Below, piece after piece: positions 1 through 47,250 of a stretch of 47,250 nt of DNA. A model generated the notes under the pieces. It searched no databases. It was not told the origin of the DNA and saw only the letters and a list, made by a program, of their open reading frames with translations. Position 1 is the stretch's first letter; each line of letters opens with the position of its first letter. The stretch is from a virus (taxonomy: Duplodnaviria > Caudoviricetes), in the IMG/VR virus record IMGVR_UViG_3300049930_000030, positions 1 to 47,250 of that record. One strand, written 5' to 3'. The translations under genes were made by a program, and so were the position numbers.

Positions 1-78
1 TGATTCCGAGTTGCAACTTCCCCGCCCTCTGCGCAACAGGGCGTAGGAAGATTAGAAGCACCAGCCAGTAGATGCGGC
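1..78. repeat. Terminal exact repeat of 47173-47250 (circular assembly overlap)
   Basis: 78 nt identical at both ends; an ORF reads continuously across the junction, so the contig is circular (unit about 47172 bp). Confidence 0.95.
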
Positions 79-127
79 GCAGTACGCGCTCCATCCGATC
101 AAGCTGGCGCTTGTTGCTGTTGAACAT
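1..127 (-). CDS. 5' part of an origin-spanning ORF (MFNSNKRQLDRMERVLRRIYWLVLLIFLRP...), continuing in frame at 47172 into the Ig-like protein
   Basis: ATG at 127 with GGAGG RBS, just after the stop of 131..550; 52 codons upstream of and in frame with ATG 47143. Confidence 0.65.
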   Translation of the reverse strand, partial: MFNSNKRQLDRMERVLRRIYWLVLLIFLRPVAQRAGKLQLGI

Positions 128-130
128 AGT

Positions 131-550
131 CTAGCCTCCCTTGCCCGTCTCGCCAAGCATTTTCTTGGCTTCCAGGTCACTGTTGGCCTTGAGCCCGATG
201 ACCAGCTTCTTCTGCGTCGTGTACACCTTGTCCGTCGTAATCCATTGTAGCACAGCCGCGATGATGGCCTTGAAAAGTCCACCGCTGAAAATGCTGGCCG
301 TGGCGATCGGCATGGCGATGAAGGCAGTCGTGCTGTCAACTGCGGCAGCCGGGATGATCGGAACCTCACCCGGAATACCGTGGAAGAAGTTGATGAACTG
401 GGTGATGATTGCAACCACCGCGGTGGCAATCGGGATGAAGCGGTTCGGGAAGGTCGGCCACTGGTGCAGGATGAACCCGCCTACTAGTGCAACGACCATG
501 CCCCAAAGCGTTCCGTCCTTGAGAAGTCCGGCGAGAATTTCCTGTAACAT
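131..550 (-). CDS. Multi-TM membrane protein, holin candidate
   Basis: 139 aa with 2-3 hydrophobic segments and a charged C-terminus; GGAGG RBS; near end of late operon. Confidence 0.55.
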   Translation of the reverse strand: MLQEILAGLLKDGTLWGMVVALVGGFILHQWPTFPNRFIPIATAVVAIITQFINFFHGIPGEVPIIPAAAVDSTTAFIAMPIATASIFSGGLFKAIIAAVLQWITTDKVYTTQKKLVIGLKANSDLEAKKMLGETGKGG

Positions 551-558
551 CGAGCCTC

Positions 559-858
559 CTACCTGTTTGTGCTGCTGCCGTTCCGCACGTTGCGGAACGA
601 TTGGCTGCGGTCAGCAGCCTGTTCATCTTCCAGTTTCTTTGTGCGAATGTCGAGTTGCCGAATCTCTAGTTCCATGATGGCGATTTTCACCCCACGTTCA
701 GAAGCGAGAGATTGCAACGAACGAATGTCGCCCGTGTTTTCTCGCGTCTGCGTGCGGCTGTCTGAGACTGCAATCGCGGCGAGCCCCAGGATGGCAGAGA
801 GCACTACCGTGGTCGCCCATTTACGAATCGAATCAGAACCTTCGCTAAATCCGCTCAT
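559..858 (-). CDS. N-terminal TM plus coiled-coil protein (lysis accessory, i-spanin-like architecture)
   Basis: Start reassigned to MSGFSEG (858) just after upstream stop; TM WATTVVLSAILGLAAIAV then heptad-like region. Confidence 0.55.
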   Translation of the reverse strand: MSGFSEGSDSIRKWATTVVLSAILGLAAIAVSDSRTQTRENTGDIRSLQSLASERGVKIAIMELEIRQLDIRTKKLEDEQAADRSQSFRNVRNGSSTNR

Positions 859-860
859 GT

Positions 861-1115
861 CTACCCCCGAAAAACGCCTTGATAGATTGCAAGGGCGGTC
901 GAAATTCCAGCAATAATCCATCCAATAGTTGCCGTGCTTCCCATTCCTTTGCCCTGCATGACCTTTACAATATCGTTCATTGTTGCACGCCACTCGTTCT
1001 GGTTCGCCAACCGCTCATTGATTGCGGTAAGAGCTTGAACAACGGCCTTGTCGCGCTCGGCCTGCAAAAGACGAAGGTGATCGTCTAGTGGAATTGAAAC
1101 GTCATGCCAGTCCAT
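861..1115 (-). CDS. Small phage protein with C-terminal TM helix
   Basis: 84 aa; TAATG coupling with upstream gene; hydrophobic IGWIIAGISTALAIY. Confidence 0.7.
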   Translation of the reverse strand: MDWHDVSIPLDDHLRLLQAERDKAVVQALTAINERLANQNEWRATMNDIVKVMQGKGMGSTATIGWIIAGISTALAIYQGVFRG

Positions 1116-4100
1116 TACTCGTCCTTTGCCTTGCGGGAGGCAGCCGACTTGATGGCCTTGATCTTAGTCTGATAGGACTTGATCCATTGCTGTAGCTTGC
1201 GATATTCAGCGGGGTCTTTTGTGGCCTTTTGAAGTTCTGTGGCGGTCTTAATCTGCTCGTTCAATTCTACCACTTCTGCCGAGTTCGTGGCAGCAATTCT
1301 AGCGCGAGCCTGCTTTTCCTTGGTACTGATCGCCAGGTCGGACGGGGCAAACGTGCGGTAAGGCAGGCCCGCCGCACCACTTGCAATCTCACGGGCACCG
1401 TACTTACGCGGCGTCTCGGGCTGCTTGGCTGCCGGGATGGGATTGAAACCGCTGGCCAGGTCGTATGCCTCGTTTGGCTGAATGATAGATTCAGCAGCCT
1501 TGCTGAGATAGGTGTTCTGGCGAATGTAGTCAATGGGGGACGGGCGCCGCTTGCCTGCCGGCATCCCGGCTGCGTCGCGCGGCGTGTCGGAACCGTAGTC
1601 GTAGGAATAGCCCTCTTGGGAAAAGGGGCGTCCAAGACCGTTCTTTCCTTCTGCAAACTGACGGGCGTACTGGAAGCCAGGAGTCAAACTGCCCACCGCA
1701 CTTTCAAGCAGCGCGCCCGAACTTGGTTCGATTTGCATTTCGGCGCTGTTCGTGCCCATGCCCGAGAACGGGTTGAAACCCGCCGTTCCAGCGGTGGTCA
1801 CGTTGCCCTGCGCATCGGTGTAGACCGGAAGCTGCCCGAGGCGGTACGACTTCACGTCGGCCGGGTTGATGCCGCTTTCCTGAAACTCTGCCGTCTGGAA
1901 GTCGTTGCCAAGGTTCGCAAGTTGAGCAAGCAACTGCGCCCGGAGCGGGTGAGTGACAGGCAGACGACCCACGAACTTCGTCATGTGAACGAGGAACGAC
2001 TGGAACGGCATCACGGCGCGTGCAGCGTTTCGCTGCCACGGGGCCTGGTTCGCATAGTCGTTGAGGAACTGACTAACTTGGCTTGCAGCCTTGTCCACGC
2101 CGTCCGGCCCAATGAAGCCCATCTTCTCGGCAAGAGACATCGCTTTGTCCATACGCTTGCCAGTTTCGAGCAATGCCTTACGCGACGCAATGCGGTTCAC
2201 ATTGCCACGGAACGCGCCGGCGCGCGACCATTCATCAATGCCCTCGTTGGCGAGGTTGGGCAATCCCGCAATCTTGCGGATCGGGCCAAAGCCGGACGGC
2301 GGGTGAACCATTTCAGTCGCGGCGAATCCGGTGCCGCGGGCAGCCACGGGCACAGCTTCGCCTGACAGCAACGAGCCTGGGGACGCTCCGGCAAGCAGCG
2401 CCATTGGAACATTGCCCACCAGGTTGTTGACGTAGAAGCCGGGGCGCAGCGTGAGCGCCGTGATGCGGAGAAACTGGTTGGGACTATCGAACACGAGACG
2501 CCCGGCCACCTTCGCCGCGCGCGGGAAGGCATCGTACCACCCGCCCATCTGCCCGTGAAGTTCGCTTGCCACATGCTTCGGCACCGCGTAGAACGGACCC
2601 ATTGCCTCCCCGATGTTGGCGGCGTTCTCTGCGTCGCCCACGATCACGGCGCGGGCCGCCTTGTCGAGTGCTTCACTCACGTTGGGCGATTTGAACGCCG
2701 CGTCCACCGCGCTAATTTGCGGGTCGATCGTGCGGGCATACGCACCAGGGGCAAGCAGGCTTTCCTTCGTGTAGTCAATGCCGCCCGAATTGTGAATTGG
2801 GTCGAAGTCCCGCATGTTTTCAACCGGCCGCGACAGGTACGGGTTTTGCGAAATATCGTGCAGGATACCGATGTTCATGTCGCTTTGGTTGCTGGCCCGC
2901 AAGTGGCGTGTGAGCACCTTCGTCGGGTTGCGCTCGTATTCTCCGGTCGCATACGTTCGGCCGGTCGAACGCTGCAACGCGCCCGGCTTGTTCGCGCGAA
3001 ACTCAACAGGCTTGAGCCTGTCCCACCCGGTCGCCTTGTTCGTCGGCTGAATCGGGAAGTAGGTCGGCGGCTCGTGGTGTAGGCGTACTTCGTCAATCAG
3101 ACTGGCCTTCATGCCTTCAAGGGTTGCGTCGTCCACGATCGTGCCGGGGCCAAGAGCTTTAAGTACAGTTTCGCCAGCACGATCATGTAGCCCTGACCAT
3201 TGTTCTGCTTCGCTAAGTGTGGAGCGTTGAAAATCTTCAAATTCTTTGGGGTATGCGCTAGCAAAAGGTCCGGGCGCTCGTGCCGCTTTGACCGCTGCGG
3301 TCTGTGCGTCAAGACGGTCCAACGCCGGGATGCGCCCACGCTTGGCGTCGGCCAACGCGGTAAGTCGAGTTGCACGGCGGTCGAGCGCGTCCGCGTGTCG
3401 CTGCCACCAAGCCGCGTCGCGGGCCTGCTGCCGGGTTTTGCCGAGGTTCTGTGCAATTGTGGTGGGCGCTCCGGGGATGGCAGCACGCGACGCTTCGGCT
3501 TCAAGGTTGGCACCCTCAAGCCCGAGTTCCGCTTTCGTAACGTCCGTGGCCTGGGCAGCCATGCGCGCACGGTTCGGATCGTTGGGATCAAGCCCTTCAA
3601 GTGGGGACAAGCCCTTCTGCGCCTGCTCGCTGCGACCGGCAAAGCGGGCGGCACGCTTCTCCGCAGTCGTGGCGGCCCGCGTCTCGGTGCGAGACTGAGC
3701 AAGTTGAGCCTTGAGGCGGGCGGCGGCAGCTTCCTTCTCGGCGCCCTTGGCCGCCTTGACGAGCGCGGCGTCGCGCATCTTTTCGGCGGTACGGGCGCTT
3801 TTCTCCGTGCCCGTCACATCGTTTACCCTCCGCGGAGCGCCCTCAAACGTTAGCTGCTCCGGGCCGCCAGTCTCAATGCGGAGGGGCTGGTGCGCGCGGC
3901 GGTCGATAATCTCGGGGGTGAGTGTGCCGCGGGCAAGTTCGCCTGCCTGCCGTTCCGCAATGAGTTGCTGGTACGCCTTGACGGCATCAATGAATTCCGG
4001 CCGCGCTCCGGTCGGCCAGGGCGAGGTTCCCTGCACCACGCCGGGAAGATGGTCAAGTTCAGCGGCGTCGAGTTTCCCGACAACCTGCGCAATGCTTGCC

Positions 4101-4930
4101 GGCACGCCCTCGTCCTTAAGCGCGCGTTCCTTGAAGCGGTTGGCAACCAAGTCGCGGGCGTGGTGAATCTGTTCCTGCTCAACCACCCACGGCCCGAAGT
4201 TGCTGTCCGTCTTGAGGGTTTGGTAAATGGCCGCGTTGCGCGCAGCCGGGCTCGTGGCTTCCGAAAACGCCATCGCCTTCTTGGCGATCGTCGTTGCCCC
4301 GAACTTGGCAGCAGCGCGACTGACCAAGGACGAAATGGCAGAGGGAGAATCAAGTGCAAGCCCCGCATCAAGCGCCGTCTCGGTCGGACGGCGAATGAAA
4401 GCCGCACCAGGATTGGTCACTTCCTCGCGGATATTCTTAACGATGTCGTGCGCCGCCATTGGCAGGGCGCGTCCGATCGCACGGCCAGCTTGCAGCATTT
4501 CGAGAACGCCGCGGCCGGGATCGTAGAAGGCATTTGGGAACGCCGGATTCGGTGGGGCGAGCCGGGCAACTTGAGCCACGCCCTCAACGCCAGCGCCAAG
4601 CGCCTGCCCAACACCTGAGAGCATGCCGCCCATTCCTTGCAAGGCGCGGCCCGGCATGTTGGCAAGGTACGGAAGGCCACCCTGCTTTGCCACATCCTCA
4701 GCCACGCCGATGCCGATGCCGATGCCTAAAGGGCCACCAGGGGCGGGAGAAATCGGTTCGTTGAGAGTGGACTTGCCAAGCAAGTCGTTGCGGTTGGCTT
4801 GTGGGGCGGGCGCGGCTTGATGCAGGTACTCAGGATGCTCGTGAGCGATAACCGCAAAGTCATCGTCAGAGACATCATTGAGCACGCCGTTCGGATCGAG
4901 CGATTTCCGCGTCACGCCGAAGTCGGACAT
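1115..4930 (-). CDS. Large internal virion / ejection protein
   Basis: 1271 aa, Ala-rich and helical; last of three genes after the tail genes, the podovirus ejection-protein position. Confidence 0.65.
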   Translation of the reverse strand: MSDFGVTRKSLDPNGVLNDVSDDDFAVIAHEHPEYLHQAAPAPQANRNDLLGKSTLNEPISPAPGGPLGIGIGIGVAEDVAKQGGLPYLANMPGRALQGMGGMLSGVGQALGAGVEGVAQVARLAPPNPAFPNAFYDPGRGVLEMLQAGRAIGRALPMAAHDIVKNIREEVTNPGAAFIRRPTETALDAGLALDSPSAISSLVSRAAAKFGATTIAKKAMAFSEATSPAARNAAIYQTLKTDSNFGPWVVEQEQIHHARDLVANRFKERALKDEGVPASIAQVVGKLDAAELDHLPGVVQGTSPWPTGARPEFIDAVKAYQQLIAERQAGELARGTLTPEIIDRRAHQPLRIETGGPEQLTFEGAPRRVNDVTGTEKSARTAEKMRDAALVKAAKGAEKEAAAARLKAQLAQSRTETRAATTAEKRAARFAGRSEQAQKGLSPLEGLDPNDPNRARMAAQATDVTKAELGLEGANLEAEASRAAIPGAPTTIAQNLGKTRQQARDAAWWQRHADALDRRATRLTALADAKRGRIPALDRLDAQTAAVKAARAPGPFASAYPKEFEDFQRSTLSEAEQWSGLHDRAGETVLKALGPGTIVDDATLEGMKASLIDEVRLHHEPPTYFPIQPTNKATGWDRLKPVEFRANKPGALQRSTGRTYATGEYERNPTKVLTRHLRASNQSDMNIGILHDISQNPYLSRPVENMRDFDPIHNSGGIDYTKESLLAPGAYARTIDPQISAVDAAFKSPNVSEALDKAARAVIVGDAENAANIGEAMGPFYAVPKHVASELHGQMGGWYDAFPRAAKVAGRLVFDSPNQFLRITALTLRPGFYVNNLVGNVPMALLAGASPGSLLSGEAVPVAARGTGFAATEMVHPPSGFGPIRKIAGLPNLANEGIDEWSRAGAFRGNVNRIASRKALLETGKRMDKAMSLAEKMGFIGPDGVDKAASQVSQFLNDYANQAPWQRNAARAVMPFQSFLVHMTKFVGRLPVTHPLRAQLLAQLANLGNDFQTAEFQESGINPADVKSYRLGQLPVYTDAQGNVTTAGTAGFNPFSGMGTNSAEMQIEPSSGALLESAVGSLTPGFQYARQFAEGKNGLGRPFSQEGYSYDYGSDTPRDAAGMPAGKRRPSPIDYIRQNTYLSKAAESIIQPNEAYDLASGFNPIPAAKQPETPRKYGAREIASGAAGLPYRTFAPSDLAISTKEKQARARIAATNSAEVVELNEQIKTATELQKATKDPAEYRKLQQWIKSYQTKIKAIKSAASRKAKDE

Positions 4931-5923
4931 TTAGTGCCCCAGTGCCCAGTACGCCTTACGCTGCGCGAGCGTCCGTTTCGTGTCGCCCGATTCCATGCCC
5001 GCCCGACCCTTGCCGTTCCACGGCTGCTTTGCGGGGGACGCTCCTGGAGCAGCAGCAGTGGGGGCAGCGCCAGCAGCAAGAGCTTTGTCCGTTGCCGGGC
5101 CAGGCTGGTGCGTGAGGGCTGGCATGGGCGGCGTGGCCGGGCGGTTCTCACCCTTGAGCAGTGCGTTATATTCAGCCGAGAGTCGCTGCTGCTGAAAGCC
5201 CTTGGCAACCGTCACGTCGGATTCCGTCAAGCCTTGCTCGCGTGCCTTTCTGTCAATGTCACCATATGCTTTTGCCAATGCGGAACGGTAACGTGCGGCT
5301 AGCTCGGCACGGTTACTTGCAGAGCCAACGCCGCCGCCCGTGCCTGCCGCCTTGCCAGGGATCGTCTGTTTGGTCTTGCGGGCCTCTGCCGCGCGCTTTT
5401 CAAGTTCTTCAACGCGGTTCGCGTGCAGAAGGGCCTGGTCACGGGGGAACTGTTCGTCATGCAGCGCCGCCTTTTTCTCAAGCAGGGTGACGGCAGCCGC
5501 GTGGTTGCCTTCTGACATCTTTTGCCGGGCCGCCGCGTCGTACTGATGTAAGAGCATTTGCGTGCGCAGTGACCGGGCCTTCTCGTAGTCGAGTTGCTTC
5601 CGCGCGGCATACTTGCTTGGGGCGGCGAGTTCTTCCGCGACGGCTTGGTGGGCGGGGGTCGCCGCTCCGGGCTGACGAAGCAGGTTGGCGCCGCTGTTCG
5701 CACCGAGCAGGGCAAAGAACTGCTGCAACGCGCCGGCAGTCTGCGGGGGCGCAGAGGGTGCTTGGAGTTGTGAAATTTGATCTTGCATTTCACGGCTCAC
5801 AGCGTCCATGCCGCCAACGGCAGGATTCATTCCACCGGGCACCTGTTCGCTCTGCTGCATCGGGTCGCCGGGCACGTCGCCAAGCATCGAGTTGCGCATG
5901 AGAAGGGTCGGGTCAAAGCTCAT
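4931..5923 (-). CDS. Internal virion / ejection protein
   Basis: 330 aa, Ala/Gln/Gly-rich and helical; synteny. Confidence 0.55.
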   Translation of the reverse strand: MSFDPTLLMRNSMLGDVPGDPMQQSEQVPGGMNPAVGGMDAVSREMQDQISQLQAPSAPPQTAGALQQFFALLGANSGANLLRQPGAATPAHQAVAEELAAPSKYAARKQLDYEKARSLRTQMLLHQYDAAARQKMSEGNHAAAVTLLEKKAALHDEQFPRDQALLHANRVEELEKRAAEARKTKQTIPGKAAGTGGGVGSASNRAELAARYRSALAKAYGDIDRKAREQGLTESDVTVAKGFQQQRLSAEYNALLKGENRPATPPMPALTHQPGPATDKALAAGAAPTAAAPGASPAKQPWNGKGRAGMESGDTKRTLAQRKAYWALGH

Positions 5924-5926
5924 TGG

Positions 5927-6499
5927 CTAGTACCCCGGATAGAAGGGTGGCGTACGCCCCGGATTACCCCAAGTGCCGCCAGGGTTGCCGCCGTAGTTCG
6001 GCATTGGGTTGCTGTTTACCGGCCCCTTCTGCCCGTTCTGGCCGAGCAGCAGCGGGTAGGCCGACGTGCCGAGTGAGCCAAGGAACGCTTGGAGGCCGGA
6101 CGGATGGAGCGCGTTGAACTCGCCGTGTGCGGTCTGGCCGCTCAGGGTCTTGAACGCAAGTTCCTGGGCGCGTTGGAGAAGGTCGCTTTGTACACCCATA
6201 CGCCCCGAGGCAGCAAGACTCGATGCACCAGCGCCCGCAATCTGGCCGAGGCCGGTGCTGCTCAGGCCGGAGCGTGCCCCTGCCGCAGCGAGCGAGTTCT
6301 GAAACTGGTTCGCACCGAGGTTCGCTTGGTTCGTCATGCCCTGCCCGATCGGGCCGCCGAGCAGCATCTTGTAGTATTGAGCGATCAAGGCTTGAATTTG
6401 TTTTGGATCGTAGGAGGGCGTGTCGGGACGGCCCACCCCGAACAATTGACCAATCGCGGGGAGCAGACCAGCGGCAATTCCAACTGCGGGAAGGGGCAT
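5927..6499 (-). CDS. Small ejection / DNA pilot-like protein
   Basis: 190 aa, Gly/Ala/Gln-rich with hydrophobic N-terminus; GAAAGGA RBS. Confidence 0.6.
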   Translation of the reverse strand: MPLPAVGIAAGLLPAIGQLFGVGRPDTPSYDPKQIQALIAQYYKMLLGGPIGQGMTNQANLGANQFQNSLAAAGARSGLSSTGLGQIAGAGASSLAASGRMGVQSDLLQRAQELAFKTLSGQTAHGEFNALHPSGLQAFLGSLGTSAYPLLLGQNGQKGPVNSNPMPNYGGNPGGTWGNPGRTPPFYPGY

Positions 6500-6533
6500 G
6501 TGGGCAGTCCTTTCGTATTGCTATGATACCACT

Positions 6534-8021
6534 TTAGTAAAGCGGCGTGTAGTTCAACTCAACGCCGATAACGTTGACCGTATCTGTTGAGTCGTCCGAA
6601 CCATCCGTCGTGTCGCGGTCGATCACGATGCGAACGATGTTGTCGGCCGCAACTGTGATGGCACCGAGGCTGCTTTCAAAAACGTTAACGTAGGTCAAAG
6701 GATTGACAATGGCCGTCGTCACGGTTGTGGCAGCACCTACAGGAGAAGCGCCTACTGCGTAGGCCAGTGTACGAAGGCGCATGACGAAGAACGAGTTGAT
6801 TCCAAAACCCACATTGATCATGCGATAGACGATTTTGGCCGTGACCGTACCGCTCGCCCAATCCTTGGGCACCCGCCATTGGTAGAGAATTCCTTGTGGG
6901 CCGACACCAGGCGCGTCCACAAATTGGAACCCTTGGTACATATTGGGATAGGTACCTACCATGCCCGCTGCCATCGATGTACCATTGGCCTGTACCCAAT
7001 CCGCGGAGGGAATGAACACGCGCCGGGTTGGCACCTGCGCGACGGCCGAGATCACACCAGCCGATGAAATTGACCACAGGCTGGCCGCAGCCGGGAACGC
7101 CGCAGGCATGGTGTAGATGTTATCGGAAGTGATCGCGGCCGGAGCCTTGAAGCCGGTGTAGTTGTTGCCTGCGCTAGTTTCTTCAAGGCGTAGCTCGGGG
7201 GTTGCAGGGCCGGCCCCGAGGTACTTCCGAATCCAAATGCGCCCGCGGTTATCCATGTTACCTGTGCCCGACCACGTTGCACGCACACGATTCGTACCGC
7301 TCATGTACCCGGTGTAGATTGTGTAGGGCACGCTGCTGTCTGAGACGAGCACCCACGCCTCAGAACTGTCTTGGCCATAGCCATTGTCTAAGAAGCCGTT
7401 TGCATCTTTGTAGGTATAGATGCGAGCACCAACACAACCGACCTCATCGGCGGTACAGGTTGGTGGGCCAAGATTACTGTTGGTACTGCCCCACGTTAGG
7501 ATTGCCTTGGTTGCTCCGTCTGCGATTCCGAAGTCGGTAGTTTGGTATCCCATACGAATAAATGCTGGAACCGAAATGTCCGTCGAGTTCCCGAGGCTTA
7601 AGCCCCCACGAAAGTCGAACGTCGCAGCATTTCTACCATTTGAATTGAGCATTTGTAGAATGGCCGCGGTTTGCCCTGCCGCCGCCTTGAACAACCCAAC
7701 CACGGTTGCCACCACCGAGCCGATGACGCCGAGCTTTGCGCCTGGGGTGCTCGTGCCGATGCCAACATTCTTGCTGGACACCGTTAAACGAACCGTGTCG
7801 GAACCTTCGTTCGTCCACGGAATGTTGGTCAACAGGTCGTAGTCAAACGCGCCGCCGCCTGTTGGCTGAATAATCGTCGTGCCGCCGTTGGGCGAACGGG
7901 AAAAGTTCATTCCGAGAAAGCGGTCGATGTCCAATGCCCAGTCCACAATGGGACGGATGGCGCTCCGGGTAGCCGCGTCGGCAATGGGCGAGAGTTGTGG
8001 TTTGTTGAATTGACGGGGCAT
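6534..8021 (-). CDS. Tail fibre / receptor-binding protein
   Basis: NVGIGTSTPGAKLGV fibre motif; beta-rich C-terminal domain; follows the nozzle gene. Confidence 0.7.
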   Translation of the reverse strand: MPRQFNKPQLSPIADAATRSAIRPIVDWALDIDRFLGMNFSRSPNGGTTIIQPTGGGAFDYDLLTNIPWTNEGSDTVRLTVSSKNVGIGTSTPGAKLGVIGSVVATVVGLFKAAAGQTAAILQMLNSNGRNAATFDFRGGLSLGNSTDISVPAFIRMGYQTTDFGIADGATKAILTWGSTNSNLGPPTCTADEVGCVGARIYTYKDANGFLDNGYGQDSSEAWVLVSDSSVPYTIYTGYMSGTNRVRATWSGTGNMDNRGRIWIRKYLGAGPATPELRLEETSAGNNYTGFKAPAAITSDNIYTMPAAFPAAASLWSISSAGVISAVAQVPTRRVFIPSADWVQANGTSMAAGMVGTYPNMYQGFQFVDAPGVGPQGILYQWRVPKDWASGTVTAKIVYRMINVGFGINSFFVMRLRTLAYAVGASPVGAATTVTTAIVNPLTYVNVFESSLGAITVAADNIVRIVIDRDTTDGSDDSTDTVNVIGVELNYTPLY

Positions 8022-8023
8022 TG

Positions 8024-10555
8024 TTAGCCTGGATTGTCCGAGAAGCCCTTGCCCGCAATGTCGAGCGCGAAGTATGCAAGGGAGAAGCCCTGGTTCGTGT
8101 CACTCGTGGCCGCCTCAAGGCAGAATGATTCCATTGGCCCGAAGTGCTGGTCGGTACGCTCGAAGGCACCCGTGTTGCTCAAGGTGCTCTGGTCATTGGA
8201 CAGGTTGGCACCCATGCTGGCATCGCGCGATTTGCCTGTCCACCGCTGGCCGCTGGCCGGCGTGATGTAATCGCCCCTCGTCTTTTTGATCCACGGAGTC
8301 ACGGTAAGAATAATGTCCGGGTCGGTGAAGCGCCCGTGCCGCCACCACACACGCTCGACGGTGGCTTGCATCCCAACACCCGTGGGGCACATATCGCGCG
8401 TGACGATCGACATAATCAAGTTGGCGTTCGCGGCAGCGGCGTCCTGCCATCCACGGTCCTCAACGTAGGTTGCACCGTTCGTATGCCCGGTGACGAAGAT
8501 GTGTTTGTTTGCCAAGAACGCAGGCGCTCCGGCAGCAGCAGCGAGGTCGATCGGCCCGGTGACTTTGAGTTTCCCACCCTCAAGCGTTTGGCTCGGGTGG
8601 TAGTGCAAGATCAATCGCTTCGTCGGGCGTGTGCTGCTCTCGTCGCCTGCGGGAACGTACCCGAACACGAGCAAGTGTTCCTTGGGATAGTTCACCAGCC
8701 AGCACGACGAAAGCCTGTCGGCGTTCACCATGCCGTACCAGTCGATGCCGGCGATCAACGTGTCAACGTTGTAGCCGTCCGTGTAATGAATCCCGTTGAG
8801 CGAGACGAACGCGGCCAGGATCGGGCGGCCCGGTGTGGAGAACGTGGCAATCGCGTTGGTGTTCACCACACCCTTGTCGGGCGAAATCTCGTTCTTGATG
8901 CGCCCGGTTTCAAAGAACGAATCTTCCTCTCGCGGAAGCTTGTTGATCTTCCACAAGCACTTCTGCATCCCGATCAGCACGACTTCGCCAAGGGTCCGCA
9001 CGCACGTTACAACGTCCCGGTGCTTGGGATCAATTCGCATACGATACGGCTTTGGGAAATACTCAGGGCGGTCGGGCTGTGAGTAGACAATCTCGCCCGG
9101 CTTGTCCACATCGTTGAGAACCATCTGGCCCTCAAACACGTCGCCGGTGCTCGCGGTCGGGGGCTCGCTGTTTGACGGGTAGAGCACCGTCGTGCCGCCG
9201 CTGATGGGAATGGTGATGAACGGGAACAACTGGCCGAATGGAATATTGTTCACGCCGGACGTGCTGAACACCTGAATACGAACGTAGTCGATTGAGAGCG
9301 AAATGGCCGACGTGGCAACGATGTGGACGCCGAAGGTCGCTGCGTTTACGTCTGCCGCGGTGTAAGTGCCGGGGGCGCTGCCAAACAAGTCGCCGTCGCC
9401 ACCGAACGATTCAATCTTGTAACTGGCAGAGTTGATAAGCAGCGTCTTGGCCGTTCCAATCACGGTCGGCACAGCCTTGCAAATGCCGACGCTGATGTTG
9501 CTCGTGACAGCCTTGTACTTGATTTCAACGCGAATACCGGTTACAACGCCGGAAACTGCAAGGCCATAATTGGATGTGTCAAGCGTCTGGCCGGTGGCGA
9601 ACGTGGTGTTCACACCGTCGTCAACCTTGGCGTTGTTTGGGTTGGTCGCCGTGCCGCTGGCAGTGCCGGGGACGTTGAAGTTTTGCAGCGTCACAGCACC
9701 AACAACTGTGGAAGCCTGTCCAATGGGCGCCTGAGCCACGAGTTTGAACAACGAGAGCGGTGGGTTTGGCGGCCGGTTCACCTGGACTGGATCAATTTCA
9801 CCGATCGGCCCGGCCATGTAGACGCGGCGGGCCTGAATAATTCCCGTGGCCGTATCGCCGTACTGGCCCAGGTTCGTTTGGGCGGGAAACGTAACCTGGA
9901 CCGAGTTCGCCGTTGAGTTAACGTTGATGGCCGCGAAGGTTTCGCCTTCCCACGCGCTCTCTAAGAAGTATGGTGCAGTCTCGCCTGACTCGTCCGTAAC
10001 TTCGGTGGTGATGAAGAAGTACCAGCCGAGCGGGAAGTCCTCGTTGTTCGGCCAGCTTCCAGTGACCAGCGCAAGCGCGGGTGGTGACACCACCGGAGCG
10101 AGCCCGTGACGCCGCACGGTGTTGTTTCCAAGGAACGCAAGGTTGCGCCCGAGCAAATCGCCCGTGGTCGTGTTTGCCCCGATGAGCAGAACGTGGCGGT
10201 CTTGGAAGTAGACGGAATCCAAGCCGGTCGGGATGGCGATGGCATCGGCAAAGTCGGTCCACGTTCCGGTTTCCGCAGTGAATGGTGACACGGACAACAC
10301 GCCCGCCGCTCCGGTCGAGCGAACCTGAACGAGCCGCGCCGTAATGGAATCAAACTCCATATACTTGAGGCCGAGCACAGCCTGGGCCTGGGTTGCGCTG
10401 TACGCCGCGCGGCCACGGTGCTTGTAAAGCGCCGGGTTCTCAGGCTTGTGGTAGCAGTTGTTGGCACGCGCAAGCTCGCCGGGGCGCAGCAGCGAGCGGT
10501 CGCGGCTGTTGACCAGGCCACCGTCCAGCATTTCAACTGCGGGGGTTGAACTCAT
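8024..10555 (-). CDS. Tail nozzle / tubular protein B (P22 gp10 / T7 gp12-like)
   Basis: Start at MSSTPAV (TAATG coupling); N-terminal GGLVNSRDRSLLRPGELARANN motif typical of podovirus nozzles; 843 aa, beta-rich. Confidence 0.7.
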   Translation of the reverse strand: MSSTPAVEMLDGGLVNSRDRSLLRPGELARANNCYHKPENPALYKHRGRAAYSATQAQAVLGLKYMEFDSITARLVQVRSTGAAGVLSVSPFTAETGTWTDFADAIAIPTGLDSVYFQDRHVLLIGANTTTGDLLGRNLAFLGNNTVRRHGLAPVVSPPALALVTGSWPNNEDFPLGWYFFITTEVTDESGETAPYFLESAWEGETFAAINVNSTANSVQVTFPAQTNLGQYGDTATGIIQARRVYMAGPIGEIDPVQVNRPPNPPLSLFKLVAQAPIGQASTVVGAVTLQNFNVPGTASGTATNPNNAKVDDGVNTTFATGQTLDTSNYGLAVSGVVTGIRVEIKYKAVTSNISVGICKAVPTVIGTAKTLLINSASYKIESFGGDGDLFGSAPGTYTAADVNAATFGVHIVATSAISLSIDYVRIQVFSTSGVNNIPFGQLFPFITIPISGGTTVLYPSNSEPPTASTGDVFEGQMVLNDVDKPGEIVYSQPDRPEYFPKPYRMRIDPKHRDVVTCVRTLGEVVLIGMQKCLWKINKLPREEDSFFETGRIKNEISPDKGVVNTNAIATFSTPGRPILAAFVSLNGIHYTDGYNVDTLIAGIDWYGMVNADRLSSCWLVNYPKEHLLVFGYVPAGDESSTRPTKRLILHYHPSQTLEGGKLKVTGPIDLAAAAGAPAFLANKHIFVTGHTNGATYVEDRGWQDAAAANANLIMSIVTRDMCPTGVGMQATVERVWWRHGRFTDPDIILTVTPWIKKTRGDYITPASGQRWTGKSRDASMGANLSNDQSTLSNTGAFERTDQHFGPMESFCLEAATSDTNQGFSLAYFALDIAGKGFSDNPG

Positions 10556-12177
10556 TATTTCACCGGAGCCACGGTTGGGGTGCCTGACGGATGGCCGCTG
10601 CGCGTGAGGCGCAACACGCCGCGGTGGTGCGGAACCGAACGGCCGGTAGCAGTCGTCGTCTCGGGCGCCGGGACCGAGATTGCCACGCCTTGGCACACAG
10701 CGGTCTGTCCAAGTTCGTCGGTTACAGTAAGCGTATAGGTTCCGGCGACGCTAACCACAATGCACTGTGTCGTGGCCGTGAAGCCGCCCGGTCCAGTCCA
10801 TGCCCAAGTGTAAGTGATCCCGGCTGGCGCAGTCGGCCCGCACAATTGAACCGTGCCGTCCGGCAGAACGATGTAATCGGTCAATGGCGTGACGATGCAA
10901 ACTGGGCCTTCGTGCGGAATGTCGCCGGGGCCGTGGTGAATCAGTACGTTTACTTGATTTACCGCCGGCCCCAAACCGATCGTCTTGTTGAACACACGGT
11001 AGAAGTCTTGCCCGATCACCCACCCGTAGCCGGTCGTCGCGCCGGCCCACTGGAAGTTCAAGTCTGAACCGCAAGTGTACTGGGTCCAACCGAGCAGCGA
11101 ATCGCCGCCCTTGAACAGCGTGTGTTCTTCCAACACACCGTTAGTTGTGAACACACCAATGAGCCAGTGATTTACTTGGTCTAGTGCAAAGGCACGATTG
11201 AACGAGTTGTCCCAAGCCACAGTAAGTAACGGCGCGGGTGTGCCAAGGTAGGTCCACGTCTGCCCATAGTTGTCCGAGAAAGCGAGAACAGGAAACTCAT
11301 TGGGCGTTACAAAATCAATCGCGGCCATGCGAATACGGCCGTCTGTGCCAAGCCAGGACATCGGGTTGCGGCCAAATGGATTTGTGTTGCCGAAGTCGTG
11401 AATGAGCGAGAAGTTAATTGTTGCCCAACCATCAATCGTCCACAGACAAGCAAGTTGATAATTTCCAAATCCGATCGCAGGGGAAAAGTCTGCAATCATG
11501 CAGCCAACAAGGTTATCCCCAATCACGGCACTGTCGGCCTTCATAATGCCCATCGGGCCGCCAGAGAGGCGGGACAACGAGAAGTCAAAATACGGCGGGT
11601 CGGCAAAGCCTGGCGTATCGTGAATCTTACGGCCCGTGTCCCAGGTGCCCACGCCCGTGCGCTTGAACAGGTAAACGTCACGCGCCTGCCCACCGGAACC
11701 TGATTCCCATGTAATACAATGTACGTCAATGCCGTTTGAGAACATCGTGGCAATAGAGCGGGTAGCGCCGAAACCTACAGGCGGGACAGCCCCGATAGCG
11801 TCGATCTTTGCAATTGCGGTCCACGTTTGTCCGTTGTCCGTGCTCTCACGGGTGTACACGCCGAACGAGCCATATGCAACGATTAAACGCCCGTCTGTTA
11901 AACGCACCAAGTTGCACGCTTCAATGCCCATCCAAATACCGGCGACTTCACTTTCAATGAGCACCGGGGTACCGGCAACCTCAGTTGCAATATCGAACTC
12001 GTTGTAGAACAAGCGCCGATTGGACACGGCACCATCCACCGCGGCAGCAACCCAAACCTCCTGCATGACGCCGCTGGCCCCGCGCGTGGGATCAAAACAA
12101 AGCTGGCCGACCCGCTGCGTCGCGCCAGTATTATGATTCTCGTTGTCGAGCCGAACGTCGGTGCAAGAAATCGGCAT
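10555..12177 (-). CDS. Asp-box (BNR) beta-propeller protein with C-terminal PKD/Ig-like domain; possible virion glycan-binding protein or depolymerase
   Basis: Asp-boxes STDNGQTW and SDNYGQTW plus degenerate TIDGWAT; C-terminal TYTWAWTGPGG...AGTYTLTVTD. Confidence 0.7.
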   Translation of the reverse strand: MPISCTDVRLDNENHNTGATQRVGQLCFDPTRGASGVMQEVWVAAAVDGAVSNRRLFYNEFDIATEVAGTPVLIESEVAGIWMGIEACNLVRLTDGRLIVAYGSFGVYTRESTDNGQTWTAIAKIDAIGAVPPVGFGATRSIATMFSNGIDVHCITWESGSGGQARDVYLFKRTGVGTWDTGRKIHDTPGFADPPYFDFSLSRLSGGPMGIMKADSAVIGDNLVGCMIADFSPAIGFGNYQLACLWTIDGWATINFSLIHDFGNTNPFGRNPMSWLGTDGRIRMAAIDFVTPNEFPVLAFSDNYGQTWTYLGTPAPLLTVAWDNSFNRAFALDQVNHWLIGVFTTNGVLEEHTLFKGGDSLLGWTQYTCGSDLNFQWAGATTGYGWVIGQDFYRVFNKTIGLGPAVNQVNVLIHHGPGDIPHEGPVCIVTPLTDYIVLPDGTVQLCGPTAPAGITYTWAWTGPGGFTATTQCIVVSVAGTYTLTVTDELGQTAVCQGVAISVPAPETTTATGRSVPHHRGVLRLTRSGHPSGTPTVAPVK

Positions 12178-13142
12178 TAGATCGTGTCCATCCAGCGGCG
12201 CGGGCGGGGCACGTTGTTCCAGTCCACTTCGGGGATGAACAACATATCGTCGTCCACTTGGCCGCTGTCGTCGTCAATGCACTCTTTAAGTGCAGCCAAC
12301 GCACTTTGCTTCCGGTCGCCCGTGCGAACAATTTCTGAGTCCTTGTTCGCCATGTAGTGATATTCAGCGAGTTGGAGTAGCGCATCTACATAGATGTCGG
12401 GCACGTCCAACGTGCGGGCCTCGTCAGCCACGGAAACGTCGTTTAAAAACTTCTGAATCTCACGGAAGTATTCGAGAACAAGAGTATCAACAAAAGTGGT
12501 AGTCGCTCCGGTGGGGGTAGACACGAGGCGCAGCACGGACGTGGGCAACGGCAGAATGTTTGCCGCGTCCGGGATGCCCTGCAACGGCTCAATCATATAG
12601 CCCCACTGCCCAAAGTCGGCAGTTGGGTCGCTCACCCGGTTCACGAACCGCGAGCGTGCGTAGGTCAACGTTACACCACTGGTCAGGCGCGCGTAGCTTG
12701 GCTCTTTGACCAGGTACGGCAATGCGTAATCGCTCTGGCCCGACCAGATGGGAATTGGCCCGCTGAACGTAAGCGTGATCGGGTCGTTGGACGCCGTGGC
12801 AAGGGCCGACAATGTAAGTTGGCTGTTGGAAACCTTGGCGAGCACGGTCGTGCCAGCCGGGATGCCGGTGCCAGAAACCGTCGTGCCCTTGTACACGTTA
12901 GCGAAGTTGGGGAAGGTCACGCCCGTGGGCAGCACGAGAACGTTGGAGCCGAGCGTCGTGAGGGAGGCAACGGTGAAAGTGTTCAGGTTATCAAGACGCA
13001 GAAAGTCCCAAGTGTTTCTGTTCCAAGTGTTGATCGCACGGTTAATTGCCTCGCCGGCAGCACGAAGCTCATCTTGGTCATTTTGCCCCCCCAAACTTCT
13101 AGCAACAACAATCTTTGCGTTAGTAAGAGTCATTGTTGACAT
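12177..13142 (-). CDS. Head-tail adaptor / tubular protein A with inserted small beta domain
   Basis: Helical N-terminus (AINRAINTWN..WDFL) and C-terminal LDVPDIYVDALLQLAEYH; inserted VSGTGIPAGTTV..LTLS module; synteny. Confidence 0.6.
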   Translation of the reverse strand: MSTMTLTNAKIVVARSLGGQNDQDELRAAGEAINRAINTWNRNTWDFLRLDNLNTFTVASLTTLGSNVLVLPTGVTFPNFANVYKGTTVSGTGIPAGTTVLAKVSNSQLTLSALATASNDPITLTFSGPIPIWSGQSDYALPYLVKEPSYARLTSGVTLTYARSRFVNRVSDPTADFGQWGYMIEPLQGIPDAANILPLPTSVLRLVSTPTGATTTFVDTLVLEYFREIQKFLNDVSVADEARTLDVPDIYVDALLQLAEYHYMANKDSEIVRTGDRKQSALAALKECIDDDSGQVDDDMLFIPEVDWNNVPRPRRWMDTI

Positions 13143-13171
13143 TAGCTAGTTCCTCAAAGGAAGCAACGCAT

Positions 13172-13531
13172 TTAGTTACCTCGAACGCGAAGGTCAAACA
13201 ACGGGAAGTCGCGGAGAAACTGTTCCATCTTGGGCTCGTTGGAGCCATCAAGCTCAGGGTCGCACGCGGTCATAATCTCGACCACGTTCACCGGGATTCG
13301 GCAAGTATGAAAGAAACCACCGCCAACCGAGAAGTTCTTCGATCCCGTGACCGGGGCAGACTTGGCGTGGACGCGGTACATTTCCCTGATGTCCTTCTGC
13401 TGCTGAACGAACGAGCCCCACCAGGGAATCGTGGCGAACATACGCTCGTCGGACAGGAGAGACTTGAGCAAGTTGCGGTTACTGTAGCCACCAACGTAAG
13501 GCGTCCGACGCGATCTAACGGTCGCTGCCAT
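13172..13531 (-). CDS. Hypothetical protein (head module)
   Basis: 119 aa ORF in late operon, overlapping upstream gene. Confidence 0.65.
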   Translation of the reverse strand: MAATVRSRRTPYVGGYSNRNLLKSLLSDERMFATIPWWGSFVQQQKDIREMYRVHAKSAPVTGSKNFSVGGGFFHTCRIPVNVVEIMTACDPELDGSNEPKMEQFLRDFPLFDLRVRGN

Positions 13532-13709
13532 TCGCGTTGTTGTCCTTCGGGGTCGGGTCGCCGCCGTGCTGCGCGTAGGTTTCGTACAGGTTGTCGGGCG
13601 GGCAGGGCACGGCGTCTACCGGATGAATGTCACCCCACATGGTATCATACAAATCCGGCGCAACCGGGTGGCCGTCCTTGGAGAAGTTGTTGTTTCGATC
13701 GCGGGCCAT
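13515..13709 (-). CDS. Hypothetical small acidic protein
   Basis: GGAGG RBS; fills the operon gap. Confidence 0.6.
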   Translation of the reverse strand: MARDRNNNFSKDGHPVAPDLYDTMWGDIHPVDAVPCPPDNLYETYAQHGGDPTPKDNNANGSDR

Positions 13710-13717
13710 GAAGCCTC

Positions 13718-14161
13718 CTAGTAGTAGACCGTTGTGACAACCGTGTAAATCGCCGGGCCGGCTGTTGCCGCTTTGGTGAGCGTGATCCAGGCTGAGGCAA
13801 CACCATACATCTTTGGTGCCGAATCAGAATTAAAAACTGGATCAATAGCTGCTCGAACAAGCACGAAACGTGGCGTGGTGGTTGAAAGGTCAGCCGTAAT
13901 AATCACACCAGCAGCATTGAGATTTGTGGCCGCATTTGCCGTGCCCGCAGCAAACGCACCGGGAGTGAGAGTGACTTGTTTTTGATCGGTCATCAAGACT
14001 TGAGGGGAGGCCGTTGCAAGTTGGTGCGTCGTGTTGCAAGACACGGTGAACGAAATGGCCTTTGCACCAAGACAATCAACATGCCCTGAGTCGGCATTTT
14101 GTCCAGACGCAAGTGTGACCGTGCTCGTGTACTGGTAGTAGTTTGGATTATTCTGAGCCAT
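13718..14161 (-). CDS. Beta-rich virion protein candidate
   Basis: 147 aa, Thr/Ala-rich; AGGAG RBS. Confidence 0.6.
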   Translation of the reverse strand: MAQNNPNYYQYTSTVTLASGQNADSGHVDCLGAKAISFTVSCNTTHQLATASPQVLMTDQKQVTLTPGAFAAGTANAATNLNAAGVIITADLSTTTPRFVLVRAAIDPVFNSDSAPKMYGVASAWITLTKAATAGPAIYTVVTTVYY

Positions 14162-14220
14162 GTGTCTCTCCTACAGAACGCGGGGGGCGCCACACAGCGC
14201 AATCCCCCGCCCTGGGTTGG

Positions 14221-14664
14221 TTAGCCCACACGCTCGACGGAAATGTAAACGTCGGCAATCGCGGCCGTGGTGAACGTGCCCGAACCAAGCAGCGTGACGA
14301 GAAGGTTAGACCCCGCCGCTTGCAGGTAAAGGCCGTCCTGTGCGAGAAACGTTCCGGCCGCTCCGGTGAGGTCAAGCGCCGTGATGGCGCCGGCAACACC
14401 AGCGCGTGCCGTGTCGGCCGCAGCGACAGCCGTGCCGTTGTTGTGCGTGACCTGGCTCTTGACGGCCTGCGACGCGCCCGTTCCCGCCGTGCGGATACGC
14501 ACGAGGGTCGTGACGCGGTAGATGCCGGTCAAGTCACAGGCATAGGTGAGAAGGTTCGTGCCTTCCGTAGCGCCCGAGCCCGTAATCATTGTGACAGAGT
14601 TCTTGTTGATTGCCGCAACCGTACCGTAGTTGTAGGGCCACGACTGACTTCCGAAAGCAGGCAT
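14221..14664 (-). CDS. Capsid decoration candidate, paralog 2
   Basis: Clearly homologous to 14689..15129 (RTAGTGASQ, LTALDLT, GSGTFTTAAI motifs shared or near-identical); downstream of MCP. Confidence 0.6.
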   Translation of the reverse strand: MPAFGSQSWPYNYGTVAAINKNSVTMITGSGATEGTNLLTYACDLTGIYRVTTLVRIRTAGTGASQAVKSQVTHNNGTAVAAADTARAGVAGAITALDLTGAAGTFLAQDGLYLQAAGSNLLVTLLGSGTFTTAAIADVYISVERVG

Positions 14665-14688
14665 TTCTGTTCTCCCGGCGCCGTGCGC

Positions 14689-15129
14689 CTAGATGGCCTC
14701 GATGCTAAAGTAAACGTCGATGATCGCAGCCGTAGTGAAGGTGCCCGACCCGGTGAGGTTAACCGTGATCGCCGTGCTCACGTCCGCGAAAATAACCATG
14801 CTCGACATGCCGTTGGTGCCAGCCGCCGCAGTCAGGTCAAGAGCCGTGAGAGTGGCCGCCCCGATGAAGGGAAGGACGTTTGCAGCGGCAACGGCCGCAC
14901 CGTTGTTGTAAGCCACCTTGGCAACAACAGACTGTGACGCTCCGGTGCCAGCCGTCCGAACGCGAACGTAGGAATTGATTCGGTAAAGGCCCGCACGTTC
15001 GGCCGTGTAGGTGAGCTTGTCAATGCCTTCGGCCGCGGAAGCGCCCGTCGCAGCAGTGACACTTGTGGAGTTGATCGACGCAACGCGACCGTATGCGTAT
15101 GGTCCCGCTGCACTTCCAAGAGCCGGCAT
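14689..15129 (-). CDS. Capsid decoration candidate, paralog 1
   Basis: Directly downstream of MCP; GAAAGGA RBS; beta-rich. Confidence 0.6.
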   Translation of the reverse strand: MPALGSAAGPYAYGRVASINSTSVTAATGASAAEGIDKLTYTAERAGLYRINSYVRVRTAGTGASQSVVAKVAYNNGAAVAAANVLPFIGAATLTALDLTAAAGTNGMSSMVIFADVSTAITVNLTGSGTFTTAAIIDVYFSIEAI

Positions 15130-15152
15130 TTCGCTGTCCTTTCGTTGGTGGG

Positions 15153-15184
15153 TTGGGGCCTAAGTATATATACCTAGGCCCCAA
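15153..15184 (-). other. Strong hairpin after major capsid gene (mRNA stabiliser or attenuator)
   Basis: TTGGGGCCTA...TAGGCCCCAA perfect 10-bp arms, extendable inward; no U-tract. Confidence 0.65.
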
Positions 15185-15189
15185 GCACG

Positions 15190-16239
15190 TTAAATGTCAG
15201 CGACGCCAGTGATCTTGCCCATGCGATCGGTGCGGACTTCAAGACAACCCTCGCCCACAACCTGGAACGCGAGGGAGTCACCACGCTTGCCGATCATGTT
15301 GGTCTGGAAGTTGTCGAGCCACGCCATCTTGAGCATGTCGCGCTGTAGGAACCAGATGCGCCCGGAGTTCGGGTCAGCAACGTCCGTGCTCGACACAACC
15401 TCGTTGGCCTTCGTCACCCAGATGTTGCCGACCACGCGCGCGGTGCCGGCGTCCGTTCTGTAGTAATCGAACGTGGCAACGACCGTGTTCAGGCCATCCA
15501 GGTTACGAGTCATCGGGGCCGCAGCACTGCCAAAGCCGACAAAGTTCTGGCTCACCCACTGCTTGCGGGCGAGGGACATATGAATGTCCGTGACCTTGCA
15601 GCCGGCCTCGTTGCATGAGCGGATGATCGTGAGGAAGTCGGCTTCGGTCGGATTGGCGCGGGCGAGAATGTTCGTGCCGTAGCCAAGGGCGCTGTTATCA
15701 ACCAGCATCCCGGTCGTCGCGGTCGAATCGTCCAGCGTCTTTTCGAGACGGATCGCGCCGGTAGCGACGCCAGCCGCACTCTTGGTCGAGAAGTGGCGGG
15801 CTTCCACCGCACGCATAAGCTCGACCATGACCTTCTTCGATTCCTTGCCCGCCAAGTCCTTGATGCCCGCCGTGCCGCCCTTGCGCGCAATGGTAATCTG
15901 CGTGCGGGTCAGGCCGAAGAACGTCTCAAAAATCTGCGGGTAGCTCGACTTGCGGGTGGGATACGTCAGGGCGTCGGCGTTGAAGTCCTCGCCCTCGTTC
16001 CGTCCCGTGACCAGCGACGTGCCCGGCGCGAAGCCGCTGAACGTCTTGGGATTTCTCAGAACCTCGTTCGACCAGTCGTGACGAACGGCTGTCGCCTCAG
16101 TCGTCCCAATGGACGACATCAGCGGCGTGTCCGTACGATCCAGATTCACGATCCAGTCCGCAAAGTCCTCGCGGTTGCTGCCCGTGCCGGGAGTCTGGCC
16201 GAGCAGAACGGTAGAGGCGAAATTAACAGGAATAGCCAT
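15190..16239 (-). CDS. Major capsid protein, DUF5309/SU10-MCP type
   Basis: GSNREDFADWIVNLDRTDTPLMSSIG..ATAVRHDW motif and C-terminal KRGDS..VVGEGCLEVR; start MAIPVNF with GGAG RBS. Confidence 0.88.
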   Translation of the reverse strand: MAIPVNFASTVLLGQTPGTGSNREDFADWIVNLDRTDTPLMSSIGTTEATAVRHDWSNEVLRNPKTFSGFAPGTSLVTGRNEGEDFNADALTYPTRKSSYPQIFETFFGLTRTQITIARKGGTAGIKDLAGKESKKVMVELMRAVEARHFSTKSAAGVATGAIRLEKTLDDSTATTGMLVDNSALGYGTNILARANPTEADFLTIIRSCNEAGCKVTDIHMSLARKQWVSQNFVGFGSAAAPMTRNLDGLNTVVATFDYYRTDAGTARVVGNIWVTKANEVVSSTDVADPNSGRIWFLQRDMLKMAWLDNFQTNMIGKRGDSLAFQVVGEGCLEVRTDRMGKITGVADI

Positions 16240-16274
16240 TGGTGTTGCTCCGTTACTTGAGGTTGAGGCTTGGT

Positions 16275-17240
16275 CTACGGCGTGAAGTTGGTCCCGCCAT
16301 ACCAAGCCTTCTGCAAGTCAGCCTCGGAGAACGGCAGCATGTTCGTGATTCCACGTTCGATCATTGAGTCGTCGCCTGCGTTCGCCCTGGCAATTGCCTC
16401 GGCACGATCCACAGGCTGTCCCGCCTGACCGTTCGTGATGCGGTTCCGCGTTTCCTCTCCGCGGCCAGCGAGAACGCCAGCGTGGGAGCGCGCGGCCTGC
16501 GTCGCCGCTGTGGTCGCTCCGGCAGCAGCAGTCATCTGCTGGTGCGTGGAGCTAAACACGGCTTCACGAAACTTTGTGACGGCAAGTTCGTTCGCCAACT
16601 CGGGCTGTCCGGCCATGCGCGCGGCGTTTACAAGGTACGCCGTGCGCGGGTCGCTCGCCACGAAAGCGTCGATCCGGGGCTTAAGGGTCAGGTACTCTGG
16701 CCCGTAAGTTTCCACCGCCTTCTGGTCAGCCTGGGCGGCCTTGATGAACGGCTGCAAAATTTCGTTCACCTTGGCGTCCACGAGTTGGTTCACGCCCGGT
16801 TCCAGCAATTGCCGGGGGACGTGATACTCAGACTCAAGCCGGTCCAGCGAGTCGGCGGCCGGGGCCTGGCCGTAGCCCTGCGGCAATCCCGCAGGCGACT
16901 GACGCCCAAAGCCACTTGCCATCTGCTGCTTTAGCGTTGCGTTTTCCTCCCTCAACTGCGTCGCCTCGTCTTTCGTGCGCGAGGCGTAGTTGCGGAGGTT
17001 CACGACGCTGTTGTATGCCGTTTCCGGGTCTGCGTATCCGAGCTTTTCCCACGGCTGCGGGACTACCGCTTCCGGGGACGGAGCAACAGGGGCCGCCTGC
17101 TGCGATGCGCCGTTACCAGCCGGGCTTGACGGCTGACCCTGGGGCTCGACCGGAGCGGTCAGGCCGTCAAGGTTCTCGTTGTTCAGCGCATCTTCTAAGC
17201 CGCGCGTCAGGTCCGCTGACACGTCATCATTCATAGCCAC
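16275..17240 (-). CDS. Capsid scaffolding protein
   Basis: Acidic/Pro-rich N-terminus and coiled coil; directly upstream of MCP. Confidence 0.7.
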   Translation of the reverse strand: MAMNDDVSADLTRGLEDALNNENLDGLTAPVEPQGQPSSPAGNGASQQAAPVAPSPEAVVPQPWEKLGYADPETAYNSVVNLRNYASRTKDEATQLREENATLKQQMASGFGRQSPAGLPQGYGQAPAADSLDRLESEYHVPRQLLEPGVNQLVDAKVNEILQPFIKAAQADQKAVETYGPEYLTLKPRIDAFVASDPRTAYLVNAARMAGQPELANELAVTKFREAVFSSTHQQMTAAAGATTAATQAARSHAGVLAGRGEETRNRITNGQAGQPVDRAEAIARANAGDDSMIERGITNMLPFSEADLQKAWYGGTNFTP

Positions 17241-17274
17241 ACTTTACCTCGTTAGGTTTGCGTTGTAAAGCACT

Positions 17275-17604
17275 TTATTCGCCTTCGATCACGCCCGGAT
17301 AACCAAAACCAAGGTGTGCTCGGGCGTCCAGAGCACGCGCGCGACGGTCATCGTCCCGCGTTTCCTCGGCCTGCTGCATGTGCTGTTCGACTAAAGAACC
17401 TGGCCACGAGATTGCGAGCCTGAGCGCGTCGATCCTCCCGCGCAGGTAATCGTCGGGCAATTCGCTCTTGCGCTTCGCAGCGGGATTGAGCAGTTGGGTT
17501 TCCCACACCTTGATTACTGACTCACAACGCTTGCTGTACGCCTCCCACCCAGGTTCCCCGAGCAGGGCACTTAGCTGCAAGATGTCACGCGGTACGTTGC
17601 TCAC
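17275..17604 (-). CDS. Small helical protein between portal and scaffold
   Basis: 109 aa; GTGA overlap with portal stop; GW...YLRGRIDAL pattern. Confidence 0.7.
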   Translation of the reverse strand: MSNVPRDILQLSALLGEPGWEAYSKRCESVIKVWETQLLNPAAKRKSELPDDYLRGRIDALRLAISWPGSLVEQHMQQAEETRDDDRRARALDARAHLGFGYPGVIEGE

Positions 17605-19625
17605 TGCAACCCTCCCGAAATTGAACCGGCCATTTGGCCGATGTCACCCGCGCCATTTGGCATTGCGCCCGCCTGCACACCACCGCCTGCGGCTGTGCCA
17701 AGCGCGTCGCCGCCTAGGTTGCTGCCTTCCGCTTGCCCGATGATGGCCTCCGGGCCTTGCTTCTGGCTCGCCATCATTTGGAGCGCAAGCTGTGCGCCGT
17801 AGGCTTGCGGGTTCTGTACAACCAACTCGTTCACCTGGCTACCAATCTCGTTGATGTCCGCAAGCTGGCGAATCCAGCCGAGCAGGTTGAGTTGAGCCAT
17901 CATCGCGGGGCCGCCCATTTGGGCCGCCTGGAACGCCGTCTGCATGGTCAAGATGAAGTTCTGCGATCGCATGGCCTGGCTGAGACGCTGGCTCGTGCCC
18001 ACCGCGCGGGCGCGCAAGCGAACGGCCACGTCGTCAGGAGTCACCTGAACCTGTGAGCCGGCCGGCATCTGGTTCGGACCACCCGTGATTGGATCGACCA
18101 CGGCAAGGTCGCCCAACAGTTGGGCCGTGCGGCCTTCCGTGAGGAATTGGCGATCAAGTTCCATGCAGGCGTCGGCGTCGAGCGTCAGCCACATTTCTTC
18201 GGCAAGTTGGCACTCTTGGTCAAGTCGCGTGCCGGCAGCCTCGCTGCGGGCAAGCACGCCGCGGGCCGTTTCGCGCGGATTGGAGGGCAAGCCTTGCCCG
18301 ACATCATCAATAATGCCCGTGCCCTTCTGGATCATCGTGCCCAGGGCGCCGACCGTGTTGATGCCGAACTCGATGCCTTGAAGCGGGAACTCGAAGGCGC
18401 GCAGGCCCTCGTTGGGGTTTCCGCGCGTTTTAATCACCCGGCCCGCCTTAATCATCATGCCGCGGGGATCGAGCAGAATGTTCTCGTCCGCGAAGATCGG
18501 GGGCGCAATGGCGAGGTCAAGGTAGTCGAGCGACTGGTTCAAGAACTTGTTCTGTGCGCGCTGTAGGGCCAGGCCGACCTCTACCTTGCCCGGAGCGAAG
18601 AAGAAGTGCGGATCGAAGAATGGGGAATACGCGAAGAAAACGTAGTCGAGACGCCCGTGCGCCCAGGGGAACGGTTCGTCCAATAGGACATAGGCATTGT
18701 TCGCAACGACGATGCGGCGAAACGTAATGCCATCCGGTGACAGGGCGCGCGGGACATAACCGATGAAATCGACAAGTTGGACCGGCCGGGAGTACGGGTC
18801 GTACTGTTTTGGATTTCCCGAAATCACGTCCACGCCACGCGTGTTCCGCATGTCGGTGTACATATCCGCGGAGACGGCACCCGTTTGCTTGAGCCGCGCA
18901 AGCTCGGAACGGTTCGTGAACTCGCCACTTTCAAAACGGGCCTCAACCGCGTCCAAGTCCTCCCACCACCGCGAGGCCGCGCGTCGAGCTTCGGAAATCA
19001 TGTTCTTTCCGGGCTCAAGGAAGAAGTCGAGTAAGTCGATGTTCTTTGCAGAAGGGCCGTCGAATACGGTGTCGCGCGCTGTCCGGCCGATGCGATAACG
19101 TTTGCCGTCCATAGGGGACTGCATAGTTTCAAAGTGGGCCGCGTCGCGTTGCTCGTACCGCCAACCCCTCTGCATTACGCCAGTGCCATACATGCCGGCA
19201 GCCTTGATGAGAAGGTATTTCTTTAAGTAACCGCTGTCCTCGCGGTCCTGCTGATAGTACAACGCCTGCTGCTTGCGCGCGTAGCTCGCCCCGCCCACGA
19301 TCGGTGTGCCCTCAAAAGTGATGGGCGCTCCGGTCAGCAGAGCACGAGTTTTCCGGGCAACATCGGCCTCGACCGCAGCGAACAGGGAATTCGTCGTGAC
19401 GTTGTTCCGAAACGGGTGATCCTCACCACGGGAGACGCCGCGGTAGAGATTGTAAAGTTCCGGGAGCCTGCGCCGCGATGACCAAGTGTAGGCTTCGCTG
19501 CGTGTGATGAACGTGGTTACGAATTGTGCCGTCTGAACATTTCGGTCCTGCTCGGTTCGGGCACGCTGCATATCTTCGTAATTCGTGCCCACGACGCCAG
19601 AGACGTTTTCCATCAACATGCTCAT
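17601..19625 (-). CDS. Portal protein (SU10/P22-like)
   Basis: 674 aa; YGTGV, DFFLEP, LQRAQN and ETARG motifs; Gln/Gly tail; TGATG coupling at 19625. Confidence 0.85.
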   Translation of the reverse strand: MSMLMENVSGVVGTNYEDMQRARTEQDRNVQTAQFVTTFITRSEAYTWSSRRRLPELYNLYRGVSRGEDHPFRNNVTTNSLFAAVEADVARKTRALLTGAPITFEGTPIVGGASYARKQQALYYQQDREDSGYLKKYLLIKAAGMYGTGVMQRGWRYEQRDAAHFETMQSPMDGKRYRIGRTARDTVFDGPSAKNIDLLDFFLEPGKNMISEARRAASRWWEDLDAVEARFESGEFTNRSELARLKQTGAVSADMYTDMRNTRGVDVISGNPKQYDPYSRPVQLVDFIGYVPRALSPDGITFRRIVVANNAYVLLDEPFPWAHGRLDYVFFAYSPFFDPHFFFAPGKVEVGLALQRAQNKFLNQSLDYLDLAIAPPIFADENILLDPRGMMIKAGRVIKTRGNPNEGLRAFEFPLQGIEFGINTVGALGTMIQKGTGIIDDVGQGLPSNPRETARGVLARSEAAGTRLDQECQLAEEMWLTLDADACMELDRQFLTEGRTAQLLGDLAVVDPITGGPNQMPAGSQVQVTPDDVAVRLRARAVGTSQRLSQAMRSQNFILTMQTAFQAAQMGGPAMMAQLNLLGWIRQLADINEIGSQVNELVVQNPQAYGAQLALQMMASQKQGPEAIIGQAEGSNLGGDALGTAAGGGVQAGAMPNGAGDIGQMAGSISGGLQ

Positions 19626-20233
19626 CAGGCGAGTTCCTTGTACCACGGGGGAAGGTCAAGCTGAATCAGGCCGTTCGGCCCCAAAATGGAGTCCTGGTCG
19701 CGGGCCAGGTACACAAGATCGCGGAGACGCATCACATCACCCCTACAGTATCGGTAAAGTTTTGCGATCTGTCCACTTGCAAACAGTTCGTAGGCATCCT
19801 TGCCGTTGCCCTCTTTCGGAAGGCCCAAATTCCATTCGGCAAGGTTGGAAAGGCGGGAGCCGCGCATGAATCGACCGTTGCCGTCACGAATCCAGGACAA
19901 AGGGTCCACGATTTCGGGCAAATTCAGCGTTCTTTTCGCCAATGCGGACACAACACTCACGTCAAAGTTGTGATTGAAGGCCGAAACGACCGGAAAAGAT
20001 TCCAAAAACTCGGCAAGTTCGTTCACCGTGCTTTCATCCCATAATTCGTAGTCGCGCGAGCGCGAATCCCACGTCACCGCGACGCTCATACCGCCCTCAC
20101 CGGCCATCATGCGTTTAAATGCAAGGGCTCGCCGGGCCTTTTCGTCCGGTGCGAAGCACAAAGGCTCAAGGTCACGGGCAATTTCGGTGTCGAACGCGCA
20201 CCAGTCGATCACGTTTGCCTTTGGATCAAACAC
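19625..20233 (-). CDS. DEDDy 3'-5' exonuclease, RNase_H_2/YprB-like
   Basis: ExoI FDTE, ExoII FNHNFD, ExoIII YCRGD, and family-typical LSNLAEWNLG.K.GNG; GTG start with GGAGG RBS. Confidence 0.85.
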   Translation of the reverse strand: MFDPKANVIDWCAFDTEIARDLEPLCFAPDEKARRALAFKRMMAGEGGMSVAVTWDSRSRDYELWDESTVNELAEFLESFPVVSAFNHNFDVSVVSALAKRTLNLPEIVDPLSWIRDGNGRFMRGSRLSNLAEWNLGLPKEGNGKDAYELFASGQIAKLYRYCRGDVMRLRDLVYLARDQDSILGPNGLIQLDLPPWYKELA

Positions 20234-21980
20234 TCTCACCCTCCCAGGTGTCGTAGATGCCCCTGTCATCATCAAACACAAAGCCCTCGTCGGTATCAAA
20301 CGCGCCGGACGCGCGGCGAAAACGTCTTTGGGGCGCTCCGGCAGCGGCAGGCACGATCGCGCTGCGGTAGATCACGTCATCGAACGCGTCGGCCACCGTG
20401 CTCGCCCAGTCGTCCTTTTGCCCGCGCACCGTGTAGTAGTTCACGAGTTGGGAAATGACGTTGTGGACGTTAGGGGCGCCATCCACCAGCTTGAAACGCT
20501 TGTCGAGCGTGTAGCCGACCGCGCGCACGACGCGCTTTTCCGCGGAACCCTTGGGTCGGGGGAGGGAAATCAAGGGCACGGAAGGCAGGCCCAGGCCGGC
20601 CATGTACTGCTTGAAGTACGAAAACCAGTCGCTTGAGACGTTTGCCGTAGGCGTTTGATTTGTAATGCCCATGAGCCGGTACTTTTTCCACAAAACGTCA
20701 GTACCAGCCTTCGTGACCAGGCGCGCGACGAGTTTGGAAAAGTCCTCAATGCGTAGGAGGTTCGACCCGTGGCCTTCGAGGTAGTAGACCACGCCGTTGT
20801 TCCGGGGGTCTTGAAGCACCGCGGTCACGACGGAATCGCGCTTGCCCAAAGCGTCCAAGTCCTCGAAGGTGGCCTTGCAGTTGAGGTACAGAAACCCGGA
20901 CTGAGGAAGCTCGTTGGGGTGGATCAGGGCTTGCCGCATCTGGACGTTCGTGACCAACTGGTGTGAGCCACGGCCAGGCTGGTTGCGCTTCTGTGCGGCG
21001 AACGTGACCGGGTTGCCGGCTTCCTTGGCCCACAGGGCGCGTGTCGTGTCAATCTCAGGGCACTTGGAATGGTTGTTGTCGTCGTAGCAATCGACGTAAT
21101 ACACATACCACTCACCGTCCGGGCGAATCTTGATTGTCTCGTCGGGGCAGGGGTCGCCCGCCCACTCGCACACGCCTTGAGCGCGGAAGATTTGACCGGC
21201 CGGATCTTCGTCGCGGTAGCGCGTGTGGGGAAAGCCCACGAGACAGGACGGGGCGAAGGCGAAGAACATCGAATCCAAGTGACGGTAGGCGAAGTCCAGC
21301 CAGTTCGCTTCCTGCTTGATATCTTCCTCGGACACCGGATCGTCCATCACGCCGCCGCCAGGATGCTTGCCCGTGATGCCGCCGCGCACGCCCCAACACT
21401 TAAGGCTTTGGTCTTTGAGCGAAAGGTTCGTGCGGGCTTCGTGCGTGAGCGAGTATTGCTTCGAGGGGCGGCGGCCCTTGCCCATGCCGGCGTTCGGGCG
21501 CAGCCACACGCCGTACAGCCAGGAGTACCAGGCGTTCTCGTCGGTGCCTTCCATGATTGCGCGCTGCGGGTCCAGCATGATTTCCGCGGCCTTGTCGATG
21601 TTGGCCGAGCCGTCGCCCCACCCTAGGTTGGGGAACTCAAGCCATACAGCAAGTGGCGTGGGAATCGAAACCATCTGCGTCTTGCCCCAGTTTCGGGGAA
21701 GCTCAAACGCGACCTTCCACTGCTTGCGTCGGCCGGCGTAACGATCGTCAATGAAACGCTCGATAAACCTCTGCCACCATTTTGCAAGGGGCCTGTGAAC
21801 GCGGTCGGTGAGCCACTGCTCGCTTCGATTTTCGGGGCGCCGCATGTAGAACGAGTAACCGATGGCGACATTCAGGAACCACCAGAACCACTCGGGGTGC
21901 CGGCGCGGGGCACACACGTCCCGCCAGAACTCTCTTTCTGCGGCTAAAGGCCACGGCGGTAGGTTAGTCGTCGTCGCCAT
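20226..21980 (-). CDS. terL: Terminase large subunit (ATPase intact, nuclease residues apparently degenerate)
   Basis: Walker A PRNWGKT, ITGKH, Walker B VMDDP, coupling motif HTRY; near portal. Confidence 0.88.
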   Translation of the reverse strand: MATTTNLPPWPLAAEREFWRDVCAPRRHPEWFWWFLNVAIGYSFYMRRPENRSEQWLTDRVHRPLAKWWQRFIERFIDDRYAGRRKQWKVAFELPRNWGKTQMVSIPTPLAVWLEFPNLGWGDGSANIDKAAEIMLDPQRAIMEGTDENAWYSWLYGVWLRPNAGMGKGRRPSKQYSLTHEARTNLSLKDQSLKCWGVRGGITGKHPGGGVMDDPVSEEDIKQEANWLDFAYRHLDSMFFAFAPSCLVGFPHTRYRDEDPAGQIFRAQGVCEWAGDPCPDETIKIRPDGEWYVYYVDCYDDNNHSKCPEIDTTRALWAKEAGNPVTFAAQKRNQPGRGSHQLVTNVQMRQALIHPNELPQSGFLYLNCKATFEDLDALGKRDSVVTAVLQDPRNNGVVYYLEGHGSNLLRIEDFSKLVARLVTKAGTDVLWKKYRLMGITNQTPTANVSSDWFSYFKQYMAGLGLPSVPLISLPRPKGSAEKRVVRAVGYTLDKRFKLVDGAPNVHNVISQLVNYYTVRGQKDDWASTVADAFDDVIYRSAIVPAAAGAPQRRFRRASGAFDTDEGFVFDDDRGIYDTWEGESV

Positions 21981-22326
21981 TTACCCCGCCGTGATGGAAC
22001 TCAATGTATCGAATAGCCGCGTACATAAAGGCAACAGTGTCTCGAAAACCACCCAGGCCAATATTGCAGCGATTACACAGCAAGCCGCGATTCTTGCCAG
22101 AGGCGTGACAGTGATCGACCACCAGGTATTTGCCCTCTCCCGGTTCTTGGCCGCAAATCGCGCAGACGCCGCCTTGCGCCTTGAGCATGATGTCGTAGGT
22201 TGCTGGCCGAATCTTGTATTTTCGCCAGAGGTTCTTGTGCCGTTGGTAATCGGGGAACTCGTGTTCCTTTCGCTTGCGCCATGCCTCACTGAGAGCCTTC
22301 CGTCTGTCAATTGACTTGTACAGCAC
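21964..22326 (-). CDS. Endonuclease VII-family nuclease
   Basis: QGGVCAICG...VDHCH..G.NRGLLCNRCNIGLG signature. Confidence 0.92.
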   Translation of the reverse strand: MLYKSIDRRKALSEAWRKRKEHEFPDYQRHKNLWRKYKIRPATYDIMLKAQGGVCAICGQEPGEGKYLVVDHCHASGKNRGLLCNRCNIGLGGFRDTVAFMYAAIRYIEFHHGGVNGDDD

Positions 22327-23060
22327 TAGGCCGCCTCGATAGAAACGATGGGCGCTCCGGCAGCAGCAACAGGTGCCTCAAGGGGCGGGAGCGTGGCGTC
22401 GGGAATGTCGTCGTCCACAGGCGGGGGCGGCAGTGGGGAAGTCGCGTCGATCGTTTCGTTGAACGCGCGGCGCCAGACCTCGGGCGCGTTGTCCCGCCCA
22501 CACGCTTGCAGAACCAACGAGCCGCGGTGCAGCCGATCGTCCAGCGTGAGAGGCGGGCCAGGGCCAAGGTCGTTGGTTCCCGCGCCGCCCGACAACGAGC
22601 CGAGCACGCGCAGGGCCGCGAGTTTCACCTGGTCACTTGAGGCATTGCGGTAAAGTTCTTCGGCTGCGGCCTTGGCGTCCACGGGTGGTAGGGCGCGCAG
22701 GCTTTCCTCAACGTCGCCCTCAAGCTCGTTGTACTTGCGCGCCGTGAGCCGGGGCAAAGGGGCGGGCGACGGCACCGCATCGCGCGGAGGGGTGGCGCGA
22801 AGGGTGGAAGGGACCGCGGCGTGAACCGCGGGGTCCGTCAATCCCGCCCCCGGTGCAGGACCGAAGGGAGAGAAGTGGTTTTCAAGCTGCCCGGAGTTCT
22901 TCAACATGCGGCGGGCCTTCTGCGCCGTGTTGTGCGAAACACCCGCGCCGGCCATGCACGCCACAAGGGTTGATTCCGGCCCGTGGGCTCGGAACCATTC
23001 AAAGGCTTTTTTTACCTTTTCTGGCGGTCGTCCATGCGGTCGTTTTTCCACACAGGACAT
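22326..23060 (-). CDS. Terminase small subunit candidate (N-terminal HTH-like)
   Basis: First late gene; AGAGVSHNTAQKARRML HTH-like segment; positional inference only. Confidence 0.45.
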   Translation of the reverse strand: MSCVEKRPHGRPPEKVKKAFEWFRAHGPESTLVACMAGAGVSHNTAQKARRMLKNSGQLENHFSPFGPAPGAGLTDPAVHAAVPSTLRATPPRDAVPSPAPLPRLTARKYNELEGDVEESLRALPPVDAKAAAEELYRNASSDQVKLAALRVLGSLSGGAGTNDLGPGPPLTLDDRLHRGSLVLQACGRDNAPEVWRRAFNETIDATSPLPPPPVDDDIPDATLPPLEAPVAAAGAPIVSIEAA

Positions 23061-23090
23061 TGTACCATAAAGTGCTTTGGTTTTGCGACA
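23059..23090 (-). promoter_or_regulatory. Extended -10 promoter candidate (TGGTACAAT) for late arm
   Basis: TG-n-TACAAT with a weak -35; an in-frame GTG lies 7 nt downstream, so the mRNA may be leaderless. Confidence 0.45.
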
Positions 23091-23167
23091 AACTTTTTCG
23101 TTTTTGGATGATTCGCCTCCTGAGAATTCCCCCTTCGCGCCGGCGTTGGGTGCCCTCCCCCCGCCCT

Positions 23168-23199
23168 CGCGCGCGTGCGTGCGCGTGTGTGCGTGTGCG
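23168..23199. repeat. (YG)16 alternating purine-pyrimidine tract
   Basis: 32 nt of perfect CG/TG alternation, overlapped and followed by palindrome GCGAGCGCGCTCGC (23197-23210). Confidence 0.85.
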
Positions 23200-23368
23200 A
23201 GCGCGCTCGCGCGTGCGCCTGGGCGCGTGCGACTCCTTAAGCGCGGGGGACAACGAGCTGCGGGCGAGGCTTGGGGTATTTCGCGCTACGCTGCTACGTT
23301 CATGTCAACGTCCGATGATCCAGCCGTGCCGAATGGGGATTGCCGCGAGTCGGGAAAAACTTGGGAAC

Positions 23369-23408
23369 GTGTACCATATGGTACACATTGACTGTACCAA
23401 ATGGGACA
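23369..23408. promoter_or_regulatory. Tandem operator-like palindromes
   Basis: Perfect 18-bp GTGTACCATATGGTACAC (23369-23386) and degenerate TGTACCAAATGGGACA (23393-23408). Confidence 0.65.
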
Positions 23409-23429
23409 CCCTAAAACGCGAGAAACGTG

Positions 23430-23459
23430 TTGACGTTCCCGACCACGCGCCGATACATT
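23430..23459 (+). promoter_or_regulatory. Sigma70-type early promoter
   Basis: TTGACG-N18-TACATT upstream of first early gene. Confidence 0.65.
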
Positions 23460-23511
23460 TACCAACGTCTACCGCAACACGCTGGTTCACGTCTAACCGG
23501 AGGGTACGCAA

Positions 23512-23964
23512 ATGGCACTCGCACGTTGCTTGTTCACGTTGTCAGCGGACGACGATACCAAGGTCTATGCTGGCCTAACTGACGGCACGACTTGGAACGG
23601 TTTCGCAAACGTTCGCATGACGGCGATTATTTGCAACAAGGTTGTGGCCGATTTGATTGCGGCCAATGACGACGCGAACGTAATTGCCGAAATGGCAAAC
23701 ATGCCGAAAGGCCCTATGGGTTTGATTGACTTCTCAAACGGGTGGGCCTTTGAACTGATCGCCTGCGAATGTGAGGGTGACGACTGCACCGCGCGACACG
23801 CTGGCGGTTCAACCTGCACGGCTAACGCAACGCAAATCGTTTACGGTGAAAACGGTGAAGTTGTTTGCTATTTCTGCGATGCGTGCTCTGACGAATACAC
23901 TTGCGGTCATGTTGTGGGCGATACCGCTTGCGGCTATGACTGTCCCGCCTTTGAGGGCCGCTAA
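23512..23964 (+). CDS. Early hypothetical protein (WNGF motif, Cys-rich C-terminus)
   Basis: GGAGG RBS; 150 aa. Confidence 0.75.
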   Translation: MALARCLFTLSADDDTKVYAGLTDGTTWNGFANVRMTAIICNKVVADLIAANDDANVIAEMANMPKGPMGLIDFSNGWAFELIACECEGDDCTARHAGGSTCTANATQIVYGENGEVVCYFCDACSDEYTCGHVVGDTACGYDCPAFEGR

Positions 23965-23965
23965 C

Positions 23966-24064
23966 ATGCACGAAATTACCCGTAACCTTATCGCGGTTTT
24001 GATTCTCGGCGGCGCGCTTGCTGCTGATATCATCGTCCGCGCCTACCTTAACCGGAGACGTTAA
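23966..24064 (+). CDS. 32-aa single-TM peptide
   Basis: MHEITRNLIAVLILGGALAADIIVRAYLNRRR; GAGG RBS. Confidence 0.55.
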   Translation: MHEITRNLIAVLILGGALAADIIVRAYLNRRR

Positions 24065-24066
24065 AC

Positions 24067-24225
24067 ATGCTTGCTTCCCTCTGCAACGCTTTGGACGCGG
24101 CCGCCAGCGCCGCACAGTCTGCTGGATTCAACGTCCACCATGTTGCTTTCGTCCTTCCGGCAATGATCCTGCTTGCCTACCTTGGCGCGGGCTTGCTTGC
24201 CGCGTTCCGTTCCCTCAACCGCTAG
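24067..24225 (+). CDS. 52-aa membrane peptide (not in ORF track)
   Basis: MLASLCNALD...VLPAMILLAYLGAGLLAAFRSLNR; GGAG RBS; fills the gap. Confidence 0.55.
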   Translation: MLASLCNALDAAASAAQSAGFNVHHVAFVLPAMILLAYLGAGLLAAFRSLNR

Positions 24226-24234
24226 GAGCCTGCC

Positions 24235-24549
24235 ATGCAAGCCTACAGCAATCCCAAGCGCGAGAATGACCCGCACGCCTTGCCGGACCTTGAAGTGTTC
24301 CACCACGAACACGCCAAGCGCGAGCTGTGCGCCCTAAACGCAGGCGACAAGGCCAAACTCTACGGCGAGTGCGTCGTTGACAATGAGGGCGATTGTATGG
24401 GTAGCGGCTGGTATTGGTGGCCGTGCCTTCCCGGATGCTTGCCGGACAACGAAGCCAACGGACCGTTCGAGACTTCGGACGCGGCCCTTGCAGACGCCCG
24501 CGATTGCCCCTATGGCAGTGACGATGACGAAAGCGAGGAAACCCCATGA
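24235..24549 (+). CDS. Phage hypothetical protein (GWYWWPCLPGCLPD...GPF)
   Basis: AGGAG RBS; ATGA coupling to next gene. Confidence 0.75.
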   Translation: MQAYSNPKRENDPHALPDLEVFHHEHAKRELCALNAGDKAKLYGECVVDNEGDCMGSGWYWWPCLPGCLPDNEANGPFETSDAALADARDCPYGSDDDESEETP

Positions 24550-25148
24550 CCCCGGAAACCGCAGACAAGGCGGCCCGTGCGCGCCACTACCGCACGTTGC
24601 GTAAGGCCGGATGGCTTGCGCGCCACGCATGGAGTGCCGCACAAACCCGCACGGCTTGGGACCGTGCCGCGTTTGCCGACAACGTGAGGCTCAACGTTGA
24701 ACCGGACGATTGCATGTCGTTTGACGATTTGTGCGGGGACACTTTCAACCCCAAAGCAAACCCTGACATTCCCCCGGCCCGTTTGGAACGCGAACGTAAA
24801 GAGGAACTTGAGCGCGTGCAACGGCTAGGCATTGTCGGCATGGTCGGGCAGTTTCGCAATCCCACAACGGGCGAATGGGAAACCGCCGATAGCGTTTGGG
24901 GCTTTGTCGGGGACGATTGGAAGGACAGTGGATACGATGACGATATCAAACACTCGGCAATGGCCGCGCACAGTGCCGCAGTGGCACAAGCAAACGCGGC
25001 CCGGCACGATTTCGTTTGCGAGGCTTTGTCTATTCGTTCCGCAATCCGCACGGCCGGCGCCGACATTGCGCCCGGCTTGCATGCGGCCCTGGCCCGCGCC
25101 TTGGAACTCGCGCGCGGCAACCGTATTTGTCTCGAATGGGAGGACTAG
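24546..25148 (+). CDS. Phage hypothetical protein (DSVWGF motif)
   Basis: 200 aa; coupled to neighbours. Confidence 0.75.
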   Translation: MTPETADKAARARHYRTLRKAGWLARHAWSAAQTRTAWDRAAFADNVRLNVEPDDCMSFDDLCGDTFNPKANPDIPPARLERERKEELERVQRLGIVGMVGQFRNPTTGEWETADSVWGFVGDDWKDSGYDDDIKHSAMAAHSAAVAQANAARHDFVCEALSIRSAIRTAGADIAPGLHAALARALELARGNRICLEWED

Positions 25149-26084
25149 ATGCGAACCACGGGAAGCAACGCAATGGTCGGGCACGTTTGGGCACAGGACA
25201 ACGGCGCGCCCATGCGGTCCGGCTCAATGCACTGTGAAGGCGCCGTCTGCTATTCGTACTCTACCCCGATCGCGGTCTGGGTTTCGGCCCCGTCCGGCGC
25301 GCGCGTTCCGCTTGTCACGTCGCGTTCGTATTCCATTACCACGTCCGGGAAACACATGCCGGCAGTTTGGCGCGGCCTAGCCTACTCTGACCGCGCGTTT
25401 CGCGTTCCAAACCTTGGCACGTCAAGTGGACGCGCGCATTACGTTTCCGATCTACACGCGGCCAACGTTGAGGCCTTGCTTGCTGATCGCGACGCGGCAA
25501 TTTTGACCGCAAGCCGCGCCCGTTCCGGCAAACCCTGGTACCTAGAGCGCGCCGAAACCTTGGATCAAACCGCGCGCCGTTATGCGACTACGTTTGAGCT
25601 TCCGGCACCAGCCGCCATGCCAGACCTTGCCGATTTGCGCAAAGCCGCGTCCGAAGTCAAGGCGGCCAACAAGGCACGCGACGCGGCACGCGCGGCCGTT
25701 CGCGCGGCCGAACTTGAGGCGCAACTTGCCGAACGTGAGGCGCGGAAGCGTAAAGACAAGGCGCGCGTTGCCGCATGGGTCGCCGGCCGCGGCGAACGTT
25801 TCCCCTACACTTGGATTGACGGCCCGACCCGCCTACGCAAACGCGCGGACTTTCTCGAAACGTCCCGCGGCGCGGAAGTCCCCTGGCCCCATGCGGTGCG
25901 GGCTTTCGAGGCGGTTAAACAGGTTCGCGCGTCTGGCATCCCGTTCGCGGCAAACGGCCGAACGATTCACCTGGGCCACTTCACGTTGGATGCGATTGAC
26001 AAGGCCGGCAACGTGGTCGCCGGATGCCATCGGGTCGAGTGGAAGGAAATTGCCCGTTTAATGAAAAAAGAGGGCGTTTTGTAA
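25149..26084 (+). CDS. Phage hypothetical protein (YSYSTPIA...ETSRGA...GCH)
   Basis: 311 aa; GGAGG RBS; central coiled coil. Confidence 0.8.
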   Translation: MRTTGSNAMVGHVWAQDNGAPMRSGSMHCEGAVCYSYSTPIAVWVSAPSGARVPLVTSRSYSITTSGKHMPAVWRGLAYSDRAFRVPNLGTSSGRAHYVSDLHAANVEALLADRDAAILTASRARSGKPWYLERAETLDQTARRYATTFELPAPAAMPDLADLRKAASEVKAANKARDAARAAVRAAELEAQLAEREARKRKDKARVAAWVAGRGERFPYTWIDGPTRLRKRADFLETSRGAEVPWPHAVRAFEAVKQVRASGIPFAANGRTIHLGHFTLDAIDKAGNVVAGCHRVEWKEIARLMKKEGVL

Positions 26085-26333
26085 TTCTGACACAAAAACG
26101 GCGCCCCAGGATCGCGCACAAGGCACGATCGCAGGTTGCCGCGACTCAAGACACGGGGGGTTTTGAACTTATGATACTTAGTCTAAAAATTGGCCGCTGG
26201 CAATTCTCAATTGCCCCGCGGTGGCTATTCAACTTCTCAAGTTGTCGTCCCGGCCACAATGGGCAGCACTGCAAAGGCTGCCCCTACTTTTCTTTCTACT
26301 TTGGCCCATTCAAGGCCGAAAGGAACTAGCACA

Positions 26334-26663
26334 ATGGAAAACGAAACGCACGTTCCGCACCTGAGTCTATGCGAACACGGCCTGCCCGCGCCCTGCGCTG
26401 TTTGCCGCCTGCGCGCTGATATTGACGCCGGTGCGCTCCCGATTGTCTCAGACGTGGCGCGCGGGCTTCCTGCCATGACACCCGAGGAAGTGGAACGCGG
26501 GGAGAAGGAGCTTGCAAGGAACGACGCCGAATACGAGCAGGCGCAGCGGTACAAGGAGCATGGCCCGGCCCTGGTGCGCGCGTGCGCGCTTGCCGCCGTT
26601 ATGATTCCCGGCCCGGCCGGTCAAGCAATCGCGGACCTTATCGCAAAAGTGGAGGGCCGGTAA
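26334..26663 (+). CDS. Hypothetical protein with CxH..CxxC
   Basis: AAGGA RBS before MENETH. Confidence 0.65.
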   Translation: MENETHVPHLSLCEHGLPAPCAVCRLRADIDAGALPIVSDVARGLPAMTPEEVERGEKELARNDAEYEQAQRYKEHGPALVRACALAAVMIPGPAGQAIADLIAKVEGR

Positions 26664-26664
26664 C

Positions 26665-26892
26665 ATGCGAGTCAAAAACTTTGGCGCATACGTTCGCGTG
26701 TACGTTTCCGCGCGGGAAGTTGAAGCGTTCGCAAGCCGCTGGCCGTGCTTTGGCCCGACTCGCGCAATGAGCTTTGAGTTTGACAAGCGCAACAGCGACC
26801 TTGTAGACGTTACCGGCGATCACACTACAAACGATGATGCCGGCATTTTGGCCTTGTCCCAGGACGCGCAAGAATTCGCGGGGGTTGCATGA
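26665..26892 (+). CDS. Hypothetical protein
   Basis: GGAGG RBS; 75 aa. Confidence 0.7.
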   Translation: MRVKNFGAYVRVYVSAREVEAFASRWPCFGPTRAMSFEFDKRNSDLVDVTGDHTTNDDAGILALSQDAQEFAGVA

Positions 26893-27407
26893 AAAACAAC
26901 TATCGCAGTCCGGGCGCACGAGTCGCGGGCACCCTGGGCGACGTGCGGCGCCGCCCGGTCCGGTCCGGTTCACGCCTTGGCGCTCCGGGGCGGCCAGCGC
27001 CACCCGCAGCTTTCTACACAATCGCGGTGCCCTGCGTTTTGAACCTTCGAGTCGGCCCATTCCCTTCCGTTGCCCGCGCGCAGTCCGAGGCCGTGGCCCG
27101 CGCCGTTGCCTTGGCGGCCCGCTTGATCCCGCCCGGTGGAACGGTTACAATGTCCGTTGGCACGGCCGACTCACTGCCGGCGCCCCACAACCTGCGGGTT
27201 GTGAACGTAGATCTGGCCCACAACCCGGAGGAACAATGCCCGCCGCAGCTACAACCGGAACGCCCAAGCAGCGCGCCGCCTGGCGCAAAGCCGCCCGCAC
27301 CCGCGCGGAAAACAAGCGCAAGGCCCGACTCGCGGAATTCCCCGAAACCCCGCCCGACTATCGGCCACCCCTGGAGGAAACGCGCAGTCCTGCCGAACCT
27401 GACGTAA
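26889..27407 (+). CDS. Hypothetical protein (3' end overlaps next gene)
   Basis: ATGA coupling, but long overlap makes it uncertain. Confidence 0.4.
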   Translation: MKNNYRSPGARVAGTLGDVRRRPVRSGSRLGAPGRPAPPAAFYTIAVPCVLNLRVGPFPSVARAQSEAVARAVALAARLIPPGGTVTMSVGTADSLPAPHNLRVVNVDLAHNPEEQCPPQLQPERPSSAPPGAKPPAPARKTSARPDSRNSPKPRPTIGHPWRKRAVLPNLT

Positions 27408-27631
27408 CGGGCGGCGCTCGAACCGCAGACCCGGCCCGTTTGGCCGAGTGTGCCCCTGAACTCGCTGCGATCGCGTCAAGGCTCGAAATGTTCGACGCCC
27501 AAATGCGGCGCGGCGCAATCCCCGGCATCCCGCGGCCGTTCCTACTGCGCGCTCGGGCCCTGGTCCGCTACGTTTTCGAGGGTGAACCGCTCGACACCTG
27601 GCTTGCCCCGATTGAACCGGCAAGCATGTAG
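27236..27631 (+). CDS. Hypothetical basic protein
   Basis: GGAGG RBS before MPAAATT. Confidence 0.65.
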   Translation: MPAAATTGTPKQRAAWRKAARTRAENKRKARLAEFPETPPDYRPPLEETRSPAEPDVTGGARTADPARLAECAPELAAIASRLEMFDAQMRRGAIPGIPRPFLLRARALVRYVFEGEPLDTWLAPIEPASM

Positions 27632-27642
27632 GAGAGGGAAAC

Positions 27643-27783
27643 ATGCGTCCGACCAAGGGAAAGCCCACAAAGTTCAAGCTCAAAACCCGCTATCCGCACA
27701 ACCGGAGCGAGGGGCTTTCCCACCGCACGAACAAAGGCAGTAAGTTGCAGCCGACTAAACCCAAGGCCGGCGCAAAAGTGTGA
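27643..27783 (+). CDS. 46-aa Lys-rich peptide (not in ORF track)
   Basis: MRPTKGKPTKFKLK...; purine-rich RBS; GTGA overlap with next gene. Confidence 0.5.
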   Translation: MRPTKGKPTKFKLKTRYPHNRSEGLSHRTNKGSKLQPTKPKAGAKV

Positions 27784-28193
27784 GGATCACAAGCAAAGGG
27801 CGCTGGCTTTCGCTGGCCGTTGCGGCTTTACGCCCACGGTACCGGCGCGCCGGCGCCTGTTTGCCCCGCTCGATCAACCTTGAAGTGGCCCCGTTGCCGG
27901 TATTGCCCGATACCGTGCAGTGGGGCCTTTGGGTTGGGCCGCCCCCCGCCTGGCTGCCCCATTCCGTTGTGCTCTCAAACCGTTTGCGCCGGCCTGACAA
28001 GGTTCTGGCCGTTTTGATCCATGAGCTTTGCCACGCGGCCCGCCCCGACCTGCCCGAGCGGTCGATCGAGTTTCGCGCCCTGCTCTCGGCCCTGGGCGGG
28101 TGGCCTGCCCCCGGAGCGCCCCACACACAGCGGGCAAACTCGGCCCTGGCCGCCCGCCTAGGCCCTTGGCCCTTGGCCCGCGACGATCGTTGA
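27780..28193 (+). CDS. SprT-like HExxH metallopeptidase
   Basis: AVLIHELCHAA motif followed by EFRALL. Confidence 0.6.
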   Translation: MRITSKGRWLSLAVAALRPRYRRAGACLPRSINLEVAPLPVLPDTVQWGLWVGPPPAWLPHSVVLSNRLRRPDKVLAVLIHELCHAARPDLPERSIEFRALLSALGGWPAPGAPHTQRANSALAARLGPWPLARDDR

Positions 28194-28473
28194 TCCTTGG
28201 GGCATCCTTGGAGGCCGCATACCCCCTGCTGTCCATCCCGGAGCGTCCGCTTTTCCCCCGCGTCCTGATCGCGCGGACAGCCCACCAAAACCGGACAGCC
28301 CGCCCCACTTCATCGCGGCCCAAACGACATTGTGATTTTGACAATCCCAAGGCTGTAGATTTTCACTCTCTTGCCGAGAGTCGTCGTGGACGCGACGGTA
28401 GGCGAGAGTGTGAAAAGCCTCTCCTTTCACACGAGTATGTATTATAGGGGAAAGGGGTGAACCGATGAAGGGT

Positions 28474-28566
28474 TAACCCGTTGGCGCACATGAGTTTAGG
28501 TTTTTGCGTTTCCACCTTTAATCATATGCAGCACAACGGGTTAACATTCTTGACATTTTATGTCAA
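28474..28566. other. AT-rich inverted-repeat region, replication origin candidate
   Basis: Two inverted 25-bp TAACCCGTTG-N5-CAT-N4-TTA sites (28474-28498, 28519-28543) and TTGACAT-N3-ATGTCAA (28550-28566) at the helicase 3' end. Confidence 0.45.
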
Positions 28567-29573
28567 CCCGTTTTGCCACCCACCCACGTCCATTCACCCC
28601 GCGTGGGCTTTGTAATCTTACCGGAGTTTTTCAGCTTTTGCAGGAGTCTGCTCACTCGGTTGGACAACACGGGTGCCGAAAGTTTGTCAAATCCTTTACC
28701 GTTGGCTTTGAGGCAAGCTGTCACATCGGCGGTCGTGAGCACCTTGCGCTCGATGAAGAACTGCACAACCGCCTGTTCCTCGTGCGGCAGGGGCTTGCTG
28801 CTTTCGTCCTGGACAACAAGTTCGGCCCGCTCCAAGTCCCACAGGTGGTGGTACGCGAACTCAGGAACCTCGATGCACCGGCGCTTTTGAATGGCGGCAG
28901 TCACAAGGTCATTTTTCTTGTTGTGAGACAAGTTAATCGCCCCGTCCACGCCGTCAAAGATGGCAGTCGAGCCCCGCGCACGGCCGCCGAGCGAGTTGTG
29001 GTGAATCAACAAAATGCCCGGCCCGCTTTGCTCGTCGTTGTTCCCGCGTGTAAACAAAATGTCTCGCAAACCTTTCACACGGTCGATGACCGTGGACATT
29101 TCCGTTGAGCTATCTTCGTCCACGCCAGGGGTTAAGAACCGCAGCGAATCTAGCACGACCAGCCGCGGTTGGAGCTTGAAGATCAGGTCCGCAATCCGGG
29201 CGGCTTCGTTGTCGGTGTTCAAGGTCGCGCCCTGACACACCGCGAAAAACAGGCTGTCGTAAGGCGGGTTGCTGGCCTGCTCCCGCCCAATCAAGAGTTT
29301 GCGCATCTGGCGAACCACGTCCGTGCGCGACGAATCCTCCCCAACGTACAACGCGGTGCCCTGGCGCGTGGGGAAATGCCCCATCCACGCGGCGCCACTC
29401 GCCACGGAAAGGCAGGCGTCAAGCGCGAGGAACGTCTTGCTCGTGTGCCCAAGGCCGCTCACGAGAACGATCGCGCTTTCGGGCAGCACCCCGCCGAGCA
29501 CCCACACTGGCGGTTCCGTGTTCGTGAACAGGTCGGTGAGATTTTCAGCGCAAAGTGGCTGTTTTTGGCTCAT
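28563..29573 (-). CDS. AAA_25 / RepA-like SF4 helicase with C-terminal wHTH
   Basis: Variant Walker A GLGHTSKT, YVGED, Walker B VVLDS, IHH and RGSTA; start MSQKQP. Confidence 0.85.
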   Translation of the reverse strand: MSQKQPLCAENLTDLFTNTEPPVWVLGGVLPESAIVLVSGLGHTSKTFLALDACLSVASGAAWMGHFPTRQGTALYVGEDSSRTDVVRQMRKLLIGREQASNPPYDSLFFAVCQGATLNTDNEAARIADLIFKLQPRLVVLDSLRFLTPGVDEDSSTEMSTVIDRVKGLRDILFTRGNNDEQSGPGILLIHHNSLGGRARGSTAIFDGVDGAINLSHNKKNDLVTAAIQKRRCIEVPEFAYHHLWDLERAELVVQDESSKPLPHEEQAVVQFFIERKVLTTADVTACLKANGKGFDKLSAPVLSNRVSRLLQKLKNSGKITKPTRGEWTWVGGKTG

Positions 29574-29652
29574 TTTTCTTCCCCTCGTGGCTGGTGCGTG
29601 CTGCGCCCGGAGCGCCTGAGTGATTCCCGGCACGTTTCTCGAAAATAAAGCG

Positions 29653-29681
29653 TTGACACTTTGGGTCGCCCCGAGTATTGT
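29653..29681 (+). promoter_or_regulatory. Sigma70-type promoter
   Basis: TTGACA-N17-TATTGT. Confidence 0.75.
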
Positions 29682-29711
29682 GGTTCTTGTCTCGAAAGTC
29701 AAGGAGGGAAC

Positions 29712-30551
29712 GTGGAACCAATCTCAATCGTGGTGGCCGGCGCTTTGCTCGTGTGGGCCTTCCTGGCCCGCGACCGACGTGAACAACGACGACGAACGGA
29801 GGGACTGGTTGTGAACAACGAGAGAGACAAACTGTACCGCCTGTCAAAGCGTACCGGAGAATATGTAAAGGTCGGCCTTGAATGGCGTCCTTCATATCGT
29901 TGTATCTGGGCGAGTGATGTTGACCCCCGCGGCGTTAACGTCCAGACGATTGACTATTGGGTCGGCCCTGACTTCCAACACGTCCCCGTCAAGGACAAGA
30001 TCGACCAGTTGACGGCCGACTTGAAGGCGGCGCACACCCGCGAGAGCGATGCGTGCGCAGTGATTCGTGAGTTGAAGGATGCACTACGCACGGAAAAAAT
30101 GTCCCGTGACAGCCAGATCATGGAGCATGTGATGTTCCACGGGTACATTGATACCAAGACGCACGCCTCCGTTGTTGCCGAGCGGGACGGGTTGAAAGCC
30201 GCCCTCACCGCCGCCCTTGCCGAACGCAACGCCGCCCGGCGAGAGGCGAGCGACGCGCGTAATGCGAACCTGGCGAGCACGATGATGTTTGATAATTTCT
30301 CGTCCAACTGCATCCGGCAGCATGTCACAGATGCCTGGCTGGCCGAGTTCAACGAGAACAATTGCCTTGCCAAGTTGTACCTTGACCAGCAGGTGCAGCA
30401 GCCCATCCCAGGGCGTGTGTACGAGGCGTTTCCGTACCCGTACAAGGGCGGTACTTGGACAACGCCCCCCGCGAAAGTTGACGAGTCGTGGGGCAAGAAA
30501 CTCGAACGTTGGGTGGCGTGTATGCCCAAGCGAGGCACGGAGGGCAAGTGA
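29712..30551 (+). CDS. N-terminal TM plus coiled-coil hypothetical protein
   Basis: GTG start after AAGGAGG. Confidence 0.7.
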   Translation: MEPISIVVAGALLVWAFLARDRREQRRRTEGLVVNNERDKLYRLSKRTGEYVKVGLEWRPSYRCIWASDVDPRGVNVQTIDYWVGPDFQHVPVKDKIDQLTADLKAAHTRESDACAVIRELKDALRTEKMSRDSQIMEHVMFHGYIDTKTHASVVAERDGLKAALTAALAERNAARREASDARNANLASTMMFDNFSSNCIRQHVTDAWLAEFNENNCLAKLYLDQQVQQPIPGRVYEAFPYPYKGGTWTTPPAKVDESWGKKLERWVACMPKRGTEGK

Positions 30552-31522
30552 TCGTTACCATCAGCGCGGTCAAGGAATTCCAACTCTGCCCGCAGAAGTG
30601 GGCGCACGGCTACTTGAACGGGCGGGTACCCGCGGTAGACCCGGTGCCGTTCACGGGCGGCAAACTGTGGCACTCGTTTGTTGAGGGCTCACTTGCCGGC
30701 GACGACAAGCCCGCGCTTCTCGACGCGCTCCGGGCGAAGATGGAAGTCGCCGCCAACGAGCTTGACGCGCGCAACCTGTTCGACAAGGCCAACGACCTTC
30801 GCGCGACCTGGCGGTTCATGGAGCAAGCCGCACCGCACTGGGGCGACCGCTTCACGGGGGCCACGTTGGCGGTCGAAACCGCGATCACGGCACCGTTGGG
30901 CAACCTGCCGAACGGTGAACTTGTGCAAATCGCCGGCATCCCGGACCGTGTACGTCGCATCGGGGGCAAGCTCGTTCACACGCAGACGCGGACCTTGAGC
31001 AGCAGCACGCCGATGGCGCCGTACCTTCGAGCGTTCGCGCGCAACACGCACGAGCTTGTCTACGCCTGGCTGATCCAACAGCAGTTTCCGGGTGAGCCGT
31101 ACTTCGGCAGCGAACTTCAAGTGCTGCTCAAGGCGGCCTTGTTCAGCGATCGCAAGTGCTCAAAGGCCAGCACGAAATGGCACGAGAACCGCGAGCGCGC
31201 CGACTGTCCAGAGTGTCACTACGAGGGCCGGGTCCGAACCGAGCTTCGCAAGCCCGAGGAACTGCTGATCCAAGAACTCGTGCCGATTGACGCGCGCCAA
31301 GTTCAGGTCGCTCTGCAAGACGTGATGCAAGTCGCGTTTGGGATGCAACGCGTCCGGGACGGGGAACCGCCCGTGCAGAACCGTGACGCGGACCTTGGCC
31401 GGTTCGGCAATTCGCTGTGCTCGTACTTTGGCGTGTGTTCCGGCGACGACCAACTGACTGACAACACGCTGTTCAAGGACCGGGAAAGCCGGTACGATGA
31501 AGTGCCTGCGGAGGAAACGTGA
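30548..31522 (+). CDS. PD-(D/E)xK Cas4/RecB-like nuclease
   Basis: SAVKEFQLCP.KW, G..WH, AVE, GIPD and C-terminal CSYFGVC; motif III reads QTR. Confidence 0.8.
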   Translation: MIVTISAVKEFQLCPQKWAHGYLNGRVPAVDPVPFTGGKLWHSFVEGSLAGDDKPALLDALRAKMEVAANELDARNLFDKANDLRATWRFMEQAAPHWGDRFTGATLAVETAITAPLGNLPNGELVQIAGIPDRVRRIGGKLVHTQTRTLSSSTPMAPYLRAFARNTHELVYAWLIQQQFPGEPYFGSELQVLLKAALFSDRKCSKASTKWHENRERADCPECHYEGRVRTELRKPEELLIQELVPIDARQVQVALQDVMQVAFGMQRVRDGEPPVQNRDADLGRFGNSLCSYFGVCSGDDQLTDNTLFKDRESRYDEVPAEET

Positions 31523-31651
31523 GCGCGTGGCAAGCCGAGTTTGACGCGGCGTTGACCAGTTTGGAGCGGCGCATGGCGTGCTGCTCCCGGAGCGTCCACG
31601 AGTTTGCAATGGAGGTTGGCGATGTACCGAGAACAACGCCTGGGGGGACCG

Positions 31652-31990
31652 ATGAAAACCTGGTATGACGAAGCTGACGTGAACGCAAAGATTGCGGAAT
31701 CCGAGCAGAAGCTTCTCGCCCGCGTTGCGGAGGCGTTGAGGGAGGGCTACCGGAAAGCTGGTATTGAAGGCTGGCATTCGCCGTGCGGCAAGCACGCTGC
31801 CGATTTCCTCTCTCCCGTGGAAGCCGAGCCGGAACTGCCGACTTTCGACTGGGCGCTGATCGAGAAGAGCATGAGCAGGGATTCACAGACTTTCTCCGAC
31901 CATGCCCTGAGCATTGAGCAGGGCAAGCTTGCCAGCCTCGCCAAGCTCATCATCGCCGGCAAGTACGAAGTCAGGAGAGTGAAGCCATGA
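31652..31990 (+). CDS. Hypothetical protein
   Basis: Coupled ORF in accessory array. Confidence 0.6.
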   Translation: MKTWYDEADVNAKIAESEQKLLARVAEALREGYRKAGIEGWHSPCGKHAADFLSPVEAEPELPTFDWALIEKSMSRDSQTFSDHALSIEQGKLASLAKLIIAGKYEVRRVKP

Positions 31991-32108
31991 GCCTCGATGC
32001 GAAGGAGAGGGAGGTGCTGCGGCGGTTGGTGGCGTGGGAGTCACGTTTCAAGATCGTTTCCACGTGGCCCGAATCGCGCGAGCTGCAAGCCATCGTAGAC
32101 GACGAGCC

Positions 32109-32519
32109 GTGAGCAGGAGCGGATACACCGACGACTGCGATGGAGCGGAATTGAACTTGTGGCGAGGCGCGGTGGAGCGCGCCATCAAGGGCGACCGGGG
32201 TCAACGGCTGATCATGGAAATGCGTGACGTGCTCGATGCCATGCCGGTAAAGCGGCTGATCGCGGAGAGCCTGGTTCAATCGGACGGCGAGGTGTGTGCA
32301 ATGGGCGCGGTTGCCAAGGCCCGAGGCGTGGACGTTTCGCAGATTGACCCGGAGGATCGACTGGCCGTAGCCAAGGTGTTCAACATCGCGCCCGCGCTGG
32401 CCGCTGAAATCGCGTTCATCAACGACGACGATTACTCGTGGGGCCAAGCGACCCCGGAACAACGCTGGCAGCGCGTCCGCAACTGGACTGAAAAGGTTCT
32501 CCGGAGGACTCCATTGTGA
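32109..32519 (+). CDS. Conserved phage hypothetical protein (MSRSGYxDD type)
   Basis: WRGAVERAIKG.RGQ..LDAMP.KRLI..VCAMG pattern. Confidence 0.8.
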   Translation: MSRSGYTDDCDGAELNLWRGAVERAIKGDRGQRLIMEMRDVLDAMPVKRLIAESLVQSDGEVCAMGAVAKARGVDVSQIDPEDRLAVAKVFNIAPALAAEIAFINDDDYSWGQATPEQRWQRVRNWTEKVLRRTPL

Positions 32520-32680
32520 AGACAAAAGTGACATGCCCTCGATGTTCCGGCCCTATCAGCGCATCGAATCTTTTCGGGCGGTGGGTGGTTTCGTGTCTGC
32601 GTGACTGCCTCTCGGGTTTCGCGTGCGGTACAACCAAAGCTAAAGCAATCCGTCGCTGGAACCGGAGGACTCCCTCGTGA
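32516..32680 (+). CDS. Lar-like Zn-finger protein (not in ORF track)
   Basis: CPRCSG...VSCLRDC...AIRRWNRR; GGAGG RBS. Confidence 0.6.
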   Translation: MKTKVTCPRCSGPISASNLFGRWVVSCLRDCLSGFACGTTKAKAIRRWNRRTPS

Positions 32681-32844
32681 CCGCACCGAATCTACTGCCG
32701 TGTCCGTTTTGTGGTAAGGGCGCAAAGATGGACAAGAACGATCTCGGCCTGTTCACCGTTGGGTGTGAGAACTGCGGCGTCAAGGTGGAGTGGATGCTGT
32801 CCGAGCACACAGCAGTTGAACTTTGGAACCGGAGGATGCCATGA
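32677..32844 (+). CDS. Lar-family restriction alleviation protein (not in ORF track)
   Basis: LLPCPFCG...VGCENCG...AVELWNRR signature. Confidence 0.8.
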   Translation: MTAPNLLPCPFCGKGAKMDKNDLGLFTVGCENCGVKVEWMLSEHTAVELWNRRMP

Positions 32845-33866
32845 CGGACACGATCAAGAACGAAGTCAGCGCGGACGACCTGCTGCACGCGATGAACCGG
32901 GCGTTCTACGAGCGCCTCTTTCACGACGAAGGCCGTATGACCGCAGCCTCCGACTCGGCGGGCTTCATCACGACCGTTGGCGGCCAGAAGTTTCAGGTGT
33001 TCGTCGCGGTCCATCGCTACAGCGACGAATTGTTGGCGAGCGATCCAGACACGGGTGGCCTGCTGAGTGAGGTGGCCGCACCAGGGGCTGAAAAGGGATC
33101 GGATGGTTGAAGTTCTATCGCGCGACATGCGGCGGCTAGTCGATCGCCTGAGCCGCGAGTACCCGAAGGAGTGGACCGAGTTCATGCAGACGTTTGGCCG
33201 CGCCGACAGTTTCACGTTCCCGGATGGCACCCGCATTGATCGCGTGAAGGAGAAGTCGTGACCGCACCGAAGTGGATGACGCCATGATGCTTCTGGCTGA
33301 ACTGCTGGCCGAGAACGTTGCCCTCGAAGCCCGGCTCAAGGACTTGGAGCAGATCGCGGAGAGATTCGCGGAGGTAGCCTCCGCCAGCGAAGGGCACCCG
33401 CGAACGCGATGGGCGTGGAAGTTCGACATCCTCAACGACTACAAAGCTTGGAAGGAGCGCAAGTGAAGCAAGGACCGAAGGTGGATCTGCTCGGATTGGC
33501 AGCGATGTGCAGCAAGGCGGGACTCGAAGAAGTCGCGGCGTGGCTCGTGAGCGAATTCAACCGCCGCGAGAGGCGCAAGCGGATGCTCCAGAAGTACGCG
33601 ATGGTGCTGGAGGCGATGGTTGCCGGGATTGATCTTGACCTCGCCTCCGAGGGGAACGAAGGGAGTTCGACGTGACAAAGCCGTGTTCGTCTTGTGGTGG
33701 ACAGCCGCGCTACTGGATCGAGCCGATTCCGAGCGCACGCGACAATGAGCCGTTCTTCACCCACCGGTTGCGCGATGGGATCGCTGTCGTGTGCCACTCC
33801 AACCTCACGCGCTGCGAGCAAGTGTTGCAACTACTGCTCGCCTCCGAAGCCCTGAAAGGGGAGTGA
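32841..33866 (+). other. Run of five small coupled hypothetical genes (32841-33110, 33103-33261, about 33272-33466, 33463-33675, 33672-33866)
   Basis: Overlapping stop/start junctions with purine-rich RBS. Confidence 0.6.
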
Positions 33867-33867
33867 C

Positions 33868-34218
33868 ATGAGAAACGCAAAGATCACGAGCACGATGCTG
33901 GGCGTCGAGGACCACGGCATCTTCACCTTCATGCTGATGCTCGATTTCGGCGACTCGGGGCAGGGCTACGGCGGCTACGCGCTCGACAGTTGGAGCGAGC
34001 CGGTCAAGCGGCGCATCGGCACGGCGTTCGGATGCGAGGCCATCATGCGCGTGCTGGCCGTACTCGAAGTCGCCTCGTGGGAGAAGTTGCCGGGCACGTT
34101 CGTGCGCGTCGAAGGTGGCGGGCTGTTGAACGGCACGATTGACCGTATCGGGCACCCGCTCAAGGACAAGTGGATCGACATGCGCGAGATGGCCCGCTCG
34201 GGAGGACTGACCCCATGA
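33868..34218 (+). CDS. Conserved phage hypothetical protein (NAKITSTMLG.EDHG)
   Basis: GGAG RBS; QGYGGYALD and WEKLPG motifs. Confidence 0.8.
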   Translation: MRNAKITSTMLGVEDHGIFTFMLMLDFGDSGQGYGGYALDSWSEPVKRRIGTAFGCEAIMRVLAVLEVASWEKLPGTFVRVEGGGLLNGTIDRIGHPLKDKWIDMREMARSGGLTP

Positions 34219-34697
34219 GCAAGGAAGTGACGGCATCCCAACTGCGGGAGTGGGGCACAAGGCCGTGGATCAAGGCCGACATCATCGAACTTCGCCACTA
34301 CCTGCTCACCCAGGCCGAGAAGAAAGACTCGACGCCTCCTGCCGAGGGGGAGTTGGCGCAGGCGATTGCGCGGGTGAGAGGCTTCATGGCCGCCGAATGC
34401 GCGGTGCTCGAAAACTCCGACCTTCGCCTCATCCTCGCCGCCGCCGAGCGGGGCATGGAGTTGGACCGATTCGACAGGCGGGCGGCTGACACCTACGTTG
34501 CCCTCGCCCACGAGAAGCAGCGAGCGGAGAAGATGGCCGAGGCAGGCGACATGATGGTCGCGCTGCTCATGCTCGCGCACTACGAGTGCCTTCGAACGCG
34601 GACCGGCGACACCTGCCCCGGAGGTCCGTGCGCCATTCAGCGGGCTCTGAGCGGGTGGTCCGAAGCCCTCACCCCCGAGGGAGAGACGCATGACTGA
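34215..34697 (+). CDS. Hypothetical protein
   Basis: GGAGG RBS; ATGA coupling. Confidence 0.7.
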   Translation: MSKEVTASQLREWGTRPWIKADIIELRHYLLTQAEKKDSTPPAEGELAQAIARVRGFMAAECAVLENSDLRLILAAAERGMELDRFDRRAADTYVALAHEKQRAEKMAEAGDMMVALLMLAHYECLRTRTGDTCPGGPCAIQRALSGWSEALTPEGETHD

Positions 34698-35103
34698 GCC
34701 GGTACTGCCAATCTGTCCACGCTGCGCCTCGCACGTCCCGGAGACGCATGACTGCACGCCGAGCGCGCTGGTCGCGCAGCTAGAGCGCATCGCTACGAAC
34801 CTCGCCGTCAAGGCGGGCAACGTCGGAGAGCGCGATGCCTCGCTCGGATTCGAGATTAACGGGCGGACGGTTGTGATCGCGGGCACGCCGGAGGATTGCA
34901 CGACCGTGCGCGACACGCTCGTTGCGCTGCTAAAGAATCAGGCGATCTCGCGCAACAACGTCTATGGTCTGTACGGCCTGCTGGTCCGCATGACGAAGGG
35001 CGACGAGTCGGCGCAGACCGAGGCGCTGGCGGTCGTCGCACAAGCGGAAGCGAATGGCGGCATCTTCACCCCCGAGGGAGAGACGCGGAGGGAGAAGCCG
35101 TGA
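34690..35103 (+). CDS. Hypothetical protein bounded by a 21-bp direct repeat
   Basis: CxxC..H.C N-terminus; TCACCCCCGAGGGAGAGACGC at 34669 and 35066. Confidence 0.7.
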   Translation: MTEPVLPICPRCASHVPETHDCTPSALVAQLERIATNLAVKAGNVGERDASLGFEINGRTVVIAGTPEDCTTVRDTLVALLKNQAISRNNVYGLYGLLVRMTKGDESAQTEALAVVAQAEANGGIFTPEGETRREKP

Positions 35104-35408
35104 CGATCCGAGAAAAGCTGACGCTGTTGCGCGACGCGATGGTTCGCCTTGGGGTCAAGCCCGAGAGCGATCTCCCATACGGTGCGATTCGCCCCGACGA
35201 CTGCGACCGCCTCCTGCTCGCTCTCGATGTGCTAGAAGCGCACGAATGGCTCGACGCGCATCAATCGACGGTGCTGCGCGCGGCAAAGGGCAAGCCGTGG
35301 ATCGTTACCGACGATAGCACCGCGCGGCCCTACAGCGAGTATCGCGCGGCCACGCTCCCCGAAGCCGTCTCTCAGCTCCGCGCGAAGATCGAAGGGGAGA
35401 AGGGGTGA
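35100..35408 (+). CDS. Hypothetical protein
   Basis: GTGA coupling. Confidence 0.65.
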   Translation: MTIREKLTLLRDAMVRLGVKPESDLPYGAIRPDDCDRLLLALDVLEAHEWLDAHQSTVLRAAKGKPWIVTDDSTARPYSEYRAATLPEAVSQLRAKIEGEKG

Positions 35409-35611
35409 AATACACGTCTGAACAAATTGCGGTTGCCCGCGTCCTGGCTCGGCAGTTAAGATTAAATGCCGAAGCCGAGTCGCACCACGCCCGCGACGAG
35501 TGGAATTGCGAACACGGGTGTGGGCATCCGATTCCCGGAGTCAAGCACCACGGCGACGGAATTCACGGCTGTGACGGTTGTTGTTCCAAACCCACGGAGG
35601 TTTCAAAATGA
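35405..35611 (+). CDS. Small Cys/His-rich protein
   Basis: CEHGCGHP...HGCDGCC. Confidence 0.65.
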   Translation: MKYTSEQIAVARVLARQLRLNAEAESHHARDEWNCEHGCGHPIPGVKHHGDGIHGCDGCCSKPTEVSK

Positions 35612-36225
35612 AGGTTTCCCTGCTGCTCGCGTTGCTGTTGCTTCCCTTGACCTACCAGCCCACGCTCGCCGGGGAGTGTACCTCCATCACCGGCAAGACT
35701 CATCTCGGGGCGGGCTTCTACTTCGGCACCAGTTGCCCCAAAAATCCAAACTGCGTCCCCGACAACATCATCCAGTCGCCCGCGCTCAACGTCTCTTTCC
35801 CCAACAACGCGGGGACGGCGTACCTGGCTCCCGGATGGGCCGAGACTGCGGACTTTGACGCCAACGGCGACTGTGCCCATCCCCAAGCATGGCGGGTCCA
35901 CGCCTTCGGCACCGTGACCTACAACGATGGGGCAGGTCTTGCCTACACCGGGCAGGCGGCGTTCGATGTCTGGTATGCCGACACGACCGAGGTGGCCCTT
36001 CCTTCACAGACCGAGTGCTGCTGGATCGGAACCTACCCCCTTGCTCACCCCATCAATCGCTTCATCTACCGGCTCAAGATTCGCTCGTGCGGTTCCTCCC
36101 ACGTCCCGACGAACCGCTTCATCGCCTACGGCTGCGACTCCTGCATTGAGCCGGTGTGGATCAACGACCCCAACTGCCGGTTCGCCAACATGAACTGGAT
36201 CGGCCTTTCAATCTCGGGCTTTTGA
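35608..36225 (+). CDS. Secreted Cys-rich protein
   Basis: Signal peptide MKVSLLLALLLLPLTYQPTLA; many Cys; GGAGG RBS. Confidence 0.75.
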   Translation: MKVSLLLALLLLPLTYQPTLAGECTSITGKTHLGAGFYFGTSCPKNPNCVPDNIIQSPALNVSFPNNAGTAYLAPGWAETADFDANGDCAHPQAWRVHAFGTVTYNDGAGLAYTGQAAFDVWYADTTEVALPSQTECCWIGTYPLAHPINRFIYRLKIRSCGSSHVPTNRFIAYGCDSCIEPVWINDPNCRFANMNWIGLSISGF

Positions 36226-36226
36226 C

Positions 36227-36391
36227 ATGCCGCCCGAACCCTGTGACCACGAGTACACGGGAGAGTTCTTTGGCGACGGAAACGTTTGTGTCCTCTGCGG
36301 CCACGAGGACGATCGAGAGCCGGTTGGATGCCCGGAGTGCGGCTGGTTCTCTAACTGCGCTTGCCGCTACGGGGCACCGTCCGATGATTAG
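36227..36391 (+). CDS. 54-aa Zn-binding peptide (not in ORF track)
   Basis: CDH...CVLCG...CPECG..CAC. Confidence 0.55.
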   Translation: MPPEPCDHEYTGEFFGDGNVCVLCGHEDDREPVGCPECGWFSNCACRYGAPSDD

Positions 36392-36944
36392 ACGGTGGGG
36401 CGCCGACATTCTGATTGCGTTGTTCCTGTTGCTCGGGGCGGTGGGCCTGTCGTGCCTTGCCCGGAGCGCCCCCCTGGTCCACTACGTTCCCGTGTCGTAC
36501 AGTGTTCTGGACGACCAGCCGCAAGAGGCTGACCCCTTCTCGTACCCGCAACTGTGGGTGCGCGACGAGGGCTTGCACAAAATCAACCTGGCCGGGGTGC
36601 GGTTTGCGGTATGGTCGCCACCTATGAAGGGCGCATGGATGAACCCGAAAGCCCACATGACGGTGAGTTTAAACTACTGGGGTGTCGAGGACGCTCCGGG
36701 GCAAGCACTAGTGGTGTCAGGCTTTCAAGACCCCACTCGCTCGTTCATGCCGGGTGTGAGCACAGACAGCACGAGCACGATCGACCCGGTGGGCTCGGGC
36801 GCTGTTGTGACGAGCATGACCGACAGCACGTTGACCGTCAAAGCCTGGTGGCGCTTGACCAACCCGACGTGGCCCACGGCTTGGACCGACACGACGTACA
36901 AAACGCTGGTCCCAGAAGGTTGGCAGCGTGTCGGACAACCTTGA
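36384..36944 (+). CDS. Secreted or membrane-anchored protein
   Basis: MIRRWGADILIALFLLLGAVGLSCLARSA signal-like N-terminus. Confidence 0.7.
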   Translation: MIRRWGADILIALFLLLGAVGLSCLARSAPLVHYVPVSYSVLDDQPQEADPFSYPQLWVRDEGLHKINLAGVRFAVWSPPMKGAWMNPKAHMTVSLNYWGVEDAPGQALVVSGFQDPTRSFMPGVSTDSTSTIDPVGSGAVVTSMTDSTLTVKAWWRLTNPTWPTAWTDTTYKTLVPEGWQRVGQP

Positions 36945-37063
36945 CGCGCTGCTTGCGCTCTGTCACGATGCAGAACCAATGGTTCGTGCCAGCGTAGGCG
37001 CCCCGCTGCTTCGGGCAAACTGGTTGAAGGTCTACCACAAGCTGCTCAAGGACGGAGTGTTCA

Positions 37064-37939
37064 ATGCTAAACCAATGCCTGACAAACTGGTCCGGGACAT
37101 GGACGCCCGAGCAGGTGGCGACCAGCCCGCCCCCCGCACTCGTGTCATGCAGCCCGGCGCGGGTGGGCCGGCCAGTCCTGCTCGCCGGCAAGACGTTGAT
37201 CGGTACGCAAGCAGCCGTGGAACTTTGGGATGGCCGACCGGCCGGTAGTCCCGGCGAGTTCAAGTACGACGTTGCGACCGAGGCAATGGACCGCGGCTTC
37301 GACTTGTTTGCTCTCGTGGGCAAGGACGGCCTGACCTACACGGGCAAGCGATGGCTGACCTACGATGGCGGTCATACGACCACCTTTGCGTTGAACCTGG
37401 CACGGTCGGAAGTCGCCCGTTGGTTCGCCGCGAAACTTGTCAAGCACTTCGGGTGGGCAGATGGCTGGCATTGCGACTACTTCGGCCCGCCCGGCTGGAT
37501 TGGACAAAAGTTGTACGCTGGCCCCGTGGGCGGGGAAGCCTTCTGGTGGCAGTACCAAGCTGGCCTCAACCGCACGATCCACGAGTTCCGGGGGCTCCGC
37601 GGCAACCAGCCGACCACGGTGATCGGGCAGCAGTGGCACAACATGCGCGGACAGATTGACATGATTCAGTTGAACGGCCGGTTTGTGGAAGTGAGGCCGT
37701 GGCTGTGGGGAACCTACCCGTGGCAGGCGTTTCACCAAGCGCAGCTTGACGCTTTCGCCAGCTACCAGCGATACTGGGGCGCGGGCGCACCGCAGCACGT
37801 TTTCGAGCTTCGCTACCCCACGGCCGAGGAACCGATTGACGTGAAAGAGTTTCTTGCTTTCTGCACCACGAATAATATTGTCGTGTCCTGGGGACGTGAA
37901 CAGCAGGCCGGAGTTGGTTGGCGTGGAGGTACGCCGTGA
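37064..37939 (+). CDS. Putative glycoside-hydrolase-like TIM-barrel protein
   Basis: LNLARSEVARWFA...ADGWHCD and NGRFVE resemble GH barrel motifs; Trp-rich. Confidence 0.45.
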   Translation: MLNQCLTNWSGTWTPEQVATSPPPALVSCSPARVGRPVLLAGKTLIGTQAAVELWDGRPAGSPGEFKYDVATEAMDRGFDLFALVGKDGLTYTGKRWLTYDGGHTTTFALNLARSEVARWFAAKLVKHFGWADGWHCDYFGPPGWIGQKLYAGPVGGEAFWWQYQAGLNRTIHEFRGLRGNQPTTVIGQQWHNMRGQIDMIQLNGRFVEVRPWLWGTYPWQAFHQAQLDAFASYQRYWGAGAPQHVFELRYPTAEEPIDVKEFLAFCTTNNIVVSWGREQQAGVGWRGGTP

Positions 37940-38108
37940 GCGAGTGTTTGCACGAAGGGTCGTTGGGCTTTCACAGCGAGTCGTACTACGACGGCTTTGC
38001 GTGTGACTGGTGCGGCGCCGTTGGTGAAGCCGAGAATCACGATCTAGACGAGCCGGACGAGGACGAGTGGGTGAACGAGGGCGGGCCTCCGTCACGGAAC
38101 GGCAACGG

Positions 38109-39011
38109 TTGACCGACTTCGAGGCCGTGTTTGCCGCGCTCGCCCACGAGGGCGAGGTTCGGTGGTTCTGCAAGCGCGGGCAGTACGACGCGCTCGGCGG
38201 GGTGGCACGATCGCCCGCTGACCTTGAGGCGCGGTTGAGTGCAAACAAGCGAGGGTACGATGTCTACGTCCAACTCAATCCGACCGTTGGGTTCAAAGGG
38301 CTGCGGGCTGGTGCCGCTAACGTCTCTCATTTCCGGGGGTGGCTGCTCGACTTGGACCCCGATTCTGGACTGGGAAACGTTGGGCGTAGTGCCTTGGATG
38401 GTGCCGCAAACAATCTCGCTTGCCGATTGCTTTGTACGCCATGGCTTTTGGACAGTGGAAGGGGTGCTCAAGCGTGGTTCATGGGGCCGGCCGAGACGCC
38501 GACACGCGCAGACTGGCGTGCGGTGGCGCGCAGGGCGACGGCACGTTTGGTCCGGGACTTGACGCTCCCGACCGGGGTCCACGCCGACGCGATGGTGTGC
38601 GACGTTTCCCGCGTGGCCCGCTTGCCAGGCACAGTGAACACGCGCACAGGCCGTGTGGCTAGGCTGCTTGCCCCCGGAGCGCCCTCTGCTGCGCTGTGGC
38701 CAACGTTGGAATCACTCGATCCGGGCGAGGACGTGACGGGAGAACCAGAGCTTGCCAACAGCCACGATTCGTACCGCCAGGTTTGGACTGGCCTGACCGC
38801 GATGGCGCAAACGTTTATCTCACACGGCTGGTCGTACCCTGGGCGCCATACGGCGTTGTGGCACACCGCGGACGTGCTGCGGCAGCGGGGCTTGACACAA
38901 GAGGCGACCACACGCGCGTTGTGGATGGGCGCGCGGGAGTGTCGCCCGAAGCTCGGCTGGCTGGACGTGACATACGCGCTCGGTCGGGCGTACCAGCAAA
39001 AAGAGGGTTGA
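38109..39011 (+). CDS. AEP-superfamily primase (RepB-primase-like) with PriCT-like C-terminus
   Basis: VYVQLNP, DLD, DSGRGAQAW, DVSRVARLPGT.N and GRHTAL; start uncertain (38067 or 38109). Confidence 0.82.
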   Translation: MTDFEAVFAALAHEGEVRWFCKRGQYDALGGVARSPADLEARLSANKRGYDVYVQLNPTVGFKGLRAGAANVSHFRGWLLDLDPDSGLGNVGRSALDGAANNLACRLLCTPWLLDSGRGAQAWFMGPAETPTRADWRAVARRATARLVRDLTLPTGVHADAMVCDVSRVARLPGTVNTRTGRVARLLAPGAPSAALWPTLESLDPGEDVTGEPELANSHDSYRQVWTGLTAMAQTFISHGWSYPGRHTALWHTADVLRQRGLTQEATTRALWMGARECRPKLGWLDVTYALGRAYQQKEG

Positions 39012-39036
39012 CAGGTTTCGAGGGACGCTGTACTGT
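39008..39036 (+). promoter_or_regulatory. Sigma70-type promoter
   Basis: TTGACA-N17-TACTGT. Confidence 0.75.
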
Positions 39037-39066
39037 TGGGGTTCAACGTTCAACACAGGAGGGGAC

Positions 39067-39954
39067 ATGCCACTGATCTATGACCAGGAAATCCCGCTTC
39101 CCAAGCAGCGCATCGCGCTTTACGGCGACCCGAAGGTTGGCAAGACGCCGCTGGCTTTGCAGCTTCCGTTCGGTTCGCCCTACTGGGGCGAGGCGGTGTA
39201 TTGGGCTGCCGACGATGGCTCGGAATCGTTGCGTTCGTGCCCGCCCGCCTCGCGTCGTTTCCTTCACGTTGTTAAGCCTGCCCGTGATCCGAAGGGCGGC
39301 AAGTACGATCCGATCAAGGAAGCGTGGGACATCTTGATGACGGATTGGCGCAAGGAATGGCCCGGAGTCAAGACGTTCATTTGGGACACGGCCACCGAGA
39401 CGGGCCTTGAGGCGCTTGCCGACATTGCCGATCGCGGACAGTTTTCCGAGAAAAAGCATATCCAGATCGGCACGCCGGGCTCGGGCTACGAGCACAACCT
39501 TCCCATGCAGGGCGACTACTTGGGCGCGCAGGGAGAAATCGCGCGGATGCTCAAGGCTGCCTTCAAGCTCGACATGCACCTGATTGTGATTTTCCACACC
39601 GCGATTGACGAAACCGACAACGGTACCGTGATCGCGGGAGGCCCGGCCACGGTGGGCAAGGCGACGATTCGCCAGATCGCCAAGCCGTTTGACGCGGTGC
39701 TTCGCGTCGAGAAAAAGCAGGTGTTTGACCCGGCGACCAAGGCCGCGACGCAAGGCATCGTGATCCACTCCGAGGCGGCTGGCATCTGGATTGGCGGTGT
39801 GCGAACGCCGACTGAGAACCCGATTCCCCAGGTCAACGTGCCGATGAACAAGCCGCTTGGCGCGTACTGGCCGCTGTACATGGGGTCGTTTTACAAGGAA
39901 GTCCCGGTTTCCGAACTCGCTGTGGGCGCTCCGGTCGAAGCAGCAACGACGTGA
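39067..39954 (+). CDS. AAA_24 / Sak4-like ATPase (recombinase)
   Basis: IALYGDPKVGKT, FIWDTAT, IFH and P..VGK. Confidence 0.82.
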   Translation: MPLIYDQEIPLPKQRIALYGDPKVGKTPLALQLPFGSPYWGEAVYWAADDGSESLRSCPPASRRFLHVVKPARDPKGGKYDPIKEAWDILMTDWRKEWPGVKTFIWDTATETGLEALADIADRGQFSEKKHIQIGTPGSGYEHNLPMQGDYLGAQGEIARMLKAAFKLDMHLIVIFHTAIDETDNGTVIAGGPATVGKATIRQIAKPFDAVLRVEKKQVFDPATKAATQGIVIHSEAAGIWIGGVRTPTENPIPQVNVPMNKPLGAYWPLYMGSFYKEVPVSELAVGAPVEAATT

Positions 39955-40274
39955 AAAAGCACGGTGATCCTGGGCCTGTGCCGTCCGCTCTGAACGTGGG
40001 GGAACTCACCGACGACGCGGCCGACAAGATGCTGGCAGACATGCTGGCGCTTCAAGGCCCGGAACTTGTGAGCTACGCGGTGAGTTCTGCAAACTGCGTG
40101 GCCTTCAACAACCAAAGTGCGGATAGAATGTTTTACAAGCGGGCCGCCAAGGGACGACGCACACCGGAAAATGCTGCCGCGTTTCGTCGTCACGTCTGGT
40201 GGTTCATCCACGAAAACCCTGAGATTCGTCGCAAGGCGAAAGAGAAAGAGGCTGGAAATGGGAGTCCGATTTAA
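39951..40274 (+). CDS. Hypothetical protein
   Basis: GTGA coupling; 107 aa. Confidence 0.6.
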   Translation: MKKHGDPGPVPSALNVGELTDDAADKMLADMLALQGPELVSYAVSSANCVAFNNQSADRMFYKRAAKGRRTPENAAAFRRHVWWFIHENPEIRRKAKEKEAGNGSPI

Positions 40275-40920
40275 GAGGGTGAGTGCCGAGGCTGCGGCTG
40301 AGGCTGAGAAGTCGGTTGTCGGCGGCGGCGGTGAGTTGTCCGTTCCGTCCGACGCGAGGGCTGACCGCAAGAACGTGGGCACGTTCTACTGGACCGAGCG
40401 CGTCAAGATCATTGATGTCAGCGCCGAGGAAACGGAGACGAACAACGGCGACACGCACATCGTTGTGGACATCAGGACTGAAATCCTGCCCACCCGCCCG
40501 ACCGGCGACGCGAGCGGCAACGCCACGCGCAAGGCGCCAATGAAGCCGCGGCTCAACTGGGCGGCGTGGGACAAGTACATGGCGATGTCGGAGGGCGAGA
40601 AGGCGTCGGTTCTCAAGGAAAGCGGCCCCGGTACGTTCGGCGGCCAGGTCAAGATGCACCGTGGTTCGATCGGACGCATCGGCCAGGTTCTCCGTGTCGC
40701 CGGTCTGTACGAGGGTGGCGACCTTGAGCCGGAACTGCTTGAGCACGCGTTCCCGGAGCAGGGCCTTTCGCCGCTCGTTGGTCTTGAGTTCGACGCTGAC
40801 ATCAAGCAGGGGCCGAACGACAAGGGCGACAAGTGGCCCGAGATTTCCAAGATCATCATGCCCGACAACGTTGATCTTCCCGAAGGCGCGGTGGTTACGG
40901 CCAACGTGACGACGCTGTGA
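40258..40920 (+). CDS. ssDNA-binding protein candidate
   Basis: Near Sak4-like gene; OB-like beta pattern, LVGLEFDADIK...WPEISKI. Confidence 0.5.
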   Translation: MGVRFKRVSAEAAAEAEKSVVGGGGELSVPSDARADRKNVGTFYWTERVKIIDVSAEETETNNGDTHIVVDIRTEILPTRPTGDASGNATRKAPMKPRLNWAAWDKYMAMSEGEKASVLKESGPGTFGGQVKMHRGSIGRIGQVLRVAGLYEGGDLEPELLEHAFPEQGLSPLVGLEFDADIKQGPNDKGDKWPEISKIIMPDNVDLPEGAVVTANVTTL

Positions 40921-41393
40921 GTGCCGGCGTGTTTGGGGCACCGGGCGGGCACGGTAGGGCGGCTGCTGATATCGAGGATGAAATCACGCGATCGCTTGGC
41001 CTGCCCGCTCCCGGCCCGTACAGCGGGGACGTGGAACCTCGTAACTTTGGCGCTCCGGCGAGGGCAATGGGACAGTCGCCCGACCCTGGCGCGCTCATTG
41101 CCGGGGTCAACGTGGCCGCGAGCGTGATGAATTCGGTCTACGGTGATGTGCCGCTGTCCAAGTACGAGCTTGGCATCGTCGTGAGCGTCTGCACGCGGGC
41201 GTTGCGCAACCACTTGGATCGACAGATTGCTGACCTCAACGAACGTCTCGGCGTGCCGCGGGATGCGCCGCCCGTGCCGATTGAGGACGTAAAGCCGACG
41301 CGCACCACACGCGGCCAGGGGCGCAAGCCAGCCGAGCAGATTGAGCTTCCGCTTGGTTCGACGCAGGGCGCAGCGGAAGGCGCGGAAGTGTAG
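40917..41393 (+). CDS. Hypothetical protein
   Basis: GTGA coupling; 158 aa. Confidence 0.65.
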   Translation: MSAGVFGAPGGHGRAAADIEDEITRSLGLPAPGPYSGDVEPRNFGAPARAMGQSPDPGALIAGVNVAASVMNSVYGDVPLSKYELGIVVSVCTRALRNHLDRQIADLNERLGVPRDAPPVPIEDVKPTRTTRGQGRKPAEQIELPLGSTQGAAEGAEV

Positions 41394-42254
41394 ATGGACT
41401 ACTGCGCGGGGTGTCCCAGACGTGTTGCGGGGGCAGCGTTGTCCGGGCACCCCGGCGCGGTAGGTTCGGATGGACCGGACGATGCGCCGATCCTCGTGGT
41501 CGGCATGTCGCCAGGAGAACAAGAGCTTGCGGCGGGGCAGCCGTTCGTTGGAGCGAGTGGTGCCTTGCTGTGGGGGTACGGCCAGCGGGTGGGCCTGACG
41601 AGGCCGGACTGTAAGATCGTGAACGTAGCCTGCTGCTGGCCGTGCGGTCCCAAGGGCAAGACGTTGAGCGTGAAGCAAGTCGCCGCGTGTCGGCCACGGT
41701 TGGTGGACACGATGGACCGCTCTAGCGCAAGGGTAGTCTTGTGCCTTGGGGCCGATGCCTTTGAAGCGGTGACTGGCCTTATCTCGTGGGAGCGCAAGGA
41801 ACGTGCGGCACGAGCGAAGCGGGGCGGCTGGTCGGGGGGTAAGGGCGTGGGCATTGAGCAGTGGCGTGGATACCTCGTCAAGCCCTCCGACTGCCCGCCA
41901 GACCTGGTGACGCAGACCGTGCCGGACCCTGATAATCTGTACAAGGCCGGGGGTGTGTGCCCGTGGTGTAGGGGCAGTGAGATTGAGCGCGGCACCATGG
42001 GCTGTGGGCCGTGCAACAACACCGGCAAACGGGCAAAGGGCGACCCGAAGCCCAAGAAAATCGTGGTTGAGGTTCCTCGCCCCCTGCCCCGGAGCGCCCA
42101 ATGGATTGTCGGAACGTACCACCCGAGTTTTATCATACGCATGGGCCGCAAGCCCATCCCCGCGTTCTACAACGACGTGGACCGAGTGCTGCGTGCGCTG
42201 AAAGACGACCTTGACGTGGTGGACGTGAGCTACGAAACGGAGGTTGGGGCGTGA
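41394..42254 (+). CDS. Family-4 uracil-DNA glycosylase-like protein with inserted Zn finger
   Basis: CAGCP, VGMSPG.QE..GQPFVG.SG, NVACCWP, LGADA and TYHPS. Confidence 0.88.
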   Translation: MDYCAGCPRRVAGAALSGHPGAVGSDGPDDAPILVVGMSPGEQELAAGQPFVGASGALLWGYGQRVGLTRPDCKIVNVACCWPCGPKGKTLSVKQVAACRPRLVDTMDRSSARVVLCLGADAFEAVTGLISWERKERAARAKRGGWSGGKGVGIEQWRGYLVKPSDCPPDLVTQTVPDPDNLYKAGGVCPWCRGSEIERGTMGCGPCNNTGKRAKGDPKPKKIVVEVPRPLPRSAQWIVGTYHPSFIIRMGRKPIPAFYNDVDRVLRALKDDLDVVDVSYETEVGA

Positions 42255-42499
42255 CTGGGTTTGATAGCATTGATTTTAGCAGGCTCGTTGAAGTCCCGCC
42301 TCCCGGCCAGCGCGTGTACTTTTTGAACGCCAATTTGCGCGGTGTGAAATGGCTGATGAATCTTACTTGGCGGCAGGCCGTCAAGGCGTGGGGCCTTCGG
42401 GCGGCAGCCGAGTTTGCCGCACGTCACCAGAACAGCGGTTTGCCTATTGGCCGCAAGCCCTGGCAGCACACGAAGGCAAAGAGGGGGCGGCGTGTATAA
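42251..42499 (+). CDS. Hypothetical basic protein
   Basis: GGAGG RBS; GTGA coupling. Confidence 0.6.
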   Translation: MTGFDSIDFSRLVEVPPPGQRVYFLNANLRGVKWLMNLTWRQAVKAWGLRAAAEFAARHQNSGLPIGRKPWQHTKAKRGRRV

Positions 42500-43466
42500 C
42501 GAAAACGACCCGAAGGCCGCGGCGTGGTTGCGCGAGTTGATTGCGCAGGGGCACCTTCCAGAAGGGAACGTAGATGAACGATCCATTGCAGACCTGGCTG
42601 GCCGAGACTGTGGCCCAACGGCGCACTTCTTCGCCGGCATCGGAGGCTGGCCCCTCGCCCTTGCCCTCGCCGGATGGCCTTCCGATCGAAGCGTCTGGAC
42701 CGGAAGCTGCCCCTGCCAGCCGTTCAGCGCGGCCGGTAAAGGTCACGGTCAAGCAGACCCGCGCCATCTATGGCCCGAATGGTTTCGGCTTATCCGCGAG
42801 TGCCGCCCTGACACAATCTTTGGGGAGCAGGTTGAAAGCGCGGTTGGGCACGGATGGCTCGATGGAGTATTCGCAGACCTGGAAGGAGAAGGTTACACCT
42901 GTGGGGCGGTTGTATTGGGCGCACACAGCGTCGGGGCGCCGCACCTTAGACAACGCCTCTACTGGGTGGCCGACGCCAAGCGCAGGGGAGTTCGGGGACA
43001 GCGACCCGGAGAGGATGCTGGCGAGGCGGGCGGCGTGCAAGGAACGGAAGGGCAACGGGAACGGCTTTGGACTGACGTTGGCACATGCGGCGAGCTTGGC
43101 GGGGTGGCCCTCCCCCAAGGCGAACAACTCAACGGGGGAAGGGACGCGGGGAGCGAGCGGGGACAACTTGCAAACGGTGGCCGGGTGGGCCACGCCGACA
43201 AGCCGGGACCACAAGGACGCGGGGAGCACGTTGGAGAACACGCCGATCAACGGCTTGTTGGGGCGACAGGTTTCGTTGGCGCGTGGGGAGACTTCGACCT
43301 TATCCCCTGCGCCGATGGAAAAGCGCGGCGCGTTGAATCCGGCACATTCCCGCTGGCTCATGGGGTTCCCGCGCGCGTGGGACGACTGCGGGGTTACGGC
43401 AATGCCATCGTCCCGGAAGTCGCGGCGGCCTTCGTGAGTGCGTTCTTGGAGTGTGAGCGTGTCTAA
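42492..43466 (+). CDS. C5-cytosine DNA methyltransferase, alpha subunit
   Basis: FFAGIGG (I), PCQPFS (IV), EQV (VI), PHLRQR (VIII), YGNAI (X); motif IX absent from this frame. Confidence 0.92.
42862..43437 (+). CDS. C5 methyltransferase beta subunit, nested in the +1 frame
   Basis: Motif IX-like [14 protein letters not shown] and three GW(P/A)(T/S)P repeats; frame open from 42574; start uncertain. Confidence 0.8.
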
Positions 43467-45201
43467 CTTCGTGGTTGCCGACTGTGAAACCGAGGGAATT
43501 GGGTCGACTGCTAGGCTTGACAGAATTGGGTTGGGCACGAGTGATAGGACGTGGACTTTACCCTGGGACCATAACACTAGGGACCACACCCGAAGGCTTT
43601 TGTCCGACCCAACACTTGAAAAGGTGGCACACAACTGGCAATTTGACGAGCCGCTGTTGCGGCGTAATGGCGTAACGATAGCGCCGCCGTTCTTTGACAC
43701 AATGCTTTGCGGGCATTTGATCGAGGCAGACTTGCCGAAGGCGCTGCGGTCTATGGCGCCGTTGTATCTCGACGTGCGCCCGTGGAAACACTTGGCTGAG
43801 GATGAACCCGAGCTTTACAACGCGACCGACGTGGCCGTAACCCGCGCGTTGTACCTGGCGCAGCGAGAAATCTTGCAGACCGAGGGGATGCTGGATTACT
43901 TTACCGGGATCGTGATGCCGGGGGTTCCGGTGTTGATCTATCAAACCGAGCTTGGCCTGACGGTAGACCTTGACGAACGCGAGCGGTTGAGAACCAGCCT
44001 GCTCGACTATCTGGCCGACAGCTACCAAACCTGGGAGGGCTTGAGCAATGTCAATCCGAAGTCGCCCGCTGCTCTGTGTGGACTGTTTTATGGAACGCTT
44101 GGGTTGCCTACTCAACGGAATAAAGACACGGGTAAGCCGTCTGTTGACGTAGACGCCCTTGAAAGCCTCCGTCTCGCTGCGCCGCTCCACAGTCCGTTAA
44201 TCGACGCGCTTCTCGAAGTGCGACGCACAGAGAAGCTGTTGTCAACCTACATCGACATGGACGGCGCGGCAGGCGGGCGGGTTCACGCACGCTTCCTGCC
44301 CGGCCAGAAAGACGACACGAGCGAGAAGGGCGGCAAGGGCGCGGCGACGACTGGCAGGCTCGGAGCGTCCCCAAACCTGAACAACATTCCCGGAGACTGG
44401 AAGCACAAGGGTCGGCGCGTGGGTGCGGACGAGGCCCAGGAATTGCTAAGGCAGGGGGCAAAGGTACTCCCGCCCATGCGCCGCATGTTCGTACCGCGTC
44501 GCCGCGGCGATGTGTTCCTCGAAGCGGATTACTCGCAACTTGAGCTTCGCATCATTGCGGCGGTGTCGGGCTGCAAGGACTTGACCCGCGCGCTTGCCGG
44601 CGACGTTCACGAAACCACGCGCCTTGCGATCGAAGCGGTTTCCGGCGCGCCGTGCTCGCGCGTGCTGGCGAAGAACTTCTCGTACCTGACTTGGTACGGC
44701 GGGAAAGAACGCGGGATGGTCAACTTTTTCCGGGGCAAAGGCATCCCCATTTCGATCAACCAGGCGCGGGCCGGGCAGTTGGGCATTGCGCAAGCGTACC
44801 CGCGGGCTTGGGCGTGGAAGGAATCCGTGGAACGCCAAGGCGCCGCGGACGGCTGGCTGCGGGAACCTCTCGGGCGCAAGCGGCACTTCTACGGGGGCTC
44901 ACGGGACGTGACCGAAATGACGGACTTTATCCCGCAGGCTACCGGAGCGTCCATGTTGTGGTCGCAGCTACCAGGGCAACGTGCGCTTGCGGAGGCGCAT
45001 GGTGCCTACTTCCCCTTGACCATCCACGACTCGTACTTGCACGAGGTTCCCGCGGACGGGGTACGGGAGTACGCGGCTAAGCTCAAGGGACTGCTTGAGG
45101 TTCCGTACAACCAGGTCGCTCCGGGGTGGAGCGTCCCAACTGATTGCAAGGTGGGGGCGAACTGGGGTACAATGGAAGGGTTGACGGAGGTTCAGGCGTG
45201 A
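43459..45201 (+). CDS. Family A DNA polymerase with 3'-5' exonuclease
   Basis: DCET, HNWQFD, YNATD, TGRL, motif A DYSQLELR, motif B RVLAKNFSYLTWYG, motif C IHDS. Confidence 0.95.
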   Translation: MSNFVVADCETEGIGSTARLDRIGLGTSDRTWTLPWDHNTRDHTRRLLSDPTLEKVAHNWQFDEPLLRRNGVTIAPPFFDTMLCGHLIEADLPKALRSMAPLYLDVRPWKHLAEDEPELYNATDVAVTRALYLAQREILQTEGMLDYFTGIVMPGVPVLIYQTELGLTVDLDERERLRTSLLDYLADSYQTWEGLSNVNPKSPAALCGLFYGTLGLPTQRNKDTGKPSVDVDALESLRLAAPLHSPLIDALLEVRRTEKLLSTYIDMDGAAGGRVHARFLPGQKDDTSEKGGKGAATTGRLGASPNLNNIPGDWKHKGRRVGADEAQELLRQGAKVLPPMRRMFVPRRRGDVFLEADYSQLELRIIAAVSGCKDLTRALAGDVHETTRLAIEAVSGAPCSRVLAKNFSYLTWYGGKERGMVNFFRGKGIPISINQARAGQLGIAQAYPRAWAWKESVERQGAADGWLREPLGRKRHFYGGSRDVTEMTDFIPQATGASMLWSQLPGQRALAEAHGAYFPLTIHDSYLHEVPADGVREYAAKLKGLLEVPYNQVAPGWSVPTDCKVGANWGTMEGLTEVQA

Positions 45202-45416
45202 GGAAAGGCCAGAAGAAACGTGACGAGTTCACGGACATGGACATTTCCCGCCAGCGCCGCTACCAGTTGCGGCGTGAGAAGTACGGCCTCTGCCGAATCT
45301 GTGGAAAAGAGAAGTCGAAGAAAACCAAGTCGGCGCTGTGCAAGACGCATCTGGTCGCCAAACGTGGGAGGTCAGGACTATGGAGACAACGGAAACAGGA
45401 ACAACCGTCCAAGTGA
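45198..45416 (+). CDS. Basic Zn-finger protein
   Basis: GLCRICGK...LCKTH; GGAGG RBS. Confidence 0.7.
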   Translation: MRKGQKKRDEFTDMDISRQRRYQLRREKYGLCRICGKEKSKKTKSALCKTHLVAKRGRSGLWRQRKQEQPSK

Positions 45417-45544
45417 CCGTGCCGGGGGTCCACCCCTGGTTCGCGGGCCTTGCCGTGCGGGATTGGTTGGTCGATCACGGCTACGACTGCACCCCGCGGT
45501 GGGTGCGACAGGTTGGAACGTTTGATTATTTGGTGGGAACGTGA
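45380..45544 (+). CDS. Small hypothetical protein
   Basis: GGAGG RBS; coupled to endolysin start. Confidence 0.5.
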   Translation: METTETGTTVQVTVPGVHPWFAGLAVRDWLVDHGYDCTPRWVRQVGTFDYLVGT

Positions 45545-45921
45545 CCCCGCTTGAGTGGAGGACGATCAAGCACTTTGCCTCGCACGAGTTTGATAGCCCG
45601 GACGCTCCGGGGAGCGGACGAGTGATGTCCTTTGCGTTTGTGACCGCGCTCGACAAACTACGCGAGGCATGCGGCTTTGCTTTCGTGGTGCAGTCTGGCT
45701 ACCGCACGATTGCCCACAACGCCCAGTTGTCCGGCGCCGTGGACGGCAGTGCCCACACGCGCGGCATGGCCGCCGACATCGGGGCGGGCACGAGCGGCAT
45801 GAAGTTCAAGATCGTGGGCGGCGCGTTCAACCTGGGCTTCCGGCGCATCGGCGTTGGGGACCGTTTCATCCACCTTGACATGGACGCCGCGAAGCCGCAG
45901 AGTGTCCTGTGGACGTATTGA
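45541..45921 (+). CDS. Peptidase M15A endolysin
   Basis: HF..EF, SGYR..HN, SAHTRGMAADI and FIHLD. Confidence 0.92.
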   Translation: MTPLEWRTIKHFASHEFDSPDAPGSGRVMSFAFVTALDKLREACGFAFVVQSGYRTIAHNAQLSGAVDGSAHTRGMAADIGAGTSGMKFKIVGGAFNLGFRRIGVGDRFIHLDMDAAKPQSVLWTY

Positions 45922-46325
45922 TGACTGACGAACCGATCGACGCCGAGTTTGTTGAAGCAGAGGATACGACGCCAGCACCGCGACAGGTTGGAATTTCGCA
46001 GCCCGTGTTTGAGTTCGTGACGGCGTTCGTGGGCGTGGCCGAAAACATCGAGCCCGCGAGCAGGCTTCAAATCGCTGCCCAGGTGCGTGCGATGGCGAAG
46101 GACTTGACGAGCGCGGTACAGCGTAGGTCCGTAAAGGACGTGATTCATGGGACAGTTGGTATTGCGGCGATGTGCCTTGCGCTGTTCCTGTCCGTGACGC
46201 CCCACTACCAGCCGGCAGAGGGCGACGCGGATGCAAACGGAAAGGAAGGTGGGGAAACTGGCGAGAAAGCCGAAGCCCAAACCGGCACCGAAACCGAAGG
46301 GGAAGCCGGCACCGTACTGAACTAG
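45921..46325 (+). CDS. Hypothetical protein with TM segment and acidic tail
   Basis: TGATG coupling; VGIAAMCLALFLSV. Confidence 0.65.
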   Translation: MTDEPIDAEFVEAEDTTPAPRQVGISQPVFEFVTAFVGVAENIEPASRLQIAAQVRAMAKDLTSAVQRRSVKDVIHGTVGIAAMCLALFLSVTPHYQPAEGDADANGKEGGETGEKAEAQTGTETEGEAGTVLN

Positions 46326-46516
46326 TTGAACTGGGTTTGGAGGAATGGGATTTAGTCACCCGTTCCGAGCGTTCATTTCCCGGCCAAGTGCTTTGCGCGT
46401 AACCGGAGAGTGTGGGGTTGATCCCCCTGCACCCCTGACCAAAACGCTAGATACGTCCCCAAGTCTAGGGCCTGCTCGTGGCGGGGATGCGCCGTAACCA
46501 ACCTAGCACACAACTA
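46323..46516 (+). ncRNA. Candidate structured ncRNA (about 195 nt, multibranched)
   Basis: Nested complementary helices fill an intergenic gap; G-U pairs favour the + strand. Confidence 0.5.
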
Positions 46517-46535
46517 AATACGCCCGGTTAGCCGA

Positions 46536-46565
46536 ACGCCCTGAGCAGAACATCGCCCAGGGCGT
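46536..46565 (-). terminator. Hairpin after last late-arm gene
   Basis: ACGCCCTG...CAGGGCGT stem; weak U-tract. Confidence 0.5.
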
Positions 46566-46584
46566 CGTGCTTTGCTCGAAACTG

Positions 46585-46770
46585 CTAGAGGCGTGCTTGG
46601 CTCAGGTAGGCGAAAAACCCAACCGCCTTAAGCAGCCACACGATCAGGACGCCAACGACGGCGAAGTTCATAATCGACTTTACCTTGGCGTCCATCGGAA
46701 TGTAGGAGTTGATAAGCCACAGGGCTACACCAACCACGACGAACACAATCAGGATCATCAGGATCGACAT
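46585..46770 (-). CDS. Two-TM small membrane protein, Thivi_2564-like
   Basis: VVGVALWLINSYIPM..KSIMN..VV..WLL pattern; GGAGG RBS. Confidence 0.75.
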   Translation of the reverse strand: MSILMILIVFVVVGVALWLINSYIPMDAKVKSIMNFAVVGVLIVWLLKAVGFFAYLSQARL

Positions 46771-46783
46771 GCGACCTCCAAGT

Positions 46784-46812
46784 AAAAAGGCCAGCCCCCG
46801 TAAGGACTGGCC
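46784..46812 (-). terminator. Intrinsic terminator
   Basis: GGCCAGTCC-loop-GGGCTGGCC-TTTTT on the minus strand. Confidence 0.8.
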
Positions 46813-46834
46813 CCTGGTCTAGTGCTTCACGAAA

Positions 46835-47143
46835 CTACAGGTCAGACTGCGGGCTGCCGACCGACAGGTTGAGCGCACGCGGTGCACCAGAGGCATACGA
46901 AACCTCAAGGCTCTCGCCCGCGTAACCGGGCGCCGAGACGCTGATGATGGCCGAGCCCGACTCACCAGGAGTGAGAACGAACGCGCTGCGGCCGTCCTCC
47001 TGTTCCTCGATGCCCACCGAAGGGTCCGAGGACGAGAACGAAACATCAACGCTGGCGTCGTCAGAACCGTCCGCGTTCTTGGGGGCTACCGAGATAAGAA
47101 CCTTCTCGGTATCGAGCAGCTTGACCGGAGGAAGCTGAGGCAT
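46835..47143 (-). CDS. Ig-like domain protein (internal start MPQLPP; longer form starts at 127)
   Basis: VSFSSSDPSV resembles Big_2 Ig folds; GAAAGGA RBS. Confidence 0.7.
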   Translation of the reverse strand: MPQLPPVKLLDTEKVLISVAPKNADGSDDASVDVSFSSSDPSVGIEEQEDGRSAFVLTPGESGSAIISVSAPGYAGESLEVSYASGAPRALNLSVGSPQSDL

Positions 47144-47172
47144 GGGTGATTCCTTTCGTTGAGTGAAAAACT

Positions 47173-47250
47173 TGATTCCGAGTTGCAACTTCCCCGCCCT
47201 CTGCGCAACAGGGCGTAGGAAGATTAGAAGCACCAGCCAGTAGATGCGGC
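47173..47250. repeat. Terminal exact repeat of 1-78
   Basis: Identical to bases 1-78. Confidence 0.95.

Follow-up and report, generated by a model that had tools for sequence, protein, structure and literature searches.

The complete 47.2-kb genome of an uncultured soil phage with SU10-type capsid and portal, which is the whole stretch of DNA analysed here (the window, 47,250 nucleotides), carries an asymmetric octamer, CGCTCCGG, that is probably (at roughly 0.6) a DNA signal under selection, strand-polar and confined to the phage lineage, and that most likely marks where the phage's own primase recognizes its template; this primase is a stand-alone RepB'-like AEP enzyme with a C-terminal helical domain (38067..39011, + strand). 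A first-pass annotation had proposed a DNA-level signal under selection, which is supported by enrichment in every null model tried, and among the roles it offered for the signal a primase site is the best reading, while a host Chi-like site and a methyltransferase target are both disfavored. We infer the reader of the word from the evidence set out below.

The octamer occurs 35 times, 21 times on the + strand and 14 times on the − strand (as 14 copies of CCGGAGCG), and all 35 coordinates originally reported for it match. The + strand copies are at 2384..2391, 3467..3474, 4004..4011, 5663..5670, 7961..7968, 8525..8532, 10307..10314, 12504..12511 (adaptor gene), 14359..14366, 14938..14945, 16515..16522, 19326..19333 (portal gene), 20334..20341 (terminase large subunit gene), 22353..22360, 26981..26988, 30726..30733 (exonuclease gene), 36692..36699, 39927..39934 (Sak4-like gene), 41051..41058, 45117..45124 (PolA gene) and 45603..45610 (intergenic). 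Those on the − strand are at 1940..1947 (in gene 1115-4930), 6267..6274, 10093..10100, 17150..17157, 18590..18597 (portal gene), 27702..27709, 28111..28118 (outside called genes), 28238..28245 (intergenic), 29607..29614 (intergenic, upstream of the helicase gene), 31587..31594 (intergenic), 36461..36468, 38674..38681 (primase gene), 42089..42096 (uracil-DNA glycosylase gene) and 44942..44949 (PolA gene). Copies between genes had been claimed and are indeed found, five being intergenic, about as many as the non-coding length would predict, and 29-30 of the 35 lying in genes, where the octamer uses five reading-frame/orientation classes, in agreement with the several frames first described.

Markov models of orders 0-4 expect 2.9-5.1 copies, and the octamer is about ten times commoner than chance, on both strands; the runner-up 8-mers reach 20 copies each. 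Within genes, the 29 observed copies compare with a mean of 3.3 (maximum 10) in 1000 synonymous-codon shuffles, with 2.9 in context-preserving shuffles, and with 2.8 (maximum 6 of 30 samples) in an avoidance-aware shuffle that additionally excludes 52 avoided restriction-like words. The codon-preserving and Markov checks that had been suggested for the octamer therefore return counts of ~3-5, nowhere near those observed. Enrichment is seen in both gene orientations (sense, 19 against 1.1 expected; antisense, 10 against 1.4); 22 of the octamer's 24 single-base variants are present 0-4 times, and the two remaining variants, with 17 and 10 copies, come close within genes to the null expectation (13 against 10.8 and 10 against 6.1).

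The preference extends beyond the octamer on each side, roughly as tGGr-CGCTCCGG-N4-RGCAg, a two-part preference of ~20 bp. The G two bases 5' of the octamer, reported earlier, is present in 27 of 35 copies. On the 3' side there is a second preference, found in both reading-frame classes, with A at +15 in 22 of 35 copies (p 3e-8) and T making up 27 of 385 bases at +9..+19, against a background of 19.6%. That no copy is followed by A also holds (0 of 35), yet TCCGGA is avoided in the window (1 against 11.8 expected), which explains the absence at +8, and this feature therefore need not belong to the signal. With codon use controlled for, C is enriched in the 5' flank of the CG-first strand (1.18-1.41x at positions -3 to -7, pooled), which agrees with the AEP initiation rules given in PMC10345425.

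The primase ORF matches PHROG 2478 (E 1e-6), and its predicted structure (pLDDT 84) has RepB' (3h20) as the top Foldseek match (E 3.7e-7). The model has the AEP catalytic fold, with VIA Z of 15.2-15.3 to the catalytic domains of RepB' and S-2L PrimPol (against 3h25, Z 15.2, rmsd 3.4, 179 aligned). Residues D95, D97 and D174, putative catalytic aspartates (those of RepB' being D77/D78/D134), are invariant across 9 homologues, as is RxPGxxN. The C-terminal domain is modeled as all-helical (pLDDT 89); among 48,161 chains PriX ranks first (Z 5.8, rmsd 2.7, 70 aligned), and pRN1 (Z 5.3), RepB' (Z 5.0) and NrS-1 (Z 4.8) also score, all within helical-domain noise. The weakness of this domain's match to primase helix bundles (Z 4.7-5.8) counts against the primase reading. 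The phage also encodes a RepA-type (AAA_25) helicase (28563..29573, − strand, opposite to its neighbors; PF13481, E 1e-22), the closest plasmid match of which is annotated as 'helicase RepA family protein', a family A DNA polymerase (PolA; 43438..45201, +), a Sak4-like ssDNA annealing protein (39067..39954, +), a PD-(D/E)XK exonuclease (30548..31522, +) and an endonuclease VII.

Through the primase family, 19 related phage records were collected, and in 15 of them a word of the phage's own, likewise asymmetric, is enriched on both strands (CGAGGGA, CCGAGGG and CGGCGCA are examples); no clear enriched word was found in the remaining four (G007, G016, G020 and G026). All 14 words that were retested under the avoidance-aware null stay enriched (p 1e-5 to 1e-14). 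The words track the primase tree, CGAG-core words being present in 10 of 11 members of one clade that spans 39-66% GC, and nine of ten lineage words start with C(1-4)G[AG], compared to 10 of 31 control words. Densities converge among the phages on 0.46-1.04 per kb, that is, one word per 1.9-4.4 kb per strand. Relatives exceeded controls at a score of 3 (12/19 against 7/31, p 0.005), with significance lost at scores of 2.5, 3.5 or 4, and another contrast (12/19 against 4/31) used criteria set post hoc on relatives that are not independent. About ten core genes are common to the relatives and the window, including those for capsid, portal, terminase, helicase, Sak4 and exonuclease, and co-inheritance therefore does not single out the primase.

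Strand polarity is indicated by spacing, which played no part in word choice. When word pairs within 500 bp were pooled over 15 genomes, same-strand pairs were depleted (79 against 123.4 expected) whereas cross-strand pairs were not (123 against 125.3), and hence the signal is one read with strand polarity. The same-strand ratio of 0.64 compares with 1.19 +/- 0.13 for count-matched control words (lowest 0.83 in 1000 draws). The depletion persists without the window (76 against 117.1), in which on its own it is not significant (3 against 6.3), and outside the CGAG clade the result hinges on which word is chosen for relative G012 (p 0.09 or 0.009). No clear lagging-strand polarity was found in any genome, which counts against the primase reading; even in G012, the genome of which is skewed by strand throughout, the words lie on both strands.

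By chance, a site of 7-8 bases would turn up only about once per 15 kb in this genome. If the primase is the reader, the RepA-type helicase would unwind the DNA, the primase would bind the word on single-stranded DNA and make a short primer, and PolA would extend it. Since chance alone would supply too few sites, synonymous changes would be selected until there was a site every 2-4 kb per strand, and a second site nearby on the same strand would bring no gain. Sites would be required on each of the two strands if forks travel either way, whether by strand displacement or by restart through recombination driven by Sak4 and the exonuclease. Were the CGCTCCGG strand the template, the primer would start with GG opposite 3'-GCC-5', and were it the CCGGAGCG strand, opposite 5' CC; either option is consistent with the published rule, under which initiation is purine-purine and next to a purine in the template.

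The closest known system is that of plasmid RSF1010, in which RepB', a sequence-specific primase, works with the RepA helicase (PMC8567376; PDB 3h20/3h25). The phage primase, too, is a stand-alone AEP enzyme with this fold and has RepB' as its best structural match; the phage likewise has a RepA-type helicase and sites on both strands, and the sequence-specific priming described for RSF1010 is what is proposed by analogy for the phage. They differ in that the RSF1010 sites, ssiA and ssiB, are described as two 40-nt hairpins at one origin, whereas those of the phage are 35 dispersed 8-base sites, mostly genic, and in that the phage supplies its own PolA. No shared hairpin was evident at the octamer sites, where 40-nt windows were no more stable than GC-matched ones (p 0.13 and 0.19) and any given base pair was common to at most 5 of 35. 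A second comparison is the phage NrS-1 primase-polymerase, also an AEP enzyme, which according to PMC8718748 reads an asymmetric 8-base template site, TTTGGTTA, via a helix bundle domain, along with GTG(A/G). That enzyme is described as a primase-helicase fusion, in contrast to the stand-alone phage primase, and TTTGGTTA has a single occurrence, inside a clustered origin-like repeat region. NrS-1 is a precedent for the length of the site and not for a dispersed array, and the lack of dispersal in this one known 8-base AEP site counts against the primase reading.

Among the alternatives, the one that survives best, though it is unlikely, is that the word is a phage-encoded analogue of Chi or a helicase signal, a polar stop or loading site for the exonuclease, Sak4 or the helicase in recombination-dependent replication. 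Exonuclease and Sak4 are found in 19/19 relatives and the helicase in 17/19, and a polar site serving breaks in either direction would also yield copies on both strands with same-strand spacing. Recognition of a long sequence is not known to us for any single-domain PD-(D/E)XK exonuclease, Sak4 or RepA-type helicase. RepB'-type primases, by contrast, are described as sequence-specific (PMC8567376), and the way the words commonly begin, C(1-4)G[AG], and the abundance of C in the flank both match the AEP initiation rules. On the other side is the control phage G029 (69% complete), in which a primase of these families was not detected and which has an equally strong asymmetric word (36 against 6.0) in the same layout, with similar spacing (4 same-strand pairs against 9.2 expected); the reverse complement of its word appears to overlap the Pseudomonas Chi, GCTGGCGC, as given in PMC12315714.

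It is less probable that the phage mimics a host signal, such as Chi for RecBCD/AddAB, an uptake sequence or a nucleoid-protein site. In the Chi-rich phages LLS, P1 and MD8 an asymmetric octamer likewise outnumbers every other 8-mer, with one copy in about 1.3-1.9 kb, the upper value being like that here (PMC12315714), and the true host may lie outside the genomes searched. However, Chi is a host sequence that in lambdoid Chi-rich phages, and in LLS and MD8, is polar and end-clustered, lambdoid Chi-rich and LLS-type phages being without a recombination module by that account, whereas the present word is unpolarized (21 against 14 by strand), evenly spread and lineage-private, in a phage with its own Sak4, exonuclease and endonuclease VII. 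Related words persist among phages of 39-66% GC, in line with phage phylogeny, and the octamer is not abundant in any of the bacterial genomes searched: a GTDB scan with the extended motif (~15,000 stretches) found 0 of 80 loci with flanks at phage density, five follow-up bacterial genomes have 79-429 octamers per Mb compared to 742 in the phage, and 121 genomes of the phylum of G004 have at most 7 extended sites each, compared to 11 in the 47-kb phage. A host Chi is disfavored on these grounds.

A double-stranded DNA site for a virion, packaging, ejection or repressor protein is more improbable still. Structural genes are co-inherited with the word, the two-part preference, ~20 bp long, may reflect binding to double-stranded DNA, and the stoperators of cluster A mycobacteriophages are similarly asymmetric, lineage-specific, present at more than 20 sites per genome and read by a phage protein, as is supposed here (PMC9283540). 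But spacing selection acts within a strand and not across strands, one orientation should be preferred if the reader were a packaging or ejection motor, and stoperators are described as 13-mers in intergenic gaps oriented with transcription, while the phage sites are mostly genic and in both orientations. Finally, it is very improbable that the word is the target of the DNA methyltransferase-like ORF (42574..43437, +; PHROG 1008), which has at most one weak match among the 19 relatives (G012, E 0.004) though 15 of them have words and is for that reason an unlikely reader, or that it arises incidentally from codon use and the avoidance of restriction sites, for although the genome does avoid the 52 listed words, the avoidance-aware null falls far short of the count.

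Characterized primases mostly read about three bases, or a single long origin site. If the octamer is the site of the primase, then a long priming site used genome-wide, differing among related phages and spaced per strand would be a different organization of priming. Template recognition by AEP primases would be directly testable, with about ten natural enzyme-word pairs available for cross-tests, and comparing same-strand with cross-strand spacing offers an inexpensive test of whether other over-represented words in phages are polar signals or non-polar ones. A broader possibility, to which we give somewhat less than even odds, is that the whole phage family has a private priming code, each RepB'-like primase reading its own 7-8-base word, spaced by selection evenly and independently on each strand. 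If so, word and enzyme would change together, the family would supply naturally orthogonal primases with different sequence specificities, and the replication system would be one that initiates DNA synthesis on almost no DNA but the phage's own.

The asymmetric octamer CGCTCCGG occurs 21 times on the plus strand and 14 times on the minus strand of the window, exactly as the first-pass annotation had listed by position and strand, and its enrichment, also claimed there, goes well beyond what composition and codon use predict. Markov models of order 0-4 give an expectation of 2.9-5.1 copies, and the 29 copies within genes compare with 3.3 in synonymous shuffles (maximum 10 in 1000), 2.9 in a context-preserving shuffle and 2.8 in a shuffle that also keeps out 52 avoided words. 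The edges of the octamer are sharp, with 22 of 24 single-base variants at 0-4 copies and the other two near the null. Use in several reading frames and between genes was likewise borne out (five frame/orientation classes, five copies outside called genes), and the same count was obtained for G two bases 5′ of the octamer (27 of 35). That no copy is followed by A is true, but the window avoids TCCGGA (1 vs 11.8 expected), which accounts for the lack of A at +8. A second preference lies 3′ of the octamer, where A is found at +15 in 22 of 35 copies and T makes up only 27 of the 385 bases at +9 to +19, both in both reading-frame classes. The octamer is a real, selected, lineage-private polar signal. 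The only run in which the window sequence was found is a soil metagenome that may be its source; its contigs agree with the two stretches compared at every base, with zero substitutions, and no RNA runs with the sequence are listed.

The window is one contig of 60.8% GC with a 78-bp terminal repeat, and therefore a circular 47,172-bp phage genome. It encodes a terminase, an SU10-type capsid, portal and adaptor, an M15 endolysin and, for DNA metabolism, endonuclease VII, an AAA_25 helicase, a PD-(D/E)XK exonuclease, a Sak4-like protein, uracil-DNA glycosylase, a methyltransferase-like ORF and PolA. Among cultured phages the terminase and the primase have no match, the portal has one weak match and PolA has distant matches only. 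The closest homologues come from uncultured contigs, with a primase 65% identical on one of 35.5 kb and a capsid 89% identical on another of 12.5 kb. Scans of viral contigs with capsid and terminase found no close relative; a capsid alignment of two viral and five metagenome loci (25-51% best-segment identity) contains no octamer-enriched member, and scans of viral contigs with the extended motif, the octamer plus its preferred flanks, gave no contig with the octamer density of the phage (65 and 119 loci). A candidate origin is the region at 27783-29811, where the helicase gene is encoded on the minus strand among plus-strand neighbours; four minus-strand octamer sites (27702-29607) surround the gene, and at its 3′ end the sequence is richer in AT and contains a 17-bp inverted repeat (28531-28576). 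Elsewhere, purines and pyrimidines alternate over about 70 bp (CG/TG repeats, 23158-23229) in the gap between divergent gene blocks, a tract that may be prone to Z-DNA or have a regulatory role, and a small exonuclease-like gene between terminase and portal (19625-20233, weak PHROG 403 match) is kept in 17 of 19 relatives. The 52 restriction-like words are strongly avoided across the window: 18 of the 64 six-base palindromes do not occur at all (CCCGGG 0 vs about 25), asymmetric words such as GAAGAC, CTGAAG, GAGACC and GGCGGA are nearly absent, and 5-40 of the 64 palindromes are missing in relatives, a pattern that suggests hosts equipped with numerous restriction systems.

Relatives were found through the primase encoded by ORF 38067-39011 (plus strand). 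The primase alignment holds 25 viral loci, of which four near-duplicates were left out; of the 21 records resolved, 19 were taken whole and two 10-11 kb fragments were omitted. These belong to an uncultured phage group with genomes of about 38-66 kb that carry an SU10-type capsid and portal, the RepB′-like primase, Sak4 and PolA; searches among cultured phages turned up no member. About 10 structural and replicative core genes, roughly 22-43% identical, are common to the relatives and the window. CGCTCCGG itself is not abundant at any of the 25 primase loci (0-5 copies each), and 15 of the 19 relatives have an asymmetric word of their own on both strands under codon-controlled nulls. Six relatives, G010 among them, use CGAGGGA (37-49 vs 10-16) and two CCGAGGG; further words are CGAGGC(A), CCCCGAGT in G018, CGGCGCA in G022, CCGCGAG, CGGGCCGA and a weak CCGAGTG, that of G012 is ambiguous (CGGCAC or CGAGCCGG), and G007 (partial), G016, G020 and G026 have no clear word. 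With an avoidance-aware null all 14 relatives retested remained enriched (G011, a near twin of G008, was omitted). CGAG-core words occur in 10 of the 11 members of one primase-tree clade whose GC content spans 39-66%, and the branch leading to the window primase is long and unresolved. Words are present at 0.46-1.04 per kb with a C-rich 5′ flank, 9 of 10 lineage words start C(1-4)G[AG] compared with 10 of 31 control words, and in 13 of 16 genomes the coding strand carries an excess of the CG-first orientation.

The main reason for calling the signal strand-polar is that, across 15 genomes, word pairs within 500 bp are depleted on the same strand (79 vs 123.4) and not across strands (123 vs 125.3), the same-strand ratio being 0.64 against 1.19 +/- 0.13 for count-matched control words. 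Leaving out the window does not abolish the depletion (76 vs 117.1), and the CGAG clade by itself shows it too (36 vs 70.4); for the genomes outside the clade p is 0.09 or 0.009 depending on the word chosen for G012, and in the window alone the difference is not significant (3 vs 6.3). Spacing does not name the reader, because a control phage, G029, has a similar layout: its first 40 kb contain a dispersed asymmetric octamer of its own, CGCCAGCT (36 vs 6.0 in genes, same-strand spacing), and the palindrome CGCCGGCG is also enriched there.

The base rate of such words was estimated from the initial 40 kb of each genome, the controls being 29 viral records chosen for one extended-motif match and two capsid-only relatives, none with this primase family. 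Among the relatives 12 of 19 had a both-strand score of 3 or more, as did 7 of 31 controls (p 0.005; rank test p 0.034), p values that overstate the case because the relatives are not independent, and the contrast is not significant at thresholds of 2.5, 3.5 and 4. The two highest scores are palindrome-based words, both in controls; asymmetric words enriched at least 3-fold, a restriction set afterwards, occur in 12 of 19 relatives vs 4 of 31 controls. The palindrome CGGTACCG is strongly enriched in the first 40 kb of genomes G036 (24 vs 4.5) and G040 (9 vs 1.4). Prim-Pol is present in 4 of 31 controls, the strongest word among these being that of G051, which is clustered rather than dispersed (66 close pairs vs 2.7), so that no association of Prim-Pol with dispersed words emerges from the controls. 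A RepB_primase search was uninformative, with zero matches in the controls and zero in control genomes too.

Of the DNA-level functions proposed in the first-pass annotation, a selected polar signal stands, with the primase option as its best reading; a host Chi-like site and a methyltransferase target are disfavoured. For the host reading, five whole genomes checked have 79-429 octamers per Mb (the highest in the unpublished genome G005) vs 742 in the phage. A GTDB scan with the extended motif matched about 15,000 stretches; among the matches listed (120 loci, 80 with flanks) the four best have 6-9 octamers vs 0.9-2.4 expected, and in 121 genomes from the phylum of the Holophagaceae genome G004, including the unpublished G081 and G106, no genome has more than 7 copies of the motif. 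The cluster look-up gave no host name, and octamer richness like that of the phage was not found in the genomes searched. Chi in Chi-rich lambdoid phages does not fit: its sites are polar and end-clustered, and those phages have no recombination module (PMC12315714). The methyltransferase-like ORF (42574-43437) matches two PHROG methyltransferase families and no Pfam or NCBIfam model, has one weak match among the 19 relatives (E 0.004) and only viral clusters in an Atlas look-up, and by eye may be only part of an enzyme. Stoperators, which are intergenic and oriented with transcription (PMC9283540), do not fit.

The octamer is probably a priming site of the phage primase (probability roughly 0.6). 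ORF 38067-39011 has only a weak prim-pol match, with DxD, GRGxQ and RxPGxxN motifs invariant in eight homologues. Its structure model (pLDDT 84) has RepB′ as best Foldseek match (E 3.7e-7), and RepB′ and S-2L PrimPol tie in VIA (Z 15.2 and 15.3). The C-terminal domain, a confident helical bundle in the model, matches primase helix bundles weakly (Z 4.7-5.8) and has no Foldseek match at E <= 0.001. The primase profile finds 425 clusters at E <= 1e-10; in the primase genes of two relatives the match is interrupted by an in-frame stop, one TGA in G017 and one TAA in G025. RepB′ primes at defined sites with the RepA helicase, making primers of 10-12 nt (PMC8567376), and the first two primer bases laid down by AEP enzymes are purines, next to a purine in the template (PMC10345425), a rule that the C(1-4)G[AG] starts and C-rich 5′ flank fit with either strand assignment.

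Three observations count against priming. Sites of the octamer share no hairpin, unlike ssiA, which rules out a hairpin model of that kind. The words have no lagging-strand polarity, even in G012, whose whole record, unlike its relatives, is skewed in third-position GC very strongly and to one side (+0.16 to +0.93 on the plus strand, irrespective of gene direction), a pattern that suggests one-directional replication; third-position skew fixes neither replication direction nor template strand. Phage NrS-1, taken as a positive control, does not have a dispersed octamer: its site TTTGGTTA (PMC8718748) occurs once and in a repeat cluster. That cluster (L463:17062-17377), in which GTTACAC is repeated eleven times in both orientations directly after the primase gene, is an iteron-like origin. 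In the mostly open-access literature searched, no description was found of the octamer or of long primase sites scattered through a phage genome. The phage itself already encodes a candidate sequence-specific single-strand reader, the primase; its priming sites would lie every 2-4 kb per strand and be used by forks running in both directions.
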